A stretch of DNA of 59,641 nucleotides, from positions 1-59,641 of the forward strand of contig CAZYIM010000014.1 of the NCBI GenBank assembly GCA_964647565.1, given 5' to 3'. Within the stretch, counting starts at the first letter, position 1. Each line of letters starts with the position of its first letter. The notes beneath the pieces were generated by a model. That model did no database searches, was not told the origin of the DNA, and worked only from the letters and a program-made list of their open reading frames with translations. The stretch comes from an uncultured Methanosarcinales archaeon. GTDB taxonomy: Archaea > Nanobdellota > Nanobdellia > Woesearchaeales > CAZYIM01. Below, piece by piece: positions 1 through 59,641 of the stretch. Made by a program: the position numbers and the translations under genes.

Positions 1-740
1 CTGATAAAGATAATAAAGATATTATTGAGAATAACGAATCTGGCAGGAAGCCGAGACGTAAGTTCAAGGATGTATCCAAGGGCGAACCTGATTTTTCTGA
101 ATTTTTTCATAATGTAAGAGGGGATCATCTAAAAATGTTGTTTACTGAAGATGAAATAAAAATGACTAATCAACGGATTAAGACTGTTAATGATGGCCAG
201 TTTAGTTTAGAAGATCTTGAGGTGCAATGGAATAAGATTGCATTATTCCATAATGCAATAGTACCTATAGATGATTTTGTATTTCGCATGTTTGAACATC
301 AAATTCCAAAAAGAAAATTCCATCTTAAGATTTTAACAAAAAAGAGATTAGAGTATTATCTCAAGCCGTCTCCAGATCAATATGGGGATGCAATGGTAAG
401 ATTGTCTTTGCCACAACATGATGAGAATTTTCTCAATGCCAGCAACAATCGCATCAATCAGTACATCCAGGATTTAGCTGAGCATGACGGTCATTACAAT
501 CTTTCTATAGTTCCTTTAGATGGTGATACTCCGCAACGTAAAGGTCTTTATATCCCTATGTTGAGGACAGATCCAAGATTAAAGCCAGATATGCAATCTA
601 AGTTTGCCAATGTTTTTCTGATGAAATTTGATGCTAAAGAAGAATGTGTAGATTATTTTCACCTGAAATCACTGGATAACACGTCTGATGTTAAGGGATA
701 TCTGAAAAATACCTTGCAAAAATGGAGAAATAAAAAATGA
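1..740 (+). CDS. Array paralog 1, 5' truncated by window
   Basis: Frame of ORF 135..740 is open back to base 3 (DKDNKDIIENNESGRKPRR); bases 1-55 are identical to the 5' end of paralog 5; core GLYIPMLRTDPRL. Confidence 0.9.
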   Translation, partial: DKDNKDIIENNESGRKPRRKFKDVSKGEPDFSEFFHNVRGDHLKMLFTEDEIKMTNQRIKTVNDGQFSLEDLEVQWNKIALFHNAIVPIDDFVFRMFEHQIPKRKFHLKILTKKRLEYYLKPSPDQYGDAMVRLSLPQHDENFLNASNNRINQYIQDLAEHDGHYNLSIVPLDGDTPQRKGLYIPMLRTDPRLKPDMQSKFANVFLMKFDAKEECVDYFHLKSLDNTSDVKGYLKNTLQKWRNKK

Positions 741-1474
741 CTGAAAAGGATGATATAATCGAGAACCATACTTCTGGTAAGAAGCCGAGGAGGGTTCCTA
801 AGAATCCTGCTAAGATCGAGCACAGCTTTGAGATTATAGGATCTGGTGATAATGAAAAGGCCATCCTAAGGGCTTTTGACCAGGAATTCATAAAAATGAC
901 TAAGAAAAGAATTGAAGCGAGACCCCCCTCATTTAAATTCAAGCCAGCAAGATTTGATGAAAAATGGGCAGAAGTGGCAACATTTCATAACGACCTGACA
1001 GATATACTGGGCTTGATGACTGGTTACTTTCAACATGCCGGATACATACGGATTAATAATTCGTTTGGAAACGAATCAATCCTTGAATATTATACATCTA
1101 GCAATACTGAAAAAATAGGTTCTGTTTTTGCCAGATTTTCGCTTCCTAAATGGCACCATAATATGCTGGGGTGGACCAATGACCGAATTAATAAGCATAT
1201 CCGTGATTTGATGGAATCTTATTACCAGCTTACAATAGTGCCCTTAGAAGATTGGGAAAAGCCAATGGACAAAGGGCTCCTTATCCCTTTCGCGAAAAAT
1301 TATAGACAGATCCCTGAGAGTGCGAACAAAGATGATGATTATCATGTCTTTAGGTTAGATTATGATCGAAAGAACAACAAAGCCATGTGCAGCTATCAGG
1401 ATTCCATGACTTATAGTACTGGATGCCAAAACGAAATTAATGCCTTAATCAGTGACTGGAGAGGACGAAAATGA
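737..1474 (+). CDS. Array paralog 2 (245 aa)
   Basis: Leader TSGKKPRR; core GLLIPF; ATGA overlap; close to paralog 3. Confidence 0.9.
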   Translation: MTEKDDIIENHTSGKKPRRVPKNPAKIEHSFEIIGSGDNEKAILRAFDQEFIKMTKKRIEARPPSFKFKPARFDEKWAEVATFHNDLTDILGLMTGYFQHAGYIRINNSFGNESILEYYTSSNTEKIGSVFARFSLPKWHHNMLGWTNDRINKHIRDLMESYYQLTIVPLEDWEKPMDKGLLIPFAKNYRQIPESANKDDDYHVFRLDYDRKNNKAMCSYQDSMTYSTGCQNEINALISDWRGRK

Positions 1475-2208
1475 CTGAAAAAGATGATATTATTGAGAAC
1501 CATACGCCGGGTAAGAAACCGAGAAGGGTTCCGAAGCACCCTCCGAAGATCGAGCACAGCTTTGAGCTAACAAATAACATGAAATGGGAAAATAATATCC
1601 TGCAAAGTTTCGATCCTGAATTTGTCAGGAAGATTTATCAAAGAATATACGCAAAACCAGACTCAGTTAAATTCAATTCTCAAAATCTGGATAATAGATG
1701 GAGCGAAGTGGCTACATTTCATGATGATCTGGTCAATATAGTTGGTTTAACGGATAAATACTTTGTAAATCAAAAATATGTCCAGATAAACCAAACGATG
1801 CAAAATAATAATCAATTTAGAGAATATTATTTTTATGGCTATCATAGAGATCTTCAACAAATATTTTGCAGATTAGTACTGCCGTTTTGGAATCAGAATA
1901 TGCTTAATTGGCCAAATGATAAAATAGATACCTGTGTTGATAAATTAACAGAAAATATCTTTAATCTTACCATAGTGCCGATGAGCAGCAATAAGCCTAT
2001 GAATAAAGGCATTTTTATGCCGTTCTTAAAAAAGAGCCCTATGATGCCTGAGGCAGCAGAACCAGATGATCAGTTCTATATATTTAAGATGGACTATGAT
2101 CCTGAGAAAAAGACAGCCAAATGCAGCTATTATGATTCTGATAAAGATATCTCTTATTGTGATAATTCTATTCGGAGCATCATCCAAGAATACAGAGGAC
2201 GAAAATGA
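1471..2208 (+). CDS. Array paralog 3 (245 aa)
   Basis: Leader TPGKKPRR; same length as paralog 2, shares KIEHSFE, EVATFH and KPMxKG. Confidence 0.9.
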   Translation: MTEKDDIIENHTPGKKPRRVPKHPPKIEHSFELTNNMKWENNILQSFDPEFVRKIYQRIYAKPDSVKFNSQNLDNRWSEVATFHDDLVNIVGLTDKYFVNQKYVQINQTMQNNNQFREYYFYGYHRDLQQIFCRLVLPFWNQNMLNWPNDKIDTCVDKLTENIFNLTIVPMSSNKPMNKGIFMPFLKKSPMMPEAAEPDDQFYIFKMDYDPEKKTAKCSYYDSDKDISYCDNSIRSIIQEYRGRK

Positions 2209-2915
2209 CTGATAAAGATGATATTATCGAGAATAACGAATCTGGCAGGAAGCCGAGAAGGGTACGGAAGAATCCAGATAAGGATAAATATGTCTATCAA
2301 ATATTTAAAAGTGCCTTAGACAAGAAATTTTTAAATATTGACGATCTTTTTGATCAAGATTTTATAGATTTCACTATGAAAAGAATTCTAGCATCTGATA
2401 AAGGTATAAGTCTGGAACGTATGAAGACAGGCTTGCATGCCGCTGCAAATTTCTATGATCCTATCGTACCTCTTGATAAAGTATTTTCTGAAATGTTTGA
2501 AGGCAATTATTTTATTATGGTTAATAATGAGAAGACTGATGATTACTATGTTTTTAAGCCTACTTACAATCAATTGGCAAAGCTTTCTTTACCCAAACGT
2601 ACAGATCTACTTTTGCATATGACCAATAGAAAATTCATGAGAACAATGGAAGATTATAATTCTTTTTCAGAAAGGTACAATCTTTGTATTGTGAACTTGG
2701 ATGATGACGATAAAACACAAAATAGGGGTATTTTTATTCCGATGTTGAGGGATTGCAATGGTGTTCATGAAGATCTGCGTTCTAACTTTGTTAACATGTA
2801 CTCTGTCGAATATAAAGATTTTATTATTTATCATGCTGATTATTGCCAATCATTTGAAGATGCTGAATCACTAAAAACTGGTATACGATCAAAATTTCTG
2901 GGGTGGCACAAATGA
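2205..2915 (+). CDS. Array paralog 4 (236 aa)
   Basis: Leader ESGRKPRR; core GIFIPML; ATGA overlap; close to 6 and 7. Confidence 0.9.
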   Translation: MTDKDDIIENNESGRKPRRVRKNPDKDKYVYQIFKSALDKKFLNIDDLFDQDFIDFTMKRILASDKGISLERMKTGLHAAANFYDPIVPLDKVFSEMFEGNYFIMVNNEKTDDYYVFKPTYNQLAKLSLPKRTDLLLHMTNRKFMRTMEDYNSFSERYNLCIVNLDDDDKTQNRGIFIPMLRDCNGVHEDLRSNFVNMYSVEYKDFIIYHADYCQSFEDAESLKTGIRSKFLGWHK

Positions 2916-3643
2916 CTGATAAAGATAATAAAGATATTATTGAGAATAACGAATCTGGCAGGAAGCCGAGGAGGGTTCCTAAGACTGCTCCAAATAAGGA
3001 TCAAACTTTTACATTGGAAGACGACTTTCTAGATATCTTTAATAACAATTTTCTGGCAAAGACAATCCAAAGGATAAGGAAATATCCAGATAACAACGAA
3101 TTTGATTTAGGGAGCCTAGGAGAAAAATGGCATTCAATCTCGAAATTCCAAAAAGAAATAATACCTATAGATAAAATTGCCACATCAGTATATGTTTATG
3201 CAGAAAATCCTTGCTTTATACAAATCTACAATGGTGATGTGTGGGAATATTATGCTTACAAATCGCAACATAGATTTGGAAAAACTGTTATGAAGCTTGC
3301 GTTGCCAAAATGGCCATTGAATTTACTAAAAGCTACCAACAAATCGATTGAAGATAAGATAAGTAATTTGAACGAAAATTTATATGGCTTTATGATAATT
3401 CCTCTTGATAGATATAATCAACCAAAAACAGATCGAAATGGTTTTTATATGCCTTTTCTATCCACAGATTCTCGTATTCAAGAGGTAATTACTAATAAGG
3501 CCAGATACCCTCTTTTTGAACTTGAATACTCGGAGGATCCCTCGCCTACTTGTAAATTTCTTGAGACATATTCAAAGACTACATCTATCATTGATGAAAT
3601 TCAATTACGAATGAAAAAATGGAAGGATAAAAAAAATGACTGA
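2912..3643 (+). CDS. Array paralog 5 (243 aa)
   Basis: Start moved from 2903 to the ATGA overlap at 2912; leader ESGRKPRR; core GFYMPFLSTDSRI. Confidence 0.9.
   Translation: MTDKDNKDIIENNESGRKPRRVPKTAPNKDQTFTLEDDFLDIFNNNFLAKTIQRIRKYPDNNEFDLGSLGEKWHSISKFQKEIIPIDKIATSVYVYAENPCFIQIYNGDVWEYYAYKSQHRFGKTVMKLALPKWPLNLLKATNKSIEDKISNLNENLYGFMIIPLDRYNQPKTDRNGFYMPFLSTDSRIQEVITNKARYPLFELEYSEDPSPTCKFLETYSKTTSIIDEIQLRMKKWKDKKND
2916..2970 (+). repeat. 55-bp exact direct repeat of bases 1-55 (leader of paralogs 1 and 5)
   Basis: ctgataaagataataaagatattattgagaataacgaatctggcaggaagccgag at both sites. Confidence 0.9.
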
Positions 3644-4325
3644 AAAAGACGATATAATTGAGAATACTACATCTGGCAGGAAGCCGAGGAGGGTTCGGAA
3701 GAATCCGGATAAGGATAAATATGAATATGATACTATTGTGGATGGTGTTGATGAGCTTTTTGATAAACGATTTGTTCAGATGACCCTGGCAAGGATTGAA
3801 GCTGGAGAAGAGGCGTTTGAGCTTGATGATTTTATCTGGCACAAAGTCGCTAAATTCTATGATAAGGTCTTGCCGCTTGATGAGTTTGTATATCACTTTT
3901 TCAACAACTCATATTGTCTTGAAATACGTAATGATGATTCTTTTGAGTATTATATCGAGGGTAATGCTGAAAACAAGGTCTTGATAAAGTTGTCATTACC
4001 TAAATATAAGAAGAATCTACTGAAAGCGACCAATAAAAATTTCTTGGATACCATGAGCATACTTGAAGCTCGTGTTGCTGCGCAAAATTACAACCTAAGC
4101 ATTGTGCCCTTGGATGAGGAAAACAGACCTAAGCCATACGGCATTTTTATTCCTATGTTCAGGAATGATAAGGAGATACATGAGGATATAAGGTCGAAAT
4201 ATGCTAACCTGTACACAATTGAGTTCGAGGATGGAATATGCTATACCAAATATGATGCATCCTTGGATGCTAGTTTCTGGTTATATAAGCAAATGGAAAC
4301 AAAATTCGAATCTTGGAAAAAATGA
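3636..4325 (+). CDS. Array paralog 6 (229 aa)
   Basis: Leader TSGRKPRR; core YNLSIVPLD..GIFIPMF. Confidence 0.9.
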   Translation: MTEKDDIIENTTSGRKPRRVRKNPDKDKYEYDTIVDGVDELFDKRFVQMTLARIEAGEEAFELDDFIWHKVAKFYDKVLPLDEFVYHFFNNSYCLEIRNDDSFEYYIEGNAENKVLIKLSLPKYKKNLLKATNKNFLDTMSILEARVAAQNYNLSIVPLDEENRPKPYGIFIPMFRNDKEIHEDIRSKYANLYTIEFEDGICYTKYDASLDASFWLYKQMETKFESWKK

Positions 4326-5014
4326 ATGAAACAATAATCGAGAATGATGAATCCGGCAAGAAGCCGAGAAGGATACCTAAAAAAGTAGATAAAGAGAGCT
4401 ATGAATATAGTTCATTCCACACAGGGATTGAGAGCCTTTTTGACAATGATTTTATTGAGTTCACCCTTAAGAGACTGAAAGTACAAGGGCGGATTTTCGA
4501 TCTAGAAGCTTTCATCTCAGAATGGCGTGTGGTTGCCGACATTTATGATAAGATCTTGCCATTTGAGGAAATTGTAACTGACTTTTTTGAAGATATTAAC
4601 TACATCAGGATTGATAATGATATCAATAATGAGTACTTTCTGCTGGATGATAATACTGATGGAACCAGACGCCAAATCATAAGGCTTTCTTTACCTGTTT
4701 GGCCTTCTGGCCTGTTATATCAGCGAAACCACCAATTCATAAAAACTATTAGAGATCTGGAAAATACTGCACATCATTTCAATCTGAGCATCGTACCCCT
4801 GGATGAGAAATTCGAACCTAAACCATACGGCCTTTTTGTCCCTATGTTTAGGAAAGATGGATGCACACATCCTGATCTGCAAGCCAAATATGCCAATATG
4901 TATTCTCTGAGCAACTTGCAGAAAGGAATGAAAATCAATTATGATCAATCCTTTGAAAATAAAGAATCCCTGCTTGAGGGGTTCAGATTCAAATTTATGT
5001 CATGGGTAGAATGA
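4322..5014 (+). CDS. Array paralog 7 (230 aa)
   Basis: Start at ATGA overlap 4322; leader ESGKKPRR; core NLSIVPLD..GLFVPMF. Confidence 0.9.
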   Translation: MNETIIENDESGKKPRRIPKKVDKESYEYSSFHTGIESLFDNDFIEFTLKRLKVQGRIFDLEAFISEWRVVADIYDKILPFEEIVTDFFEDINYIRIDNDINNEYFLLDDNTDGTRRQIIRLSLPVWPSGLLYQRNHQFIKTIRDLENTAHHFNLSIVPLDEKFEPKPYGLFVPMFRKDGCTHPDLQAKYANMYSLSNLQKGMKINYDQSFENKESLLEGFRFKFMSWVE

Positions 5015-5817
5015 AAGAAAAAATAATATACAAGCCTGAAAGCGGCAAGATAAAGAAGAAGCGAAGGCTAAAACCTTTAAGAGAGTTTTTTGGTAGTCGT
5101 GAGCTTACAAATCCTTTTGATACAAAAAGCGTCTATAAGCCAAGGCTTAAATCAACCAGGGAGTGTGAAATATCCTCTTTGGCAGATTCAGTTGACAATA
5201 TTGATTATTTCTCATCACTTAAAGCAACCAAACTTGGCCTGGTGGATATTGGTAAGCTGGTTGATTTGTTCAAAGAAGCGCGAGTCTATAAAAGAGCTGT
5301 TAGAGCTGCCTGGTTATATTCATTCTGTGATATCCCCGAGTTCCCATCTATTGAGTTGATGGATATGACCCTTCCCTGTGTTTATGATGAGTTTCCAGAA
5401 GATGCCAATACATCTAAATCCACTCAAAAATTCATAAAGTACTTCCTGGCGGCGCCTGAGCTGGAGAAGATTTGGTGGCCTATGGAATTCTTTGGAGCTG
5501 ATTATTACGATCTTCAGATACATTTCAAGCACACTGAAAACAGCAAGACCCGCAAAAGCCTGTATATACCGTTGATAAAGGGCAATTCCCTGATTCCTGA
5601 AGCGAGTATGGACAACTTTTGGCACATCTTCTATGTGACTAATTACAAGGAAAAGAAACGCTCTGTCTTTAATTTCCATAAGACCATGCAAGATGCCAGC
5701 ACTGCTATGTGCACTGCAAATAGGAAAAAGATCAACGCACCAAAGCTGTGCGATGAGAATACTCATTTCATACATGAACTTGAATACGCAATCAAGGTGT
5801 GGGGTGAGAACAAATGA
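5011..5817 (+). CDS. Array paralog 8 (268 aa)
   Basis: Start at ATGA overlap 5011; leader PESGKIKKKRR; core LYIPLIKGNSLIP..WHIF. Confidence 0.9.
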   Translation: MKEKIIYKPESGKIKKKRRLKPLREFFGSRELTNPFDTKSVYKPRLKSTRECEISSLADSVDNIDYFSSLKATKLGLVDIGKLVDLFKEARVYKRAVRAAWLYSFCDIPEFPSIELMDMTLPCVYDEFPEDANTSKSTQKFIKYFLAAPELEKIWWPMEFFGADYYDLQIHFKHTENSKTRKSLYIPLIKGNSLIPEASMDNFWHIFYVTNYKEKKRSVFNFHKTMQDASTAMCTANRKKINAPKLCDENTHFIHELEYAIKVWGENK

Positions 5818-6656
5818 TATCAAGACCAGATCCAGATACGCTGCCTCCGATATCAAGAGAACAAACAATAATCGAGAATGATGAATCTGGCAAGAAGCCG
5901 AGAAGGATAAGGAAATCCAAGAAGAAGTACGCTAAAGTCTTCTGGAACTATCTCGACCTGGTTCATTTTCCTGGCGCTACCCACATCAATCCTTACCAGG
6001 ATGGCGAGAACAAGCTGAAAGATCATATCAAGAAGATTTCAAGGGAAGGTGAGATCATTACACCGTTTTCTATTGATGAAAGCCTGATCCTTAATGGTCT
6101 TGAAGAAGAAGGGAGAGTGGTCAATATTGCTGGATTAGCAAAGGAACTGTTCAAAGACGCTAGATTTCTACTGGATTCAGTTGAAATAGACGTTGGTTAT
6201 GGCAAGAAAGCAAAAGAAGTCCGGTATGACATCACTGATATCAAAGGATTTGATAATAAAATATTGATGGCCAGATTGTCTTTGCCTGTCATGTCAAAAT
6301 ACTGGATAGAAAACACTCCTGACCATGTAAAAGAGATCATAAGAAAAGAGCTTAAAAAACAACATGTAGAAAGACTTTACACGCTTACCATCCTTTTTCC
6401 CAAGTCTGAGGACCATGACTATAGGGGACTTGTAATACCCCTTAGCAGAAAAAACCATCTGATCCCTAAGAAAATCAGGAAGGAGTTCGGCCATATATTC
6501 TACTATGTAGCCAATGATATAGTCAAGCCATTCTACGGAGCACCACATACAGATTTCAGGTATTATGATGTCTATTTCAACAAGCCATCTTTTGAAAGGG
6601 GAGTAAGGGATGCTATCAACGATCTGGGCAGCTGGGGGAGCAAGAAGAATGATTGA
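5814..6656 (+). CDS. Array paralog 9 (280 aa)
   Basis: Short Pro-rich extension then ESGKKPRR; core GLVIPL..GHIF; close to 10. Confidence 0.9.
   Translation: MISRPDPDTLPPISREQTIIENDESGKKPRRIRKSKKKYAKVFWNYLDLVHFPGATHINPYQDGENKLKDHIKKISREGEIITPFSIDESLILNGLEEEGRVVNIAGLAKELFKDARFLLDSVEIDVGYGKKAKEVRYDITDIKGFDNKILMARLSLPVMSKYWIENTPDHVKEIIRKELKKQHVERLYTLTILFPKSEDHDYRGLVIPLSRKNHLIPKKIRKEFGHIFYYVANDIVKPFYGAPHTDFRYYDVYFNKPSFERGVRDAINDLGSWGSKKND
5863..5909 (+). repeat. 47-bp leader repeat matching 4329-4375 (1 mismatch)
   Basis: aaacaataatcgagaatgatgaatc[c/t]ggcaagaagccgagaaggata. Confidence 0.9.
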
Positions 6657-7445
6657 AGCGGGAACAGGCAGAAAGCCAAGAAGGACAAGAAAGTCCCAAA
6701 TCAAATACGGAAATCTATTTTCACACTATTGGGATAAAGTCATGTATCCCTGGGCCGGCCATATCAACCCGTTTGAGGAATATAAATTTCAGAAACATTT
6801 TCAGAGGGTCCAAAAAAGAGGAGAATCGCTTGTTGAGGGATCGATAGAGGAATGCCATCTATTTGAAGAGCTTGAAGATGAGGGACATGTGATTAACATC
6901 GCCCAATTGGCGCAGGATCTTTTCAAAGGAGCCAAATTCACGCGCGCTAATGATCACTATCTCATGAATATTGCAACAACACTCGATGATTTGAGATATG
7001 AAATTACTAACATAAAGGGATTTGATTATCCAATAAAGATGGCCAGACTTTCCTTGCCAAGAGTCTCAGATGCCAGGAAAAATATATCTTTTGATGAAAG
7101 GTATGGCCTGATCAAGAAATCTCTCAAGAAAAGGGATTACGCCATCCATTACACCCTTTCTATAGTGTTTCCGATTAGAAAAAGTAGCTGGCCTTCCTAT
7201 CACGGCCTTATTATTCCGCTGAAAAGGAAACACTTCATGATACCCAGGAAAACAAGAAAAGAGTTCGGCCATATTTTCCGATATGTGGCTAATGAGCGAA
7301 GTATACAAGATGGAAGACCAAAAACAGATTTCCATTACTATGATGTCTATTTCAACAAGCCATCTTTTGAGAGAGGAATAAGAGATGCTATCAATGACCT
7401 GGGCAGCTGGGGGTGCAAGAAGAATGATTGAAGCAGGAACAGGCA
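6564..7445 (+). repeat. 107-bp junction-spanning direct repeat pair (6564-6670 and 7339-7445)
   Basis: 99/107 identical by manual comparison; covers the gene tail, stop, next ATG and leader. Confidence 0.9.
6649..7431 (+). CDS. Array paralog 10 (260 aa)
   Basis: Start moved to MIEAGTGRKPRR at 6649; C-terminus nearly identical to 9. Confidence 0.9.
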   Translation: MIEAGTGRKPRRTRKSQIKYGNLFSHYWDKVMYPWAGHINPFEEYKFQKHFQRVQKRGESLVEGSIEECHLFEELEDEGHVINIAQLAQDLFKGAKFTRANDHYLMNIATTLDDLRYEITNIKGFDYPIKMARLSLPRVSDARKNISFDERYGLIKKSLKKRDYAIHYTLSIVFPIRKSSWPSYHGLIIPLKRKHFMIPRKTRKEFGHIFRYVANERSIQDGRPKTDFHYYDVYFNKPSFERGIRDAINDLGSWGCKKND

Positions 7446-8263
7446 AGATAAAGAAGAAAAAGAAAGTGAAAGGCATTAATCTAGATGGGAGATACGTATC
7501 ACTTGAGACCTATAGAAAAGTACACTCCTGGAAGGGTGGAACTCCGCGCAAATTAAGAAAGGATATGGAAAAAGATATTAAATCCTGGAAAGAATACTTT
7601 TCAAGAGCTGCAAGGATGTTTTCTGATAATACACCAATCGATCTAGAAGAGGGCTCATTTACTGAAAAAGAGTTTGCACAAAATCTCAGAACAGCACTTA
7701 GAAATGAATATGTAGATTTGCCTGCTGTCGTTGAGAACATATTCATAGACAAGCAATATTTGAACAAAGAACACAGTAGGAACGACCAGGTTTTTTACAT
7801 TCATAAAAAACTATCTGCACTTATTGTTGAACCTAGTATTGATTTTATTGACATTGCAGTAATGGTTATGCCAAAAGATTCTGTTGAAACACATATTCTT
7901 CAGAACACTCTCATCGATAAGAAGATGGACTGGATGGCTGGAATAGGCATTTCAGGCAGTAATTACTTTCTTGAGATCTACCTGAGAAAGGGCGCAATTC
8001 AGCATCCAAAACACATCAAGGCAAGGGATGTTATATTGGTGCCTATGATGGGCAATCATAAGCATGTGCCCGAACCGCTCTACCAATACCCGGGCCACAT
8101 AATTCACCTTAGCTACCAAGTTTGGAATGAACAATTTTCAGACGGTGGCGAAGTCGTTCCGCGAGCAGAGATCAAAAAGAAATACATCGGAGTCTATCAT
8201 TCTACGAAATCGCTTGAATCTGGCTTGAGACAAACCCTTGAAAGGTTGGGAGGTGGCAAATGA
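7424..8263 (+). CDS. Array paralog 11 (279 aa)
   Basis: Start moved to MIEAGTGKIKKK at 7424; core LEIYL..VPM..HKHVP..GHI; related to 12 and 13. Confidence 0.9.
   Translation: MIEAGTGKIKKKKKVKGINLDGRYVSLETYRKVHSWKGGTPRKLRKDMEKDIKSWKEYFSRAARMFSDNTPIDLEEGSFTEKEFAQNLRTALRNEYVDLPAVVENIFIDKQYLNKEHSRNDQVFYIHKKLSALIVEPSIDFIDIAVMVMPKDSVETHILQNTLIDKKMDWMAGIGISGSNYFLEIYLRKGAIQHPKHIKARDVILVPMMGNHKHVPEPLYQYPGHIIHLSYQVWNEQFSDGGEVVPRAEIKKKYIGVYHSTKSLESGLRQTLERLGGGK
8249..8255 (+). promoter_or_regulatory. Shine-Dalgarno GGAGGTG inside the 3' end of the upstream gene (example; also 9151, 17100, 17891)
   Basis: Complementary to the 16S rRNA 3' end and 4 nt upstream of the next ATG at all four sites. Confidence 0.8.
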
Positions 8264-9165
8264 GCGGAGGAGGTGTTGCTGGAATTCCTGAGCACTTGAA
8301 AAAAATGAATGTGCCTATCGAACTTGAGGCAGAGGTGGCAGCAGTGTTCAATGATCCGCGAGACAGGGTTATTGAGGCAGGCAGCGGTAAAATAAAGAAA
8401 AGAAAGAAAGTGATGACTTTATTCGGGATTCCTTTAAAAGAAGCTTATTGGGTTGAAAATTTTGGATCAACTGGAAAAGCTAAGTGGGAGGAACAAGAAA
8501 AACTGATCAATAACATTTCTAGGGGCATGATGGGTTTAAGAAGTTATTGGAACTTTATTTATTCTTTTAATATCCAGAAAGAATCATTTGCAAATAAATT
8601 TTATTTTGAACTTGAAAAGATTTTAGGAGATAGACATATCCCGCTGCCAAGAATAGCAGATGAAATTTTTTCAGGAGGAAAATATCATTTTAAAATTGAT
8701 GATCTTCATGGAACAGGGATTCAAAGATATTATATAACTCATAGGGATTTTGATAATATTCAGCTTGCAATTCTACAGCTTCCTAAAAGAGTAGTCAAGG
8801 CTTCAACTCTTAAGAAGACATTGATAAACAATAATAAAAAATTAATCGAGGATTCAGGTCTTTCACATGACAATCTTTACCTGGAGATTTTTTTCAAGAT
8901 AAAACCTTCAACTGGAAAATCCGTACAAAAAAGAGAGAGTATATTTGTTCCATTAACACCTAAACACAAATATGTACCCAATCATATGAAAAGATACTTT
9001 GGACACATATTTCATCTTACTTATGTGATAGAGAAAGGACAGAAATTCTCAAGCAAAGCTATCAACTCATCAGTTAAGTTAAGATACATCGGTGTCTATC
9101 ATTCTACGAAGGCTTTAGAAAGCGGCCTCGGAAAATACCTATCTAATCTTGGAGGTGGCAAATGA
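8260..9165 (+). CDS. Array paralog 12 (301 aa)
   Basis: GGAGGTG RBS plus ATGA overlap; extension of about 37 aa then EAGSGKIKKRKKV. Confidence 0.9.
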   Translation: MSGGGVAGIPEHLKKMNVPIELEAEVAAVFNDPRDRVIEAGSGKIKKRKKVMTLFGIPLKEAYWVENFGSTGKAKWEEQEKLINNISRGMMGLRSYWNFIYSFNIQKESFANKFYFELEKILGDRHIPLPRIADEIFSGGKYHFKIDDLHGTGIQRYYITHRDFDNIQLAILQLPKRVVKASTLKKTLINNNKKLIEDSGLSHDNLYLEIFFKIKPSTGKSVQKRESIFVPLTPKHKYVPNHMKRYFGHIFHLTYVIEKGQKFSSKAINSSVKLRYIGVYHSTKALESGLGKYLSNLGGGK

Positions 9166-10088
9166 GCGGATCAGGTGTTGGAGGGGATGGATCGAATAAA
9201 GATAGAATATCATCAGAGATGAGGACTATGATGCATTTCATGATGGAAGAGAGATTAAGAAATAAGCCAATCGAGGCTGGCAGCGGCAAGATCAAGAAGA
9301 AAAGAAAACTGAAGAAACTATATGGCAAGTCCATAAGAAGTATCAATAGAACGCTAATCTGGAAAGGCAATCCTAAGAAGAACTGGAAAAACCAAGAGAG
9401 ATGGATAAAAAACACAACAAGAAAATTTTCTGGTTTTTACAATTCAAGTATAGTCTATAAAAAGAGTTTTACTAGAAACAGGAGCCTGGAATACCTAGAA
9501 GGGATGATGAAGAGACAGTTCATCTCCCTGCCTGAGATTGCAGAGACTGTTTTCTATGGCTATTATTATCGTCGGACCTATGAACATCCGATAAATAATA
9601 TGAAAATCCAAAGACATTTTCTTAAGCCTACAACTAATAATTCCAACATTGAACTGATAGTGATGCAGACCATCAGGACCGAAACCAAAGAATCCATTAT
9701 CAAGGAGACTTTGATGGAAGACTCAAGTTATCTTCAAAACAAAACAGGGATATCGCATGATAACTTGTACATGGAAATATTTCTGAAGAATAATGTGAAA
9801 AGAAAGGATAAACTGAAGATCAGAAAAAGCATCCTTATACCTATGACCTGCCAGCATAAGTATTTGCTGCAGCAGTTGAAACAATATCCAGGTCATATTC
9901 TCAAGCTGGAGTATTCATTGGCAGAGTGGAATGTCGAAACTCCATTAAAATATACAGGAAAATTCACTTATGATAAAACTGGAAAGTATGTCTCAAAAAT
10001 CAACATTAAACATTTCGGAGTGTACAGAACAACAGGGGCGCTTATAGACGGCCTAACTGATGTTCTACAATCGGGAGGTAAGAGATGA
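9162..10088 (+). CDS. Array paralog 13 (308 aa)
   Basis: GGAGGTG RBS plus ATGA overlap; extension then EAGSGKIKKKRK; shares SHDNLY with 12. Confidence 0.9.
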   Translation: MSGSGVGGDGSNKDRISSEMRTMMHFMMEERLRNKPIEAGSGKIKKKRKLKKLYGKSIRSINRTLIWKGNPKKNWKNQERWIKNTTRKFSGFYNSSIVYKKSFTRNRSLEYLEGMMKRQFISLPEIAETVFYGYYYRRTYEHPINNMKIQRHFLKPTTNNSNIELIVMQTIRTETKESIIKETLMEDSSYLQNKTGISHDNLYMEIFLKNNVKRKDKLKIRKSILIPMTCQHKYLLQQLKQYPGHILKLEYSLAEWNVETPLKYTGKFTYDKTGKYVSKINIKHFGVYRTTGALIDGLTDVLQSGGKR

Positions 10089-10777
10089 CTGAAATCATAG
10101 AGAATCGTGAAAGTGGGAAAATTAAGAAGAGAGCCAAACCAGTCATAGTTGATCCTCTCGATGGTTATGGACATAAAATATTAGACTTTGGACGGAATGC
10201 AGATATAATTGGAGCCAGAGTCATAAGAAGGGGATCTGCACTGGGCGTTGATTCCATCATTGAAAATCCCTTTATTAGGGAGCTGGTAAAAAATGACACA
10301 AGCACTGTTTCAATAGGCGATCTTACAACAGCTCTTTTCTATGGAAGCCAGTACGTACGGGAGACTCACAGGGATAAGGAAGTAGTCACATACACCATTG
10401 CTTCTGCAACAAATCTCCCTAATGTTAAGATAGCCGTCTTGACAGTTCCATCCCTGCAACGCATGGAAATAAGGATGCCTGGAGACAAGCAAGATTCAGT
10501 TGTTTATCTCTGCAATACCCTGAAATTAAATGAAGAAGATTTCAACCTCGGAATTGTTATCAAGGACAAGCCAACAGAAGGAAAAAAGAAGAAATACTAT
10601 TCAGAAGGCCTGATCATCCCGATGGTCCATAATCAGAGAAGAAACAATTACAAATTCATCAACTATGAGACTAAAAATAATACTACACACTTTAAACACA
10701 ATGACGGATTTACAAGTTTTATTGAATTGAGAGATGGAGTTGTCAAGTTCTTGAATAACTACGGGGGCAGGTCATGA
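10085..10777 (+). CDS. Array paralog 14 (230 aa)
   Basis: Leader ESGKIKKR; core FNLGIVIKDK..GLIIPM. Confidence 0.88.
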   Translation: MTEIIENRESGKIKKRAKPVIVDPLDGYGHKILDFGRNADIIGARVIRRGSALGVDSIIENPFIRELVKNDTSTVSIGDLTTALFYGSQYVRETHRDKEVVTYTIASATNLPNVKIAVLTVPSLQRMEIRMPGDKQDSVVYLCNTLKLNEEDFNLGIVIKDKPTEGKKKKYYSEGLIIPMVHNQRRNNYKFINYETKNNTTHFKHNDGFTSFIELRDGVVKFLNNYGGRS

Positions 10778-11580
10778 CAAAACTAATCAAAGCAGGAAAA
10801 GGCAGAAAGCCTCGAAGGATATCTAAATGGAGTTGTTTTGATCCGAAAGATAAAATAGCTCAAATAATGGACAACCTGACTGCTGAAGAAAAACAGATCA
10901 GTGGTGATGGCGGATTCTTAAAGCCTATTGCTGAAAATGATCTTTTGACCACTATTGTCAAGAAAATCCAGACGGAGGGGGATACTTATGAATCTGAAGG
11001 ACAGCAGTTCAAGCACTTGGAAATGTGGTCTCCAAGCAAAAGGGAAGATTCTGGGAAAATCTATCATCTCTGGAAAACTGCGCTTAGTTTATTCAAGAAT
11101 GCGAAACATTACTGCTATGGATATGATAAGATGGATAACTATTGCATGATCGAGGTTCCTGGAAAGAGTTATGTTGAGTTTGCAAAACTTTCTGTCCCCC
11201 ATGACCCTGTAGAGGGAAAAAAACTACCTAAGAATCACCCTGCAATCAATATGATGAGTAGTTGGCTTGCCCTTACAGCGCCTAGATACTTTGGCCTGAG
11301 TATACTGATGAAAGATAAAACTCCTGCAGGTCAGACTTCAGAATACAGGGAAGGTTTTTTCCTTCCACTTTTTCAAAATGATCCGAGAATTCCCGAGCGA
11401 TATCGCAATTCTGAAATTCCAGAGAAATACAGGAATGAATTTGGCCATATTTACCTGGTCAGGAGCACGCCCAAGAAGAACATGTTCAAGTATTATACTC
11501 ATGCAGATTCAAAACAAGGTTTAGAGGCACAACTAGACGCTGCAATCAATCTATATTCAATGGGGAAGAGGGTTACATGA
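10774..11580 (+). CDS. Array paralog 15 (268 aa)
   Basis: Leader AGKGRKPRR; core GFFLPLFQNDPRIP..GHIY. Confidence 0.9.
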   Translation: MTKLIKAGKGRKPRRISKWSCFDPKDKIAQIMDNLTAEEKQISGDGGFLKPIAENDLLTTIVKKIQTEGDTYESEGQQFKHLEMWSPSKREDSGKIYHLWKTALSLFKNAKHYCYGYDKMDNYCMIEVPGKSYVEFAKLSVPHDPVEGKKLPKNHPAINMMSSWLALTAPRYFGLSILMKDKTPAGQTSEYREGFFLPLFQNDPRIPERYRNSEIPEKYRNEFGHIYLVRSTPKKNMFKYYTHADSKQGLEAQLDAAINLYSMGKRVT

Positions 11581-12284
11581 AAACTAAAATAATAGATAAG
11601 CCGGAGAGCGGCAAGAAGCCGCGAAGGAAAAAGAAGTTCAAGTTTCCTTTAGATGATAGAATACTTTCAGGTTATCCGGATGGTATCATCAATCCATTCA
11701 CACAGGCAGAGCTATATGACAATATCAGGAAGGCGATTGAAAAACAGGGCGAAAAGTTCCAAAAGAATTCTATCATGGAGATAAAACATCTCAAAGGACT
11801 GGCTAAAGGATACTTTTCTGTATTTGAACTCTGGCATACAGTAAACAACTATTTTCTAGGTGCAAAATACATAAGAGTGATAGGTGCAGAGACAGTAAAC
11901 TATTACCTGACTTCTCCAAGATATACCGATATGGGATTGGCAAAACTCACAGTGCCTAAACCCAAAACTCCCAAGGTTACAAAATACTATGGTTCTAAGA
12001 TTGTTATGGATATTGATTCTTATCCTGAGTGTTTCAATCTCAGCATCCTGATAGACAAGATGTATAAGCGTGGAAGAGAGAAGAAAACCCAGGGATTCAT
12101 CCTTCCATTATCAATAAATGACAAGCGGATTCCTTCAGAAAATAATCTTTGCTTCGGACATATATTCCGGGCCGAGCTAAAACCCGCAACTAGAGTCTTG
12201 TACAGTTCAGGTTCAAAATCAAAGAAAAAATACTTTTCGAAGATAGATCGTGATGTCTTTGGAAAGGTGATTGTTTATATGTAA
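11577..12284 (+). CDS. Array paralog 16 (235 aa)
   Basis: Leader PESGKKPRR; core GFILPLSINDKRIP..GHIF; close to 17. Confidence 0.9.
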   Translation: MKTKIIDKPESGKKPRRKKKFKFPLDDRILSGYPDGIINPFTQAELYDNIRKAIEKQGEKFQKNSIMEIKHLKGLAKGYFSVFELWHTVNNYFLGAKYIRVIGAETVNYYLTSPRYTDMGLAKLTVPKPKTPKVTKYYGSKIVMDIDSYPECFNLSILIDKMYKRGREKKTQGFILPLSINDKRIPSENNLCFGHIFRAELKPATRVLYSSGSKSKKKYFSKIDRDVFGKVIVYM

Positions 12285-12285
12285 A

Positions 12286-13014
12286 ATGAAAACTGAAATA
12301 ATACATGCAGGAAAAGGCAAAAAGCCGCGAAGAAAGCAGAAATTCAAGTTTCCTTTAGATGACAGATTGTTATCAGGTTATCCAGATGGTATCATCAATC
12401 CATTTACACAAAAAGAACTCTTTGAAAATATTTGTAAGAAGATAGATCAAGAAGGTAAAGAGTTTAGCAAGGACACAATAGAGGAGATAAAATATCTCAA
12501 AGAATTCGATAAAAATATTCATGCCCTGTTTGGGGTCTGGAAGGTGGCTAATAATTATTTCAAAGGTGCCAAATGTTTGCGCGTCAAAGGTGCAGAGACA
12601 ATCAACTATTACATAAATGCTCATCCGAGATTTAGCACTTTAAAGCTTGCTAAACTTACAGTGCCTAAACCTGAACATCCCAATGTTCGACGAATTTATG
12701 ATCATAATACTTATTTTAAAATTATGGACACTCCTGACTGCTTTAATCTCAGCATCCTGATTGATAAGATGCAAACCCTGCCGAATGATATGTATTCTTA
12801 CAGGACCCATGGATATATCCTTCCCTTGTCAATTTATGATTCAAGAATTCCTAAAGACGATCCAGACAAAACAAAAAATTACTTTGGACATCTGTTCAAA
12901 GTCGAACTCGGTCCTAAACCCTATGTAGGATACCATTCAGGATATGAATCTAAGAAAGAATACCTGGAAAAGATAGACTATGAAGTCTTTGGATTAGTAA
13001 AAATTTATATGTAA
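12286..13014 (+). CDS. Array paralog 17 (242 aa)
   Basis: Start moved to MKTEIIHAGKGKKPRR at 12286; shares KFKFPLDDRxLSGYPDGIINPFTQ with 16. Confidence 0.9.
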   Translation: MKTEIIHAGKGKKPRRKQKFKFPLDDRLLSGYPDGIINPFTQKELFENICKKIDQEGKEFSKDTIEEIKYLKEFDKNIHALFGVWKVANNYFKGAKCLRVKGAETINYYINAHPRFSTLKLAKLTVPKPEHPNVRRIYDHNTYFKIMDTPDCFNLSILIDKMQTLPNDMYSYRTHGYILPLSIYDSRIPKDDPDKTKNYFGHLFKVELGPKPYVGYHSGYESKKEYLEKIDYEVFGLVKIYM

Positions 13015-13015
13015 C

Positions 13016-13750
13016 ATGAAAGACGTAATTTACGAACCGGAAAGTGGAAAGAAGCCTCGAAGGCGTAAGAAGTGGAGTTTGAGTGATAAAGATAAAGAGA
13101 ATTCTGGCCATCCTGGAGGCATCTTAGATCCAAATAATCAAAAGGAACTTATAGACGACTTCTATGAGGTTGCAGATACTAGTGGTAAAACCTTCGACCA
13201 GAATTCATTAAAGGAGAAGAAATTCCTTAACAAGCTTCTCAAAGAGAATGACTTCCTGGTAGATTTGGGTCGAATCACAGAGAAGTTATTCACTAATTCT
13301 AAGTTCGGTCGAATTCAAGGAGAACAGGTCACTAATTATTATTTTATCTATGTGAAAAACATTTCAAGTGTTGAACTTGCCAAACTGACAGTGCCAAAAC
13401 CCTTATCTGAAGATAAAGGCAGGAACAGTTATAAAAAAGATGCCCAAAGAGCAATCCAGGTCATAAAGCTCAATCCTGAATATTTCAATCTTTTCATACT
13501 GACAGGTGCGGAATATTACCCTTCTGAGAATACCGACAAGTATGAATTCGGATATATGGTTCCACTGTTTGTTCCTGAACCAAATTCTCGCTATCTGGCA
13601 CCTCAAAGAATGAATGCAAAAAAGAAGATCCATCTTGTTAGTGTTAACTACCAGAATAACAATGAACTTAGTTGTTCGAAAGTTGTATCCACTGAAAAAG
13701 AACTGATACCTAGAATAATAGAAAAAGTGACGGGATTGGAGAGTTATTAA
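13016..13750 (+). CDS. Array paralog 18 (244 aa)
   Basis: Leader PESGKKPRR; shares LAKLTVPKP with 16 and 17. Confidence 0.9.
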   Translation: MKDVIYEPESGKKPRRRKKWSLSDKDKENSGHPGGILDPNNQKELIDDFYEVADTSGKTFDQNSLKEKKFLNKLLKENDFLVDLGRITEKLFTNSKFGRIQGEQVTNYYFIYVKNISSVELAKLTVPKPLSEDKGRNSYKKDAQRAIQVIKLNPEYFNLFILTGAEYYPSENTDKYEFGYMVPLFVPEPNSRYLAPQRMNAKKKIHLVSVNYQNNNELSCSKVVSTEKELIPRIIEKVTGLESY

Positions 13751-13758
13751 CATACAAA

Positions 13759-14535
13759 ATGACTAATATAATCTACAAACCAGAAAGTGGAAAGATAAAG
13801 AAAAAGCGAAAGCTCTGGAGAGTGCCAGAGTCTGCTTATACTAAGTTTGACAGCCAGCAGTTGGATATTGGCCACTCTATTGAGGGATATCTTGATCCAT
13901 ATAACAATAAGACAGATATTAATTACATCCATAATCGGATTGGAGGTTATCACAATCCACTTGAGCATGGTTCCCTGCCAGATATTTTCCTTGAGAGAAC
14001 CCCTGGCGGCGAACTAATATCAATCAACCAGATGATGGAGAAACTTTTTAGGAATGGTCAATACTTTTCAGGGCAGTCGATAGCAACCTTCCAAAGATAT
14101 AACATCTGTGTAATACCAAAATATCCAGAGATAGATCTTGTCAGGCTGACAATTCCGGTCGCAACCGAGAAAGGGGAACTTCCTGTTCTGAATAAAATAG
14201 ATATTATTGATGAGTGGTTCGCTAAAACCAAACGTTCAAGTCCGAATGAATACACTCTCTACATCCTTTTCAAGCAATTGATAAACACAGCAGGTACCAA
14301 CGCTATCTTAGTTCCTTTGACAGGTATAGATACTAGAATCCCGCGTTTTACTAAAAACCATGCTTACGGAAACATATTCACGCTCCACTTTTCAAGTCCA
14401 AATGTGGAACAACCCAGGCCTCTTCCCAGGGCCAGCTACCGGCATACTAATGCCTTAAGGTTTGCAGACTCTCTGGAAGAGGCCCTAAAGGTTGTAATAA
14501 GGCAATTTGAGAAAAGAAATCAAGATCCAAGATGA
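13759..14535 (+). CDS. Array paralog 19 (258 aa)
   Basis: Leader PESGKIKKKR; core LYILFK..VPLTGIDTRIP. Confidence 0.9.
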   Translation: MTNIIYKPESGKIKKKRKLWRVPESAYTKFDSQQLDIGHSIEGYLDPYNNKTDINYIHNRIGGYHNPLEHGSLPDIFLERTPGGELISINQMMEKLFRNGQYFSGQSIATFQRYNICVIPKYPEIDLVRLTIPVATEKGELPVLNKIDIIDEWFAKTKRSSPNEYTLYILFKQLINTAGTNAILVPLTGIDTRIPRFTKNHAYGNIFTLHFSSPNVEQPRPLPRASYRHTNALRFADSLEEALKVVIRQFEKRNQDPR

Positions 14536-15461
14536 GGAGGAAAAAAATGACTGAAAATATAATATACAGATTAGAAGGACAATATCCTATCCATCATACA
14601 ACGATAAGCCAGGATAATATTGGTTCATGGCGGCTAGTCGATAAAGATATTATCGAACCCATCCCTAGTAGGGAATCAAATGAGGGGGCTGAAGCTTCAC
14701 AAGTCATAAAAAATGATGAACCTGGCAGAAAGCCGCGCAGAATAGAGAAGATAAAATTGTTCGTCAGCAAGGAGGATCATTCTCCTGAGAACTATATGCT
14801 CATTGAACCTAAAAAAACCCTTGATGAAGGATTATTAAAGTGCTTTTCCAGTGTTTATGCAAAACAGGTTTTAGAACGAGTAAACAAAGGAGATAACTTA
14901 TCTCTTCAAGATCAAGAGGCGAACTGGAATAATCTCCAGGGATTTCATTCTGATTTAATCCAGATAAATGAGTTACATAAAAAAATATTCGATTCGTATC
15001 CACCATTTATAAAAATTGAAAATACTGGTTATACTGAGTATTATACCCGATATCCTACGAAGAAGGGCAAAAGGTGTCTTCTAAGATACAAATTTCCAAT
15101 TTTGGAAAAAAATTTTTCTGGAGAACCACAAGAAAAAATAGATGAATATCTAAAAACATTAAAAGTGTCTGACTATGATTTGACAGCAATATTATTCGAT
15201 GAAAACAACAACGACTCAAAGAGAGCATTGGTTGTCCCGATGTTCAAGAAAGATAAGAGAATACCTTATGAATGGCGAGATAAGGCAGGCGTGATCCTTG
15301 TGATGAACCTTGATCAGACGCAGAATATTGTATACAAATGTCATGGGATCTATAACGGGTTGGAAGATATAATGAGCAAAGGAGGTTTTAAGACGAAGGA
15401 GTTGGGTCTTATCTCTGGCATGAAAAAAGCCCTGAAAACACAGGAGTATTACAAACCATAA
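14532..15461 (+). CDS. Array paralog 20 (309 aa, long N-terminal extension)
   Basis: ATGA overlap at 14532 (alternative ATG at 14547 after GAGGAGG); leader EPGRKPRR near residue 63; core VVPMFKKDKRIP. Confidence 0.88.
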   Translation: MRRKKMTENIIYRLEGQYPIHHTTISQDNIGSWRLVDKDIIEPIPSRESNEGAEASQVIKNDEPGRKPRRIEKIKLFVSKEDHSPENYMLIEPKKTLDEGLLKCFSSVYAKQVLERVNKGDNLSLQDQEANWNNLQGFHSDLIQINELHKKIFDSYPPFIKIENTGYTEYYTRYPTKKGKRCLLRYKFPILEKNFSGEPQEKIDEYLKTLKVSDYDLTAILFDENNNDSKRALVVPMFKKDKRIPYEWRDKAGVILVMNLDQTQNIVYKCHGIYNGLEDIMSKGGFKTKELGLISGMKKALKTQEYYKP

Positions 15462-15463
15462 AA

Positions 15464-16333
15464 ATGAACAATAACTATAGTGTGGACGAATTATTTAGAG
15501 GGAAGGTAGTAGATACTGATGTAATCAAGAATCTAGAGTATAAACCCTGGATCAGAAAGAATGAGGGCTCTGGCAAGAAGAAAAAACAGCCAAAGAAAAG
15601 AATATCTTCAGATGGCAAGGTTAATCTCGGACTTTTCCTGACAGAATTAAAATACAAGCCCAAGGGTATGCTGGATCCGATTATAGATGAAGAGAGATTA
15701 AATGGGATCTTAGAGGATATAGGAATATATGATGAGACATTCAAGAAGGATTCAGTAAAAGAAAAGACATTCCTTGAAAACCATTTAAAGAACGGGCCTG
15801 ATTATGTCCATAAAGAGTACGTACCTATCTATCTTATAGCAGAACAGTTGTTCAAGAAAGGAAAATTTCTTTCAGATAAAAAAGAAGTGATCACTGAATA
15901 CTATATCTCTAATATCCCTTCCTGGCCCCAAATAGAATTGGTCTGGATACGATTGCCAATGTTTAAACAGGCTCATGAAAATCTTAAATATTTTGCAACA
16001 GATAATGACTATAAAAATGCTGTAGGAAGAATGCGTCATTGGCAAAACACTCTAGGCCTTAATATAATCCTAAAAGACAAATCAGGAGACAACTCGTTTA
16101 GGAGATCGCTTTACGTTCCTATGACACATAGTGATTCAAAGATGAATCCAGACACAATCAATCACAGATGCCACCTATTTCACATGTCACATTTCAAGAA
16201 ACCAAACAAGACCGAAGTCAGGTATTATGATATCTGTAATGATATCAAAACTTTGACCAATAGCATAAAAGAAGCAATATACGAATTCGCAGGAGGCGGA
16301 CCAAAAGATGATATACTTGGACCAGCAAGGTAG
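15464..16333 (+). CDS. Array paralog 21 (289 aa)
   Basis: Extension then EGSGKKKK; core LNIILKDK..LYVPMTHSDSKM..HLF. Confidence 0.9.
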   Translation: MNNNYSVDELFRGKVVDTDVIKNLEYKPWIRKNEGSGKKKKQPKKRISSDGKVNLGLFLTELKYKPKGMLDPIIDEERLNGILEDIGIYDETFKKDSVKEKTFLENHLKNGPDYVHKEYVPIYLIAEQLFKKGKFLSDKKEVITEYYISNIPSWPQIELVWIRLPMFKQAHENLKYFATDNDYKNAVGRMRHWQNTLGLNIILKDKSGDNSFRRSLYVPMTHSDSKMNPDTINHRCHLFHMSHFKKPNKTEVRYYDICNDIKTLTNSIKEAIYEFAGGGPKDDILGPAR

Positions 16334-17114
16334 GATAATTGAAGCAGGCAAAGGCAGAAAGCCAAGAAGAAAGATGAAACCAGACCTGTTTGCAACATTT
16401 CCAGGCAAATTCGGAGCTACAGCTATAAAGAAAGATCATTATAAGAATGGAATATATTGGACTGGCGTGTTGGATCCTTTCAGGGACAATAAGAAAATCG
16501 AGAAGATCCACAAGACTCTTGGAACTAAATGGAAAGTATGGCAAAAAGGGACCTTAAAAGATAACTTCATATTGACTGAACAAAAAAGGAATACATCCCG
16601 GCTCCGTAAGCTTTCAGAGATAACCAATGATTTATTTAAAGGCGCCAGATATTATAAGAAGAAAGAATCAAGAAAGAATATCCAGGTAATGGACTGGAAC
16701 TTCAGCGGCCTACAACATTATTATGTTTCACAAATACCTCTAATGCCCAATGTTGAGTATGCGCATCTCAGTATTCCGGACTACAATTATAAGATTATTC
16801 TCAATTCAAAAACAGAATCTCCTGTAAATGGAGATGAACTGATCAATGACACAGAACTCTTGCTCTACATGTTGTTTGAACCTGAACCCAAAATTGGAGC
16901 CAGATGGGGTATGGTGGTTCCTCTGACTTATCATGACTTTCGGATAAAAAGGACGGAAGAAAATGATAATATTGGTTCCTTTTTCATCATCAGATACCTT
17001 ACAGACATGACAGATGTTACCCAATACAACATGTCCGAGTTCACAGACAGTTTCTCAAAAGGCATCAAGACCGCCTATAATGCATATGTAAGACATTATG
17101 GAGGTGGGAAATGA
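16308..17114 (+). CDS. Array paralog 22 (268 aa)
   Basis: Leader EAGKGRKPRR; core VVPLTYHDFRI; ends YGGGK. Confidence 0.88.
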   Translation: MIYLDQQGRIIEAGKGRKPRRKMKPDLFATFPGKFGATAIKKDHYKNGIYWTGVLDPFRDNKKIEKIHKTLGTKWKVWQKGTLKDNFILTEQKRNTSRLRKLSEITNDLFKGARYYKKKESRKNIQVMDWNFSGLQHYYVSQIPLMPNVEYAHLSIPDYNYKIILNSKTESPVNGDELINDTELLLYMLFEPEPKIGARWGMVVPLTYHDFRIKRTEENDNIGSFFIIRYLTDMTDVTQYNMSEFTDSFSKGIKTAYNAYVRHYGGGK

Positions 17115-17905
17115 TGGGTATTGTCAGACAAATAAGTAGTAAGTGGATTATGAAAGATGGAATCAAGGTCAATGAGAGCAGCGGAAGGAAGCCCCGCAGA
17201 TGGCCTAAGCCCAGATATTCATCAGACGGCAAGCATGATCTGGCTGAATTTGGCATCAAAGAGATTGATATAGACTTTATACACTATGCTAAATCTCAAC
17301 AACTTGATAAAACTGAAATAGTCCAGCGTTGGTTGCAAACGGTTGGAAAAAAGAACATGCGTGAGCTGGTCGATCATGATAAAATGCTGGCGGTCTTTTT
17401 CAAGGATCATCTTTCTTATCCTCGACTGGGAAAGCTCTGCATTAACCTATTCAAGAACGCAACAGTGTCATCCGCTTATACAGATAGGAAAGACAAGATG
17501 ACCTATTGGTTTACAGACATTCCACAATTTCCACAGATAGATCTTGCAATACTACAACTGCCAAGCGCAGGCATAAAATTAAAGGATCAGCCCTATAACT
17601 ATCTCGATCAATATCAAAAAACAGTACGGACTCTTGCATACAGGCCATCTGAATTCTTCCTTAACATCACTTTTGACAATAGTTATGATTATTATAAGAG
17701 AAGAAAGGCCATAATGATCCCTTATTGGTATCATCATCCATGGATGCCGAGCGATGGTAAAACATATCATGCGCGCGTGTTCGCAGCAGAGCATGATTTT
17801 CATCCAGAAATGACCCAATACAGGCATTTTGACATTGTCGAATCCTACGAGAGCCTTGAAAATAGTGTTAAAAAATCAATAGAGATGCATGGAGGTGGGA
17901 AATGA
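17111..17905 (+). CDS. Array paralog 23 (264 aa)
   Basis: GGAGGTG RBS; leader ESSGRKPRR; IPQFPQIDLA motif. Confidence 0.9.
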   Translation: MMGIVRQISSKWIMKDGIKVNESSGRKPRRWPKPRYSSDGKHDLAEFGIKEIDIDFIHYAKSQQLDKTEIVQRWLQTVGKKNMRELVDHDKMLAVFFKDHLSYPRLGKLCINLFKNATVSSAYTDRKDKMTYWFTDIPQFPQIDLAILQLPSAGIKLKDQPYNYLDQYQKTVRTLAYRPSEFFLNITFDNSYDYYKRRKAIMIPYWYHHPWMPSDGKTYHARVFAAEHDFHPEMTQYRHFDIVESYESLENSVKKSIEMHGGGK

Positions 17906-18834
17906 TGGTAAGAAATGGACCGCCTCCTAAGAATGTTATCAAGCCGGACCCTTCGCCAGCACCGCCTCCAGTGAGAACAGGTATAATTATACCTGATAGT
18001 GAAAAGAAAAATCCTGAAGAACCAATCGAGGCGGGGAAGGGAAAGAAAGAGCGAAGAAAGAAGCGGACACTTCCAAAGATACCTAATTATGGAGGTGGCT
18101 ATAGTCATGAAGAATATGCAGTACATGTAAATCCTTTGATTCACTGTTTTGGTGGAAAAGAGATGCTGAAATATGAACTTATAAAAAAGATTGAGCAAAA
18201 AGGGAAGATTTTCCATGAGGATTCAATACGAGAAGAAATTAAATTACTAAAGCCTGATGGGGAAACTGAAAACTTGAGTGATATCATCTATGCTCTTTTC
18301 CCTAATTCAAAATATATTTTCTACAAAAGGAAGAACTTTATGGCAAACAATAGACCGCAATCATTTGGCGAGTTCTTAGGGCGACGGAAAGACTCAATCA
18401 CTCCTGTTTGCTATACTTTAATGCCTCAAGAAGAAGATTCTAGTGTGGAATTAGTGGATATTACCATTCCTAAGGACTTTGATAATAATCCAATCAACGA
18501 TCCTGAAATCAAGAAAAGCTATTTCACTAACAGGGGCTTTAGGCCCAACACATTTGCCATTGAGATATTGTTCAAGGATACGTCCTATCCTGCAAAACGG
18601 GGCATAGTAATCCCATTGACCGTAACAGAGCGCAGGATTCCTGAAAAAGAACAAAGCAAAGTAGGACATCTGTTGGATGTCGAATATGGGGGACAACAGG
18701 CTATAGATTATCCTGAATATCCAGTGGGCTCTTGCCACTACTATATCTTCGATTACGCTAACACATGGGCCAAGGGAATAGAGATCGCCATTAAGGAAAA
18801 AAGAGTTTACCGTGATCAGGGGAGGGAGACATGA
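17902..18834 (+). CDS. Array paralog 24 (310 aa, Pro-rich N-terminus)
   Basis: GGAGGTG RBS; PDPSPAPPP extension; leader EAGKGKK; related to 27 and 28. Confidence 0.9.
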   Translation: MMVRNGPPPKNVIKPDPSPAPPPVRTGIIIPDSEKKNPEEPIEAGKGKKERRKKRTLPKIPNYGGGYSHEEYAVHVNPLIHCFGGKEMLKYELIKKIEQKGKIFHEDSIREEIKLLKPDGETENLSDIIYALFPNSKYIFYKRKNFMANNRPQSFGEFLGRRKDSITPVCYTLMPQEEDSSVELVDITIPKDFDNNPINDPEIKKSYFTNRGFRPNTFAIEILFKDTSYPAKRGIVIPLTVTERRIPEKEQSKVGHLLDVEYGGQQAIDYPEYPVGSCHYYIFDYANTWAKGIEIAIKEKRVYRDQGRET

Positions 18835-19565
18835 AAGATATAATACCGGCAGGAAGCGGGAAGAAGAAAAAGATAAGGAAAGAAGTTATGATACCTAGCA
18901 AAGCATATCAGGGAGGTATCAAAGGATTCTCTGACAGCTTTTTTATTCTTCATCCTCATACAGAATCTAAAAAAATAGCCAAGCTTTTAGAAAAGATAAG
19001 AGCAGATGGCGAAAAACTGAAAAGAAACGGCATGGTCTATAAGCGAGAACTTTATCTGCAACAGCCAAAACCAGATAGATCTCTTGTCTGTATCAATGAA
19101 CTTGTGGAGAACCTGTTTTCAGGTGGGAAATTCATTGCTAAATCTTCGAAGAAACAGTTTCAATATTCTATCTGTGATATTCCTCGATATCCTTTGGTAG
19201 ATCTGGTGCAATTGACCCTGCCACCCGAACGTACGAGTTTGGGGCCAGTAGTTGATATTCGATTATTTGATAGAGTATATTATAATAAGATAGATGTGGA
19301 GCCTGATAATCTGATGTTATATGTTCTTTTCAAGTCAAAGAACAATACCAAAAATGCTGTCTGTGTGCCCTTGACAATTTGCGATTTTAGAATTCCAAAG
19401 AGTATGCATGGCAAATACGGCCATATGTTCTCAGCTGAATTTATGGGCTTGGGTGTTACATATCGATATTTCAATGCCTTTGATTTTGCAGATTCAGTTG
19501 AAAAAGGCCTTAAGGTCGCTATTTGGGAGCATGAATGGAACTACAGAGGAGGAAAATTCGCATGA
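18831..19565 (+). CDS. Array paralog 25 (244 aa)
   Basis: Leader PAGSGKKKK; core VPLTICDFRIP..GHMF. Confidence 0.9.
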   Translation: MKDIIPAGSGKKKKIRKEVMIPSKAYQGGIKGFSDSFFILHPHTESKKIAKLLEKIRADGEKLKRNGMVYKRELYLQQPKPDRSLVCINELVENLFSGGKFIAKSSKKQFQYSICDIPRYPLVDLVQLTLPPERTSLGPVVDIRLFDRVYYNKIDVEPDNLMLYVLFKSKNNTKNAVCVPLTICDFRIPKSMHGKYGHMFSAEFMGLGVTYRYFNAFDFADSVEKGLKVAIWEHEWNYRGGKFA

Positions 19566-20338
19566 AAGCAATCGAAGCAGGAAGCGGGAAGAAGAAAAAG
19601 ATAAGGAAGCCAAATCTGGGTGAGTTGCTGCCAGTAGAACATGTTATGGCAACTCATATAGAACTAGGGCATATGAATCCCTACAATAGACAGACAGACA
19701 TCGCAGCAATAAAGAATAAAATTGCTGTGAAAGGTGAAATCCTTGATGCCAAAAGCATACAAGAAGACTTCCAGCTTGAGCATCCTTTTGAAGGAAGCAC
19801 AGCAGTGCCTATAAAAAAACTGGTAGGCAATCTGTTTAATGGTGCCAACTACATCCGAAAAAGAGATACAAAACGAATTCCTGGAATCAACTGGCCTTTT
19901 GGCCTAGACGCGCAGGTGACCTATTATATTAAAAATGTGCCTGATAATGAAAAAATAGATTTGGTCATACTGAATCTACCTGCTTTTTTTAATATTCCTT
20001 TTTCCTTGAATAATTCAGGTCTTACAAAGACAGATTTCTGGAACGAGATGAATGCTAAACCAGGCTCATTTACAATGCAGATTCTGTTCAACAACTATTG
20101 GGATGCAGAGAAAACTTATGGTATGTTAATACCCTTGACTGTCTATGATTCAAGACTTGAGAAACCAGCTGATTTACTCTATCCCAGAACTGGCCAGGTT
20201 TTAGGAATCACATATCATGCCAGTGGCTGGATTAAAACTCAGAATTTCAATATCTTAGATCGTGATCGTAGTTGGGCAAAAGGATTGAGAACAGCTATCC
20301 ATGCCTATGAAAAAGAAATTAAAGGTAAAAATGACTAA
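19562..20338 (+). CDS. Array paralog 26 (258 aa)
   Basis: Start moved to ATGA overlap 19562; leader EAGSGKKKK; core LIPLTVYDSRL. Confidence 0.9.
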   Translation: MKAIEAGSGKKKKIRKPNLGELLPVEHVMATHIELGHMNPYNRQTDIAAIKNKIAVKGEILDAKSIQEDFQLEHPFEGSTAVPIKKLVGNLFNGANYIRKRDTKRIPGINWPFGLDAQVTYYIKNVPDNEKIDLVILNLPAFFNIPFSLNNSGLTKTDFWNEMNAKPGSFTMQILFNNYWDAEKTYGMLIPLTVYDSRLEKPADLLYPRTGQVLGITYHASGWIKTQNFNILDRDRSWAKGLRTAIHAYEKEIKGKND

Positions 20339-21197
20339 TTTGATCAACGCAGGAAAGGGAAAGAAGCCAAGAAGGAAGAAGCGGGAGTTTCCTTCAAAGC
20401 CAGATGATTCCCGTATCTGGGCCCATGTAGATTTTGCAGTACATATCAATCCCCTGGTAAGGTTTGATGCAGCCAAACCTGAAGAGGCTGTTTTTGGTGA
20501 AGCTGATTTTAAACCTATGCTTAAGGATCAGCTGCTTGCCAGAATAGAGCAACAAGGTAAATCTTTTTATTCTTTTTCAATTAAAGAATCGATCTGTCTT
20601 AGAAGACCTGATGGCAAAACAGAGCATATAGGTGAAATCATTAATGCTGTGTTCCCGAAGTCAAAATATGTCTCTTATGAAAGGGAGCATTATATGAAAA
20701 ACAATATACCTGCAGCATTCTGGGAATACCTTGGCAGGGAAAAGAACAAGATGCAACCCTTTTGTTATACCTTGGTTCCTGGAAATGAAGAATCTCAGGT
20801 GGAACTGATTGATATCACTGTTCCTCCTGCAGGGATTATACCTTATGAACCCATCAATAGTATGGTCAGCCAGACACAGCTCTTTACGGATAATGTTTTT
20901 GTCAGGAATGGCTACAGGGCGAATGTATTTGCAATCGAGATCTTGTTCAAAGAAAAGAGTTTCAAAAGAAGAAAAGGACTGTTGATTCCATTGACCTGTT
21001 ATGATAATCGGATAATTAATGTCATAGGGGGGAATGGAGGTAATCCTGGACACCTCATAGCAGCCACTTATCTGAAAGACAAGATCGTGACTGATCATTA
21101 TAATATTTTTGATTACAGTAATTCCTGGGCAAAAGGGATTGAGATAGCGGTCAATACAAAAAATAACAAGTTCAAGGAAAAACAATGGATAAAATAA
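20331..21197 (+). CDS. Array paralog 27 (288 aa)
   Basis: Start moved to MTNLINAGKGKKPRR; core FAIEILFK..GLLIPLTCYDNRI. Confidence 0.9.
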   Translation: MTNLINAGKGKKPRRKKREFPSKPDDSRIWAHVDFAVHINPLVRFDAAKPEEAVFGEADFKPMLKDQLLARIEQQGKSFYSFSIKESICLRRPDGKTEHIGEIINAVFPKSKYVSYEREHYMKNNIPAAFWEYLGREKNKMQPFCYTLVPGNEESQVELIDITVPPAGIIPYEPINSMVSQTQLFTDNVFVRNGYRANVFAIEILFKEKSFKRRKGLLIPLTCYDNRIINVIGGNGGNPGHLIAATYLKDKIVTDHYNIFDYSNSWAKGIEIAVNTKNNKFKEKQWIK

Positions 21198-22093
21198 TAA
21201 ATGCAGGAACAGGCAAGAAACCGAGAAGGAAGAAGCGGGAGTTTCCACAGACTCCAAAGCACACTGAAGAATATGAACATCATGCTTTTGGGGCTTATGT
21301 CAATCCTGTCTATAACTATTATGTTTCCCCAGGGATAGTTGACGAACTTAAGAAGCTATTTAGCCTCTATAAAGATGCGTTTGATCGTGATTCCATTCTT
21401 GAGAATCTTACCATTGATAAGCTTACTATTTTAAACAAAGAAGCAAAGAACTCCCAGAAAATTAAAAAGAGATTTACTGGCTTCCCTATTAATGAGGGCT
21501 ATATCAAGAATAGGGACTTACTGGGCAGGTTATTATCCAACCTGTTTATCGATGCTGAATATTTCAAATATGAACGGGAGCATTTCGTTAAGGAACAAAA
21601 ATCAAAATTCAGAAATATGACAATTTCCGATGAATTTTTCCGTCCTATTGCGTATACCATTATGCCTAAATCTTCCCACTCTGAGATTGAGATGGTCAAC
21701 CTTACATTGCCAAATCATCACAATGGGACTTTTCCCTATGGCAAGTTGAATAATGGTCTTAAAAAGAAGCATTTCATTCAAAGAGGATATCATCCAGAAG
21801 CTTTTGCACTTGAGATACTTTTCCGGAGAGCAGGTCCTAAAAAAGAGAGAAAAGGATTGCTAATCCCTTTGACAAGCTGTGATTCAAGAATACCTGATGA
21901 AGAAAGAGAGCATTCAGGCCATCTTTTTGCTGTGACCTATGTTCCCTTTATCAAGTTTGGAAAAGGGAGGGAAGTGGTCGGAAGCAAGGTCATCTCACAC
22001 TATTACAACATATATGATTATGCGAACAATTACGAACAGGGAATAAGGATTGCAATACGGACAAGAAGGATATATCATCCAGGTGGAAAATGA
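21185..22093 (+). CDS. Array paralog 28 (302 aa)
   Basis: Leader AGTGKKPRR; core GLLIPLTSCDSRIP..GHLF. Confidence 0.9.
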   Translation: MDKIINAGTGKKPRRKKREFPQTPKHTEEYEHHAFGAYVNPVYNYYVSPGIVDELKKLFSLYKDAFDRDSILENLTIDKLTILNKEAKNSQKIKKRFTGFPINEGYIKNRDLLGRLLSNLFIDAEYFKYEREHFVKEQKSKFRNMTISDEFFRPIAYTIMPKSSHSEIEMVNLTLPNHHNGTFPYGKLNNGLKKKHFIQRGYHPEAFALEILFRRAGPKKERKGLLIPLTSCDSRIPDEEREHSGHLFAVTYVPFIKFGKGREVVGSKVISHYYNIYDYANNYEQGIRIAIRTRRIYHPGGK

Positions 22094-23193
22094 AGAAGAA
22101 ATACATCAATGACAAGGATAAAGGACAAAAGAACATTTTCAATTCTGTGTCAGATCGTATTAATTCCTTAAATACCCGCTTGTATGAGATAGACAAAGAT
22201 GCTGCGAGAAAGGCGGCAGAGGCGGATTATAAAGTCCAAAAAAGAATGTATCAACTTGATGAGAAGATCAATAAAAAGATGTATGATCTTGAACATAAAA
22301 TTCAAGAGACTTATAAAACCGGTTATATCAAGTCTCCTACTGGTAAAAAAATAGTTAATAAGATATTGCATTCTTTGAAAAAGAAGAAAAAAGACAAACC
22401 TGAAATCATCCACAAACCAGAAAGTGGCAGGAAACCAAGACGAGTCAGAAAGCTATTCAAGCCAAAAGATTTTGGAGTGACTGAATGGAAAAAGATTGAT
22501 TTCGGCGCTTATGTGTCTCCATATCATGGCAGGGATTTTTACAACACTTTTAGGAGAACTCATAATAAAATACTTGATTCAATAGGCCAATTTTCTGAAG
22601 ATAAAATCAATTGGGACACTAATATCATAACAGCATCTTATGGTGATATGAGACTATCTGATCTTTTCTTCAATCTTTTTGAGAACGGTAAATTCAGTAC
22701 TGGTACCCGAGGAAGGTACTATCAACATCAACATAACATTCAAAGTTACGGCAAAATGCGTAAGCATCCCAAAACAGTTCAATTTCTAAGATTGATAGAA
22801 CCGCCTTCTTTCCCTCAGATTGAGATGGTCACTATTTCGGTTCCACAACCCAAATATAAGAAGTTTAGATATATCAATGATCCAGATATACATCACAATG
22901 ATTACCTAGATGAACTTCATGTCATTCCAGATGTGTTTTCACTTGAAGTAATGTTCAAGGGAGAAGGACCTAAAAAAGAAAAGAGAGGGTTGGTGTTTCC
23001 TTTATCTGGTAAGGATTCAAGAATTCCTGAACAAGAAGAATCAAGATTAATAGGAGATTTCTTTTTTGTAAGCTATCAAAAGAAGAGAGTGTATACAGAG
23101 TATCATAATGTCTATAATTACTTTGAAAGTTTGGAGGAAGGAATTATTGCAGCTATCAACCATAAACGATTCTACAGAGGTCTGAATGAGTGA
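22090..23193 (+). CDS. Array paralog 29 (367 aa, helical N-terminal extension of about 105 aa)
   Basis: AGGTG RBS plus ATGA overlap; leader PESGRKPRR near residue 110; body close to 31. Confidence 0.9.
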   Translation: MKKKYINDKDKGQKNIFNSVSDRINSLNTRLYEIDKDAARKAAEADYKVQKRMYQLDEKINKKMYDLEHKIQETYKTGYIKSPTGKKIVNKILHSLKKKKKDKPEIIHKPESGRKPRRVRKLFKPKDFGVTEWKKIDFGAYVSPYHGRDFYNTFRRTHNKILDSIGQFSEDKINWDTNIITASYGDMRLSDLFFNLFENGKFSTGTRGRYYQHQHNIQSYGKMRKHPKTVQFLRLIEPPSFPQIEMVTISVPQPKYKKFRYINDPDIHHNDYLDELHVIPDVFSLEVMFKGEGPKKEKRGLVFPLSGKDSRIPEQEESRLIGDFFFVSYQKKRVYTEYHNVYNYFESLEEGIIAAINHKRFYRGLNE

Positions 23194-23980
23194 ACTAATC
23201 GATGCAGGAAGCGGGAAGAAAAAGAAGAGACTTAAGTCTGTTCGTGATGATTTGAAGCGAAACGGCATGGAACAAGTCTTAGAAGGTAGCAATAAGATTA
23301 CAGATATAAAACCCGTCAAGGAATTAGGATGGGTAAGTCCATATTGGCACAAGCACAGAATCGATGCAGACCTTGAAAGGCTTAAGAAAAAGAGTCTAAA
23401 AAAAAATAAAGTGAAATTCATAAAACCGCTTAAAGGAACATTTGGTGACCTTATGAAAGGTTATATCAATTTAGATAAAGTAGTTTATGATCTCTTTAAT
23501 GGCAGCAATTATATCGTTAATAAGAAAATAAAGCAAGAACATTCAATACATATTTTTAGCGAGATACCACAATTGCCTGAAGTTGAAATTGCTTATTTAT
23601 TCCAGGATAGAGTTTATTTTGAAAAAAGCACATGGAAATTAGGCCTTCCAGTCAAACCTGGCAAATTGAAATATAGAGCAGATCCGGCTGCCTATAATCT
23701 GAATGTGATATTAAAACCTGGAAAATATCCATACAGAATCGGTATTTCTATCCCCTTGATCAAGGATATCTCATTTTTTAATAAATTTGCGACTGAGGAA
23801 AAAATACCTAAACAAGCTGTTGGTCTCCTTTCTAAAGCCTATGCTCATACCATCATCCAGCAATTCTTTGAAACTGAAGTTGTTGAGAGGTATGGGAATG
23901 GATTCTATAGTGCAAACGGAATAAAAAATGGGATATTGGCACAAATAAGAGGTGTGAATTTTATCCAAAACTTAAAATGA
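23186..23980 (+). CDS. Array paralog 30 (264 aa)
   Basis: Leader DAGSGKKKK; IPQLPEVEIAYLF; close to 73. Confidence 0.9.
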   Translation: MSELIDAGSGKKKKRLKSVRDDLKRNGMEQVLEGSNKITDIKPVKELGWVSPYWHKHRIDADLERLKKKSLKKNKVKFIKPLKGTFGDLMKGYINLDKVVYDLFNGSNYIVNKKIKQEHSIHIFSEIPQLPEVEIAYLFQDRVYFEKSTWKLGLPVKPGKLKYRADPAAYNLNVILKPGKYPYRIGISIPLIKDISFFNKFATEEKIPKQAVGLLSKAYAHTIIQQFFETEVVERYGNGFYSANGIKNGILAQIRGVNFIQNLK

Positions 23981-24762
23981 CTATGATAATCGATGCAGGA
24001 AGCGGGAAGAAGCCAAGAAGGCGAAAGAAGCTATTCATGCCTAATTCTTTTGGCATGACTGAGTGGCTGCCTGAGGAGTTTGGCGCTAGTATGTCTCCTT
24101 ATCATGATAGGGATTATTATAATCATTTCAAAGATGATAATGAAAAATTTCTTGATTCTATGGACCTGTTTTCTACAGATGAGATCGATTGGAATTGTGA
24201 AATACGTCTCGGGTGTTATACTTCTATAAAAATTTCTGAACTTTTCTTTAATTTGTTTAAGGGTGGTAAGTTCAGGCAGGGAATTCGAAGAAAATACTAT
24301 GATAATCAATACTTTCCCCGAAGTTCATTACGCCTTTCAGAAATCCCTGAAACTGTTCAGTTTTTGTCTTTGGTTGATCCTCCTGCTTTTCCTCATGTTG
24401 AGATGGTCAGCATTTCAGTTCCAAGACCAAATTATTTCTGGCAAACCTATCTTAATGATCCAGAAATTGATGATAACTACTTTAAAACATGGTTGTATGT
24501 TTCTCGTGATGTTTTTTCTCTTGAGGTGATGTTCAAGGGTAAAGATCTAAAAAAGCCGAGAAAGGGATTGGTATTTCCTTTAACAAACAAGGACTCTAGA
24601 GTGCCTGAATCAGAACAACGAATTTTGACTGGGAATTTCTTTGCTGCAACCTATCAAAAAAAGAAAGTGTTTACAGAATTTCATAATATCAATAAATACT
24701 TCAGTGGTCCAACAAAAGGCATGATTGCTGCTATAAACCACAAAAGGTTTTACGAGGTCTGA
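23977..24762 (+). CDS. Array paralog 31 (261 aa)
   Basis: Leader DAGSGKKPRR; shares DVFSLEVMFKG..GLVFPL with 29. Confidence 0.9.
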   Translation: MTMIIDAGSGKKPRRRKKLFMPNSFGMTEWLPEEFGASMSPYHDRDYYNHFKDDNEKFLDSMDLFSTDEIDWNCEIRLGCYTSIKISELFFNLFKGGKFRQGIRRKYYDNQYFPRSSLRLSEIPETVQFLSLVDPPAFPHVEMVSISVPRPNYFWQTYLNDPEIDDNYFKTWLYVSRDVFSLEVMFKGKDLKKPRKGLVFPLTNKDSRVPESEQRILTGNFFAATYQKKKVFTEFHNINKYFSGPTKGMIAAINHKRFYEV

Positions 24763-25548
24763 ATGAATAAATTAATCGATGCAGGAAGCGGGAAGATCAA
24801 GAAGATCAGAAAGGTCACACAGATAGATGACAGGACGTTGGAAGAGTTCAATATAAAGCTGCCTTGGGGAGACAGAATCTTCAATATGCATGATCTTGGA
24901 AAAGATCTGGATAAGATGATCAAGGATGCCAAGAATGGATTTGATCAGGAAAGTACTGAATGGATAGGATCAACCAATATTGAGAATCTGCATGAAATGG
25001 AAGTCATACGTCCTGACATGATCTATGTCGAGACCATGGCTATGATGATGTTCTACAAGAACAGGACATATTCAGTGAAATCCAAAAACTTCCAGACTAG
25101 ATTTGTCGAACCTAAAGGTTATGATAATATTGACCTGATAACCCATGCATATCCCTCTCCTAGATTGATAGACCAGCTGATTAACTATGAAGAACTAGCA
25201 TCGCAATTCAATGAGAATGTGCATCAGATGGGCTTGTTTATTTATTTGAAAAAGAAGAAAAAAGAGAACAGGAAAGCTATCTATGTACCCATGTTTAGTT
25301 ATGATTCAATAGTTCCGAAATCTCAACGTAACCAGAAATACCACATATTCATGCTTGAGTTTGTCTCTGATCCCGGCTATTCTCCCCCTTGGAAGGATCC
25401 TTATCACACATATATCAATGCCAAGTACATCGGAATATACAACTTTTGGAGCCATTTTTCAAAAGGGCTGGAACAGGCCATAGAGCAATACGGAAAAGGA
25501 AAAACACATTCATTTACAAATGGAACACAAAGCACAGGACCCAAATAG
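24763..25548 (+). CDS. Array paralog 32 (261 aa)
   Basis: Leader DAGSGKIKK; core IYVPMFSYDSIVP..HIF. Confidence 0.9.
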   Translation: MNKLIDAGSGKIKKIRKVTQIDDRTLEEFNIKLPWGDRIFNMHDLGKDLDKMIKDAKNGFDQESTEWIGSTNIENLHEMEVIRPDMIYVETMAMMMFYKNRTYSVKSKNFQTRFVEPKGYDNIDLITHAYPSPRLIDQLINYEELASQFNENVHQMGLFIYLKKKKKENRKAIYVPMFSYDSIVPKSQRNQKYHIFMLEFVSDPGYSPPWKDPYHTYINAKYIGIYNFWSHFSKGLEQAIEQYGKGKTHSFTNGTQSTGPK

Positions 25549-26326
25549 AGAACTAATCCAAGCAGGAAAAGGAAAGAAGCCTAGAAGAGTTAGGAAACCA
25601 TTCCCTGACAAGCCTATTAGTGAGGGCTATATCAAGAACAAGGACCTGAAGTTGTTTAATCCAGTTGAACCTGGTGAAGAAAGACCCTTTGAGATTCTTG
25701 AAGCCATTCATGGTTTTGGCCAGGGCAAGCTTCTAGAAAGAGGTTCGATATCAAGCAGAGTGAAATATGCAGGAAGAGGATTAGAATCAAGTTTCTATAG
25801 GATAAGCAATGTTGTTGAAAACCTGTTTGAAGGCGGGTACTATATTTCATATTTGAGCCAGAAGGTAAAATCCAATAAAATCATCAAGGGTGTAAAAGAA
25901 CCCGGTCTGATGACATATAGCATTACATCTGCTCCAGCATTTCCACAGGTTTTGTTGGCTCAACTCAAGGTACCCAATTTCAATGATGATATAGTCACAT
26001 TCAACAACACTGGTTTAGAAAAGAATGCCATCAAGAAACTTTATCAGATAGATCCGAACAATATCTGTTTGAGTGTTATATTTTCAAATGATAAATATAA
26101 AGCAGAACGTAGATGGATGCGAGGTCTGCTATTGCCTTTGACATCCCAGGATACAAGATTCTCTGAAGAATTCCAAAAAAGAACTGGCAATCTTCTCGTA
26201 TTGAGATACATGCTCCCCTCAGTGCATTACTGGCTCAACAACATCTTTGACTATTGCTCTGACCTGACTGAAGGTTTGAGGATAGCGCTCAACACAAAAA
26301 GAAACTACGAACCTCGAGGTAGCTAA
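25520..26326 (+). CDS. Array paralog 33 (268 aa)
   Basis: Leader QAGKGKKPRR; core GLLLPLTSQDTRF. Confidence 0.88.
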   Translation: MEHKAQDPNRELIQAGKGKKPRRVRKPFPDKPISEGYIKNKDLKLFNPVEPGEERPFEILEAIHGFGQGKLLERGSISSRVKYAGRGLESSFYRISNVVENLFEGGYYISYLSQKVKSNKIIKGVKEPGLMTYSITSAPAFPQVLLAQLKVPNFNDDIVTFNNTGLEKNAIKKLYQIDPNNICLSVIFSNDKYKAERRWMRGLLLPLTSQDTRFSEEFQKRTGNLLVLRYMLPSVHYWLNNIFDYCSDLTEGLRIALNTKRNYEPRGS

Positions 26327-27114
26327 TGACAGAAAAACTAATCAAAGCTGGACCTGGAAAGATAAAGAAGAAACGAAGGAATCTAAAAGTAGATCTGAAA
26401 TGTAATAATTTCCGAAATTCTAATATTAACACGTTTTTTCTAAGACAGATAAGAGGGAATCGTTCTGAGGGAAGACATTATCTGATGCCTGACCCTTCTG
26501 AACAAATTATTCGATATATCAATGATTTAGATCAGCCATTTGAATCCATTCAAAAAGAGATGAATAACGATTTTATACGAATAACATCTTTGACTGGTTC
26601 AGACTTTATGCGGTTAGATAATGTTGTTGAGAATATCTTCAAAAAATCTGAGGTCTCAATAACACACATTAAACATAGTAAATATTATCTTATTGGTAAA
26701 ATCAAGCAATATCCAAATATACATTATGCTGTTTTGAAGATCCCTTCTGCAGATTATTTAGAAGAGATAATACCTGAGAAAAGGTTTCATGCATCTGAGA
26801 AGAACAAGGTATCATTACTAAAGCAACTTTCATTCAAAATCAAATTCAAGCAAGGACTTGAAGATCCTAATAAACAAAACGGTCTGGTAATTTTCCAATC
26901 ATGTAAAGCCTCCAAGCTGGCAAATAAAACAGGATACTTGTCTTGGGATGATAACCACTATTCAAAGTATTTGGATAAACCAGTTAGTCATGTCATTTCC
27001 ACGTTTTACAGGGATAATAAAATCTATAGCCATTATTTGAATGGTTATTATGATACTAAGACTTTGGAAGATGGATTAAGACAATCAATAATGGAAATCT
27101 CTAAGGAAATGTAA
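26326..27114 (+). CDS. Array paralog 34 (262 aa)
   Basis: TAATG overlap; leader KAGPGKIKKK; close to 37. Confidence 0.9.
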   Translation: MTEKLIKAGPGKIKKKRRNLKVDLKCNNFRNSNINTFFLRQIRGNRSEGRHYLMPDPSEQIIRYINDLDQPFESIQKEMNNDFIRITSLTGSDFMRLDNVVENIFKKSEVSITHIKHSKYYLIGKIKQYPNIHYAVLKIPSADYLEEIIPEKRFHASEKNKVSLLKQLSFKIKFKQGLEDPNKQNGLVIFQSCKASKLANKTGYLSWDDNHYSKYLDKPVSHVISTFYRDNKIYSHYLNGYYDTKTLEDGLRQSIMEISKEM

Positions 27115-27120
27115 AAAACA

Positions 27121-27867
27121 ATGAAACAAAAAATAATCGATGCAGGAAGCGGGAAAAAGCCAAGAAGAATAAGGAAGATTACTGGCTGGTATGAGGGTGA
27201 AGTATTCCATAAATTTTCAGAGTATTCAGATGTGCAATCGTTGACAGGGGAGAAGACATGGCATCCCTTTGATATGTATGAAAAGATGATTCGAAAAACT
27301 AAACGCGAGATCAAGTTAAAAGGCAAGAATGATACAGTTCCAAAAATCAAATTGCATCCTGATTTCAATACAAAAAACCACGAGTTTGTAAGGATTGATT
27401 ATATTGCCAAGTTTTTTGCGGTTAATACCAAGCACACTGTTGTTAGTCATGATAGTTTTTTAAGCTTTGCTATGGATGAGAAAAATGAAAAATCAAATGT
27501 TGACCTGGTGAGATTGATGATTCCATATGAAAGTACGACGCCCCAACAATTGACACAAAATTTCAATGCAGGGCCTATCAGGGGAGCTATTGATCCTAAT
27601 CTCTTAGGTTTGTACATCTATCTGAAGAAGAAAGAAGATACTACAAGGACATGTCTGGTTGTGCCAATGTGCAAGAATCATAGAAATATAATCAAGCAGG
27701 TCAGCCATGTTTATGGTCATGTATTGATGCAGGATTGGATCTCGAGAAAAGACGAGGATTATGACCAATCCATTGTCAAATACCAAGGCGTATATGAGAA
27801 CAATTACAAACTGATTAACGGCCTTGCAAAGGCCTTAGGTGATTATGGATATGATATGTTAAAATGA
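27121..27867 (+). CDS. Array paralog 35 (248 aa)
   Basis: Leader DAGSGKKPRR; RTCLVVPM..YGH; close to 38. Confidence 0.9.
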   Translation: MKQKIIDAGSGKKPRRIRKITGWYEGEVFHKFSEYSDVQSLTGEKTWHPFDMYEKMIRKTKREIKLKGKNDTVPKIKLHPDFNTKNHEFVRIDYIAKFFAVNTKHTVVSHDSFLSFAMDEKNEKSNVDLVRLMIPYESTTPQQLTQNFNAGPIRGAIDPNLLGLYIYLKKKEDTTRTCLVVPMCKNHRNIIKQVSHVYGHVLMQDWISRKDEDYDQSIVKYQGVYENNYKLINGLAKALGDYGYDMLK

Positions 27868-28679
27868 CTGAACTAATCAAGGCAGGAAGCGGGAAAAAGA
27901 AAAAAAGAATGAAGAAAAAGATTAAGATAGTTGGCAGTGGGATCATACGGCTTGAAGATTTCAATCATATAATCAAAAACGAGGCTGAAAAACTAGGATT
28001 TATCGATGTTTTCCATAATGGTTATGAAATTTCAAAACGAGCGAGGATAATAAAGGATGAGGGTGTTGTCAGGCAGGATGATTTTTTTGAAGAGGTAATG
28101 TATTTCATGGGGATGCAAAAAAATAAGCTTAACCTAATAAAAAAAGATGTCAGATTCTTCAACCTCTCTGAACTTGCTGATCTTATGAGTTTCAGCTATA
28201 AAACGAATACGCAGATAGAACATAAGAAGCTAAGAAAGTATCTTTTTACAGATCTTGATAATTACCCTGAAATAGAGCTGATCGAGTTAAATATACCGCA
28301 TGTGACCAAGAGAACATTAAAATCAAGGATGAAAGGAGGTCTTGAATGGACTTATAGCCGTAATATTCACAGTGTCTTCAAGGAAAAATACCCAGTTGAA
28401 AACTTCACAATGCAGATCATATTCAATCAAAATAAATTAACCCTTTATCAAAAATCTATAAATGAGTTCGATGATAGATATGCTGTCAGTCTTCTTATAC
28501 CCATGTTCAACAGTGACAGGAGGATATCTGACCAGTTGAGAAATAAAGAAGCTAATATATTTGTACTGTACCATTATCAAAACTACACCAAGATCAAATA
28601 CTATGATGTCTGCGACTCAAAGGGGGACCTTGAGAAAAAACTGAAAACAGCAATAAAAAATTACGGAATAAGAAAATGA
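27864..28679 (+). CDS. Array paralog 36 (271 aa)
   Basis: Leader MTELIKAGSGKKKK; SLLIPMFNSDRRI; close to 39. Confidence 0.9.
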   Translation: MTELIKAGSGKKKKRMKKKIKIVGSGIIRLEDFNHIIKNEAEKLGFIDVFHNGYEISKRARIIKDEGVVRQDDFFEEVMYFMGMQKNKLNLIKKDVRFFNLSELADLMSFSYKTNTQIEHKKLRKYLFTDLDNYPEIELIELNIPHVTKRTLKSRMKGGLEWTYSRNIHSVFKEKYPVENFTMQIIFNQNKLTLYQKSINEFDDRYAVSLLIPMFNSDRRISDQLRNKEANIFVLYHYQNYTKIKYYDVCDSKGDLEKKLKTAIKNYGIRK

Positions 28680-29458
28680 CTGAACTAATCAAGGCAGGAA
28701 GCGGGAAAAAGAAGAAAAAGAGAAGGACATTAAAGTCTAATCTAAGACTGGAAAAATATTCTAATTCAGATATTGAAAAACATTTTGCTAACAGGATAAG
28801 AGGGTCTAATCTGGGCAAGGCAGAAGAGATCCTTAATGATACTTTTTTCAAGATTAACGTACCAATGAAAATTCTTGGTGGGGATTATGAGGAGAACAAG
28901 GCTTCGATCAATACCACTGCCAATAGGATTAGTGAAATTCTGGGAACTGATTTCATAAGACTGGATACTGTGATGGACAATCTATTCAAGGATCAGGATA
29001 TTGCGAAATTCAACAAATATGACACAGATTATTATCTAATGTCCAAGATTAAAGAGTTTCCATCTATTATGGTCATGATGCTGACGCTTCCATCTGATTC
29101 ATATCTGGATAAGAAATCTATAAACAAAGGCAAGCTAGATGATCATGGCAAGGCTGGATTAATAAGCAATGTTAGTCTGAATATACTATTCAACAAAAAA
29201 CCTGATGAAGAAAAATATAGCAATGGGCTGCTTGTTGTCCAGACATCTAACGCATCAAATCTGCAAATGAGAAAAAAACCAAAGGATGGAGCTCCTTACT
29301 CTGGGAACCTGGATGTTCCGATAAGCCATCTTTTGCATATTTACAGGAAAAATGACAAGATCGATACTAGCTATCAGGATGGCTTTTTTAATATTTTAAC
29401 ACTCGAACAAGGATTGAGAAAAAGTATTGATAAATTCGGATGTGACCATAAAAAATGA
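28676..29458 (+). CDS. Array paralog 37 (260 aa)
   Basis: Leader MTELIKAGSGKKKK; GTDFIRLD and LDVPISH match 34. Confidence 0.9.
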   Translation: MTELIKAGSGKKKKKRRTLKSNLRLEKYSNSDIEKHFANRIRGSNLGKAEEILNDTFFKINVPMKILGGDYEENKASINTTANRISEILGTDFIRLDTVMDNLFKDQDIAKFNKYDTDYYLMSKIKEFPSIMVMMLTLPSDSYLDKKSINKGKLDDHGKAGLISNVSLNILFNKKPDEEKYSNGLLVVQTSNASNLQMRKKPKDGAPYSGNLDVPISHLLHIYRKNDKIDTSYQDGFFNILTLEQGLRKSIDKFGCDHKK

Positions 29459-30192
29459 CTGAACTAATCAAGGCTGGGAGCGGGAAGATAAAGAAAAAAA
29501 GAAAGCTAAATGGCTTTTATGACAGGAAAGGTTTCAGGAGTTTTGAATATTATTGGACATGGGATAAATGGGAAGCGGGAAATACCCATATGCCCTTCAA
29601 TAGTCTTGATAATCATATTGCTAGATTAAAAATTCGATTAGGTTTAAAATCTAAAAATGAAAAAATTGATTTCCTGAGTTATCATAAAAATTTTAGTGAT
29701 CCTAAGTGTGGATTTGTAGATCTATATCATCTTATCAGTCCTTGGCTTGTAGAATCTAAGGTGGTTATTGACGAAAAAAACAATCTTATCAGTTATGCAG
29801 TCCGAGGTGGCTTTGACAGCTCGAAAATAGATATTGTGACAATGAACAATCCTTCTGCCAATATTACACCTAATGAGTTAGCCAAAGCAATTGAAGCCTT
29901 TCCTTCAAAAGAAGGCATCAATCCAGAGTTGTTAACCCTGAACTTTTATCTCAAAAAGAATAGACATGATAGAACCTGCTTGGTTGTTCCGATGAGCAAT
30001 AAACATCCAGATGTTATAGAACAGCTAAGTCATCATTACGGTCATATCCTGATAAAGACTTACACTGAAAGCGTGCCTGATTGTGATGCTTTTCTAACGA
30101 CCAGATACTATGGAGTTTATAGAAATATGCATAAACTATGGATGGGCCTATCAAATGCAATATGTGATTGTAACAAGGAAATAATCAAATGA
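29455..30192 (+). CDS. Array paralog 38 (245 aa)
   Basis: Leader MTELIKAGSGKIKK; RTCLVVPM matches 35. Confidence 0.9.
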   Translation: MTELIKAGSGKIKKKRKLNGFYDRKGFRSFEYYWTWDKWEAGNTHMPFNSLDNHIARLKIRLGLKSKNEKIDFLSYHKNFSDPKCGFVDLYHLISPWLVESKVVIDEKNNLISYAVRGGFDSSKIDIVTMNNPSANITPNELAKAIEAFPSKEGINPELLTLNFYLKKNRHDRTCLVVPMSNKHPDVIEQLSHHYGHILIKTYTESVPDCDAFLTTRYYGVYRNMHKLWMGLSNAICDCNKEIIK

Positions 30193-30983
30193 CTGAACTA
30201 ATCAAGGCTGGAAGCGGGAAAAAGAAGAAAAAAGCTAAGATAAAGGTCAAGGTAGATGGCAAGCTGATAAGATTGGCTGATTTTAATCATAGGATTGATG
30301 ATCACAATGAATTATGGGGAACCTCTAACGTAGACAAGCAATATTCTACAATTTCAGAACGCGCATATTTTGTTAGGACCAATGGTTTTGTAAGACAGAA
30401 TGATTATGGAGAGGAAGCTGCTTATTTTAACATAATTAAAGGCATAAAACCTGATTTTGTGAATTTATGTTCCTTTGCAGATGTGATGAGATTTTCATTT
30501 GATAAGAATATGCTGATTGAGAGTAAAACAACAAGATTCTATGCATTTGCAGGCTTGAAGGATTATCCAGAGATAGAATTAATCGAGCTTAGGATTCCCT
30601 TTGTAAAGAAAAAGATGCGACAATCTGTGATTAAAGGAGGCTTGGCATGGAACTATCATGAATACCTGGTTCCGGGAGTGTTCAATGGAAAGACACAAGT
30701 GGAGGATTATTCTTTGCAGATAATATTTTCTCCGATGCAGACAGCATTATTCCACCGTTCAATAGGCGAACCCGAACCGGATTATAAGACCAGTCTCCTA
30801 ATACCTATGTTCAATTCAGATAAAAGAATACCTGAAGTCTTAAGGAAAAAAGAAGGCCACATATTTGTATTTAATAATTATGAAACACATTCAAAACTTA
30901 GCTATTATGATGTGGCTGACACGATGAAGACTCTAGAGACCAAGCTAAAGACAGCTATAAAAAACTATGGAATGAGAATATGA
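30189..30983 (+). CDS. Array paralog 39 (264 aa)
   Basis: Leader MTELIKAGSGKKKK; YPEIELIEL and SLLIPMFNSD match 36. Confidence 0.9.
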   Translation: MTELIKAGSGKKKKKAKIKVKVDGKLIRLADFNHRIDDHNELWGTSNVDKQYSTISERAYFVRTNGFVRQNDYGEEAAYFNIIKGIKPDFVNLCSFADVMRFSFDKNMLIESKTTRFYAFAGLKDYPEIELIELRIPFVKKKMRQSVIKGGLAWNYHEYLVPGVFNGKTQVEDYSLQIIFSPMQTALFHRSIGEPEPDYKTSLLIPMFNSDKRIPEVLRKKEGHIFVFNNYETHSKLSYYDVADTMKTLETKLKTAIKNYGMRI

Positions 30984-31753
30984 AAGAACTAATCGAAGCA
31001 GGACCTGGCAAGATAAAGAAAAAGAGACGGGTAGATAATATTCCCTATTCAGTCTTCATGGAAGGAGTCATTGATCTTAATAAGAGGACCTTGGGATTGA
31101 TCAATCCATTCAAGCAGCAAAAATATGTGAACAGGTTAGCCTATAAACTAGACGTGGATGGGGAGATCCTTCCCCAAGGATTTGGCCCTGTTAATTTCAC
31201 ATTCAAAGTCTCAGATAGGTCTGAAAAGAAGATAGGAGAGATTTTAAATCCGTTCAAGGGCGGTAAATACGATGTAAATCTTAATGATGGAGATTATATT
31301 TTTACCACAATGTATGTACCGAGATACCCTGGTATTGAGTTAGTCCGGATGAAAATTGCATCGTTCAATCCAGGCCCGATAAACAGTGAAGAGAGAGATA
31401 AGAAATATTGGTTAAAATCTGCACATCAGGCGCCTCTTCCAGATGACATGACGCTTTTCATCCTATTCAAAAAATTGCTTCCTGAAGCACACATCAGATA
31501 TGGATTGATGCTGCCCCTGACCATATGTGACTCTGCATTGCCTGAAAATCTAGATCATAACTATGGCCATGCTATCGAGATCCAGTTTTCCAAACTATAC
31601 CGCCATAAAGAGTATATTGTTCATGGAAAATATTTCAACTTTTATGATTTTTCAAGCTCATTTGAGAACGGGCTCAAGATTGCACTTAATCATCATGAAA
31701 AGATGTTCAGAACTAATCAACCGACTTACGAGGAAGCTATCAAAAAGACATAA
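30980..31753 (+). CDS. Array paralog 40 (257 aa)
   Basis: Leader EAGPGKIKKK; DDMTLFILFKK; close to 42. Confidence 0.9.
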   Translation: MKELIEAGPGKIKKKRRVDNIPYSVFMEGVIDLNKRTLGLINPFKQQKYVNRLAYKLDVDGEILPQGFGPVNFTFKVSDRSEKKIGEILNPFKGGKYDVNLNDGDYIFTTMYVPRYPGIELVRMKIASFNPGPINSEERDKKYWLKSAHQAPLPDDMTLFILFKKLLPEAHIRYGLMLPLTICDSALPENLDHNYGHAIEIQFSKLYRHKEYIVHGKYFNFYDFSSSFENGLKIALNHHEKMFRTNQPTYEEAIKKT

Positions 31754-31758
31754 ATAAT

Positions 31759-31775
31759 GTTTCAGGTGGAATATG
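31759..31775 (+). promoter_or_regulatory. Intergenic motif GTTTCAGGTGGAA(A)TATG containing an RBS; second copy near 33341-33358
   Basis: Same motif in both ~20-bp gaps, following the related paralogs 40 and 42. Confidence 0.7.
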
Positions 31776-32582
31776 AAAGAAAAACTAATCGAAGTAGGAA
31801 GTGGAAAAAAGAAGAAAATCGCAAAGGCTGTTAAGAAAAAAGCTAGTTTGATGACTCGAGTCAAATGGTGTACATCTTATGAGCTGTATTATATGGATGC
31901 TTTTGATTTAAGCGGTCGATTGCAATGGATCGCACCGTTTTATACTACTAATACTTTCTATAATAAATTCGATAAAATTGAAAATAGCAGAACTGGAAAT
32001 CCACTTTATATTGCCCATCCAGAAAGGTACAATTTGGATGTTGGGGTTAATGCATCCCATGAACCGCCTGCGATAGAATTTATTGTGAATGATCTTCTTA
32101 AGGTTTCCAAAACAGTTAATATTACATATAAAAACCATTCTGTCTTGTTAATCAAGCCTTCAGAACAATATCCAAAAATAAAATACGCAGTTTTTTGCAG
32201 CGATTCTCAAATTATTAAAAATTCGGAAAACAATAACATAGAAAGACGTTATTATCCAATCCTCAATATTATTTTTTACAATGCTAAAGGATTATTTGTT
32301 GTTATGAATGACATGATTTCAGCTCAAGAAATATTCTCCGAAGGCTTTTTCAAGAAGGAAAAAAACATTCCCTTAATACAGAATCATCCCTATAGTATAT
32401 TTCATATCAAAAGGATGTCTGCACCACCTTCGATAGACTGTATTAATTCATATTCAGATTATCAATCCTTGCAAAAAGGAGTAAATAATGCTGTAAAAAA
32501 GTACGGAGGTACTAAGCAGCGAGCTGCTGGTACCTCGAAAAATAAAACATATTTTGGAGGTAAGAAATGGTATCCGTTTTAG
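31773..32582 (+). CDS. Array paralog 41 (269 aa, divergent core)
   Basis: AGGTG RBS; leader EVGSGKKKK; YPKIKYA, LNIIF and SLQKGVNNAVKKYG retained. Confidence 0.85.
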   Translation: MKEKLIEVGSGKKKKIAKAVKKKASLMTRVKWCTSYELYYMDAFDLSGRLQWIAPFYTTNTFYNKFDKIENSRTGNPLYIAHPERYNLDVGVNASHEPPAIEFIVNDLLKVSKTVNITYKNHSVLLIKPSEQYPKIKYAVFCSDSQIIKNSENNNIERRYYPILNIIFYNAKGLFVVMNDMISAQEIFSEGFFKKEKNIPLIQNHPYSIFHIKRMSAPPSIDCINSYSDYQSLQKGVNNAVKKYGGTKQRAAGTSKNKTYFGGKKWYPF

Positions 32583-33334
32583 AAGATCCAATTCCAGCAC
32601 CTTCTGGCAGGAAGCCAAGAAGAACAAAGAAGATAGTTAAGATTCCAGACTCTGCCTTCAGAAAAGAGATCATTAACTTTGGCAAGAGACATTTTGGTTA
32701 TATCAACCCTTACAAGAAAGAGAAACAGCTTGAGAGAATCTTATCAAGGATTGATAGAGATGGGACTGAGATCAATGAAGATTTTCCAGACTATAATTTT
32801 GCCTACAAGGTTGCTAAAAACAAACAATTATCCATGAAAGAGCTTGTTTTGCCTTTGTTTGAGGGTGGAAAATATTCAGAATTTCGCTGGTCTGGAACCT
32901 ATGAGTTTTTATTCAAGGATATTGAAAGATACCCTAATATTGAGTTGGCTAAACTGATCCTGCCTGTATTCTGGGTTGGTCCTGTCAATGATGAGGCTAG
33001 GAGTGAGAAAGACTGGCGAGGCGCCCACAAGGCTCCGTTAATTGATGATATGACCTTATTCATCCTTTTCAAGAAAGTGCCCAAAGATATCAAGATAAGA
33101 TACGGCATCATGGTCCCATTGACATATTGTGATCCCCGTATACCTGAGGATCCAAAATACAGCTATGGACATGCAGTTGAAATGCAGTTCGTACAATCAC
33201 ACTTGGCCAGTGGACATTATTTCAATATATATGAATATTCGAAAGATTTTGTGAACGGAATGAAGATTGCAATAAGAAATTACGAAAGGTTGTTCAAAGA
33301 CAAAAATATCAGGATTCCTTTTGCAAGGATTTAA
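32567..33334 (+). CDS. Array paralog 42 (255 aa)
   Basis: GGAGGT RBS; leader APSGRKPRR; core VPLTYCDPRIP..YGHA. Confidence 0.9.
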   Translation: MVSVLEDPIPAPSGRKPRRTKKIVKIPDSAFRKEIINFGKRHFGYINPYKKEKQLERILSRIDRDGTEINEDFPDYNFAYKVAKNKQLSMKELVLPLFEGGKYSEFRWSGTYEFLFKDIERYPNIELAKLILPVFWVGPVNDEARSEKDWRGAHKAPLIDDMTLFILFKKVPKDIKIRYGIMVPLTYCDPRIPEDPKYSYGHAVEMQFVQSHLASGHYFNIYEYSKDFVNGMKIAIRNYERLFKDKNIRIPFARI

Positions 33335-33355
33335 AATTAAGTTTCAGGTGGAAAT

Positions 33356-34138
33356 ATGAAAGAGAAATTAATAGATGCCCCTAGCGGCAAGAAGAAGAAG
33401 CGTCCAAAGTCACTCAGGGCTGCTTATCGTAAGTTAAATGTCGTTTCACAAGAAGATTATAGACAGAGGACTAAGGATTTTAATCCGGGAATTGTATTAG
33501 ACATCAAAACCCACATGGATATGTACAAGCAGCGTATCAAGCTAAGAGTGTCCGGTAAAAGAATGAAGCAAGGCGCTCTTTCTGGTTTGCAATGCTTCCA
33601 GCCAGAGGTTCTTGAAAAATATGGCTTTACAAGGCTTGATCTGCTTGTTGAAAAGGTATTCAAGGGATCTAGATTCATTATAAATTCAACGCCTTCAATG
33701 ATTGAATATATAATTGCTCCAACCATATTCAACCATACTTCAACATCCATGGCCTATTTACGATTGCCTCAGGTGGAAACTGTTACTGACGGAAAAGACT
33801 ACAAGATTCTTGAAAACACCAACCAATGTGTTTTGAATGTCATGATAAAGCCATTTACACACTGGTCTACGCATCGAAACAGTTATATTATTCCATTGGA
33901 TGCAAAGGATGCCCTATCTCCCAAGAAAAAAGATTTTGATGGTAAAGTTCGAAAAGCAGGGCATGACAGGGATTTCTATGCCCATCTATTGCTTGCTGCT
34001 ATTGATACTGATAAAGGTTCTATAAAATATGAATACGCTGACGGCTTCTATTCCTACAAGGGTCTGGAAGCTGGATTCATTAATGTAATGCACGTGCTCG
34101 GAGGTCTTAATCTGTATGTCCCAAAAAAACGTGATTGA
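33356..34138 (+). CDS. Array paralog 43 (260 aa)
   Basis: AGGTG RBS; leader APSGKKKK; related to 57 and 59 (IPLDAKD, FYAH). Confidence 0.9.
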   Translation: MKEKLIDAPSGKKKKRPKSLRAAYRKLNVVSQEDYRQRTKDFNPGIVLDIKTHMDMYKQRIKLRVSGKRMKQGALSGLQCFQPEVLEKYGFTRLDLLVEKVFKGSRFIINSTPSMIEYIIAPTIFNHTSTSMAYLRLPQVETVTDGKDYKILENTNQCVLNVMIKPFTHWSTHRNSYIIPLDAKDALSPKKKDFDGKVRKAGHDRDFYAHLLLAAIDTDKGSIKYEYADGFYSYKGLEAGFINVMHVLGGLNLYVPKKRD

Positions 34139-34886
34139 TGCTGGAAGCGGGAAGAGAAAGAAGATGAAGAAAGCAGATAGAGTTATCCAAGCTGGTGGTG
34201 AAGAGGTTTTGCTTTCTAACTATGTAAAACGCTTTTTACCTCATGAGCATGATTATGGAAACCGCAAGCTGCTTGATCAGCAGATGCTGGAGATCGTCAG
34301 GGAAGAAGGCACGATCATGAAAAAAGGCAGGATAGATACCAATGCATTCTTTTATGAGCATCCTGAATCTTATGACAATCACCATTTTACTCGTGTTGAC
34401 AAGCTGGTCACAGAACTGTTCATAGGCTGCAAGGGTTATTTTGATTCTGTGGCTTATAATCTGAACCTTGCAAGATACAAATTATATATTGCTGATGTTC
34501 CTGGATTTCATAATGTTGAAATGGCAGTGCTCACATTCCCATCAAACTTACATCCTGCCAATATGCTTGAAAGAAGCATTTTCTATAATGAAACTACAGA
34601 TCTCTTTCCTATGGATGCAGATGAACTGGGTCTGCATGTGCTCTTCAAGAAAGAAAAGAATGATAAGGGCTATAGAAAAGGATTATTTGTTCCGTTTGCA
34701 AGGCCAGAAGACTTGGTTCTGCAAGAGCTCAAAGACAAGCACCATCTCTTCAATGTTTTTTATTATCCTAGCAATTATGTAATTGGCAAAGAAATGATGA
34801 TTTATGGATATGGCAATGTCTACAGCTTCTTCAGCCATCTCAAATTAGGTTTTACAGAAGCCATAAAATCGAGGGGGTTCAAATGA
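34116..34886 (+). CDS. Array paralog 44 (256 aa)
   Basis: GGAGGT upstream; leader DAGSGKRKK; core LHVLFKK..GLFVPF..HLF. Confidence 0.9.
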   Translation: MSQKNVIDAGSGKRKKMKKADRVIQAGGEEVLLSNYVKRFLPHEHDYGNRKLLDQQMLEIVREEGTIMKKGRIDTNAFFYEHPESYDNHHFTRVDKLVTELFIGCKGYFDSVAYNLNLARYKLYIADVPGFHNVEMAVLTFPSNLHPANMLERSIFYNETTDLFPMDADELGLHVLFKKEKNDKGYRKGLFVPFARPEDLVLQELKDKHHLFNVFYYPSNYVIGKEMMIYGYGNVYSFFSHLKLGFTEAIKSRGFK

Positions 34887-35611
34887 CAAAGATAACAGGT
34901 ATTGGAAAAAGGAAGAAAGAAGATAATAAACCTAAAGACGAAATAATCCTACACCCATTCACAGGAAGAAAACCCAGAAGGAAACTGAAGAAAGAGCTTC
35001 ATGGTATATTGCATCCTTTCAAGCACAAAGACTCCATCAAAGAAATTATCAACGAGATCGATGAGAAAAATCAATATTTTGGAGATAATACAGTTAATGA
35101 GAAGACATCTTTATTTGTGAAAGATTGGATAGGTAAAGAGCCGGTCGCAATGAAGGATCTGGCTTTCAAGATATTAGGATATGCTAAGTATCTAAGGTCG
35201 CATCAAAGTGTATACGTGAAATATTATGCAACAGAGCTACCCTATCTGTCCCAGGTGGAGCTTGCAATGTTAACAATTCCCCCAGGAAGTATTGTTGAAT
35301 GTTTGAATAGGAATGATAAGAAGACAAAAAGTATGTGGGGATTCATGCAGAATACCTTTTACAGGGAAGTTGAAGAGTTTACATTGAACCTTATCTTCAA
35401 GCAGTATAATCCTAAGAGTCGGAAAGCTAGAGGACTTCTCATACCTTTCTGCGCATGGGATAGCAGGATCTTGAAAAAACACCAGCGCCAGCTTGGCCAT
35501 GCATTCCTATTGACATACACACCAAAGAAAGTAGAATTCGAATATATCAACCTATACAATTATGCAGATTCTATTCCACAAGCAATTAATAACATAAACG
35601 AGGTAATGTGA
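34883..35611 (+). CDS. Array paralog 45 (242 aa)
   Basis: Two leader-like motifs (GIGKRKK, FTGRKPRR); core GLLIPFCAWDSRI..GHAF. Confidence 0.9.
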   Translation: MTKITGIGKRKKEDNKPKDEIILHPFTGRKPRRKLKKELHGILHPFKHKDSIKEIINEIDEKNQYFGDNTVNEKTSLFVKDWIGKEPVAMKDLAFKILGYAKYLRSHQSVYVKYYATELPYLSQVELAMLTIPPGSIVECLNRNDKKTKSMWGFMQNTFYREVEEFTLNLIFKQYNPKSRKARGLLIPFCAWDSRILKKHQRQLGHAFLLTYTPKKVEFEYINLYNYADSIPQAINNINEVM

Positions 35612-35612
35612 A

Positions 35613-36404
35613 ATGACTGAAAAAGATGACATAATCCATAACACTGAATCTGGCAGGAAGCCAAGGAGAAGACTCAAGGATGAGAAACAGCCAGAGAACA
35701 ACATGTGCCTGGATGCATTTTTGGGATCCCATAAAAATGAAGATAACAATCTTACAATGGCTCAGAGGGATGGATATCTTTGGTGCAGTTCCTTTAGGAC
35801 TATACTTAGATATAAACAGAATAAAGGTTTATCAGGAAATTTAGGCACAAACGTCATAGGCTATTGTCTATATTCTATTGGAGATGAGCTTAATGGGAAT
35901 AAGGAATCAGACATTCCTTTTGGTTCGATCCTTAATAATTTAGATAATAATTATTTAAGGCTCACAGAAAAAAGGGATACACACTATATTTGTTATTATT
36001 TGAATAACGCTAATATAGATGATAAAGACAGCCATGAATTTGCGTTTGCACGGGTAACTATACCTCGTGAAACAAATGAAGAGTTTCTCCTTGATGCTGC
36101 TGGTGGAGGGATTAAATATATTGAGAAGATTGAGCAGGACACTTACAATATGTATTTCTTTTTTTATAATAAAGAGGGGAAGATTTCTGATGAGGCGTTG
36201 TTTATCCCGCTGTTGAAGACTGATTCAAGGATCCCTGAAGATAAAAAATCTTTTGCAATGAACGGTTTCACTGCAACCTTGAAGAAATTTCCTTCATTTG
36301 AGATTGAATATCAACCGTATGTTCACGTAGTATCAGAACAAGGACTTTTGGCGTCGTTTAATGATATTGTAAAACACTTCAAAGGTGAACAGCTCGATGA
36401 CTAA
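35613..36404 (+). CDS. Array paralog 46 (263 aa)
   Basis: GAGGT RBS; leader MTEKDDIIHNTESGRKPRR; ALFIPLLKTDSRIP; trio with 47 and 48. Confidence 0.9.
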   Translation: MTEKDDIIHNTESGRKPRRRLKDEKQPENNMCLDAFLGSHKNEDNNLTMAQRDGYLWCSSFRTILRYKQNKGLSGNLGTNVIGYCLYSIGDELNGNKESDIPFGSILNNLDNNYLRLTEKRDTHYICYYLNNANIDDKDSHEFAFARVTIPRETNEEFLLDAAGGGIKYIEKIEQDTYNMYFFFYNKEGKISDEALFIPLLKTDSRIPEDKKSFAMNGFTATLKKFPSFEIEYQPYVHVVSEQGLLASFNDIVKHFKGEQLDD

Positions 36405-37370
36405 AATAATCGATAATCCCGAATCAGGCAGGAAGCCAAGGAGAAGACTCAAAGATGAGAAACAGCCAGAGAACAATATGTGCCTGGATGCTTTTCTGGA
36501 AGCCCATAAAACTGAAGATAACAATCTTACAATGGCTCAGAGGGATGGCTATCTCTGGTGTTCTTCATTCAGGAAGATACTTCAGACAAGAAATGAAATG
36601 AATTTACAAGGAAATACTGGATACAAAGAATTAGGATTTGGAATCTCTCCAATAATGGATGAGATCCACCGGTCCCCGAATTTGAACAATCCTAAAACCT
36701 TTGGAAAGATATGTGATTATTTTTACAATTTAGGACCTATATATTCAGAAAAACATGAGACATACTTTGAGTCCTATCAGATTAGAAGTGCACGTGAAAA
36801 GAAAGGTAAAAAATCACTTTTTGCATTTGCCAGAGGAAATCTGCCTCGAAATTTAAGATATGGACTAATAACAAATGCAGCAGGAGAAAAACAAAGATCC
36901 ATACAAGAGCTTGAGCAGGATACCTATAACTTTTATTTCTTTTTCTATAGAAAAGATGGTAGCATCTCTGATAGAGCACTGTTTATACCTATGCTAAATA
37001 CAGATGCAAGGATCCCTGAAGATAAAATGCATTATGGGCTTCTTGCCTTTTCTGCAACCTTGAAGAAGTTCCCAACATTGGAAATTGAATATGAATCACA
37101 TTCTGAGTGTCCATCTGACTATGACACTCTAAAACAGTTTAAAGGTATAATAAAGGAGTTCAGAGATGAAATTTGGGAGGAGACGATCAAATGACTGAAA
37201 TAATCGATAATCGAGAATCTGGCAGGAAGCCAAGGAGAAGACTCAAGGATGAGAAACAGCCAGAGAACAATTTCTGTATAGATGCTTATTTGGAATCAAA
37301 AAAACCAGAAGAAAACAATAAGACAATGGCTCAAAGGGACAGTTATATGTGGTGTTCATCCTTTCGAAAG
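35646..37370 (+). repeat. Three copies of a ~150-bp 5' block (starting 35646, 36421, 37215)
   Basis: gaatc.ggcaggaagccaaggagaagactcaa.gatgagaaacagccagagaacaa... shared by paralogs 46-48. Confidence 0.88.
36397..37194 (+). CDS. Array paralog 47 (265 aa)
   Basis: Start moved to MTKIIDNPESGRKPRR after AGGTGA; first ~55 aa nearly identical to 46. Confidence 0.9.
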   Translation: MTKIIDNPESGRKPRRRLKDEKQPENNMCLDAFLEAHKTEDNNLTMAQRDGYLWCSSFRKILQTRNEMNLQGNTGYKELGFGISPIMDEIHRSPNLNNPKTFGKICDYFYNLGPIYSEKHETYFESYQIRSAREKKGKKSLFAFARGNLPRNLRYGLITNAAGEKQRSIQELEQDTYNFYFFFYRKDGSISDRALFIPMLNTDARIPEDKMHYGLLAFSATLKKFPTLEIEYESHSECPSDYDTLKQFKGIIKEFRDEIWEETIK

Positions 37371-37964
37371 ATTCTGACAGATAAGTTGATAACAGAGTCG
37401 TTTGATATGGGCAAGTCAGTTGTTAAGAATTTCGTAACTCCCTTATGGGCGGATGTTGACAATGATAAGGATCTTATTGTTCCAATTGACCATCTTTGTA
37501 CTGAGTTATTTCATAACAAGGCCTATTTATACGAGGAACATGAATCATACAGGGTCTATTATTTTTCAGGTTATAATTCAGATACAACGCCCTCTGATAC
37601 CACTTTCTCATTTGCCCGGCTTACTCTTCCTTTAGTTCAGAATGAGGGATTCTGGAAAAATCCTAATAAAGAGCAATTAAAATATATCGAAAACCTTGAA
37701 CAGGATGTCTATAATCTTTACTTCTTTTTTCCTAATGAGGATGGGAGTATTTCCGATAAGGCCTTGTTTGTGCCGATGTTAAAGTCAGATGCAAGAGTAC
37801 CCAAAGCTAAGAAAGGATATTCCTGGTTTGCATTCACTGCCACTTTGAAGAAATTTCCCACCTTGGAAATTACATATGAGCAACATTCTCAAAAAAAATT
37901 CCAAAAACAACTAGATAAAAAATTCCAGGATTATGTCTGGAATTTTGGAGGTAGTATATGGTGA
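37191..37964 (+). CDS. Array paralog 48 (257 aa)
   Basis: Start moved to ATGA overlap 37191; ATLKKFP shared with 46 and 47. Confidence 0.9.
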   Translation: MTEIIDNRESGRKPRRRLKDEKQPENNFCIDAYLESKKPEENNKTMAQRDSYMWCSSFRKILTDKLITESFDMGKSVVKNFVTPLWADVDNDKDLIVPIDHLCTELFHNKAYLYEEHESYRVYYFSGYNSDTTPSDTTFSFARLTLPLVQNEGFWKNPNKEQLKYIENLEQDVYNLYFFFPNEDGSISDKALFVPMLKSDARVPKAKKGYSWFAFTATLKKFPTLEITYEQHSQKKFQKQLDKKFQDYVWNFGGSIW

Positions 37965-38785
37965 GCGGAACAAGATTAGCAGGACCTCCAGGTCCTATGC
38001 CTAGATTCAAGTCGCTTGTCTTTAAAGATAGTATTAGGGATGAGCCTAGATCTGGCAAGAAAAAGAAAGCTAAGAAGATAAGAGGCTTTTACCAGGGAGA
38101 AATATTTGTACCTCTTGAAGATTATTCTACAGACAGCCATTGGAATTTTGGTACCAACTGGGTCTATAAGACCTCTAGGAAAAAAATAAGGGCACATGTG
38201 AAAAATATTGCCTATGAAAAATATACGTTTGGTCGGGGTGCTATTGAGCTGAATCCGATTATCGAAGAGAATAAAAATTATCTTAATGTTAAATATATTT
38301 TTGAAAAAATATTCAGGCGAGCTTACTGTTCTATAGAAGTAGATAAGGGCATAGAGCACTATTATTTGGATAAGACTCCTGGCCATCCAACCATTGACTT
38401 AATAATATTCCATCTTCCACAATCAGACCTAACAAAAGAGGAGACTCTTGATGAATTGGAAAGCAGGAAGGACTATATAGGCTATTATCAATTGAAAAAC
38501 AGCTCTTTAAGCATGAGTGTTATTTTCAAGCCCAAAAGAGGCTCTGATATAGAAGGCCTTTTTATGCCATTTTATAATCAAGGCCTGATCATCCCACGAG
38601 AAAAACATCTGGGCAATAAGATTGCGACTGGTCTTGAAGATGCTTATGCACATCTCTTTACAGTCCATAAACGAAAAGAGCTGAAATCACATCACCTGTT
38701 CAAATACTATAATGTCTATAGCAATGAGGATGGTCTCGAAAGAGGACTTCTAAAAGCTATCAATAACAGGGGGTTGAAACAATGA
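37958..38785 (+). CDS. Array paralog 49 (275 aa)
   Basis: GGAGGT RBS; Pro-rich extension then PRSGKKKK; close to 50. Confidence 0.9.
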   Translation: MVSGTRLAGPPGPMPRFKSLVFKDSIRDEPRSGKKKKAKKIRGFYQGEIFVPLEDYSTDSHWNFGTNWVYKTSRKKIRAHVKNIAYEKYTFGRGAIELNPIIEENKNYLNVKYIFEKIFRRAYCSIEVDKGIEHYYLDKTPGHPTIDLIIFHLPQSDLTKEETLDELESRKDYIGYYQLKNSSLSMSVIFKPKRGSDIEGLFMPFYNQGLIIPREKHLGNKIATGLEDAYAHLFTVHKRKELKSHHLFKYYNVYSNEDGLERGLLKAINNRGLKQ

Positions 38786-39519
38786 GTGAGATAATCGATG
38801 CGCCTTCTGGCAAGAAGAAGAAAGTCAAGAAGATAAAAGGCTTTTATCAAAAAGAGAAGTTTGTGAAGATCGAAGATTATTCTACAACTGCCTATTGGAA
38901 TCTTGGAACTAGTTGGACCAAGAAAGCCACAAGAGAACATGTTAGGGAATGGATGAAGCAGTTTCCTTATGAATACAAATCTTTTGGAAAAGATACTATT
39001 GAGTTAAATCCTTTCATTAAAGGTCATCCTGCTTATATAAATATTAAACCTGTTGCTGAACAAATATTTTATCAAGCAGGGTGTAGGAAAACTAAAGATA
39101 ACGCTCTTGATTGTTATTATATGGATCAATTTCCACAATCGCCGAATCTTGACATGGTTCTATTATACCTTATTCAAGCAGAAATTAGTCGCGACAGGAT
39201 CGTTAAGACAGATTATTTCAGTTTGATGGACGATAGCATGCACTTGAATATAATTTTCAAACCACAAAAAGGGTCTGATATTGAAGGTCTTTTTATACCA
39301 TTATCCCATGAAGGTCGGATAATTCCTAAAGAAAGATCGTTTGTTCATAATTTCATAGCAACTGGCCTTGAGGGTGCTTATGCACACATCTTTACAGTTC
39401 ATAAGAATAGGGAGCAAAAGGATCATCAAATCTTCAAATATTATGGAGTATATGGCAACGAAGACTCATTTGAAAGAGGCCTAAAAGAGGCTATCAATAA
39501 CAGGGGGTTGAAACCATGA
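38782..39519 (+). CDS. Array paralog 50 (245 aa)
   Basis: Leader APSGKKKK; GSDIEGLF, IATGLE and AINNRGLK shared with 49. Confidence 0.9.
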   Translation: MSEIIDAPSGKKKKVKKIKGFYQKEKFVKIEDYSTTAYWNLGTSWTKKATREHVREWMKQFPYEYKSFGKDTIELNPFIKGHPAYINIKPVAEQIFYQAGCRKTKDNALDCYYMDQFPQSPNLDMVLLYLIQAEISRDRIVKTDYFSLMDDSMHLNIIFKPQKGSDIEGLFIPLSHEGRIIPKERSFVHNFIATGLEGAYAHIFTVHKNREQKDHQIFKYYGVYGNEDSFERGLKEAINNRGLKP

Positions 39520-40292
39520 GTGAATTGATTGATGCACCCTCTGGTAAGATAAAGAAAGTGAAGAGAGTGAAGATGTACGTGGACGGGGGAAAACAGTATC
39601 ATATCAATGAATATAATTATTCAATTGAGGGCTACTTCCCGGGTTTTATACACAGAAAGGGTGCTGTAAATCAAGAAATTACATATCATTTGCTTCCAAT
39701 AATGAATAAAGAACATCATATTTTCAAAAAAGGCGATATTACAATGAACAGCTGCCTTTCAAGACCAGGACTCAGGGATACCTTCATTCCCCTTAATGAG
39801 GTTGTTGAGGATATGTTTGAAGGTGCCCTTCTGCATTTTCTAGGTCAAAACATCTACAGACGTTTCATCTTCAGTGAAATACCAACATATCCCGGAATAC
39901 GCTATGCTTCACTGAACCTGCCATCTTATAATCAAAATCCAAATACAATTGAGGAAAGTCTTCTGAACAACAACTATGTCCAGGGCAATAAAGAGAAAAA
40001 ACATTTCATAGAACATTGTTGTCTTCAGATCCATTTCAAGCAACCACATAGCCAAGGAGACGGATTCTTAATACCTATGTTCAGCAAGGATGTGAGAGTT
40101 CCAAAGGACCTGCAAAAACATCCTGTGCATATGTTCCTAACCCAAGGATTCTCAGATTATACTCTGCTAAGATATTTCGATGTCTGTAACTATATGCCAT
40201 CACTAAAGAACCGTTTAGATGCAGGCATACAGGTATTTGGCGGCGGAAAACAAGAGCTGCCAAAGCAAGCCTGGGATGAGGTGAAAGCATGA
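39516..40292 (+). CDS. Array paralog 51 (258 aa)
   Basis: Leader APSGKIKK; core GFLIPMFSKDVRVP..HMF. Confidence 0.9.
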   Translation: MSELIDAPSGKIKKVKRVKMYVDGGKQYHINEYNYSIEGYFPGFIHRKGAVNQEITYHLLPIMNKEHHIFKKGDITMNSCLSRPGLRDTFIPLNEVVEDMFEGALLHFLGQNIYRRFIFSEIPTYPGIRYASLNLPSYNQNPNTIEESLLNNNYVQGNKEKKHFIEHCCLQIHFKQPHSQGDGFLIPMFSKDVRVPKDLQKHPVHMFLTQGFSDYTLLRYFDVCNYMPSLKNRLDAGIQVFGGGKQELPKQAWDEVKA

Positions 40293-41131
40293 ATAAAGAA
40301 CTCATCTACAAGGACTCTGGAAAAAAGAAGAAACGGCCTGTCACATTGAGAAGCTACTATGGATTCGTAGATCCTACTGAGGAAGAGATGAACCATCCAA
40401 AGAAAAGAAAAAGGAAAAAGAAAGATAGTGCTATTTTGCGCATAGAAGAAAATATCTACAGCAATACAAAGAATCTTTACTTGTATCCATTTACAAGAGA
40501 TATGACCTTAGAGCTCGCATATGCGAAAGTAAATAATGATGGATTGATGATAGAAGAGAAAACCTTCACAGACAACCAGCTAGAGTTGGCTATGCAGACA
40601 AATAAGGAGGCGACCAGGATTGATCTTATTGCCGGCTATATATTCGAGGGTGGAAGACATTTCTATTCTAAAGATGAAAAATCGATTATTTATTATTTGG
40701 CGGATGTTCCAGGTTATCCATGTATAGAACTAGCCTCCCTAAAGTTGCCTTACTATGCTGATGAAAAATACCCTGATATTGATCTTCAAAGGGATTTTAA
40801 TAAAATTGGGAAGAATAGAACAGGATACAGCCTTAATATTCTGATAAAGACTATAAAAGACGATAAGAAAAGGACTGGAATTTGTATACCCCTTCTTTTA
40901 GACACCCGCTATACTACTGTAAGCGACTTAAAGAACAGTTTTTCTTATCTTCTTGGAAATCCAAACTTCAGATTAAAAGGTCATATACTGAAAGTCGATT
41001 ATAGGCTTGGAGGGACTAAAGTCAACCTAATAGATAGCTATCTTACTGATCAAGCAACGGAGTTCGGCCTAAAAGAAGCACTAACACAATACAATGAGGA
41101 ATACATCAATGCAAGAAGAACCAATAGCTAA
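40289..41131 (+). CDS. Array paralog 52 (280 aa)
   Basis: GAGGTGA RBS; leader DSGKKKKR plus a second basic patch PKKRKRKKK; core GICIPLLLDTR..GHIL. Confidence 0.9.
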   Translation: MNKELIYKDSGKKKKRPVTLRSYYGFVDPTEEEMNHPKKRKRKKKDSAILRIEENIYSNTKNLYLYPFTRDMTLELAYAKVNNDGLMIEEKTFTDNQLELAMQTNKEATRIDLIAGYIFEGGRHFYSKDEKSIIYYLADVPGYPCIELASLKLPYYADEKYPDIDLQRDFNKIGKNRTGYSLNILIKTIKDDKKRTGICIPLLLDTRYTTVSDLKNSFSYLLGNPNFRLKGHILKVDYRLGGTKVNLIDSYLTDQATEFGLKEALTQYNEEYINARRTNS

Positions 41132-41906
41132 AGGAAGCGGGAAAAAGAAGAAGAAAAGGAAATCTTTGAAGAAGAATATTGGCAACCTAGTTTTTAAAAC
41201 ATTAACTTCAGATGTTACTGACACAGTCAGCCAGGGCGGTAGCTTTGAATTCATGTATCGGTTCTTTATTGATGGCTGGGTTGAAGAGCTGCATGAATTA
41301 CTGGATAGAAGAAGCATGATACTTTACGAAGGTCAGATGTCTGATAATATATTCTTTGATGAATTCGCAGAACATCTTGATCGGGATGCTGTAATCCAAT
41401 TAAATAAAGTTGTAAATGATCTGTTATTGGGTGCTAAATTCACTCTTAAGACCGGCGATGATAAGGAATCAATTAAATATGTTTTCAAAGATATTCCAAA
41501 CCATCCTAGCATAGACCTGGCAGTCTATTCAGTGCCAAATGTCAGCTATATGCAGAAAACACATGAGAATCTTCTCAAAGAAACTCTAAACGGCCTTCCT
41601 TCTGAAATGATCCTTTCTAAGCTTTCGTTTAATATATTATACAAGAAAAAAGAGTCATCCAGAAAAACCTATGGTAATTATGTGTATCTAACTAACAAGG
41701 AAAGTAATTTGACTGACAAGTTAGGAAATATAAGGGAAAAACTGATATCAAAAGAGAAGCTGGAACAGCCTATCTGCCATCTGTTTTCAACATCTTATAC
41801 TGGAAAGCGTAAGATAGTTCTGGATTATATCAATGGTTTCTACGATCAGAATTCGCTGAAGGATGCTTTGGAGAACGAGATAGCAAAGTTCGGAGGTGGG
41901 CGATAA
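41109..41906 (+). CDS. Array paralog 53 (265 aa)
   Basis: Start moved to MQEEPIAKGSGKKKK after GAGGA; C-terminus resembles 34 and 37 (LEQPICHLF, NGFYD). Confidence 0.88.
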   Translation: MQEEPIAKGSGKKKKKRKSLKKNIGNLVFKTLTSDVTDTVSQGGSFEFMYRFFIDGWVEELHELLDRRSMILYEGQMSDNIFFDEFAEHLDRDAVIQLNKVVNDLLLGAKFTLKTGDDKESIKYVFKDIPNHPSIDLAVYSVPNVSYMQKTHENLLKETLNGLPSEMILSKLSFNILYKKKESSRKTYGNYVYLTNKESNLTDKLGNIREKLISKEKLEQPICHLFSTSYTGKRKIVLDYINGFYDQNSLKDALENEIAKFGGGR

Positions 41907-42754
41907 TGGTCATTTCAATCGGAGATGGTCCTGCGATGATAAAGGCAGGATCCGGTAAGAAGAAGAAAAAGCCGAAGAGTATCATGACCTTGATGAGGGA
42001 GATGGAGAAGATTCCTAATTCCAAGCTTAATAATCTTGAAATCAAATATCTGGAATTATATAGTTGGCTGTCTGATGAGAATATCAAGGAGGAGAGCCAG
42101 ATGGAAGGGATTATGGGTAGGAGTGGGGATGAAGGGCGAAGACGCGCGCTAGTTGACAATTTCCTTGCTATAGACCCAAGCCTAAAGAAGAAAATGGAAA
42201 AGGATCCTAAGATTGTTAGAGTTGATCTGTTAGCAAATAAACTGTTTCGGTCCAGCCAGCTTGACCATGTCTACTATACTTCGTGGGTAGACAATAAACC
42301 TTTCCATTACAAAGGATTTGAAATCAAACAGATACCCGAATATAGGTATAAGAATATAGAACTGGTAACTGCTGATCTCCCATCCATAACAAACGTCTAT
42401 AGAGGTAATATGAGGCTTTCTACCCTGATGGCTAAATCTGAATTTTCTGAGATGTTTAGGATGACAATAATCTTCAAGGAGAATTGGAAGAAGAGAAAAG
42501 CCTTGATAATACCTATATATCTGCCTGACTTACTCCTTCCCAATGTTGCGTGGTTTACTGTTCCTGGATCTGATCCCAAGAGCAAACGTACAGTCCAGCA
42601 TAAGATGTACAAGGCCTATGCACATCTCTTCTATACACCTGACTTCTTGAAAAGAGACGAGAAGCAGTTCTACTATGTAGATAGTTTCTTTTCTCAAGAG
42701 TCCTTGGAAAGAGGCGTTGATCAAGCCATTAAGAAGTACGGGGGTGGTCAGTAG
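41906..42754 (+). CDS. Array paralog 54 (282 aa)
   Basis: GGAGGTG RBS and TAATG overlap; leader KAGSGKKKK; close to 55. Confidence 0.9.
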   Translation: MVISIGDGPAMIKAGSGKKKKKPKSIMTLMREMEKIPNSKLNNLEIKYLELYSWLSDENIKEESQMEGIMGRSGDEGRRRALVDNFLAIDPSLKKKMEKDPKIVRVDLLANKLFRSSQLDHVYYTSWVDNKPFHYKGFEIKQIPEYRYKNIELVTADLPSITNVYRGNMRLSTLMAKSEFSEMFRMTIIFKENWKKRKALIIPIYLPDLLLPNVAWFTVPGSDPKSKRTVQHKMYKAYAHLFYTPDFLKRDEKQFYYVDSFFSQESLERGVDQAIKKYGGGQ

Positions 42755-43680
42755 TGATGGAGATTGAGCTTCGCAAGGCATATTCCCAAAGTGTTGACAT
42801 GTATGGCAGGACTATCTATTATGATGTAGATGGTAAATCATACACTGAAGAAGGTCCTGGCAAGAAGAAGAAAAGAAGGAAGAGCATCATGACGCAGCTG
42901 AGGACAGCCCGAATAGTACCTAAAAACAATACCAATCCTGAGCCAATCCGATATGAGGGCGTACTTGAATGGCTGCGAGAATATGATTATAACACAGAAC
43001 AGAAACTGCAGAATATGATCAAAAGGGATTTGCGCGAAGGCAAGAGACAGTATTTTACAGGATATAACTTTTTCCATATGGATACTCTTTTACAGAAAAA
43101 GGCAGAACAAGATCTAAAAATAGTAAGAGTTGACTTGTTAGCGAACAGGCTTTTCAAGCACTGCCAGATGGATTATATTCCGAGCAAGGAGTATCTTAGG
43201 ACTGCAGATGGCACTATTGACAAAACAAAAACGCTTGACTGTTACACAATTGAGCTTAAAAACCTCCACAAGGTTCCGAGTGTGGAACTTGTAGTTGCAC
43301 AATTTCCTGCTATTAAAGACAGTAAAGTCGATAACAATATCCCACTCTCAGAATATATGCTGGATTTTGAGCATTTTAGGATGTTTCGGATGAGCATCAT
43401 ATTCAAGAAGAAACAAGGCAAGAGACAGGCTTTGGTAATACCCCTATATATGGGTGGCTGGGATAAAAACTCCATTTCAATATACATAACTAAAGAGCAG
43501 TTTGAAAATTGTCCTGAACAATTGAGAAAAACTTCTGCAAACGTCTATGCAAAACTACACTACACACCCAACATCCTGTCAAATAATCCAGAATTCTGTT
43601 TTGTGGACGGTTACTACAACCAGGATTCTTTAGAACGCGGAGTAGAAGACGCCATTAAGAAGTACGGGGGTGGTTCTTGA
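42754..43680 (+). CDS. Array paralog 55 (~308 aa)
   Basis: GTG 42754 or ATG 42757; leader EGPGKKKK; KIVRVDLLAN and MFRMxIIFK shared with 54. Confidence 0.9.
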   Translation: MMEIELRKAYSQSVDMYGRTIYYDVDGKSYTEEGPGKKKKRRKSIMTQLRTARIVPKNNTNPEPIRYEGVLEWLREYDYNTEQKLQNMIKRDLREGKRQYFTGYNFFHMDTLLQKKAEQDLKIVRVDLLANRLFKHCQMDYIPSKEYLRTADGTIDKTKTLDCYTIELKNLHKVPSVELVVAQFPAIKDSKVDNNIPLSEYMLDFEHFRMFRMSIIFKKKQGKRQALVIPLYMGGWDKNSISIYITKEQFENCPEQLRKTSANVYAKLHYTPNILSNNPEFCFVDGYYNQDSLERGVEDAIKKYGGGS

Positions 43681-44504
43681 TGGGAGTGGTACCACCAACT
43701 ATGCCAATCAAACCTAAAGCTCTGCTTCCTGAAGACTTCTTCCTTGAGCTTGGCTACACAGGCCGGCGCAAAATAGCAGAAGGTATCAAGCATCAGCCTT
43801 CCAGCGGCAAGAAAAAGAAGATGACCAAACTGGATGCGAAATATTACCGGATTATGAGAGAATATAATAAGCAATTAACAGGTCATTGGATATCTGCAGG
43901 TATTATCAATCCTATACTTCAACTTGTTCTAGGTTGGAATTTAGATGATATAAGGCAAAAAGGAGAGATCTATAGTCATCTTAACAGAGTCAAATATGCT
44001 CCGCAACCGTTAGGTGAACTTTCACTAGATCCGGACATTTTTGATTTAATATTGACTGGCTCAAAATTCGAAGTAAAGAATGAAAAAATATACATGGCGC
44101 TCTATTGTGTCGACATACCAGATTACCCAGGCATCTCATTGGCAAAGTTGGGCATACCCAAACTGTTAGAGATTGGAATGCCAAATGAGTACGCACAGGA
44201 AATTAAGCAAGATGTCCTAAACCTAAATCTTGTTTTTAAGTACGGAACCAATCATTTCAACAAACATTATGAAGGCCTGATCATCCCAATGACACGGGAA
44301 GACAACAGGATACCTGAGCAAACCAAGCACATCTACGGACATATATTCTCTTATGTTGTAAAGCCAGAGACAATAAGTTCTATATCTTATTGCGACATCA
44401 AATACTACGGTCTCTACAACTCATACAAACTGCTAAAAGAAGGCCTAGAACGAGCCATAACAGACCACGGAGGAAAAACCAATAATGAAAAAGATTATTA
44501 TTGA
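43680..44504 (+). CDS. Array paralog 56 (274 aa)
   Basis: TGATG overlap; extension then HQPSSGKKKK; core GLIIPMTREDNRIP..GHIF; close to 58. Confidence 0.9.
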   Translation: MGVVPPTMPIKPKALLPEDFFLELGYTGRRKIAEGIKHQPSSGKKKKMTKLDAKYYRIMREYNKQLTGHWISAGIINPILQLVLGWNLDDIRQKGEIYSHLNRVKYAPQPLGELSLDPDIFDLILTGSKFEVKNEKIYMALYCVDIPDYPGISLAKLGIPKLLEIGMPNEYAQEIKQDVLNLNLVFKYGTNHFNKHYEGLIIPMTREDNRIPEQTKHIYGHIFSYVVKPETISSISYCDIKYYGLYNSYKLLKEGLERAITDHGGKTNNEKDYY

Positions 44505-45237
44505 AGCAGGACCTGGTAAAAGAAAGAAGCATCCTAAATCATTGAGAAAGTTGTATCCAGATAGTCCGATCGCTAATGATAGCGATTATATCAGGAGGAT
44601 CCAAAACTATAAACTTGGTATATTGACTGATCCGACTTTCTTTAAAAACATAAAATCAAAAAAAAGTGATGTTAAGAAAAATGGTAAAATCTTAACCACT
44701 CATGTAATCTCTCATCTTGACAGTTTTCTCGAGCCAGAGATATATCATAGATATAATTTTGCGCGGGTTGATCTGTTGCTGGAACAGTTGTTTGATGGGT
44801 CTAAAGTAATAAGCAAAAAAGACAACTCTATGATTAATTTCACTATTCTCCCTCCCAAGAAATTAGAAAATGTCGATTTGATTTATTTGGATGTTCCTCT
44901 TGTCGGATATAGACATGATTTAGACAGATGGGACATTCTGGCAGACACCAACAGGAGTGTGCTTAATGTCTGCCTGAACCAAAACGTGTTTTCTAAATCC
45001 GTAATAAGATACAGCTTAGTGATTCCAATAGATCCTAAGGATGCAAGAAATCCACAGAAGACAGATTTTATCAGAGATATACAATTTTCAGGCATATATG
45101 ATAACTTCTATGCGCACATATTGAAAGCACAGATCAACATCGAGACTGGAGATATCAAATACAGTTATCTTGACAGCTATTTCACCCATAAAGGGCTTGA
45201 AGCTGGATTCAAGAAATACATGAGGGATACTAAATGA
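44485..45237 (+). CDS. Array paralog 57 (250 aa)
   Basis: GGAGG RBS; leader EAGPGKRKK; close to 59. Confidence 0.9.
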   Translation: MKKIIIEAGPGKRKKHPKSLRKLYPDSPIANDSDYIRRIQNYKLGILTDPTFFKNIKSKKSDVKKNGKILTTHVISHLDSFLEPEIYHRYNFARVDLLLEQLFDGSKVISKKDNSMINFTILPPKKLENVDLIYLDVPLVGYRHDLDRWDILADTNRSVLNVCLNQNVFSKSVIRYSLVIPIDPKDARNPQKTDFIRDIQFSGIYDNFYAHILKAQINIETGDIKYSYLDSYFTHKGLEAGFKKYMRDTK

Positions 45238-45275
45238 TAGGAGTATTAGATGAATATTTGGAATGATATAATAAA

Positions 45276-46082
45276 ATGGATGCAGAAGAGTTAAAACGTC
45301 TTTATCCCCCAGGTCCTAATATTGAAATTTTACCTAAGGATTTCTTTGTTGAACTTGGCTATAGTGGAAGGCGCAAAGACCCTGATAATCTTGTCCACCA
45401 GCCAAGCAGTGGAAAGAAAAAGAAGATGACCCGGCTTGTAGCTAAATATTACAAAATAATGAAGGAATATAAGGGCGGATCGCTTGGCACGTTTAATGAT
45501 GAAGGTATTATAAACCCGATATCACATAAGTCATGGGGATGGGTATTTGACGAGATCAAAGAGAACGGACAGGTTTTTAACCCATATAAATATGCAGATA
45601 AACTTATTGGTATGAATGATGTTATATTTGAAGTGCTGGGAAAAGCGACGTTTATCTCCAAAATCGAGAATCTTTGCCTTGGACTTTATATGAAGGACAT
45701 ATTGGGATTCCCTGGCATCACATTAGCAAAACTAGGTCTTCCAAAATTTAAGGAAGATCTTACGTTTAATGAGAACAGATTAAAAGAAAGATACGATGAT
45801 ATTAGCCTTAACTTTGTATTCAAATACAATAATAAAACTAACAAGGAGCACTATGAAGGCATTGTGGTGCCTTTATTAACTAATAAAGACAGAAGAATAC
45901 CTGATGAAACAAGATATATATTCGGCCATATATTTTCTTATGTTGTCAAAGATGATGAAAATACGTCTTTATCATTTTGTGATATCAAATACTATGGACT
46001 CTACAGCACACAGGGATTGTTGATACAAGGCCTGAAGAGAGCCATAATGGATCATGGAGGAAAATCCTATAATGAAGAATAA
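45276..46082 (+). CDS. Array paralog 58 (268 aa)
   Basis: DFFVELGYSGRRK and HQPSSGKKKK as in 56; preceded by an in-frame mini-ORF at 45234-45266. Confidence 0.88.
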   Translation: MDAEELKRLYPPGPNIEILPKDFFVELGYSGRRKDPDNLVHQPSSGKKKKMTRLVAKYYKIMKEYKGGSLGTFNDEGIINPISHKSWGWVFDEIKENGQVFNPYKYADKLIGMNDVIFEVLGKATFISKIENLCLGLYMKDILGFPGITLAKLGLPKFKEDLTFNENRLKERYDDISLNFVFKYNNKTNKEHYEGIVVPLLTNKDRRIPDETRYIFGHIFSYVVKDDENTSLSFCDIKYYGLYSTQGLLIQGLKRAIMDHGGKSYNEE

Positions 46083-46851
46083 TATTATTGAGGCTGGAAG
46101 CGGGAAAAGGAAGAAGCATCCAAAATCTATTAGAGCTTTGTATCCTATGCTTCAATCAGTTTTTAAAAACCAGCATGCCTATCAAAAGAGGATCGAGAAC
46201 TATAATTCTGATATTATTAATAATTTAGATATCTATAAAAATCTTGAATCACATATAGGAGAGATCAATGAAACCGGGACTACTTTAAATAAGTCAAAAA
46301 TTTCTTTACATAGCTGCTTCATAATACAGCCCATTCTTGAAAAATATAATTTTGTCAGGCTTGATCGACTTGTTGAAAAATTCTTCAAGGGAGCAAAGTT
46401 CATAGTTAATAGAAAATTCAACTCAGACCAATACCTGATTGTACCGCCCGAATCATACCGCGACATAGAGATGCTGATATTAGAATTGCCAAATGTAGGC
46501 AATAGGATTGTTGATAATCAATGGGTTCTTTTTGATGATAAAACTAAACATGTGCTGAGTATTATCAAGAAACAAAAAAAATATGAAAAAGGCAAACCAA
46601 GAAATGTTGTTGTTATACCTTTGGATCCTAAAGATCCCAGGAATCCTCAAAAGGCAGATTTCCAAAGAGCTTTCCAGAAAAAAGGCTTTTGTGACGGTTT
46701 TTATGCACATATACTGCTAGCACAGGTTGAACCTGATAAAAATCAGGTCAATTACATCTATCTGGACAGTTGCTTCAGCCATAGAGGATTTGAAAAAAGG
46801 TTCAATATCTATATGAAAAACTACGGAGGTCTGCTTCATGATGTATTTTGA
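46072..46851 (+). CDS. Array paralog 59 (259 aa)
   Basis: Start moved to MKNNIIEAGSGKRKK after GGAGG; DPKDxRNPQKxDF shared with 57. Confidence 0.9.
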   Translation: MKNNIIEAGSGKRKKHPKSIRALYPMLQSVFKNQHAYQKRIENYNSDIINNLDIYKNLESHIGEINETGTTLNKSKISLHSCFIIQPILEKYNFVRLDRLVEKFFKGAKFIVNRKFNSDQYLIVPPESYRDIEMLILELPNVGNRIVDNQWVLFDDKTKHVLSIIKKQKKYEKGKPRNVVVIPLDPKDPRNPQKADFQRAFQKKGFCDGFYAHILLAQVEPDKNQVNYIYLDSCFSHRGFEKRFNIYMKNYGGLLHDVF

Positions 46852-47629
46852 AAAACCAATCAGAGCAGGAAGCGGGAAGATAAAAAAAAGAAAAAAGACC
46901 AAGATCAGACTTAGTGATGGAAATGTAAAATATCTTGAGGAATATAAGAATAAAAGAAAGTTTTTTTGGTCTACCATTGTAAATCCGTATACAGACGGAT
47001 ATGAAATTAATGGAATTAAAGACAGGTTAAAAAACGTAAAAATGGATGTACAGCCTTTTGTCAAAGAGACAGCAACATTGGATTATGAGACTCTTCAATA
47101 CCTGAATTATACCAACCTCGGGAAGATAGTTGATAACCTTTTTACACCTTCAAAATATCGATATATTACTGACATGGATGATTCCAATGTTTATGATATC
47201 CTCCCTTCAAGACTCTATCATATTGAATTTGTCAGATTAAAATTACCTCACATTCTAAGCCATTGGAAAAGTTTAGCATCAACAATGGACGACCTAGATT
47301 TCTGGACAAAAAGAACTAGAGACGTGCTGAAATTCTATTTCGGCGCTAACTCAGTTAAACCTTGGTCATTACAGATCTTATTCAAGCAGACAGCTGAGCA
47401 AAAAAAATCCGAACCTGAATATCGCGAGAGTATGTTAGTGCCTATGTTCCAAAAAGACGGACGAGTCGCCAGAAAATTGAGAAATGTACCTGATGCCCAT
47501 TCACATATCCTAAGATTGAAACACACTCGAAAACGTACCAGGATTGAATACTACAAGATTTGCTACTCGATGGAGCAACTAGAAAACCAACTCCATGACA
47601 TAATCCATCACTATGGGAGGAATAGATGA
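46838..47629 (+). CDS. Array paralog 60 (263 aa)
   Basis: GGAGGT RBS; leader RAGSGKIKKRKK; core LQILFK..VPMFQKDGRV..HIL. Confidence 0.9.
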   Translation: MMYFEKPIRAGSGKIKKRKKTKIRLSDGNVKYLEEYKNKRKFFWSTIVNPYTDGYEINGIKDRLKNVKMDVQPFVKETATLDYETLQYLNYTNLGKIVDNLFTPSKYRYITDMDDSNVYDILPSRLYHIEFVRLKLPHILSHWKSLASTMDDLDFWTKRTRDVLKFYFGANSVKPWSLQILFKQTAEQKKSEPEYRESMLVPMFQKDGRVARKLRNVPDAHSHILRLKHTRKRTRIEYYKICYSMEQLENQLHDIIHHYGRNR

Positions 47630-48339
47630 AAGAGCTAATCAAAGCAGGATCCGGGAAAAAGAAGAAGCAGATGAAAGTTCAGATTAAATATAAGAAGCTT
47701 CTTTCAAGCTATTCTCTTTCTTTTGAAAAACCTCCAAATGGAATATGGCCTGTTGACTTATGGATGGCTATGGCACCTGCCAAGCTAGAGACTGCAAAAA
47801 TAGATGCTTTGCAGATTAAAGATGGTTGGCTGACCAAAGACAAGTATTATAGAAATTTACTAGGTGCTGCAGAAATCCCTGATATAGGATTAGTCATTGA
47901 TAATATTTTTAAAGACTCTTACTATCTACAATATTACCATAAATTCTTATGCCATTATTATTTTTTCGGTACTGACAAAGTGCCTGGAGTTGCTATAGGT
48001 CAACTTACGATTCCGAAACTTGAAGATTATAAAAATAAATGGCCTGTTGAAGGAACAGATGACTACAAACAGAATCCTGACAATTTTGGACTAAATCTTA
48101 TCATAAAGAAAAATAAGAAGTCAAAGTATGTTACAGCAGTTCTTTTCATCCCTCTGTCACGCCATGACAGCAGGATCCCTGATGAAACCAAAGAAGAATA
48201 CTGTCATATCTTCAACCTTGATTATCTGACAAAAGGTGATGTTATTTTCAAATACTGGGATATATGCAGGACAGAAACCAATATTGAGAAAAGCATTCGA
48301 AATGCGATAAAAGTATATGGAGATAATAGGATAAAATGA
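47626..48339 (+). CDS. Array paralog 61 (237 aa)
   Basis: GGAGG RBS; leader KAGSGKKKK; core FIPLSRHDSRIP..HIF; close to 62. Confidence 0.9.
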   Translation: MKELIKAGSGKKKKQMKVQIKYKKLLSSYSLSFEKPPNGIWPVDLWMAMAPAKLETAKIDALQIKDGWLTKDKYYRNLLGAAEIPDIGLVIDNIFKDSYYLQYYHKFLCHYYFFGTDKVPGVAIGQLTIPKLEDYKNKWPVEGTDDYKQNPDNFGLNLIIKKNKKSKYVTAVLFIPLSRHDSRIPDETKEEYCHIFNLDYLTKGDVIFKYWDICRTETNIEKSIRNAIKVYGDNRIK

Positions 48340-49037
48340 TAGAAGCAGGAAGTGGGAAAAAGAAGAAGAAACTGAAAGTCAATCTGAAATATAAAGATCT
48401 TCTGAATAGCTATTCACGTTCATATGAAACAAGGCCTTATGGTGCCTGGTCGATAGAAGAATGGCAACGTGAGTTTAATTTTAAGATCTCAAATGTTGAG
48501 AACTATTATAAAACTTATCTTGAAAAAGGGTTGATAACAAAAAAAGATTACTATCAACACCTGATGCAAGTCTCGGGTGTTCCTGATCTTGGAAAAGTCA
48601 TAGAGGATATGTTCGAGGGCTATTATTGCACGCCATATGAGCATGGTGACTTTAGCAATTTCTATTTCTTTCAAAACAAGGGTGCTGTGGCAATAGGCAG
48701 GTTAGCTGTTCCCCGGGTTGAAAAAGATGTGGCTCATTGGCCAGATCCTGATTCAGAGGAATCTTATGATAGGAAAGACTTTTACGGATTGAGCCTCGTA
48801 CTTAGGCGTGATGGCAGGATGAGCTCGATGAATGGTATATTAAATATTCCTCTGTCCAGCCATAACCAAAACATCCCTCTTGAAGCAAAAGATGAGTTTG
48901 GACATGTTTTCATAATACAATATCCTCCTGGCGGAAACACAGTCTTCACATACTGGGATATCTGCAGGACGCAGGAAAAGCTTGAGAAGAGCATCCAAAA
49001 CGCGATCAAAACCTATGGAGATGATACAATAAGATGA
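48336..49037 (+). CDS. Array paralog 62 (233 aa)
   Basis: Leader EAGSGKKKK; YWDICRT..EKSIxNAIKxYGD shared with 61. Confidence 0.9.
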   Translation: MIEAGSGKKKKKLKVNLKYKDLLNSYSRSYETRPYGAWSIEEWQREFNFKISNVENYYKTYLEKGLITKKDYYQHLMQVSGVPDLGKVIEDMFEGYYCTPYEHGDFSNFYFFQNKGAVAIGRLAVPRVEKDVAHWPDPDSEESYDRKDFYGLSLVLRRDGRMSSMNGILNIPLSSHNQNIPLEAKDEFGHVFIIQYPPGGNTVFTYWDICRTQEKLEKSIQNAIKTYGDDTIR

Positions 49038-49831
49038 TCGAAGCAGGAAGTGGAAAGATAAAGAAATTCAGGAAGACGCTTGAAAAAAGCGGAATTGTTG
49101 GTTTCAATAAATTAAGAGATATCAATATGGCAATGTTGGGCGGTACCCTTGGTACTATGGAACCAAAAGGTGATGATTATTTCCAGCGAATTTTAGCATC
49201 AAAAAATTGTAGATATAAAACAGTAGGTAAAGATGTTATCTTCAGCGAAGAATCTTTTTTCAATCATATAGATAGGCAGGAGATATTTCCCGTGGATCTT
49301 ATTGCTGGTAAACTTCTTAAAGGTGCCAGATGCAAGAACACCTCGGAATATAACGGCAAGGAGGATACTTGGCCAAGAAGATATTTCTTTGAAAATGTGC
49401 CAGAACTGCCTGGAATTGCATATGGAACTTTTCATTACTATAATTTTACTGCTAAGGAAATAGAGAGATATGGTTCAAGGATCTCTTTTAATCAATTTTA
49501 CCAATATCGTGATAGCAACGATATGACCCTTCATCTTGTATTCAAGGAAGGGGAAGCTGATGATTTTAGGGAAAGGCTGAATGTAATCCGAAAAGGGATA
49601 ATTATTCCAATAACCCAACGAGACCATAGAGTTAGCTATCTGAAAGAAAACGCTCAAGGCAAGTTCAAAAAGAAATTGGATCAAGCTGTAGCTCATATCT
49701 ACAAGGTTGAATTTGATCCAAACCCAGGCAAATATAAGATTGGCGCCATAAAGATCAAGTATTTCGACTCATATTTCACAGTCGATTCAGTAATATCAGA
49801 ATTCAAGGAGAGGATTGAAAGACTAAGATGA
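49034..49831 (+). CDS. Array paralog 63 (265 aa)
   Basis: Leader EAGSGKIKK; core GIIIPITQRDHRV..AHIY. Confidence 0.9.
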   Translation: MIEAGSGKIKKFRKTLEKSGIVGFNKLRDINMAMLGGTLGTMEPKGDDYFQRILASKNCRYKTVGKDVIFSEESFFNHIDRQEIFPVDLIAGKLLKGARCKNTSEYNGKEDTWPRRYFFENVPELPGIAYGTFHYYNFTAKEIERYGSRISFNQFYQYRDSNDMTLHLVFKEGEADDFRERLNVIRKGIIIPITQRDHRVSYLKENAQGKFKKKLDQAVAHIYKVEFDPNPGKYKIGAIKIKYFDSYFTVDSVISEFKERIERLR

Positions 49832-50694
49832 TAGAAGCAGGAAGCGGGAAGATAAAAAAGCACATCAAGCCTATTAAATCTCTCTTTCCAAGAGAGGATT
49901 ATTCAAAACTCTTCACCAGATATGTCAAAAAAGATGAAGACTGGAGAGGGTTGATAAATCCATACTATAACAAGAAGAAACTAGAAAATTATGAGGCTCA
50001 AGTCTTCATTAATTATAAGATCCTGAAAAAAGAGATACGGCATGACCCCTTCTTCCGGATTCCTGCAAGGCATGGTGCTGTCCAGACAAAAGAAGTTGTT
50101 GAAAACCTGTTCAGAGGATGTAAATACTTATGCTATGAAGATGAGGGCGATATAACCCGCCATCTCTTCATGGATATTCCTGCTTTTGATAATATTGAGA
50201 TAGCTATTCTTTCTACTCCTAAGAGAAAGCACTACAGAGTGGAGTATACTTCTCATTCAGTAGCCAGCTATTATGCGCATACGTTTAATTCTGGCGAACT
50301 TACCTTAGATATTCTATTAAAAGAAAAGAGACTGAAATTGAGACGGAGCATAATAGTGCCATTAGACAAGAAAGAGGATCCGCGTAAACATAAACTAATA
50401 GAAATACTGCCAGAGCGGGTCATTCCAAAATACAATCAATCATATGCAACGATCCTTGTAGTCAAACACATCCGTCACCTCCCAATACATGCTCAAAATT
50501 TTAATTATTTTTTCAATGCTTATTTCAGTCCAAAATCCCTGGAGCAAGGGTTGAGAAAGGCCATCAAGAAAAACGGTGGTAGGATGAAGAATCCGGAAGG
50601 CTTCTATGGCTTGGATGCCAGTGAAAGGGCTGCAGGCAGAATGATTGATAGAGCGGGGGAATATTCGGATATTAATGCAAATGATAATAAATAA
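49828..50694 (+). CDS. Array paralog 64 (288 aa)
   Basis: Leader EAGSGKIKK; core IIVPLDKKEDPR; C-terminal tail of about 35 aa. Confidence 0.9.
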   Translation: MIEAGSGKIKKHIKPIKSLFPREDYSKLFTRYVKKDEDWRGLINPYYNKKKLENYEAQVFINYKILKKEIRHDPFFRIPARHGAVQTKEVVENLFRGCKYLCYEDEGDITRHLFMDIPAFDNIEIAILSTPKRKHYRVEYTSHSVASYYAHTFNSGELTLDILLKEKRLKLRRSIIVPLDKKEDPRKHKLIEILPERVIPKYNQSYATILVVKHIRHLPIHAQNFNYFFNAYFSPKSLEQGLRKAIKKNGGRMKNPEGFYGLDASERAAGRMIDRAGEYSDINANDNK

Positions 50695-51493
50695 ACCTGA
50701 GAGCGGAAAGAGAAAGAAAGTCAGGAAAGTGGAAGGCTTCCAGGCTGAGAAATGGGGCTATGTAGAGCTTTATGATTATATCGAGATTGTTGATTTCGGC
50801 CATAAGAGCAAAGGAGAAATTCGAGAGCGAGATGATATTTTAATCGAAGCTTCAAGAAAAGACGCTAAAAAATCAAAGCTTAGACTTGACGAAGAAGCAA
50901 TACTCATACCAGATGAATATTTTGATAAAAACAAACACCTGATGCGGCTTGACAAGATCGCCTTAGAGTTATTCAAGGATTGTCGATATAAAATTGAAAT
51001 AGGGGAAAGGGCAAATTACCTTGCATATGAAATCTATGTCCAAGACATTTATCCAGGTATAGATGTTGTGCAGGTTTCACTGCCTAATTTCAAGAACCTT
51101 AAAAATGATTACAAACCCAAATTTGTTGATAGATTATTATACGGAAGGCTATTTAAGCAACTTGCTGCACAAAATAAAAAACACAAATTTTCTGAGGATG
51201 AACTTTGCATGAAGATAATTTTTAAGAAGAAAAACGATAATGAAAGAACAGAACTCTTCTTGCCGATGAGCGACAATCATGAGGTCATACCCAATGCCCT
51301 AAAAGGCTCAGCCTACCATCTCTTGAAATTTACCTACAAATATAGATATGGGCAAATTGAAAACGATAAAGGCAGAATGACCAGCCAATCTCACGACACA
51401 TCTTTTATCGAAGTACAATATGCAGGCCTTTACAACTTCAAATCACATCTCATCAATGGAATAAAGCAAGCAATAGAAGAAAGAACAAAATGA
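50675..51493 (+). CDS. Array paralog 65 (~270 aa)
   Basis: Start uncertain (50675 or 50681); leader PESGKRKK; core LFLPMSDNHEVIP..YHLL. Confidence 0.87.
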   Translation: MQMIINKPESGKRKKVRKVEGFQAEKWGYVELYDYIEIVDFGHKSKGEIRERDDILIEASRKDAKKSKLRLDEEAILIPDEYFDKNKHLMRLDKIALELFKDCRYKIEIGERANYLAYEIYVQDIYPGIDVVQVSLPNFKNLKNDYKPKFVDRLLYGRLFKQLAAQNKKHKFSEDELCMKIIFKKKNDNERTELFLPMSDNHEVIPNALKGSAYHLLKFTYKYRYGQIENDKGRMTSQSHDTSFIEVQYAGLYNFKSHLINGIKQAIEERTK

Positions 51494-52323
51494 ATGAACC
51501 AATCGAAGCAGGAAGCGGGAAAATAAAGAAAAAAAGAAAACCAGTAGCAGTGAATGCTATAGCTAGAGGAAATGGCATAATAACGCCCCATTTTGAAGGA
51601 TGGATGGTTTCTGATGGTTTTAAGAAAATCACAAAATCTGTTAAGATATTTAATGATGCTGAAATAAGCGACCTAGATTATTTTGATGACTTATATAATA
51701 AAAACCAGTTGCTTTTCAATATTCGAGAGCTCGGCAAGAGATTGAGTGGTTCAAGATATTTCTTAGACAATCGTCATGATATCAGATTTTCTAAAAAACC
51801 TGGACTTTGTTGGAATTACTTCTTTGATAAGGTGCCAGACTATCCAGAAATCAAGATGGGCGTTATGCATCTGCCTAAAGTTGATCGAGAATTTTTAAAA
51901 TCTGCATTAGAAGCAAATCCTCAAACTAGTTTGTATTTTGACACAAGAAATCATGAAATAAATCCATATTATTGGAAAGTCCCTGAATTAGCTGCAATCT
52001 GGCAACCTATCACAGAAAAGGGTCAGCTCGCATTCAATCTGCAGCTCTTTTTTGATTATGAAAAGGCCTAGACATGCAAAGGCATCTATGTTCACTTGTT
52101 GTAAGGGTTCTCAAGAATACCTGATCAGAATACAGAGAACAAATGGCATATCTTTACTGTGGACTATGACTTAAAAGAATATAATCACAAATTCCAATAT
52201 CATGACACCATGAGAACAGATTATACTCATGAATGCTCAAGAAAAGCAGATGGAAAATGCAATTACCAAGAACATTTCTGGCACTCACTAGAAGATGCAA
52301 TAAAAAAATACGGAACAAAATGA
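51490..52323 (+). pseudogene. Array paralog 66, interrupted by in-frame TAG (52069-52071) and TAA (52102-52104)
   Basis: Reading through both stops in frame gives KGIYVHLL*GFSRIPD..WHIF..SLEDAIKKYGTK and ends at a TGA overlapping the next ATG; matches the C-terminus of paralog 8. Confidence 0.85.
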
Positions 52324-53210
52324 ATGAACCAATCGAAGCAGGATCTGGAAAGAAAAAGAAGAGAAGAAAATCGTTAGGGGAGGTTTTTGACTTTGGAGAA
52401 TATCCCAAAGACCATATACTGGAATTGGATTACCTAGATAAACTGCAAAAATACGACTTGGGTACAGTAAATCCGTATAAGGAAAAAGAGGTTATAAAGA
52501 GTCATAAGGACATGATGAGGGATGGGAAAGATAGATACCAATCCGGCTGGATTGGAAATGAGAATTTTTTAAAGCAATTATCGCCAAATTGGCCATTTGT
52601 GAGAGTCGATAAATTCATAGATAAATATTTTGAAGGTGCAAACTATGAAGTATTGAGAGGAAAAGATGACGATACTATGGGAAATTTTGTTGAGATTGGT
52701 TTCTGCAACATACCCAGATTTATGGATATTGAGATAGCATACCTGAGATTACCAAATATTAAAGGAACATACTACCCTTATTATATTGTTTCAGAATCTT
52801 TTATTGAAAACTACACTTTCAATATCCTATTCAAGAATGAGGAAAATAAGGATACGTTCGGTCTTCTCGTACCTTTGACTAAAGAGGACAGACGGATGCC
52901 TGACTATTCTAACTTTAAAGAAGACATCCAAGGACAAAAGAATGCTGATTATTTCAATAGTCTTTATGCACACATCTTGCAAGTAAGATATGGGAAAAGC
53001 GGATATAAAGAACAATGGCCCATTGACGGTTATTTTGATCACGAGACCTTTGAAGAGGGTCTGTTAAAAGCAATAAACAAACATAATAAGCATATTGGAC
53101 GAAGTGTTGTGACTACTTATCTGGATATGTGGGATGAAGATCTGACTTTTCGTGATAAGTGGGGGAGTTGGCATATAAGAGAAGAACTAGTTAATGATTT
53201 GAAAAAATGA
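52320..53210 (+). CDS. Array paralog 67 (296 aa)
   Basis: Start moved to ATGA overlap 52320 (MNEPIEAGSGKKKK); close to 68. Confidence 0.9.
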   Translation: MNEPIEAGSGKKKKRRKSLGEVFDFGEYPKDHILELDYLDKLQKYDLGTVNPYKEKEVIKSHKDMMRDGKDRYQSGWIGNENFLKQLSPNWPFVRVDKFIDKYFEGANYEVLRGKDDDTMGNFVEIGFCNIPRFMDIEIAYLRLPNIKGTYYPYYIVSESFIENYTFNILFKNEENKDTFGLLVPLTKEDRRMPDYSNFKEDIQGQKNADYFNSLYAHILQVRYGKSGYKEQWPIDGYFDHETFEEGLLKAINKHNKHIGRSVVTTYLDMWDEDLTFRDKWGSWHIREELVNDLKK

Positions 53211-53970
53211 ATGAAATAATCGAAGCAGGATCTGGAAAGAGAAAGAAGAGAAGAAAATCATTGAGAGGGATATTTAGTGATAAAATCCTTATGAACTGGG
53301 ATTTTCGTAAAGAGATGCAACTCCATACTAATGGCACAGTACATCCTAATCTTGAAAGGGATTTGATAAAAAAGCAGATAAGAATCATGGATAAGGAAAA
53401 TAATATATTTAAAAGGCGCTGGTTCGATGATGAGCGTTTTTTCCAGAAACTCACAAATGACACTAGTTTTGTAAGGGTTGACAAATTCATTGACCAATAT
53501 TTTGAAGGAGCTAATTTCACTGTATATGGTCGGATAGGTCACAGTTATGAGCTTCAGTTCTGTAATATACCACGTTTCATGGATATAGAAATAGCTTATT
53601 TCAGTTATCCGCATATAGATAATGAATATACTTTAGATTATGTGCTATCAAAAAATCATAATGAATATTTCACGTTCAACATATTGTTTAAGAAGGAAGA
53701 TGCCAAAAAAAAGAATATCGTAGGGTTACTTGTCCCCTTGACCAAGAACGATCAAAGAGTGCCCAACTATTATAGTTTGAATTCAGAACTTCAGGAGGGC
53801 AGGGATTTTTCTTTTCTTGATAACTCTTATGCACACATTTTAGAAATGGAATATAAGAGGGTTGATAAGGCACAATGGTACCACGATGGGTATTTTGATC
53901 ACGAGACCTTTGAAGAGGGTCTGTTAAAAGCAATAAACAAACATAACAAGCATATTGGACGAAGTGTTGT
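53031..53970 (+). repeat. 80-bp direct repeat pair (53031-53110 and 53891-53970)
   Basis: 79/80 identical, with a single synonymous aat/aac difference. Confidence 0.92.
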
Positions 53971-54070
53971 AACAGGACATTTTCTGGATCAGTGGGATGA
54001 AGAACTGACCTATCAGGACAAATGGGGGCAATGGCATTTTGAATCAGAAGTTGTGGATGATAAAAAATGA
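53207..54070 (+). CDS. Array paralog 68 (287 aa)
   Basis: Leader EAGSGKRKK; FCNIPRFMDIEIAY and GLLVPLTK shared with 67. Confidence 0.9.
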   Translation: MNEIIEAGSGKRKKRRKSLRGIFSDKILMNWDFRKEMQLHTNGTVHPNLERDLIKKQIRIMDKENNIFKRRWFDDERFFQKLTNDTSFVRVDKFIDQYFEGANFTVYGRIGHSYELQFCNIPRFMDIEIAYFSYPHIDNEYTLDYVLSKNHNEYFTFNILFKKEDAKKKNIVGLLVPLTKNDQRVPNYYSLNSELQEGRDFSFLDNSYAHILEMEYKRVDKAQWYHDGYFDHETFEEGLLKAINKHNKHIGRSVVTGHFLDQWDEELTYQDKWGQWHFESEVVDDKK

Positions 54071-54984
54071 ATAAACAGATAATCAAGGAAGTGAGCAAGG
54101 GCAGAAAACCCAGAAGATGGAAGAAGTCCCAGACAGTCAGCCAGACATATCCACATCTGGATGTGTTCAAGAATGACCAGTTCTTAGGGCTTAGACAGGA
54201 TGAATACCAGCCCAATCCTTATCATTCAAGCTATGGATATATGGAGAAGCATCTGACACTTGATCTGACCCAAGAAAAAAATCTGAATAGAGGTTTGTTT
54301 TTACCACAAAAACTATCAGAAGAACCTTTTTTTATGGGTCTATTAGATCATAAGAATATTGTACCTCTTGATGATGTAGTTAAAGGTATCTATACATACG
54401 CTCACAGCATTCGCCATAAAAATGGCAAACAGATAAGCTATTACCTTGGTTTTGATATGAGTATGAAAAAAAAGATCCGGATGTCTGTCTTCACATTCCC
54501 TGATTTTCCTGGTAAAACTAAAGATATTGGCAAGAAATATACAGATATTAATGCATATTGGCATATAACCAATAGCAAACGAGAATCCCTGAGGATATAC
54601 TTCAATGAAGACGGCAAATGGAATGATGCAAGGCATTGCCTTTGGATACCCTTGGATAGGTGGGGAAAGGTATCAAGAACTTTCATAGATTATGCAAATC
54701 AAAAAATCATCTCAGGTTCTGAACTCTGGAAAATAAGCATGAAACATCATGCATTCCTGATCACATACCCTAAATTAAAAGGCTATGCTTTTGACCCTTT
54801 TACAGCTTCAGCAGAGGAAATAGCCAAAGAGAACACACAGCTGCAAATGCAGTGGAGAAAATATACTGTTTATGCTCAATATTTCGACGGCTACAGTGAT
54901 GCACAATCAATGATCTCCGGCATCAAGACCGCGATAGACAACTACTCATACCCTCCGAACCTGGATAAAATGCGAGGCAAATAG
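54067..54984 (+). CDS. Array paralog 69 (305 aa)
   Basis: Leader SKGRKPRR; HCLWIPL and YFDGY..GIKTAI; distantly like 72. Confidence 0.87.
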   Translation: MNKQIIKEVSKGRKPRRWKKSQTVSQTYPHLDVFKNDQFLGLRQDEYQPNPYHSSYGYMEKHLTLDLTQEKNLNRGLFLPQKLSEEPFFMGLLDHKNIVPLDDVVKGIYTYAHSIRHKNGKQISYYLGFDMSMKKKIRMSVFTFPDFPGKTKDIGKKYTDINAYWHITNSKRESLRIYFNEDGKWNDARHCLWIPLDRWGKVSRTFIDYANQKIISGSELWKISMKHHAFLITYPKLKGYAFDPFTASAEEIAKENTQLQMQWRKYTVYAQYFDGYSDAQSMISGIKTAIDNYSYPPNLDKMRGK

Positions 54985-54985
54985 A

Positions 54986-55786
54986 ATGGATGGAAAAATT
55001 ATCTACAGATCAGATCAGGGAAAAAAGAAGAAAAAGTTGAAGACACTTAAGAGTGTAATGGCCAAAAAAAGAAAAACAAATCTATTAGATAACCCTGTTT
55101 TGATAGGTGCGGAAACGTATAAACATGGTTTCATAAGCCCTATAACTGATTGGGAAAATTATTCTGAACTTCTTGAAGAAGTAAATCAGGCGGGTGTGTA
55201 TTTTAAAGAACAAAACAAAGAACCAATGGGAAAAATTGATGCGGATTGGCATTATGCACACGTAAGGTTAGATAATTTAGTAAGTGGTCTTTTCAGTAGC
55301 GGAAGATATATCACTAAAAACTTAGGTGAGATTTCAGAACTCATTTTTTCAGAAGTTCCAGAATATCCTTATCTAAAACTTGCTGTGATGAGATATCATA
55401 ATAATGATATCTCCCATGAGCGATATGTTGATTTAACTGGTGCTGATTATGGTGGTGTGTTTGAAGATGTATATGATGCTAATAAAAAGATGTTTCCCTA
55501 TCTTGGCCTTCATATGATGTTTCAAGATCAAAAAAACAGTCCTTATTTTGGTCTTCTGATCCCGATGCTGAACTTAGCAGACAGGATAACTATCTTCTCA
55601 CGAAAAAAGAAACTGGGGTGGACACTGAAAAAACAGCTTAATAATGTGTATGGTTATATAGCATTGATAACCTTCAATGAAACATCAAACCTAAACATTA
55701 TGATGTTCCATGATGCATATTATGATATCCGAACCATGAAAACAGATCTTAAACGAATAATTAACCTTTGGGGGCAACCACAGTGA
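54986..55786 (+). CDS. Array paralog 70 (266 aa)
   Basis: Leader DQGKKKK; PYFGLLIP; close to 71. Confidence 0.9.
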   Translation: MDGKIIYRSDQGKKKKKLKTLKSVMAKKRKTNLLDNPVLIGAETYKHGFISPITDWENYSELLEEVNQAGVYFKEQNKEPMGKIDADWHYAHVRLDNLVSGLFSSGRYITKNLGEISELIFSEVPEYPYLKLAVMRYHNNDISHERYVDLTGADYGGVFEDVYDANKKMFPYLGLHMMFQDQKNSPYFGLLIPMLNLADRITIFSRKKKLGWTLKKQLNNVYGYIALITFNETSNLNIMMFHDAYYDIRTMKTDLKRIINLWGQPQ

Positions 55787-56583
55787 ACAAACCCAGACAT
55801 GCGGGCAGCGGCAAGAGAAAGAAAAAGCTCAAGACACTGAAGAGTGTCATGGCTAAGAAAGACCTTATTAAACTACTTGACAAGCCGGTCTTCATTAAGA
55901 AAGATACACAGGAGAATAGTTTTATCAGCCCTGTCTCCGACTGGAAGCTATATGATGATTTATTATATCAATTGAAGAAAAATGGGAAGTATTTCAATAA
56001 TAAAAGAGATAATCCTTTAATTAGTTTCGATTATATGTCTTGGCAATTGCCAAACTTTCGAAGGATTGATGAATTAGTTGTAGATTTGTTTAGTTCAGGC
56101 AGGTATTTAGAATTTACAGAAGAGATCATTAGTGAGATCTATTATTCAAATGTTCCTGAATACCCTAATTTAAAATTGGCTAAATTTACATATCTAAATG
56201 ATTCAGGACTTTTAGGTATCGCCAGCAGAAATCAGGTTACCTCTCTGCCAGAATTAGATTTTGTTGCCTCTAAAGTATATAAGAGATACTTTTCGAAATT
56301 CGGTCTAAACATGTTATTCCAGGATCATAAAAACGGTCCTTATTTTGGTCTTTTAATCCCGATCGTGACAGATAAAGAACGTATTTACGAATTCTCAAGA
56401 GATGAAAAAATATCCAGACCGCTGAAAACACAAATCAAACAATTATACAGTTATATGAATTTGATCATCTTTGACCGACAGTCTCACAAAAGCTCGATGA
56501 TGTTCCATGACGGATATTACACATACCCTACATTAGAACGTGCGCTAACCGGAATAGTAAATAGCTGGGGTAAACCAAGATGA
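55783..56583 (+). CDS. Array paralog 71 (266 aa)
   Basis: GTGA overlap start at 55783; leader HAGSGKRKK; LKTLKSVMAKK shared with 70. Confidence 0.9.
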   Translation: MNKPRHAGSGKRKKKLKTLKSVMAKKDLIKLLDKPVFIKKDTQENSFISPVSDWKLYDDLLYQLKKNGKYFNNKRDNPLISFDYMSWQLPNFRRIDELVVDLFSSGRYLEFTEEIISEIYYSNVPEYPNLKLAKFTYLNDSGLLGIASRNQVTSLPELDFVASKVYKRYFSKFGLNMLFQDHKNGPYFGLLIPIVTDKERIYEFSRDEKISRPLKTQIKQLYSYMNLIIFDRQSHKSSMMFHDGYYTYPTLERALTGIVNSWGKPR

Positions 56584-57329
56584 AAGAGATAAGAGACGCA
56601 GGACCTGGAAAGATAAAGAAACAGCCTAAGTCTATCATAGCTCTATTGGATGATCGGAATGAGTTTATAGAATATGCCAAGAACAAGGAGATCAGGATAG
56701 GAAAAAAAGGTACCAATCCGTTAGCTTTCTATTATGAAGTCAAGCATCATATTGACCTACATTCTGGTTGGGTACAGATGAGACGGGAATTGGAGCATTC
56801 TGAAAGTTTTTTCGAATTAAATAATAATTGCGGTAGACATGTTAGTTTTATTGCTGATCATGTCTTTTACGGTTGCCACTATAAACATTCAGATATGGGT
56901 AATATGAGATATTACAGCTTCAAACTCGATAATTGGTTCAATAAGAAGGTTGATAAAGCATTTATCTTCCAACCAAGATATTCTGCTTTTAAACGTGATC
57001 GGAATATGGGCGAAACCCTTGATATCTACGAAAAACAGGGCATGTCCCTGGATAAACTGGGTATGCTGATCCATTTCAAGGATCGCCTTGGAGGTGCTGA
57101 TCATGGTCTCTGGATTCCGATGTCATATACAGATCCTGCAATAGAAGAGTTCTACAGGAAAGCACCAAAGAATGTTAAAAAATTGAGGAATGAAGTAAGG
57201 ACACATGTATTTGATGTAATATTCAATAAAAAAAATAACCAGGCCAGATATCTTATAGGCTTTCAAGATTTTTTTTATACAACTATTAAAGGGATTATAA
57301 ACTTGATGAACAATCCAGAAACAAAATGA
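56580..57329 (+). CDS. Array paralog 72 (249 aa)
   Basis: Leader DAGPGKIKK; core IHFKD..GLWIPMSYTDP..HVF. Confidence 0.88.
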   Translation: MKEIRDAGPGKIKKQPKSIIALLDDRNEFIEYAKNKEIRIGKKGTNPLAFYYEVKHHIDLHSGWVQMRRELEHSESFFELNNNCGRHVSFIADHVFYGCHYKHSDMGNMRYYSFKLDNWFNKKVDKAFIFQPRYSAFKRDRNMGETLDIYEKQGMSLDKLGMLIHFKDRLGGADHGLWIPMSYTDPAIEEFYRKAPKNVKKLRNEVRTHVFDVIFNKKNNQARYLIGFQDFFYTTIKGIINLMNNPETK

Positions 57330-58123
57330 CTAAACTAATCAAAGCAGGAAGTGGAAAGATAAAGAAGAAGTTGAAGACAGTTAAGAGTGTGTCCAAGAAG
57401 AATGATTGTGATACTCTAAATGATATGATCCATAACACTGAACCTAAATCTAAACTTGAACAGGGATTTGTAAGTCCATTCTGGCAAAAAGTGGAGTATG
57501 AAAATGACCTAAAAATAATCCGGGATAAGGGTGCTATAAATCATGATCCTTTCTATACTCTCTCAAGTAAATTTGTGATGACGAATAAACTTGATTCCTT
57601 TATACAAATGTACAATCTTTTTGAAAATCTATTTTCGGGATGTAGATTTCGCCAGATGCAAACATATGGGCCTGGTCATGATGAATTAATTTTAACAGAT
57701 ATTCCCAAACTGCCTGAGGTTGAAATGGCTTATCTATTCATCCCTAATGTTCATACAATATGGAATAATGGTGTCATTGCGCGAGTGAACACCGAATATA
57801 CTTATGAAGGTGCGCCCAAATCATACAACTTGAACCTTATTTTCAAGGAAAACCACGGAGAATTCAAATATGGACTGATCGTGCCGTTATTCAGGGACAA
57901 TTCCCGATTTGAGATCTTTTCAGAGAACAAATTCTCAGAACAGCAAAAAAGTGTTATTGATCGAGCTTTCAATCACATCATTATGCAGGAATATTATTTT
58001 GACAGGACGATTGAATGGTACAGAGATGGTTATTTCTCTGAAAAATCATTGAGGGCGGGAATAATACAGGTTGTAAAAACATACGGAAATATGAAAAAAC
58101 TCATCAAGGATGTTATGAAATGA
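57326..58123 (+). CDS. Array paralog 73 (265 aa)
   Basis: Leader KAGSGKIKK; IPKLPEVEMAYLF; close to 30. Confidence 0.9.
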   Translation: MTKLIKAGSGKIKKKLKTVKSVSKKNDCDTLNDMIHNTEPKSKLEQGFVSPFWQKVEYENDLKIIRDKGAINHDPFYTLSSKFVMTNKLDSFIQMYNLFENLFSGCRFRQMQTYGPGHDELILTDIPKLPEVEMAYLFIPNVHTIWNNGVIARVNTEYTYEGAPKSYNLNLIFKENHGEFKYGLIVPLFRDNSRFEIFSENKFSEQQKSVIDRAFNHIIMQEYYFDRTIEWYRDGYFSEKSLRAGIIQVVKTYGNMKKLIKDVMK

Positions 58124-58905
58124 AAGAAAAACTATACGATCCGGGAAGCGGGAAAAAGAAGAAGCATCTGAAGAGTCTCAGGAATTCAGTGATTGGGCAT
58201 GGATATATACCATTCTTTTTAAGAGAGCAGTTAGCAGAAAAAAGATTTAAAGGTTTTGTTGATCCGATCAGGAATAATGATCTGCTTCTTGATATCCGGG
58301 CCAATATCCCTAATGGAGGTGATAAGACAATAAAGGGCTTTTTTGAAGATGACCTTGCACTTCATATCACTTCATATAATAAGAAAATTATTGACGATAT
58401 TGAGAATCTTGTTCGGGATGTTTTGGGGGATGGATATTTCAAGCGAATGGAGGATGATAGCCGGCGGATATATGCATTCTCAGGATTTTGCGACTGTCCA
58501 AATGTTGATATGGCATTATTGAATTTTACAGGATTCGTTTCCGCGCATCGGCCAACAAAGGACAAAAGTTATCTGGACAAACTGCCATCACTAGAAAACG
58601 CTCTTTATATCCTGCTGAAGAAGACAACAGACAAATATGGTCATTTTAGCCAACACTGCCTGATAGTTCCGCTTGGAAATAAAGATCCCTGGTTAAAACT
58701 CTTCCTCAGGGATAGACATGTAACTTTCAAAAAAAAGATACGCAGAACAAATGCTTATTTCTACAATAATATATACGCAGGCGATGCGTCTGCTTATGAG
58801 AGTATGAAGCTCTACTATTATGATGGCTACTTCTCACGAAGTACATTTATCAGAGGCCTAAAACAGGCAATTGAACTCAAGGGGGACTGGAAACGTGACT
58901 ACTGA
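58120..58905 (+). CDS. Array paralog 74 (261 aa)
   Basis: Leader DPGSGKKKK; LYILLK..CLIVPL..YYDGYF. Confidence 0.9.
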   Translation: MKEKLYDPGSGKKKKHLKSLRNSVIGHGYIPFFLREQLAEKRFKGFVDPIRNNDLLLDIRANIPNGGDKTIKGFFEDDLALHITSYNKKIIDDIENLVRDVLGDGYFKRMEDDSRRIYAFSGFCDCPNVDMALLNFTGFVSAHRPTKDKSYLDKLPSLENALYILLKKTTDKYGHFSQHCLIVPLGNKDPWLKLFLRDRHVTFKKKIRRTNAYFYNNIYAGDASAYESMKLYYYDGYFSRSTFIRGLKQAIELKGDWKRDY

Positions 58906-59641
58906 ACTAATTGATGCAGGAACATCGAAAAAGAAGAAAAAGCTTAAGAGTCTTAAAAATACCGTTAGTAAGACGATCCAGCTACCCTTTTGGAATAGAG
59001 AACATTTTGAAATGTTCGGTGGTGAAAATGTTTTTATTGATCCAATATTTCATAAAGAATTATTGACCCATCTATGGTTTGATGTTCATAATTCAAACAA
59101 CAATAATCCTACAAACTTTCTTGAGACAAAGTTAGAAGAGACAAATGACTTGCTAAAGCATTCTAAAGTAAAAGAGGTCTTCAATGAAATTTTCAAGGGA
59201 TGCATATACAAAAAATATAGAACAGAAAAATATGAAACATTTGTTTTTACTAAGTTTCCTGGGAATGATAACATTGATATGGCGATATATAATGCTAAAG
59301 ATTATTTTACCAATCCTTTTAAACAAGAAAAAGAACCGGAAAATGAATTTCATGAATTATTTGACGGCTTAAGCCAAAATCTTTATATCCTGCTAACTAA
59401 ATCAGAAGATCAAAGATGCCTGATTATACCAACCTCAGTCATAGGAGATTCTTGGCTTGAACATTTTAAACCAAATTGGCTAAATTCAAAAGAAAAAAAA
59501 GCCCTTAAAAAATCTAATCACTATTTCTATAATTGTATTACATCACCTAGCTCTATTAAACAAAATATCATGAAACTAAATTACTATGACGGCTACTTTA
59601 CTAGAAGCGCCTTCATCAGATGCCTAAAACAGGCAATTGAA
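58895..59641 (+). CDS. Array paralog 75, 3' truncated (absent from the supplied ORF track)
   Basis: GTG at 58895 opens MTTELIDAGTSKKKKKLKSL; frame is open to the window end, finishing MKLNYYDGYFTRSAFIRCLKQAIE, very like 74. Confidence 0.88.
   Translation, partial: MTTELIDAGTSKKKKKLKSLKNTVSKTIQLPFWNREHFEMFGGENVFIDPIFHKELLTHLWFDVHNSNNNNPTNFLETKLEETNDLLKHSKVKEVFNEIFKGCIYKKYRTEKYETFVFTKFPGNDNIDMAIYNAKDYFTNPFKQEKEPENEFHELFDGLSQNLYILLTKSEDQRCLIIPTSVIGDSWLEHFKPNWLNSKEKKALKKSNHYFYNCITSPSSIKQNIMKLNYYDGYFTRSAFIRCLKQAIE

Follow-up and report, generated by a model that had tools for sequence, protein, structure and literature searches.

The window, a stretch of 59,641 nucleotides, is the entire contig C14 in the 2.68-Mb draft genome of a DPANN/Woesearchaeota-type archaeon. 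It carries 75 open reading frames (ORFs) of 193-367 aa, which all lie on the plus strand, belong to one protein family and span positions 3 to 59641, leaving both ends open (Table 1). Only 99 of the 59,641 bases fall outside the family ORFs or the pseudogene. Neighbouring genes overlap at 53 of the 74 junctions, and 4-base overlaps of the ATGA type were found at 33 of them when refined starts were used or at 35 when the longest ORFs were taken. None of the 16 non-family ORFs of at least 100 aa in the window (15 on the minus strand and one extra on the plus strand) matched Pfam, and tRNA and Rfam families sought in the window were absent.

Table 1. Features of the array within the 59,641-nucleotide window.
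Positions	Strand	Feature	Basis
1..59641	+	Array centre, with 75 family genes in tandem; the outermost two are truncated at the contig ends	ORFs, profile
3..740	+	First gene, open at 5' with only the initial few codons missing; 69% identity to the final complete gene on contig C56, and no pair of the family is closer	
15464..16333	+	289-aa member on which model 1 is based; leader motif shifted to about residue 35	
17880..17905	+	Example junction: GGAGGTGGGAA then ATGA; codons of the upstream C-terminal ..HGGGK contain a Shine-Dalgarno-like GGAGG; stop overlaps the next start	
26326..30983	+	Two copies of a three-gene unit (six genes); best matches lie three genes apart, e.g. 27864-28679 and 30189-30983, 53%	
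43677..46851	+	Two copies of a two-gene unit (four genes); best matches lie two genes apart, 51% and 42%	
47626..48339	+	Compact typical member, 237 aa, used for model 2; leader MKELIKAGSGKKKK at residues 1-14, alpha/beta body	
51490..52323	+	Sole pseudogene: in-frame TAG at 52069 and TAA at 52102, no frameshift	
58871..59641	+	Last gene, open at 3'; the beginning of contig C68, reversely oriented, encodes the missing IELKGDWKRDY and stop	

A further 42 family copies or fragments are present on five more contigs. The contig ends are compatible with a single chain in the order C1-C56-C14-C68-C69-C36, which would contain about 114 genes over some 91 kb, amounting to 3.4% of the assembly and bounded by a HAD hydrolase gene at one end and by purM at the other; inspection of these flanks revealed neither a recombinase nor a secretion system. 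The contig break in the last gene of the window falls within a repeat of the preceding gene junction. Thus, the single-family array of at least 75 paralogs proposed in an earlier note on this DNA is real and larger than was then apparent, extending over six contigs. The same note had described one strand, open ends and no interspersed gene, and had counted one disrupted copy among the 75, all of which holds. The sole pseudogene retains its C-terminal end (..EDAIKKYGTK) and an intact ATGA junction to the next gene.

A run of this kind might arise from mis-assembly of repeats, from mis-binning, or from foreign sequence, whether viral or of another organism. Solely family genes are present on four of the six array contigs, so that the placement of these four in the genome rests on binning and end matches, and the public contigs contain several loose ends as well as two joints whose sides are short (21-22 letters). 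Against such an origin, the array runs without a break into 144 kb of contig C1 at its head and into 22 kb of contig C36, beginning at purM, at its tail. The overlap between C69 and C36 contains one mismatch, and a 315-aa protein of another assembly crosses the join. Collapse or duplication by the assembler is unlikely because no two copies are more than 69% identical. The GC content of the array (36.8%) is near that of the genome (38.4%), and a viral source finds little in the PHROGs database, where three families were each matched by one of the 75 proteins at E 0.002-0.005. Public marine metagenome contigs from four runs of two studies, although short and from runs that may include the source sample, cover 30 of 30 bins between positions 39642 and 59641 at an identity of at least 99%, with no differences listed; of the words sampled, 61-80% occur in four runs from two studies. 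An assembly artefact is unlikely, and for artefacts of all these kinds together we consider the chance very small indeed. The best explanation is that the window represents the central 60 kb of a single locus, about 91 kb long, on the chromosome of a marine DPANN (Woesearchaeota-type) archaeon.

All the genes belong together despite their divergence. Single linkage of BLASTP matches united 74 of the 75 window proteins and left the product of gene 54067-54984 alone. When a profile was built from 37 full-length copies that all lie outside the window, it recovered 75 of 75 window proteins with E values of 4e-13 or lower, which answers the question of family unity for which the earlier note had suggested a profile HMM. 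Across 4,624 ORFs of the genome, matches of this profile were confined to the six array contigs. The core motif read previously from the window is also borne out by the alignment consensus, LxIxFK..GLxIPL..DxRxP..HxF..Y..LxxGxxxAI.

Pairwise identity between the copies has a median of 20% and a maximum of 69%, and their synonymous sites are saturated. In 10 of the 12 closest pairs dN/dS was 0.10-0.40, the remaining two being saturated. Chance is excluded as the source of the intact genes because a neutral simulation left only 3% of genes free of stops at 0.1 substitutions per site. The copies are old, and purifying selection keeps each of them intact, as the earlier note had supposed: 74 of 75 are undisrupted at this degree of divergence, and the dN/dS values and the simulation agree. 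Diversity may be favoured as well, which that note had also supposed. An alignment of 127 sequences has mostly hydrophobic residues, Pro or Gly in its conserved columns, and the top polar columns (D 67%, H 67%, R 57%) include none that is invariant. The framework of hydrophobic, Pro and Gly positions is what has been conserved, with loops and surface differing widely between copies. The array is a clear case of genome expansion through tandem and block duplication.

A GGAG, GAGG, GGTG or GGGG word, complementary to the 16S 3' end GATCACCTCCT, occurs 4-20 nt upstream of 44 of 74 starts, compared with 7.0 +/- 3.0 at control positions. Judged by these signals and the overlaps, neighbouring array genes are translationally coupled. 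TATA-like words showed no enrichment before internal array genes. A single 90-kb transcript is unsupported because sense-strand runs of five or more and six or more T are as frequent in the array (1.84 per kb) as in other genes (1.75 per kb).

The proteins, about 260 aa in length, begin with a polybasic leader of the consensus [IL]-I-x-A-G-S-G-K-[KI]-[KP]-[KR]-[KR], and one alpha/beta domain follows. In the compact member at 47626..48339, strands occupy residues 99-130, 155-176 and 193-214, and a C-terminal helix residues 217-232. Entropy is lowest in the leader, at 1.8-2.2 bits against 2.5-3.8 in the body. Among 107 leader motifs, the Gly, itself fixed by the search pattern, is encoded by GGC in 41, GGA in 29, GGG in 29 and GGT in 8, and the leader Ser uses both codon families; these codons show selection on the leader at the level of the protein. 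On contig C7, a solitary gene joins the leader to another C-terminal body, a hint that the former is portable. Inspection of hydrophobicity windows and N-termini in the 75 proteins gave no signal peptide or membrane anchor, the N-termini being polybasic without a hydrophobic stretch, and only one of the 75 exceeded 1.6 in a 19-residue Kyte-Doolittle window, indicating soluble proteins.

These properties led us to reject a secreted or surface array of variable proteins exported by Sec, by Tat or as lipoproteins. Variable surface lipoproteins of Mycoplasma and the vls/msp2 cassettes of Borrelia and Anaplasma are secreted or lipidated surface antigens whose arrays work by on/off switching or silent cassettes, with partial copies being numerous. 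The archaeal array shares with them the tandem arrangement of divergent paralogs, and the hosts of those known arrays are small-genome, host-associated microbes. In contrast, its products are soluble and lack signal peptides, and its copies are full-length with their own starts.

The polybasic tail could instead bind DNA or RNA, with variable domains conferring specificity for sequences or partners, as in chromatin, RNA-binding or regulatory proteins. The leader contains 5-7 Lys/Arg, partly as SGRKPRR, which resembles an AT-hook; the median pI is 9.3 for the whole protein and 8.7 without the leader, and the proteins are soluble. However, 13 of the 75 bodies deprived of the leader are acidic (pI below 6.5), a basic proteome is common in AT-rich genomes, and searches with Pfam, Foldseek and VIA-align returned no family or fold that binds DNA or RNA. 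We also know of no chromatin or regulator family that forms arrays of about 114 tandem genes. A repertoire of nucleic-acid binders is therefore, on balance, unlikely.

The family had gone unrecognised when the window was first read, and sequence and fold searches leave it so. None of the 75 proteins exceeded a family cut-off in Pfam, the Imm and SUKH families included; one matched DUF3782 at E 0.009, under the cut-off of that family. PADLOC defence profiles matched none of the 75, and NCBIfam gave a single weak match to one protein (E 0.006). Searching PDB sequences with a 125-row profile returned only CENP-C, at E 0.5. AlphaFold produced confident models of two members (pTM 0.76 and 0.85) without a clear structural relative: neither model found a match in PDB with Foldseek at E <= 0.001, nor did model 1 in BFVD at the same threshold. 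The best score in the ESM Atlas, 0.76, was under the lead level. Predictions of a homodimer scored 0.00 and 0.00, which speaks neither for nor against binding.

Among the non-significant Foldseek rows, the top ones for both models were START, Bet v 1 and PYL proteins of the SRPBCC helix-grip type (E >= 0.04, probability <= 0.21, TM-score <= 0.33 and mostly <= 0.25). VIA-align against 48,161 chains reached best Z values of 5.6 and 5.4, under the noise level of Z 7-8 stated for the tool. Its top rows include the ferredoxin-dependent bilin reductases PebS, PcyA and PebA (Z 4.7-5.4, rmsd 4.1-5.4 A over 119-131 residues), as well as the inhibitor or immunity proteins TriTu (Z 5.6 and 5.2), Rv3902c, AcrIIA11 and PsiB, all at noise level. 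The helix-grip and bilin reductase rows would suit enzymes or small-molecule binders with varied substrate pockets, such as helix-grip-like ligand binders. Yet every structural match is at noise level, no polar residue is invariant, and a weak resemblance to TauD-like Fe(II)/2-oxoglutarate dioxygenases (6l86_A, E 0.036 with a 75-row profile) disappeared with the 125-row profile. The dioxygenase candidate was discarded, as the family has no invariant His or Asp for an HxD...H triad, and the wider reading as enzymes or ligand binders appears quite improbable.

Outside its own organism the family is rare. A search of 1.84 billion representative proteins yielded no more than 15 distant clusters, and those that are named come from DPANN archaea (Woesearchaeota or Nanoarchaeota). 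The 75-row profile detected the family in none of the 40 nearest relatives and the 125-row profile in none of 400 other genomes of the phylum; a profile of the distant homologs found it in one of 400 other genomes of the order. Metagenome contigs scanned with P0089 contained no relative, and the 8,000 candidates scored for fused or longer forms of the family included none, which is weak evidence. A description of the array was not found in a full-text search of the literature.

At L022, a tandem pair of distant homologs has AbiEii as a neighbour and MoxR-DUF58 ahead of it; a 441-aa gene comes after the pair and, used as a query, had no match in the array genome. At G292, a single copy lies beside a PadR gene and a phage-integrase fragment. 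No toxin gene or domain adjoins the array or the three homolog-bearing loci that were read, L022 and G292 among them. The relatives of the array organism are small-genome DPANN archaea, and the 200 listed span 0.6-2.3 Mb; the array genome is 2-3 times as large as theirs. For subgroups of Woesearchaeota, averages of about 1-1.4 Mb are given in PMC8421398.

About 114 intact, very old copies of an orphan gene provide strong evidence for a function that needs many specificities at once. Because no polar residue is invariant, the possible roles can be narrowed only to a non-enzymatic binding repertoire. The array has the look of a large binding-protein repertoire, and one of a type that has yet to be described in archaea. 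The nearest known arrangement is the bacterial homogeneous polyimmunity locus, which makes recognition or neutralisation the most likely role. We tentatively favour, with a probability of roughly 0.3, a repertoire of non-enzymatic proteins that bind or neutralise, are produced together and have an organisation like that of such a locus. The proteins would share a common scaffold and a common polybasic anchor, which may hold them on a polyanionic surface, for example nucleic acid or the acidic inner face of the membrane. All copies would be made together as a set, each recognising a different target. Within the cell of the archaeon itself, they would recognise or neutralise foreign proteins that diversify, such as toxins or proteins of viruses or partner cells.

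As described by Zhang et al. 2012 (PMC3482391), homogeneous polyimmunity loci consist of tandem paralogs of one immunity family, SUKH for instance, which are arranged in operons and made together. In the account given there, polymorphic toxin systems are rare in archaea, extended polyimmunity loci have been seen in four bacterial phyla only, and the largest example mentioned comprises 19 genes (PMC3482391). The array resembles these loci in its many tandem paralogs of one family, its small soluble proteins without conserved catalytic residues, its single strand and operon-like packing, and the absence of a toxin gene inside. At least four tandem, co-directional, operon-like paralogs characterise such a locus, and the array has 75 of them within the window, out of about 114 overall, with overlaps at 53 of 74 junctions. 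A recognised immunity family or a link to a toxin is a second hallmark, and it was not found in Pfam (0 of 75), in PADLOC (0) or as a toxin domain in the three contexts. An adjacent recombinase, frequent at polyimmunity loci though not obligatory, is likewise missing from flanks occupied by the HAD hydrolase gene and purM. Other differences are the archaeal host, the larger proteins of about 260 aa, the constant polybasic leader on every copy, and the absence of a sequence relation or a clear fold relation to the Imm and SUKH families. Counting against the polyimmunity reading, the array has about 114 genes compared with a few to about 20. To our knowledge, a constant polybasic leader is also without counterpart in known immunity proteins.

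The leader is the feature on which the main alternative turns. If the organism is an episymbiont, the family might be host-directed effectors whose constant polybasic N-terminus serves as an address or anchor into or onto a partner cell. In oomycete RxLR-WY and Plasmodium PEXEL effectors, a constant N-terminal host-targeting motif precedes a variable body of one fold. The array has in common with them a short N-terminal motif that outconserves the body, surfaces that diverge strongly on a conserved fold, and more than 100 paralogs. In RxLR-WY and PEXEL proteins, however, the motif is preceded by a Sec signal peptide, and the genes are scattered or form small clusters, whereas the array proteins have no signal peptide and their genes form one gapless row; delivery is hypothetical. 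The selection on the leader at the protein level, the possibly portable leader of the solitary C7 gene, the small genomes of the DPANN relatives and the assignment of the named homologs to Woesearchaeota or Nanoarchaeota would all fit effectors. A possible route is offered by the cytoplasmic bridges of 9-11 nm reported to connect a DPANN cell with its host, through which transfer of material has been proposed (PMC11001535).

Several observations weigh against effectors. The proteins have neither signal peptide nor membrane segment, and the ends of the array contain no secretion genes. A loose leader expression matched none of 4,507 other ORFs of at least 80 aa in the genome, which is weak evidence given that it caught merely 53 of 117 family ORFs. 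No shared delivery signal is evident, because the strict pattern I-x-A-G-S-G-K-K-K-K matched none of 200 other genomes of the order. The distant homologs have different N-terminal motifs, and a genome 2-3 times the size of its relatives' casts doubt on the presumed symbiont status. We regard host-directed effectors as a possible but doubtful reading. Its boldest version, in which the array is the arsenal of an archaeal episymbiont or predator, with more than 100 proteins of a new fold sent into partner cells by one short polybasic address without a Sec signal, is slightly more doubtful still.

In conclusion, DPANN archaea are known for reduced genomes, and the lineage is thought to evolve mainly by loss; the array represents genome growth through tandem and block duplication within this supposedly loss-driven lineage. 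Its proteins have a confidently predicted fold without a recognisable relative, and a short leader that is better conserved than the fold itself. With more than 100 variants on one scaffold, the array is a natural library. Should the immunity-like repertoire or the effector repertoire prove true, the family would offer a first point of entry into the ways in which these uncultured archaea fight other cells or manipulate them. As an effector arsenal, the array would be the archaeal counterpart of the RxLR/PEXEL systems, and its leader would be the first known delivery motif in DPANN.

The window, coextensive with contig C14, carries 75 open reading frames of 193-367 amino acids, all on the plus strand; the series spans base 3 to the final base, and both ends are open. 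Only 99 of the 59,641 bases lie outside these family genes. With each start refined to the ATG closest to the leader, the constant polybasic N-terminal motif of this orphan family, genes overlapped at 53 of the 74 junctions, and 4-base ATGA-type overlaps occurred at 33 (35 with the longest ORFs). None of the 16 other window ORFs of at least 100 amino acids (15 antisense, one sense) matched Pfam, and no tRNA or Rfam family was found in the window. The array described in the earlier note, 75 same-strand genes with no other gene between them and open at both ends, was thus borne out, as was its single disrupted member: two in-frame stops interrupt one gene and the other 74 are intact. The only tandem repeat was trivial, a 17-base unit present 2.1 times (34916-34951) in the gene at 34883-35611, within the N-terminal extension that precedes the leader motif.

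At E <= 0.001, BLASTP linked 716 of the 2,775 protein pairs, and single linkage united 74 of the 75 proteins. Searching the source draft genome with a profile of all 75 retrieved 42 further ORFs, on contigs C56 (15), C68 (9), C69 (8), C1 (6), C36 (3) and, weakly, C7 (1). A profile built from the 37 full-length copies outside the window matched all 75 window proteins (weakest E 4e-13) and nothing beyond the six array contigs among 4,624 genome ORFs of at least 80 amino acids. One profile HMM built outside the window thus joins all members, the point on which the earlier note had staked its claim of a single family. The core motifs reported there reappeared in the alignment consensus, together with the N-terminal motifs G-x4-NP, LFxGxxY and IPxxPxIxxAxLxxP.

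Pairwise identity across 127 sequences (243 well-occupied columns) has a median of 20% and a maximum of 69%. Among the 12 closest pairs, pS was 0.40-0.78 and dS at least 0.56, with saturation in two; the 10 unsaturated pairs gave dN/dS values of 0.10-0.40. Under neutral simulation, 3% of genes remained stop-free at 0.1 substitutions per site and 0.5% at 0.2, in contrast to the 74 of 75 that are intact in the window. Together these results uphold the view that purifying selection acts on the copies. The best match of a gene was its direct neighbour for 25 of the 75 (permutation mean 1.7, maximum 11) and lay 2-5 genes away for another 26. Runs of best matches at distances of three and two indicate that a three-gene and a two-gene block were duplicated.

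Coordinates of the disrupted gene, the duplicated blocks and the two ends of the array
Feature	Contig	Position	Strand	Remarks
Pseudogene	window (C14)	51490-52323	+	TAG at 52069, TAA at 52102; frame, C-terminal motif and ATGA junction retained
Three-gene block duplication	window (C14)	26326-30983		run of best matches at distance 3
Two-gene block duplication	window (C14)	43677-46851		run of best matches at distance 2
Array head	C1	from 4251	-	TTTATAAA word ~45 nt upstream; HAD-type hydrolase gene divergent
Array tail	C36	ends 2166		purM-like gene 23 bases later; TIGR00878 E 1e-61, below its cut-off

Contigs C56, C68 and C69 carry family genes only. The final residues missing from the last window gene are coded, reverse-oriented, where C68 begins. 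C69 runs into the beginning of C36 through an overlap with a single mismatch, a join spanned by P0061, a 315-aa protein of another public assembly. Partial genes at C1/C56 and at C68/C69 cover complementary portions of the profile. The most parsimonious order is C1(rev)-C56-C14-C68(rev)-C69-C36, in which the C14-C68 and C69-C36 joins are supported by sequence and we infer the others; it would comprise about 114 genes and 91,254 bases, 3.4% of the assembly. Both flanks contain an AbrB/MazE N-terminal domain protein of about 295 aa (C1 locus L001, 7855-15883; C36 locus L002, 4985-5875), and the head flank also holds a Fic/DOC protein, a triple-CBS protein and a 1,377-aa Kelch/fn3/Big_13 protein.

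The source draft genome (2,676,741 bases, 86 contigs, 86.9% complete, 1.85% contaminated) contains archaeal SSU and LSU rRNA genes, and the GC content of the array (36.8%) is close to that of the genome (38.4%). Its 40 nearest relatives belong to the same order but to different families and have genomes of 0.6-2.1 Mb; at 2.68 Mb it exceeds all 200 listed relatives of the order (0.6-2.3 Mb). That the array is an artefact we regard as very improbable. In four marine metagenome runs from two studies, 61-80% of the words sampled from 20001-30000 were present, and metagenome contigs of at least 99% identity, short, with a word depth of about 2-6 and two short-sided joints, covered every one of the 30 bins across 39642-59641, those of the pseudogene among them, and no substitution or indel is listed. 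This match is supporting rather than fully independent, as the runs may include the source sample. In all four runs, loose contig ends recurred at 50088, 51514 and 51520, and word depth in bins 49647-50313 and 50981-51647 was 3-4 times that of the rest. Shared leader DNA probably accounts for the loose ends, though strain variants or alternative neighbours could also lie behind these features.

Of the 74 starts, 44 have a GGAG, GAGG, GGTG or GGGG word 4-20 nt upstream, whereas control positions within genes gave 7.0 +/- 3.0. The 3' terminus of the 16S rRNA reads GATCACCTCCT. The C-terminal '..YGGGK' motif therefore also provides the ribosome-binding site for the gene that follows; in most genes the Y-G-G-G-K codons coincide with the GGAGG-type site that the downstream gene uses (e.g. 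17880-17905). Neighbouring array genes are thus probably translationally coupled, and part of the apparent protein conservation of this C-terminus may come from constraint on the RNA. TATA-like hexamers were not enriched upstream of internal genes. Sense-strand T-runs were not depleted relative to 1,303 other long ORFs (per kb, 1.84 vs 1.75 for T5+ and 0.63 vs 0.55 for T6+), which makes a single 90-kb transcript unlikely.

The leader, with the consensus [IL]-I-x-A-G-S-G-K-[KI]-[KP]-[KR]-[KR], comes in two flavours, AGSGK(K/I)KK and (E/T)SG(R/K)KPRR. It lies within the first 8-17 residues of most copies, a few having N-terminal extensions of 30-110 residues, and no other segment of the protein is as well conserved (entropy 1.8-2.2 bits vs 2.5-3.8 in the body). 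Its Gly, fixed by our search pattern, uses all four codons (41, 29, 29 and 8 of 107), and its Ser uses AGY as well as TCN codons; conservation therefore acts on the protein. A loose regular expression of low sensitivity, catching 53 of 117 family ORFs, found the leader on none of 4,507 non-family ORFs of the genome. A strict back-translated pattern occurred at 13 places in the source genome, all within the array, and nowhere in 200 other genomes of the order (reversed control, 0). The solitary match on C7 (locus L003, 4333-4998, minus strand) encodes a 221-aa protein that has the leader of the family, VVEAGTGRKPRR, in residues 23-34; only profile positions 8-101 match and its C-terminal body is different, so the leader may be portable. 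Nearby lie a PIN gene, an MNT-like nucleotidyltransferase and a DUF4258 + DUF2283 pair.

Both AlphaFold2 models were confident (15464-16330, 75 rows: pLDDT 81.2, pTM 0.76; 47626-48336, 125 rows: pLDDT 87.3, pTM 0.85, with pLDDT 77-85 in the leader) and predict N-terminal helices, a seven-stranded antiparallel sheet and a long C-terminal helix. Foldseek returned nothing at E <= 0.001 from the PDB for either model or from BFVD for the first. The best VIA-align scores among 48,161 chains were Z 5.6 and 5.4 (TriTu immunity protein, PebS, Med17 and others), against a stated noise level of 7-8. The predicted fold is thus without a recognised relative, though an absent match is no proof of novelty. 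Indel-rich variable stretches (residues 21-50, 101-110, 131-150, 161-170 and 201-210 of a 237-aa reference) fall mostly in model loops, apart from helices within 21-50 and a strand at 101-110. Conserved positions of the body are predominantly hydrophobic, Pro or Gly, and no polar residue is invariant in the body (best columns Asp 67%, His 67%, Arg 57%); that the proteins are enzymes or ligand binders seems quite unlikely. Median pI is 9.3, or 8.7 without the leader. Nucleic-acid binding we hold to be unlikely.

Taken together, a constant scaffold and leader, variable loops, coupled genes, about 114 old, long-preserved copies and the lack of a catalytic signature or secretion signal are best explained by a repertoire of binding proteins needed in bulk. 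The nearest arrangement described is the homogeneous polyimmunity locus, in which, according to PMC3482391, tandem paralogs of one immunity family stand in operons and are synthesised together. On this likeness we rank first, with a probability of about 0.3, that family members recognise or neutralise targets inside the cell, where the polybasic leader would tether them to a polyanionic surface. The likeness is in the working of the array, not in membership: the family matches no known immunity family, the analysis turned up no toxin partner, the likeness does not account for the leader, and no such locus is described from an archaeon. In the main rival reading the proteins would be effectors directed at a host, with the leader serving as their address; cytoplasmic bridges between DPANN archaea and their hosts make it plausible (PMC11001535). 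We found, however, neither delivery machinery nor a shared signal, and only one of the 75 proteins had a hydrophobicity window above 1.6, with no membrane segment; we consider this rival doubtful. Some of the probability goes to none of the readings weighed here.

HMMER, run exhaustively against 1.84 billion representatives, yielded 113 proteins at E <= 0.001: 94 identical to source genome copies, four near-identical or full-length forms from another assembly, and 15 distant homologs, 21-35% identical in the tblastn alignments, which were lacking for 4 of the 15. The named ones come from 'Candidatus Woesearchaeota' and 'Nanoarchaeota' archaea. The distant homologs share the C-terminal core DLSLDILLK..SLRIPL..DxRIP..GHxF..SY..LExGI..AI but not the polybasic leader; in its place many have N-terminal twin GG[ILM]xPC motifs or TTG(G)HD(D)CMRPL (locus L022, 3623-5178; P0082, P0089, P0095, P0110, P0093, P0100), for which a role in metal binding or lipidation would be a guess. 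In searches of genomes, none of the 40 nearest relatives and none of 400 other genomes of the phylum yielded a family member; one of 400 others of the order yielded a single copy, next to a PadR gene and a fragment of a phage integrase. In a Woesearchaeota draft genome of 2.3 Mb, two homologs stand in tandem. Around them (L022, 184-6529) are MoxR (AAA_3), AAA_14/DUF4143 ATPase and DUF58 genes upstream and a Cys-rich 441-aa orphan downstream, with an AbiEii gene on the opposite strand just beyond. The orphan, used as query, was not found in the source genome.

We found no published description of the array in the literature searched. Tandem paralog repertoires are already known as a kind, but not with this family, its predicted fold, its leader, an archaeal DPANN host or this scale.

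Follow-up and report, generated by a model that had tools for sequence, protein, structure and literature searches.

Homology-block edges concentrate in a short junction module of a very large archaeal array of translationally coupled paralogs

The window analysed here, i.e., the whole 59,641-nt stretch of DNA, is a single contig that holds 75 same-strand ORFs, two of them open-ended (Table 1). The corresponding family HMM matches 117 ORFs in the genome, which are distributed over six contigs (C14, C56, C68, C69, C1, and C36), with one further weak match on C7; the assembly is 87% complete and comprises 86 contigs. The array thus delimited extends over ~91 kb and ~117 genes (~3.4% of the genome), with its first genes on C1 and its last on C36, and is chromosomal, in an uncultured marine archaeon. 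Its flanks (~8 kb on each side) encode a HAD hydrolase, a phosphoesterase, an AIR-synthase-like protein, an acetyl-CoA hydrolase, and AbrB-type regulators. An array of ~117 translationally coupled paralogs is very unusual. Genes are numbered below as in the first-pass annotation, and a g prefix marks the numbering of the re-analysis, in which gene n is g(n-1).

The encoded protein is ~260 aa long and looks cytoplasmic (the repeat unit was taken as 267 residues), and 75/75 window genes carry the N-terminal motif h-I-x-x-G-S-G-[KR]-[KRI]-[KP]-[KR]. The copies are old, strongly diverged paralogs (~20% identity). The family is an orphan without annotated relatives, and its predicted fold is confident but matches no solved fold; residues 1-19 of the structure model are without regular secondary structure, and the domain comes after them. 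No toxin, secretion or defence signal was found for the array family.

Table 1. Features of the array within the window (positions are those of the whole window).
Feature	Position	Strand	Remarks
Array piece, 75 paralogs head-to-tail	1..59641	+	contig-long, both ends open; from ORFs and motif
55-nt exact copy of 2916-2970 (leader and basic-tract start, -41..+14 from Gly codon)	1..55	+	contig end sits on repeat
Junction 9/10: last ~90 nt of gene 9, 8-nt start/stop overlap, gene 10 leader	6564..6670	+	
Junction 10/11, copy of junction 9/10	7339..7445	+	body 11 unrelated to body 10
Permuted unit: basic tract, body and tail of gene 29 plus gene 30 leader	22418..23228	+	copy 23996-24805
Gene 45 N-terminus, two leader/basic motifs in tandem (G-K-R-K-K, then G-R-K-P-R-R)	34883..35000	+	
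Genes 46-48 with common own leader, basic tract and body	35627..37385	+	counter-example
Permuted unit: gene 49 plus gene 50 leader	38039..38830	+	copy 38797-39564; two HSPs
Permuted unit: gene 61 plus gene 62 leader	47642..48371	+	copy 48343-49066; two HSPs
Truncated gene 66 (193 aa), then 161 nt	51490..52232	+	
Conventional unit of gene 67 (own start codon, leader, body, tail)	52317..53221	+	counter-example; copy 53204-54084
End of gene 74 tail and gene 75 leader, 55 nt identical to C68 contig end	58870..58924	+	

Every gene boundary carries the same compact module: the upstream gene ends in a G-rich, Shine-Dalgarno-like sequence, its stop overlaps the next start in an ATGA-type arrangement, and ~9 leader codons and a Gly-Lys/Arg (basic) tract follow. 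This junction block of ~45-80 nt is almost the sole DNA still similar among the copies. Genes overlap by 4 nt at 65/110 junctions, an SD-like 5-mer accompanies 61/110 starts vs. 37/545 control positions, and the 16S 3' end has CCTCC. Several distinct leader types and basic-tract types occur side by side in the array, and the genome holds no module copy outside it. Conservation of the module is probably maintained by translation together with the protein's N-terminal motif.

The exact repeats are concentrated in the same place: 277 of the 332 maximal exact repeats of at least 16 nt (83%) are entirely contained in the interval -45..+35 nt around the Gly codon, and another 15 overlap that block. 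Many of these repeats connect genes in which both the bodies and the upstream tails are unrelated, such as the 41-nt repeat of g35/g36 and the 55-nt repeat of g0/g4, and exact module matches of 31-55 nt join genes with body similarity of at most 0.16 and upstream-tail similarity of at most 0.15. The bodies of the genes hosting the 55-nt copy at the window's first position and its counterpart are only weakly alike, and the identity between the gene 74/75 junction and the C68 end breaks exactly at the Gly/Ser codon, the downstream bodies being unrelated. The double motif of gene 45 is likely the scar of an offset recombination. Just 5' of the next start after gene 66 (~52297-52320), a family-type tail remnant lies in another frame, based on HSPs of 28650-28725 and 30954-31020 vs. 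52297-52366.

To locate breakpoints, we used 34 unique homology segments (LLR >= 20), not all of them independent since several share a gene, with boundary zones that were drawn after inspecting the data; the Gly-Lys zone spans 14 residues, or 5% of the unit. Of the right edges (n=34), the Gly-Lys zone contained 12, the stop/start 9, leader extensions 3, the last 40 residues 5, mid-body positions 2, and contig ends 3; the corresponding numbers for the left edges (n=34) were 8, 2, 7, 7, 10, and 0. Breakpoints are therefore far from uniform, and the Gly-Lys codons are a strongly preferred edge, as had been proposed in the first-pass annotation (12/31 evaluable right and 8/34 left edges, when a uniform spread would give ~1.6/31 right edges by arithmetic), and 24/31 of the evaluable right boundaries fall in the stretch that reaches from the stop codon to 10 residues beyond the Gly codon; most pairs are saturated and, hence, the exchange points are located only to within a few codons. 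The sole structural variant seen, protein P0054, corresponds to contig C69 read with a 62-nt deletion that starts at a look-alike purine tract and has its other end exactly at the Ser codon that precedes the Gly-Lys tract.

It had also been proposed that the duplicated unit is permuted relative to the gene, i.e., consists of body, tail, RBS and next leader. At least four units do run from Gly-Lys tract to Gly-Lys tract, and such duplication events do leave genes intact and coupled; however, a second boundary, at the stop/start, is about as frequent, and there are mid-body chimeras as well. One such case is junction 9/10 vs. 10/11 (HSP 6460-6694 vs. 7238-7467), where the 99/107 identical positions originally reported were recovered. 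Here, 107/120 nt before the Gly codon are identical vs. 6/15 of the next 15 nt, and the following bodies are unrelated (similarity 0.01); in junction 9/10 the ATG is at 6649, the stop at 6654-6656, and the Gly codon at 6667. For 29/30 vs. 31/32, the leaders that follow have an identity of 0.88 and the bodies that follow score 0.04, and the gene 29 unit is covered by a single blastn HSP (822 columns, 68%) that begins 8 nt ahead of one Gly codon and reaches 15 nt beyond the following one, with ML boundaries, in residues from the Gly codons, of +8 [-2..10] (left) and +6 [0..25] (right). Junctions 49/50 vs. 50/51 (tail 0.70; next leaders 0.75 at the nucleotide and 0.88 at the amino acid level; next bodies 0.02; boundaries at -1 [-2..2] and +7 [0..16]) and 61/62 vs. 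62/63 (tail 0.61; next leaders 0.88; next bodies 0.04; HSPs that begin at -11 relative to one Gly codon and extend to +17 relative to the following one; right boundary +2 [-1..6]) complete the four clean cases among the seven originally listed. In 40/41 vs. 42/43, the match covers the spacer and the first codons but stops before the Gly codon, with a leader identity of only 0.58. The comparison of 2/3 with 3/4 does not discriminate, the upstream genes' own leaders being more alike (0.79) than the following ones (0.62), and the one of 22/23 with 23/24 failed, with a tail similarity of 0.17 and a common stretch of only ~20 nt at the stop/start.

As a general rule, the idea that leaders travel with the upstream tail did not survive, since three global tests all tie and the leader tracks its own body as well as it tracks the upstream tail. 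Specifically, mean leader identity in a conditional test was 0.619 when own bodies were related and 0.565 when upstream tails were (background 0.48; own vs. upstream P = 0.49), leader type changes 77 times on the own-body tree vs. 79 times on the upstream-gene tree (50 vs. 50 in a second count), and the leader correlates at r = 0.138 with own body vs. 0.153 with upstream tail. The basic tract follows its own body (identity 0.79 vs. 0.565 background, P = 2e-9) and not the upstream tail (0.59, P = 0.24). Nonetheless, leader sharing is more than chance would give, with leader identity of at least 0.71 in 6/18 informative pairs vs. 11% of 4904 background pairs. Clean examples picked by eye should be treated with caution, as they are offset by counter-examples just as clean in which leader and own body match together whereas the following leaders differ (g66/g67, g45/46/47, g55-58, g11/12). 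For instance, the gene 67 unit (HSP of 934 columns) has its left ML boundary at -10 [-14..-8], its right one at the gene end, and a next-leader identity of 0.42, while for genes 46-48 the left boundary is at -7 [-8..-1], the gene 45 tail is unrelated to the 46/47 tails, and the gene 49 leader is unrelated.

Related copies are neighbours. Every one of the 25 same-contig pairs with body similarity of at least 0.3 is separated by a distance of 1, 2 or 3 genes (16, 6, and 3 pairs, respectively) vs. 7.9% expected; 5 further pairs of this similarity are on different contigs. In otherwise unrelated pairs, module identity is 0.60 between neighbours and drops to 0.51 at distances of more than 10 genes (P = 1.6e-4), and the decay with distance is also found at synonymous codons (170/286 vs. 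11918/24860).

We favor, as the probable explanation, that unequal homologous recombination duplicated genes locally and in tandem, that short-patch conversion acted in addition, and that exchanges were resolved within the junction module, either before or after the leader. Under this hypothesis, misaligned copies would undergo unequal homologous recombination or replication slippage, the array would grow locally by tandem duplication of 1-3 genes, and short-patch gene conversion would also keep the modules of neighbours alike. An exchange resolved at the Gly-Lys codons would copy body, tail, RBS and next leader, and one resolved at the stop/start overlap would copy an ordinary gene; the two types of resolution are similarly numerous and the leader, therefore, behaves like a small separate module. 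Selection against chimeras within the folded domain probably sharpens the pattern. We infer both the mechanism and the role of selection from the traces that old events appear to have left in the sequences. Points against local duplication include the mid-body position of 10/34 left boundaries, the 29/31 case, which takes either a pair of unequal crossovers or a single templated insertion (but only one step if the insertion is of cassette type), and the fact that boundary enrichment could arise by selection alone.

This last alternative, which we regard as rather unlikely, holds that endpoints arise anywhere, that domain chimeras are lost so that surviving endpoints lie in the unfolded N-terminal leader or the tail, and that junction identity is kept by selection on translational coupling, not by recombination. 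The unstructured residues 1-19 ahead of the domain in the model agree with it, as do the existence of mid-body chimeras and junctions that are unusually unstructured and have SD-like motifs, as selected initiation regions would be. However, exact matches of 32-55 nt, synonymous sites included, link particular pairs, often neighbours, several leader and basic-tract types coexist, and a decay of module and synonymous-codon identity with distance is not expected from array-wide selection. We consider it scarcely credible that the junction likeness instead reflects mis-joins at 55-mers in a repeat-rich, chimeric contig, even if 55-nt exact module repeats do lie at the ends of two array contigs (the 5' end of C14, the window's contig, and one end of C68). 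The similarities that carry information are diverged (68-88%) and, not being identical, cannot be collapsed repeats; further, 85 database proteins are exactly equal to array ORFs, and contigs of four public runs from two studies match 5600-25500 at >=99% with no insertions/deletions listed, although one run may be the source sample and these contigs are short and ~4x deep, leaving little power to show structural variants.

The first-pass annotation had likened the locus to an integron. Integron cassette arrays are long, one-directional runs of promoterless, tightly packed genes with a short repeat at each boundary; they adjoin an IntI tyrosine recombinase, their attC sites are imperfect inverted repeats that fold as single-strand hairpins, and their mostly unrelated, independently captured cassettes are excised as circles and inserted at attI. 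The array studied here is likewise long, one-directional, tightly packed and promoterless with a short repeat per boundary, but it has no integrase and no folded attC, its repeat is coding, its units are paralogous, and relatives are adjacent, so the integron label does not hold. Of the six tyrosine recombinase (PF00589) matches in the 87% complete, 86-contig genome (C48, C54, C2, C22, C67, C32), none is on C1, C14, C56, C68, C69 or C36, and none was found within ~8 kb of either array flank, where the genes are of housekeeping type. Junction DNA folds worse than bodies, hence no attC-like hairpins (mean DNA MFE in 100-nt windows of -5.16 kcal/mol, n=106, vs. -6.63 kcal/mol, n=212; -4.24 vs. 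-6.53 on the bottom strand), and all window genes (75/75; ~117 in the genome) fit one family HMM as opposed to being unrelated captures. Accordingly, it is very unlikely that a site-specific recombinase excises circles of body, tail, RBS and next leader and reinserts them at another gene's Gly-Lys tract. Such a mechanism would suit the four clean Gly-Lys-to-Gly-Lys units, the sharp identity break at the Gly codon (9/10 vs. 10/11 and gene 75 vs. the C68 end), and units 29 and 31, which are separated by an unrelated body and for which one insertion is simpler than two crossovers, but boundaries at the stop/start are as many and some are mid-body, close relatives are adjacent, not dispersed, and the module is absent outside the array. 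The public contigs on 5600-25500 (4 runs) list two joints with a shorter side of only 27-33 letters, one of them read as a paralog cross-match, and show no reliable novel joints.

The recombination process favored here is already known; it is the array itself that is unusual. According to a report on Trypanosoma brucei, tandem arrays are shaped by unequal crossing-over and gene conversion, i.e., concerted evolution (PMC1855330). The features described there, head-to-tail paralogs with polycistronic expression, misaligned recombination that adds or removes whole repeat units, conversion tracts that cross start and stop codons, and parts of the repeat unit with differing histories, have counterparts in the present array (PMC1855330). 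Unlike in T. brucei, the copies here are very old (~20% identity) with only ~45-80 nt still alike, the host is an archaeon, and ~117 copies of an orphan family are translationally coupled; the conserved block also lies partly within coding sequence, and the unit is therefore sometimes out of phase with the gene. Similarly, according to a study of Vibrio cholerae T6SS effector/immunity arrays, these grow by homologous recombination at conserved coding segments wherever homology suffices, with no specific sites, and because such segments are the substrate, breakpoints accumulate there without a dedicated site (PMC5361080). The V. cholerae arrays consist of unrelated, horizontally gained families adjoining a secretion system (PMC5361080), whereas here one family is duplicated in place and shows no toxin, secretion or defence signal.

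A family without annotated relatives or a matching solved fold makes the array worth characterising. It is also conceivable, if quite improbable in our view, that the module is a selected, portable recombination handle with which host homologous recombination adds, drops and reshuffles a 117-protein repertoire while products stay intact and coupled; if so, the array would be the archaeal equivalent of a cassette array, but recombinase-free and with its "site" written in coding sequence, and would serve the diversification of a protein family, possibly in host interaction. Under the favored hypothesis, a very old array can still grow after its copies have diverged past recombination, since the short module at gene starts would be the sole remaining substrate and would channel exchanges to places that leave whole genes. 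The array would represent a useful worked example of breakpoint channelling rather than a new kind of genetic element.

The contig under study (C14), part of a 2.68-Mb genome in 86 contigs, is packed along its whole length with 75 + strand ORFs (193-367 aa), every one of which (75/75) carries the N-terminal motif hydrophobic-Ile-x-x-Gly-Ser-Gly-[Lys/Arg]-[Lys/Arg/Ile]-[Lys/Pro]-[Lys/Arg]; the Gly codon that opens the basic tract of this motif served as the anchor. A family HMM recovered 117 ORFs in the genome (75 on C14, 15 on C56, 9 on C68, 8 on C69, 6 on C1, 3 on C36 and 1 weak match on C7), and the six-contig array totals ~91 kb, i.e., ~3.4% of the genome and ~117 paralogs. Its 5' limit lies on C1, adjoining a divergent HAD-hydrolase gene, and its 3' limit on C36, before an AIR-synthase-like gene, with one database protein bridging the end of C69 and the start of C36. 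The host is archaeal, as judged by a full-length archaeal SSU rRNA and a partial LSU rRNA in the genome. For a 9.9-kb stretch, public metagenome runs labelled marine or seawater contained 63-81% of the words sampled, and no RNA dataset was among the runs listed for it.

Consecutive genes are tightly joined. A 4-nt ATGA-type overlap was found in 65/110 junctions, the start codon is ATG in 105 and the stop codon TGA in 84 of the 110, and the leader, the short segment preceding the anchor, is 9-10 codons long in 54/110 genes. An SD-like 5-mer rich in G precedes 61/110 starts at a distance of 5-16 nt vs. 37/545 control positions and, given also that the genome's 16S 3' end contains CCTCC, the Gly-rich tail end of the upstream gene is predicted to serve as the ribosome-binding site of the next gene as well. 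At a few junctions a short untranslated spacer takes the place of the overlap, and the spacers before genes 41 and 43 are near-identical, with a GGTGG motif (genes are numbered here from 1 along C14; g-numbers start at g0, so that gene n is g(n-1)). Over all junctions the basic tract is either Gly-[Lys/Arg]-Lys-Pro-Arg-Arg or Gly-Lys-[Lys/Ile]-Lys-Lys-Lys, a difference loosely associated with the type of leader (Glu-Ser-Gly vs. Ala-Gly-Ser-Gly). Some genes bear long N-terminal extensions, 40-112 codons ahead of the Gly-Lys motif, that of gene 20 including two additional leader-like motifs; such extensions may be remnants of unit fusions or deletions.

Coordinates of array portions and junction-related features (on C14 unless another contig is named)
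Feature	Contig or gene	Position
Array portion	C1	1-4251
Array portion	C36	1-2166
N-terminal extension	gene 20	14532-14750
N-terminal extension	gene 29	22090-22430
N-terminal extensions	genes 12, 13	8260-8390 and 9162-9290
Untranslated spacers		31754-31772, 33335-33355, 45238-45275
56-nt exact repeat	genes 67 and 68	53031-53086 and 53891-53946
C14 match to a 55-nt contig-end module repeat		58870-58924
62-nt deletion in P0054	C69	4598-4659

The first-pass annotation had proposed that leaders travel with the tail of the upstream gene, citing seven pairs of junctions. Four of these are clean (9/10-10/11, 29/30-31/32, 49/50-50/51 and 61/62-62/63): related tails continue into matching next leaders, identity falls at or just past the Gly codon, and the next bodies are unrelated; the 99/107 bp match reported for the first pair was reproduced exactly. 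The pair 40/41-42/43 matches only in part, 2/3-3/4 cannot discriminate, and 22/23-23/24 share a stretch of only ~20 nt at the stop/start. Self-blastn of C14 returned 73 HSPs, nearly all short and junction-spanning. The association of leader with upstream tail is real for a subset of junctions, well above chance. One reading considered for this joint travel of tail and next leader is that adjacent proteins might dock on one another.

As a general rule, however, the proposal fails, since the leader tracked its own body equally well in all three global tests. Within C14, leader similarity correlated with that of the own body at Pearson r = 0.138 and with that of the upstream gene or tail at 0.153. 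In a conditional test on all 117 genes, mean leader nucleotide identity was 0.619 (n=20; 9 pairs at or above 0.71) in the own-body set, where upstream tails are unrelated, and 0.565 (n=18; 6 pairs at or above 0.71) in the upstream-tail set, where own bodies are unrelated, over a background of 0.476 with 11% of 4904 pairs at or above 0.71; the two sets did not differ (P = 0.49), and therefore leader similarity follows a gene's own body as well as it follows the upstream tail. Leader-type changes were also counted on FastTree trees of 103 genes and compared with shuffled labels. With 52 leader types there were 77 changes on the own-body tree (shuffled mean 85.8) and 79 on the upstream-gene tree (shuffled mean 86.0), and with 35 types, 50 on each (shuffled means 63.5 and 63.6, respectively). 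The basic tract, on the other hand, tracks its own body (identity 0.79, P = 2e-9) and shows no association with the upstream tail (0.59, P = 0.24); that is, it is clearly part of its own body's unit and not of the upstream tail.

Breakpoints were mapped on every related pair, over five-gene spans, with an in-house two-state likelihood segmentation. Of the 52 unique segments obtained, 34 have LLR >= 20.

Edges of homology segments with LLR >= 20, by zone
Zone	Right edges	Left edges
Anchor zone (-3..+10 residues)	12	8
Stop/start overlap	9	2
Within leader or its extension	3	7 (most directly after the start codon)
Last 40 residues (left edges: of upstream gene)	5	7
Mid-body	2	10
Contig end	3	0

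Uniform spread would place ~1.6 of 31 right edges in the anchor zone (14/267 residues), a comparison in which segments share genes and zone limits were set after data inspection; the observed excess therefore indicates that breakpoints are not uniform, as the first-pass annotation had anticipated. Two edges are preferred, flanking the leader, and each of them is in use. Clean conventional units, in which the leader stays with its own body, are seen at g66/67, g45-47 and g55-58, and mid-body chimeras at g10/11, g15-17 and g73/74.

Exact repeats concentrate at the same place: 277/332 maximal repeats of at least 16 nt lie wholly inside -45..+35 nt of an anchor, and exact matches of 31-55 nt join genes that are unrelated in body and in upstream tail alike. 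Similarity is also local. In otherwise unrelated pairs, module identity (i.e., that of the segment from the SD-like gene end to the basic tract) drops from 0.60 between neighbours to 0.51 at distances of more than 10 genes (P = 1.6e-4), synonymous-codon identity declines with distance too (0.594 vs. 0.479), and every same-contig pair whose body similarity is >= 0.3 (25/25) has its members 1-3 positions apart in gene order. Two array contig ends carry 55-nt exact module repeats, and the identity of one of them with C14 ends exactly at the anchor. The sequence of database protein P0054 is that of C69 translated with 62 nt removed. This deletion starts at a look-alike purine tract and stops right at the Ser codon preceding the anchor, and it would imply a strain or assembly in which one array gene has a re-framed N-terminus. 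Genes 67 and 68, elsewhere only ~66% identical, share a 56-nt exact repeat in their C-terminal tails that looks like a recent conversion patch off the junction. No reliable novel joint was seen in public contigs, a comparison of low power; the Logan contigs of 4 runs listed no indels (some bins had no cover, and power was low), the two joints listed had short sides, and loose ends at Gly-Lys tracts were read as paralog cross-matches.

The family had no match in Pfam, PHROGs or PADLOC, only a 12-bit ZorA match in NCBIfam, far under the cut-off, no sequence match in PDB and no usable match in the ESM Atlas. A confident AlphaFold2 model (pLDDT 84, pTM 0.84) was obtained from the alignment of the paralogs, yet the predicted fold is without a match among solved structures (Foldseek against PDB, nothing at E <= 1e-3; VIA-align wide, top Z = 4.7). 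A word-indexed search recovered only the window's own proteins, and a full HMM scan across 1.84 billion representatives yielded 116 matches: 85 exactly identical to ORFs of this genome, 16 variants of its proteins, near-identical or partial, and 15 distant relatives (23-35% identity) without the Gly-Lys leader. The family was not detected in the 40 same-order and 400 same-phylum genomes searched; locus searches with P0054 against metagenome contigs and with P0063 against genome and viral contigs were negative, and a search of the literature on DPANN tandem paralog arrays found no paper on this family. Four of the distant relatives (P0063, P0087, P0094 and P0109) have N-termini with two copies of Gly-Gly-x-x-Pro-Cys in place of the Gly-Lys leader, and because of this replacement the family appears to exchange short N-terminal modules between lineages.

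The suggestion that the locus is an integron-like cassette array is not supported: PF00589 had no match on any array contig, the flanks are housekeeping-type genes, and junction DNA is less structured than the bodies on both strands. All 23 matches to the module core lie in the array and none outside it. The best-supported mechanism is instead unequal homologous recombination together with short-patch conversion, for which PMC1855330 offers precedent in tandem arrays, and PMC5361080 in arrays that arise by recombination at 'any sufficiently homologous site'. Under this mechanism, misaligned array copies would undergo unequal homologous recombination channelled into the conserved junction module, and short-patch conversion, likewise channelled there, would act alongside it.

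Follow-up and report, generated by a model that had tools for sequence, protein, structure and literature searches.

Distance-dependent DNA identity of a short coding leader points to leader-focused exchange in an archaeal paralog array

Introduction

How do tandem paralogs from different protein subfamilies come to share the DNA of their first few dozen nucleotides with their neighbors? The question is raised by a contig (C14) of a marine nano-sized archaeon, which was analyzed in its entirety and at its full length of 59,641 nucleotides (the window). It is made up of co-directional genes for paralogs of around 250 amino acids:

1..59641, + strand: array of 75 paralogous ORFs arranged head to tail, 193–367 aa, truncated at both contig ends

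All 75 window genes carry, 5' of the body, a leader of about 55 nt that encodes the pattern xxIIxAGSG-K/R-polybasic. No body exceeds 53% amino acid identity to any other body (BLASTP), and the bodies are too diverged for alignment at the DNA level. The combination of leader and diverged body recurs on four further contigs of the same genome, and the whole array comprises about 115 genes over roughly 91 kb, which is 3.4% of the assembled 2.7-Mb genome. The genome is a short-read metagenome assembly of modest depth, in which the array is fragmented into six contigs at repeats.

An earlier note on this DNA placed locally homogenized leaders at 27861..30235, around genes 36–39, and attributed them to position-dependent gene conversion. 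The cluster is real, but it is only one of several, and the phenomenon extends across the array and to the four other contigs.

Results

Organization of the array

The array is bordered by a HAD-type hydrolase gene and an AIR-synthase-related gene, and its flanks consist of cellular genes. Beyond the array start (contig C1) lie genes for a HAD hydrolase, an unknown protein, a metallophosphoesterase, a second unknown protein, an AbrB/MazE-fold protein, and a CBS-domain protein. Within the window, 60 of the 75 genes have an ATG 7–16 codons 5' of the leader core; the other 15 have none within 16 codons of it, and in gene 29 the motif lies 136 codons into the ORF. At 30 of the 74 junctions, the ATG and the stop codon of the preceding gene overlap by 4 nt, as expected for translational coupling. 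A full-length gene of the Rad51/RadA family is present in the genome (284.7 bits).

Leader DNA is shared across subfamilies

Genes 36–39 and the two genes that precede them contain the following features:

27862..27895, + strand: leader 36 (gene 27864–28679)
28674..28707, + strand: leader 37 (gene 28676–29458; closest body that of gene 34, not 36, 38, or 39)
29453..29486, + strand: leader 38 (gene 29455–30192; closest body that of gene 35)
30187..30220, + strand: leader 39 (gene 30189–30983; closest body that of gene 36)
26326..27867, + strand: genes 34 and 35, body relatives of 37 and 38, with leaders MTEKLIKAGPGKIKK and MKQKIIDAGSGKKPRR

A degenerate 34-mer, AAATGACTGAACTAATCAAGGCWGGRAGCGGGAA, has four matches in the window, which are the starts of genes 36–39; none of 100 shuffles was matched. 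Leaders 36 and 37 have an exact run of 41 nt in common (27861–27901 and 28673–28713). Identity among the four leaders begins sharply, 3–4 nt 5' of the ATG, and the leaders differ from each other at 2–3 synonymous sites. That these genes come from three subfamilies, as the earlier note had stated, is borne out by BLASTP of the bodies, which pairs 36 with 39 (47%, 207 bits), 34 with 37 (30%, 122 bits), and 35 with 38 (30%, 121 bits) and finds no match at E ≤ 1e-3 for 36–37, 36–38, 37–38, 37–39, or 38–39. Genes 34 and 35 carry leaders unlike those of the genes with related bodies: identity is 33/51 nt for 34–37 and 30/51 nt for 35–38, compared with 42–45/51 nt among 36–39. The leader genealogy conflicts with that of the bodies, in that 37 and 38 group by leader with 36 and 39. 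For 36–37, leader identity is 45/51 nt, with bodies at 25% amino acid identity and a synonymous identity of 22/52.

Further clusters of shared leaders were found along the window:

23197..23217, + strand: 21-nt leader string in gene 30, repeated at 23988–24008 (gene 31), 24774–24794 (gene 32), and 27135–27155 (gene 35)
51483..51513, + strand: 31-nt exact match between leaders 66 and 67 (second copy 52313–52343), which differ on both sides of it
1..55, + strand: leaders 1 and 5 identical over at least 55 nt (second copy 2916–2970), a run cut by the contig start; bodies 27% identical
35646..35699, + strand: leaders 46 and 48 identical over at least 54 nt (second copy 37215–37268); bodies 44% identical
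6634..6690, + strand: leader 10, similar to leader 11 (7409–7465) upstream and in its 5' half

The 21-mer, AATCGATGCAGGAAGCGGGAA, which had been reported for genes 30, 31, 32, and 35, occurs exactly at these four places with none expected; the 31-bp match, likewise noted before, is exact, and bodies 66 and 67 differ to the point of giving no BLAST match. Leaders 7 and 9 agree at 46/51 nt despite a body identity of 25%. The reverse conflict also occurs, with bodies 29 and 31 being 52% identical and their leaders agreeing at 26/51 nt, and bodies 9 and 10 being 52% identical with leaders at 31/51 nt. The leader haplotype GGAAGCGGGAA has 17 matches, 16 of them within leaders, spread across genes 25–74, which indicates that some of the DNA-level conservation is array-wide and not local.

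Leader identity depends on genomic distance

Leaders were compared using within-column synonymous shuffles, gene-order permutations, and QAP regression. Between adjacent leaders, synonymous codon identity is 406/637 (0.637), compared with a column-specific expectation of 0.51 (0.511 in the shuffles, none of 2,000 of which reached the observed value), and it falls to 0.50 at 6–10 genes apart. The identity thus lies at the DNA level, as had been proposed, and is in excess of codon bias. The Ser-Gly codons of the core are AGC-GGG in 17 of 55 leaders (2 of 10,000 permutations); in the bodies, 17% of Ser codons are AGC and 12% of Gly codons are GGG. This tight linkage points to copied haplotypes rather than to codon bias.

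The excess survives when pairs with a related body, be it their own or the one upstream (≥ 60 bits), are left out. Among the remaining adjacent pairs (n = 41), identity is 0.607 versus 0.509, and among those within five genes 0.546 versus 0.504, values reached by none of 2,000 shuffles in either case; pairs 2–3 genes apart show a marginal excess (0.528 versus 0.503, reached by 116 of 2,000). Exact runs of at least 22 nt join 29 of 2,775 leader pairs, and 27 of these 29 lie within five genes of each other (360 such pairs exist), although the pairs are non-independent and clusters 36–39, 30/31/32/35, 1/4/5, and 46–48 supply many of them. Permutation of the gene order gave 3.8 such near pairs on average and 12 at most, and 27 was reached in none of 10,000 permutations. 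Of the 16 long-run pairs related neither in their own nor in their upstream bodies, 14 are near neighbors (0 of 10,000). In the QAP regression, proximity remains a predictor of leader identity with own- and upstream-body similarity taken into account (beta 0.16, 0 of 5,000). Among 36 further genes on the other array contigs, runs of at least 22 nt occur in 15 of 630 pairs; eight of these pairs lie on the same contig within five genes, and six join the end of contig C68 to the start of contig C69.

Duplication units, selection, and other sources of leader similarity

Local leader similarity could, without any conversion, have been inherited entirely through duplication units that are offset from gene boundaries. 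Such a unit would begin with the 3' half of one leader, run through the body, and end with the 5' half of the following leader; a leader would then resemble another that follows a related upstream body. Part of the neighbor similarity does stem from old duplication units of this kind with breakpoints inside the leader. The 5' halves of leader pairs 10/11, 30/32, and 50/51 were co-duplicated with body pairs 9~10, 29~31, and 49~50, and their similarity breaks at SG|K, which places the units out of register with the genes; leader 10, for example, matches leader 11 in its 5' part because bodies 9 and 10 are related, and the match stops at the SG|K core, marking a duplication breakpoint inside the leader. 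In these three pairs, which offset units fit exactly, the earlier note's conversion gives way to co-duplication; its description of the similarity as DNA-level, positional, and decoupled from the bodies stands. The half-leaders behave accordingly: where own bodies are related, identity is 0.764 in the 3' half (baseline 0.478) and just 0.533 in the 5' half, and where upstream bodies are related, it is 0.551 in the 5' half (baseline 0.438). The upstream-body term of the regression is also positive (reached by 56 of 5,000 permutations). As a complete account, however, offset units are unlikely. The excess persists once related own and upstream bodies are removed; leaders 36–39 match in both halves across four consecutive genes, with the flanking bodies at 22–31% amino acid identity and baseline synonymous identity; leaders 30 and 32 share 10/11 codons compared with 77/124 for bodies 29 and 31; and leaders 37 and 38 conflict with own-body and upstream-body genealogy alike.

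Strong purifying selection on the leader peptide, and on the mRNA at the overlapping stop and start codons used in translational coupling, would require no DNA exchange at all. The retention of the motif in every window gene, the frequent 4-nt overlaps, and certain synonymous patterns that recur array-wide are in line with this explanation. Selection would, however, affect all copies equally, whereas the observed excess is neighbor-specific and decays with distance; it also includes amino acid positions that are free to vary among leaders, and the 15 genes without a nearby ATG, together with the internal motif of gene 29, also speak against it. We therefore regard selection as a quite improbable sole cause.

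Still less probable is a dedicated site-specific recombination system, integron- or shufflon-like, that targets leader DNA and inserts or reshuffles bodies. Chromosomal integrons are long arrays of co-directional ORFs punctuated by homogeneous attC repeats, and the array resembles them in that a conserved short DNA element, far more uniform than the ORFs, punctuates many co-directional genes; its mosaic boundaries, moreover, fall at a single point, the SG|K core. Here, however, the element is coding, the bodies are all mutually homologous members of one family, and the co-directional junctions contain no hairpin or inverted repeat (DNA folding z −1.28 to +0.73 for four junctions, six strands). 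Neither an integrase nor any other recombinase was found in the roughly 7.5 kb scanned at the array start and 7 kb at its end. An integron-like system was rejected for want of an attC-like hairpin at the junctions folded and of an integrase in these two flanking stretches.

Last, assembly or read correction might have turned similar leaders identical, for which the modest depth and the splitting of the array at repeats give some occasion, but this is highly improbable, since such an artifact would draw leaders to the commonest type all along the array and not to their neighbors, leaders 36–39 retain their synonymous differences, and contigs from a different assembler (four runs from two studies, which may include the source sample) show no differences from the window and bridge leaders 38 and 39 with one piece (29248–30813). 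Those contigs have about 4x depth and are broken at the 41-nt leader repeat (28703–28730), and none of the pieces listed covers leaders 36 and 37. In the single assembly and these contigs, we saw neither polymorphism nor a donor/recipient pair or recombination junction. The joints 22394/30978 and 26651/38975 were not counted as junctions, as their short side spans 20–21 letters and was flagged as unreliable.

Homologs and properties of the encoded proteins

Database comparisons gave no clear match to a described family or fold. Pfam yielded a single family in 1 of the 75 members (E = 0.0093), and PHROGs, searched with all 75, yielded three families, each in one member only (E ≥ 0.002). The predicted body structure is confident (pLDDT 84.8, pTM 0.85); a PDB sequence profile search of the bodies gave a best E of 0.14, and structure comparison gave a best E of 0.027 with Foldseek and a best Z of 4.5 with a wide VIA-align search, which is under the noise level stated for that tool. 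Rfam and the ESM Atlas returned no usable annotation. A homolog search against 1.84 billion representatives produced 114 library matches, 99 of them from this genome, and single-protein scans of metagenome contigs with members P0085 and P0112 found no relative. The array was found in none of the 40 nearest relatives searched; among 400 genomes of the same order, one match was found, a single-copy gene (genome G292), and 400 further genomes gave none. In the literature searched, neither family nor array is described. Distant homologs elsewhere have short N-terminal motifs of quite another kind, such as a doubled GGIxPC, which may be a sign of co-evolution between the tag and a lineage-specific partner.

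The leader peptide is strongly basic, with a median net charge of +6 in the ten residues after the Gly. A 12-residue window with a mean hydropathy of at least 1.6 occurs near the leader in only 1 of 75 genes, and no membrane segment or signal peptide was found in the array proteins. A Sec, Tat, or lipoprotein signal was rejected, as no hydrophobic core follows the charged N-region.

Comparison with known systems

The array resembles segment-restricted concerted evolution (partial gene conversion) in tandem multigene families, in which a short segment is evened out among close neighbors while the rest of each paralog diverges, segment and gene genealogies conflict, and similarity drops with distance. 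Here, too, the segment shows an excess beyond codon bias, a conflict of genealogies, and a dependence on proximity. The array differs in its unusually short tract (20–55 nt), which coincides with an N-terminal peptide motif, in its extremely diverged bodies (at most 53% amino acid identity), and in its host, a small-genome archaeon.

Silent-cassette loci of antigenic variation, such as vls, pilS, and msp2, likewise comprise numerous diverged copies in tandem whose recombinogenic ends are conserved. In the present array, however, the copies are complete genes, many with an ATG–stop overlap, and no single expression site is evident; silent cassettes were rejected given the ATG that precedes the core in most genes.

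A further parallel is offered by T-even phages. The internal proteins of T4 are diverse and have in common only a short conserved N-terminal capsid targeting sequence (PMC3012670). The archaeal array, by contrast, is chromosomal and contains about 115 genes of one fold family. Its cellular flanks and the isolated PHROGs matches do not fit a phage genome in which such genes lie beside those for head proteins and a prohead protease. The capsid targeting sequence of T4 also mediates recombination.

Discussion

Leader identity at the DNA level that depends on distance, leader and body genealogies that disagree, breakpoints at SG|K, and a RadA gene are all observed in this genome. Leader-focused homologous exchange, combining gene conversion with unequal crossover, is in our view the best reading of these sequence data and a fairly probable one. 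The leader would act as a recombination handle because it is the sole nucleotide similarity remaining among more than 100 divergent tandem paralogs; this segment spans the first Lys/Arg codon after SG, from roughly 33 nt ahead of it to roughly 25 nt beyond. Old duplications and exchanges would have placed their breakpoints inside it, so that its 3' half moves with the gene's own body and its 5' half, at a similar frequency, with the body upstream. In addition, patches of 20–55 nt would be copied non-reciprocally between leaders a few genes apart, either by gene conversion via the archaeal RadA pathway or by replication template switching between close direct repeats. Such copying would even out neighboring leaders irrespective of subfamily and keep them similar enough for further recombination. 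A stretch of 35–55 nt is short for classical homologous exchange, which counts against this reading. Conversion, template switching, and repeated crossovers look alike in a single assembly; non-reciprocal copying appears most economical for 36–39, 7/9, 30/31/35, and 66/67. The outer limits of the tracts are probably set by purifying selection on the leader peptide, a disordered and soluble polybasic tail (charge about +6).

A more speculative reading, conceivable if doubtful, is that the polybasic leader doubles as an address tag of the protein, for delivery, packaging, or processing, and as a DNA handle, which would make the array an undescribed archaeal cassette library. Delivery would then perhaps be directed toward the host cell of the presumed episymbiont, and the handle would duplicate and exchange bodies while keeping them joined to a working tag.

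Small, streamlined genomes are the rule in this archaeal group, and those of the 40 nearest relatives searched range from 0.6 to 2.1 Mb. For one lineage-specific tandem family to take up roughly 3% of a 2.7-Mb genome is out of the ordinary and speaks for a strong diversifying pressure, plausibly from cell–cell or virus–host interaction. Leader-focused exchange, if correct, would show neatly, and in nature, how recombination can be focused by a conserved coding segment of very short length, and how it then holds a modular architecture of tag plus variable body together over long times. It would also make the leader an obvious experimental handle on the function of the tag.

Organization of the array and its protein family

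The window spans contig C14 completely and contains only 75 co-directional ORFs of 193–367 aa, arranged head to tail, crossing both contig ends and numbered here 1–75. The leader-proximal ATG and the preceding stop overlap by 4 nt at 30 of the 74 junctions. The assembly (2.68 Mb in 86 contigs, 38% G+C, completeness 86.9%, contamination 1.85%) carries the family also on contigs C56, C68 and C69 (filled), in the first 2.2 kb of C36 (3–2166) and in the first 4.25 kb of C1 (258–4254). Outside the window there are 36 further motif-bearing genes, with four partial or degenerate genes left out of the counts; the whole array amounts to ~115 genes in ~91 kb, which is 3.4% of the assembly. Contig C1 contains its 5′ edge, next to a divergent HAD-type hydrolase gene, and contig C36 its 3′ edge, where an AIR-synthase-related gene follows; because the edges adjoin these genes, the locus is chromosomal. 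Metagenome runs of marine and seawater origin, from two studies, also contain the window. The sole sizeable non-coding gap in the window (52072–52232, ~160 nt) follows gene 66, which is short (193 aa, body 176 aa; region 51490–52343) and is succeeded by gene 67 with a 38-codon extension ahead of its leader; this arrangement may be what remains of a decayed copy or the scar left by a deletion.

All 75 ORFs share the motif xxIIx(A/E/P)(G/E)SG and, after it, a run of basic residues of the KKPRR, KIKKK, KKKKK or KRKKK type, with a median net charge of +6 over the ten residues past the Gly. This motif is encoded by a ~55-nt leader, and the rest of each gene is referred to as its body. The motif is mostly N-terminal, and 60 of the 75 genes have an ATG 7–16 codons upstream of its core. 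In genes 12, 13, 20, 29, 54–56 and 58 an N-terminal extension precedes it and places it 40–136 codons into the ORF, gene 29 (window 22090–22500) being the extreme at 136 codons. The motif would not require the very N-terminus, unless the extended genes start at an internal codon. A hydrophobic stretch fit for a signal peptide or membrane segment is absent, the threshold being exceeded in 1 of 75 genes.

The bodies form one superfamily, whose 75-sequence alignment gave a 246-position profile with the conserved C-terminal pattern GLxIP...D.R.P...H.F...Y...G..AI. They are highly divergent: the two most similar share 53% identity, and 49 groups are formed among the 75 at 100 bits. No family match was found in Pfam, PHROGs or Rfam, and no description of the family or array in the open-access literature. 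A confident AlphaFold2 model of gene 36 (window 27858–28676; pLDDT 84.8, pTM 0.85) predicts an alpha/beta domain with an antiparallel sheet, a long C-terminal helix and an unstructured stretch of 20 residues at the start. Comparison of this model with solved structures returned nothing convincing (best Foldseek E 0.027, best VIA-align Z 4.5).

Neighbouring genes share leaders but not bodies

The earlier note had reported that genes 36–39 share a leader string despite bodies from three subfamilies. The string is exact, and body BLASTP upholds the subfamily assignments. The recurring string at genes 30, 31, 32 and 35 and the 31-bp match between 51483–51513 and 52313–52343 (leaders 66 and 67), although the bodies differ, are likewise exact. 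Leaders 34 and 35 do differ from those of their body relatives 37 and 38, as the following comparison shows.

Body and leader similarity of gene pairs around genes 36–39
Genes 36 and 39: body 47% identical, 207 bits (BLASTP); leader 45/51 nt
Genes 34 and 37: body 30% identical, 122 bits (BLASTP); leader 33/51 nt
Genes 35 and 38: body 30% identical, 121 bits (BLASTP); leader 30/51 nt
Remaining pairs within 36–39: no body BLASTP hit at E ≤ 1e-3; leader 42–45/51 nt

In genes 36–39, both leader halves match in four consecutive genes, from 3–4 nt before the ATG to +10 to +20, while the flanking bodies, except in the pair 36 and 39 (49%), are 22–31% identical, with synonymous identity at baseline (0.36–0.58). 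Genes 7 and 9 show a similar pattern (leader 46/51, body 25%). By body, gene 35 is the nearest relative of gene 38 and vice versa, yet leader 35 resembles its upstream neighbours 30–32, and leader 38 resembles 36, 37 and 39. Each of the two leaders has evidently come to resemble its surroundings. The leader core string GGAAGCGGGAA has 17 matches, of which the sole non-leader one lies inside the body of gene 38 (window 29571–29581), ~90 nt past its own leader; this copy could be chance or a relic.

Leader identity exceeds codon bias and depends on position

All 75 leaders were aligned at the first K/R codon following SG (the anchor), and 17 codons were compared. Adjacent genes used the identical codon at 406 of 637 same-residue positions (0.637), compared with a column-specific expectation of 0.51. 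This value was reached in 0 of 2000 within-column synonymous shuffles among same-residue genes (0.511 ± 0.016), which bears out the claim of identity at the DNA level, and codon identity falls with distance to 0.50 at 6–10 genes and 0.46–0.50 farther away. The excess persists among adjacent pairs with unrelated bodies (<60 bits; 0.599 vs 0.517 shuffled, 0/2000) and after removal of pairs with related own or upstream bodies (0.607 vs 0.509, 0/2000). With the same removal it is marginal at 2–3 genes apart (0.528 vs 0.503, 116/2000) and clear over all pairs within five genes (0.546 vs 0.504, 0/2000). The core codons are also linked, with AGC-GGG in 17 and TCT-GGC in 11 of 55 leaders (reached by 2 of 10000 permutations), and both AGC and GGG are little used in the bodies (17% of Ser and 12% of Gly codons). 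Together, the synonymous excess and the codon linkage indicate that leader identity is copied DNA and not independent codon choice.

Of 2775 gene pairs, 29 share an exact run of at least 22 nt around the anchor; in 27 of them the two genes are no more than five genes apart, a number reached in 0 of 10000 gene-order permutations (mean 3.8, maximum 12). With the set limited to pairs that have neither related own bodies nor related upstream bodies, near neighbours make up 14 of the 16 long-run pairs (0/10000). A QAP regression, run on all pairs without gene 1, showed a contribution from each of proximity (beta 0.16, 0/5000), similarity of the own bodies (0.152, 0/5000) and similarity of the upstream bodies (0.068, 56/5000). 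Conservation reaches from about −33 to +25 nt relative to the anchor, and beyond these limits identity is at the random level (~0.28). The other array contigs show the same pattern, with runs of at least 22 nt in 15 of 630 pairs; eight of these are on the same contig within five genes, and six join the last genes of C68 (reverse strand) to the first genes of C69, a leader similarity which suggests that these contig ends abut.

Duplication units end inside the leader

The proposed position-dependent conversion probably applies to 36–39, 7/9, 66/67 and 30/31/35, but not to the pairs 10/11, 30/32 and 50/51. In the latter, the match takes in the 3′ end of the upstream gene together with the leader's 5′ half and breaks off at the SG|K core, the junction before the anchor codon. 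Their upstream bodies are related (9 and 10, 52%; 29 and 31, 52%; 49 and 50, 46–48%), and the pairs are old duplication units with ends inside the leader. Such a unit runs from the 3′ half of one leader through a body into the 5′ half of the following leader, the product expected of unequal exchange between two leaders. Consistent with such units, genes with related own bodies have similar 3′ leader halves (0.764 identity vs a 0.478 baseline) and a 5′ identity of just 0.533; those with related upstream bodies have similar 5′ halves (0.551 vs 0.438). The polybasic type differs in 9 of 30 related-body pairs. Neighbour similarity has more than one origin, and this duplication layer leaves 36–39, 7/9, 66/67 and 30/31/35 unexplained.

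Mechanism and alternative explanations

The best account of these patterns, and a probable one, is leader-centred, short-patch non-reciprocal copying combined with occasional unequal exchange. The leader would be the last remaining substrate for homologous pairing among the paralogs; short-patch copying between nearby direct repeats would even out neighbouring leaders, and now and then an unequal exchange inside the leader would duplicate or reshuffle bodies. The genome encodes a full-length RadA/Rad51-family protein (284.7 bits). In bacteria, exchange between short, close direct repeats drops steeply with distance and is possible without RecA, and in Sulfolobus very short conversion tracts are on record; either RecA-independent repeat exchange or short-tract conversion would produce the distance decay seen at the leaders. 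We infer this mechanism from sequence patterns; neither a polymorphic donor/recipient pair nor a junction read was seen, and the available runs consist of low-depth contigs broken at the 41-nt leader repeat.

An assembly artefact is unlikely: it would lack neighbour specificity, and contigs from a different assembler in four runs, which may include the source sample, showed 0 differences and bridged leaders 38 and 39. An integron- or shufflon-like system is also unlikely, as there is no junction hairpin (folding z −1.28 to +0.73) and no recombinase within ~7 kb of either array edge, and all array genes are co-directional and homologous. Offset duplication alone accounts for the three pairs described above and fails for 36–39 and for pairs filtered on own and upstream bodies. 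Pure constraint on the leader cannot explain the data, since it gives no neighbour-specific signal.

Distribution and relation to known systems

Among 1.84 billion representative proteins, the family profile had 114 matches at E ≤ 1e-3. This genome accounts for 99 of them (≥96.6% identity), and 15 are outsiders with 22–36% identity or without a tblastn hit. The family is absent from all 40 nearest relatives, which share only the order (0.6–2.1 Mb), and from 400 further genomes sampled from the phylum; in 400 sampled same-order genomes it occurs once, as a single copy in G292. The studied genome exceeds all 40 relatives in size, and the genome collection includes no representative of its family or genus. 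The G292 copy (L009, G292:C16:2937–5538) reads identical to P0111, whose NCBI record names a Nanoarchaeota metagenome-assembled genome, and this record is the basis for regarding the host of the array as a nano-sized (DPANN-type) archaeon. By eye, the G292 copy is flanked by a small ORF resembling a winged-helix regulator and, on the other side, by an ORF starting like a tyrosine-recombinase N-terminal domain. The few homologs beyond this genome lack the polybasic leader, and several of them (among P0079, P0085, P0096, P0108, P0094 and P0100) have other short N-terminal motifs in common, a doubled GGIxPC or TGHDxCMRPL. A conserved tag on a divergent body may thus characterize the family as a whole, with the tag differing by lineage.

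In terms of process, the array is a case of segment-restricted concerted evolution among tandem genes, of which three defining features are found here. An integron array, a silent-cassette locus and a secreted pre-protein set were each ruled out by the features tested. The closest architecture is that of T-even phage internal-protein genes (PMC3012670), with a short shared N-terminal tag on diverse bodies; unlike those genes, the array locus is cellular and not phage-like.

Taken together, the original observation is confirmed, and its interpretation largely stands within the limits described above. This type of evolution is familiar, but its form here is unusual: the coding tract is very short, the bodies have diverged to an extreme degree, the host is an archaeon, and the orphan family, with its unmatched predicted fold, numbers ~115 copies. 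In the boldest reading, the array would be a cassette library for cell–cell interaction, with the leader acting as both its address tag and its recombination handle.
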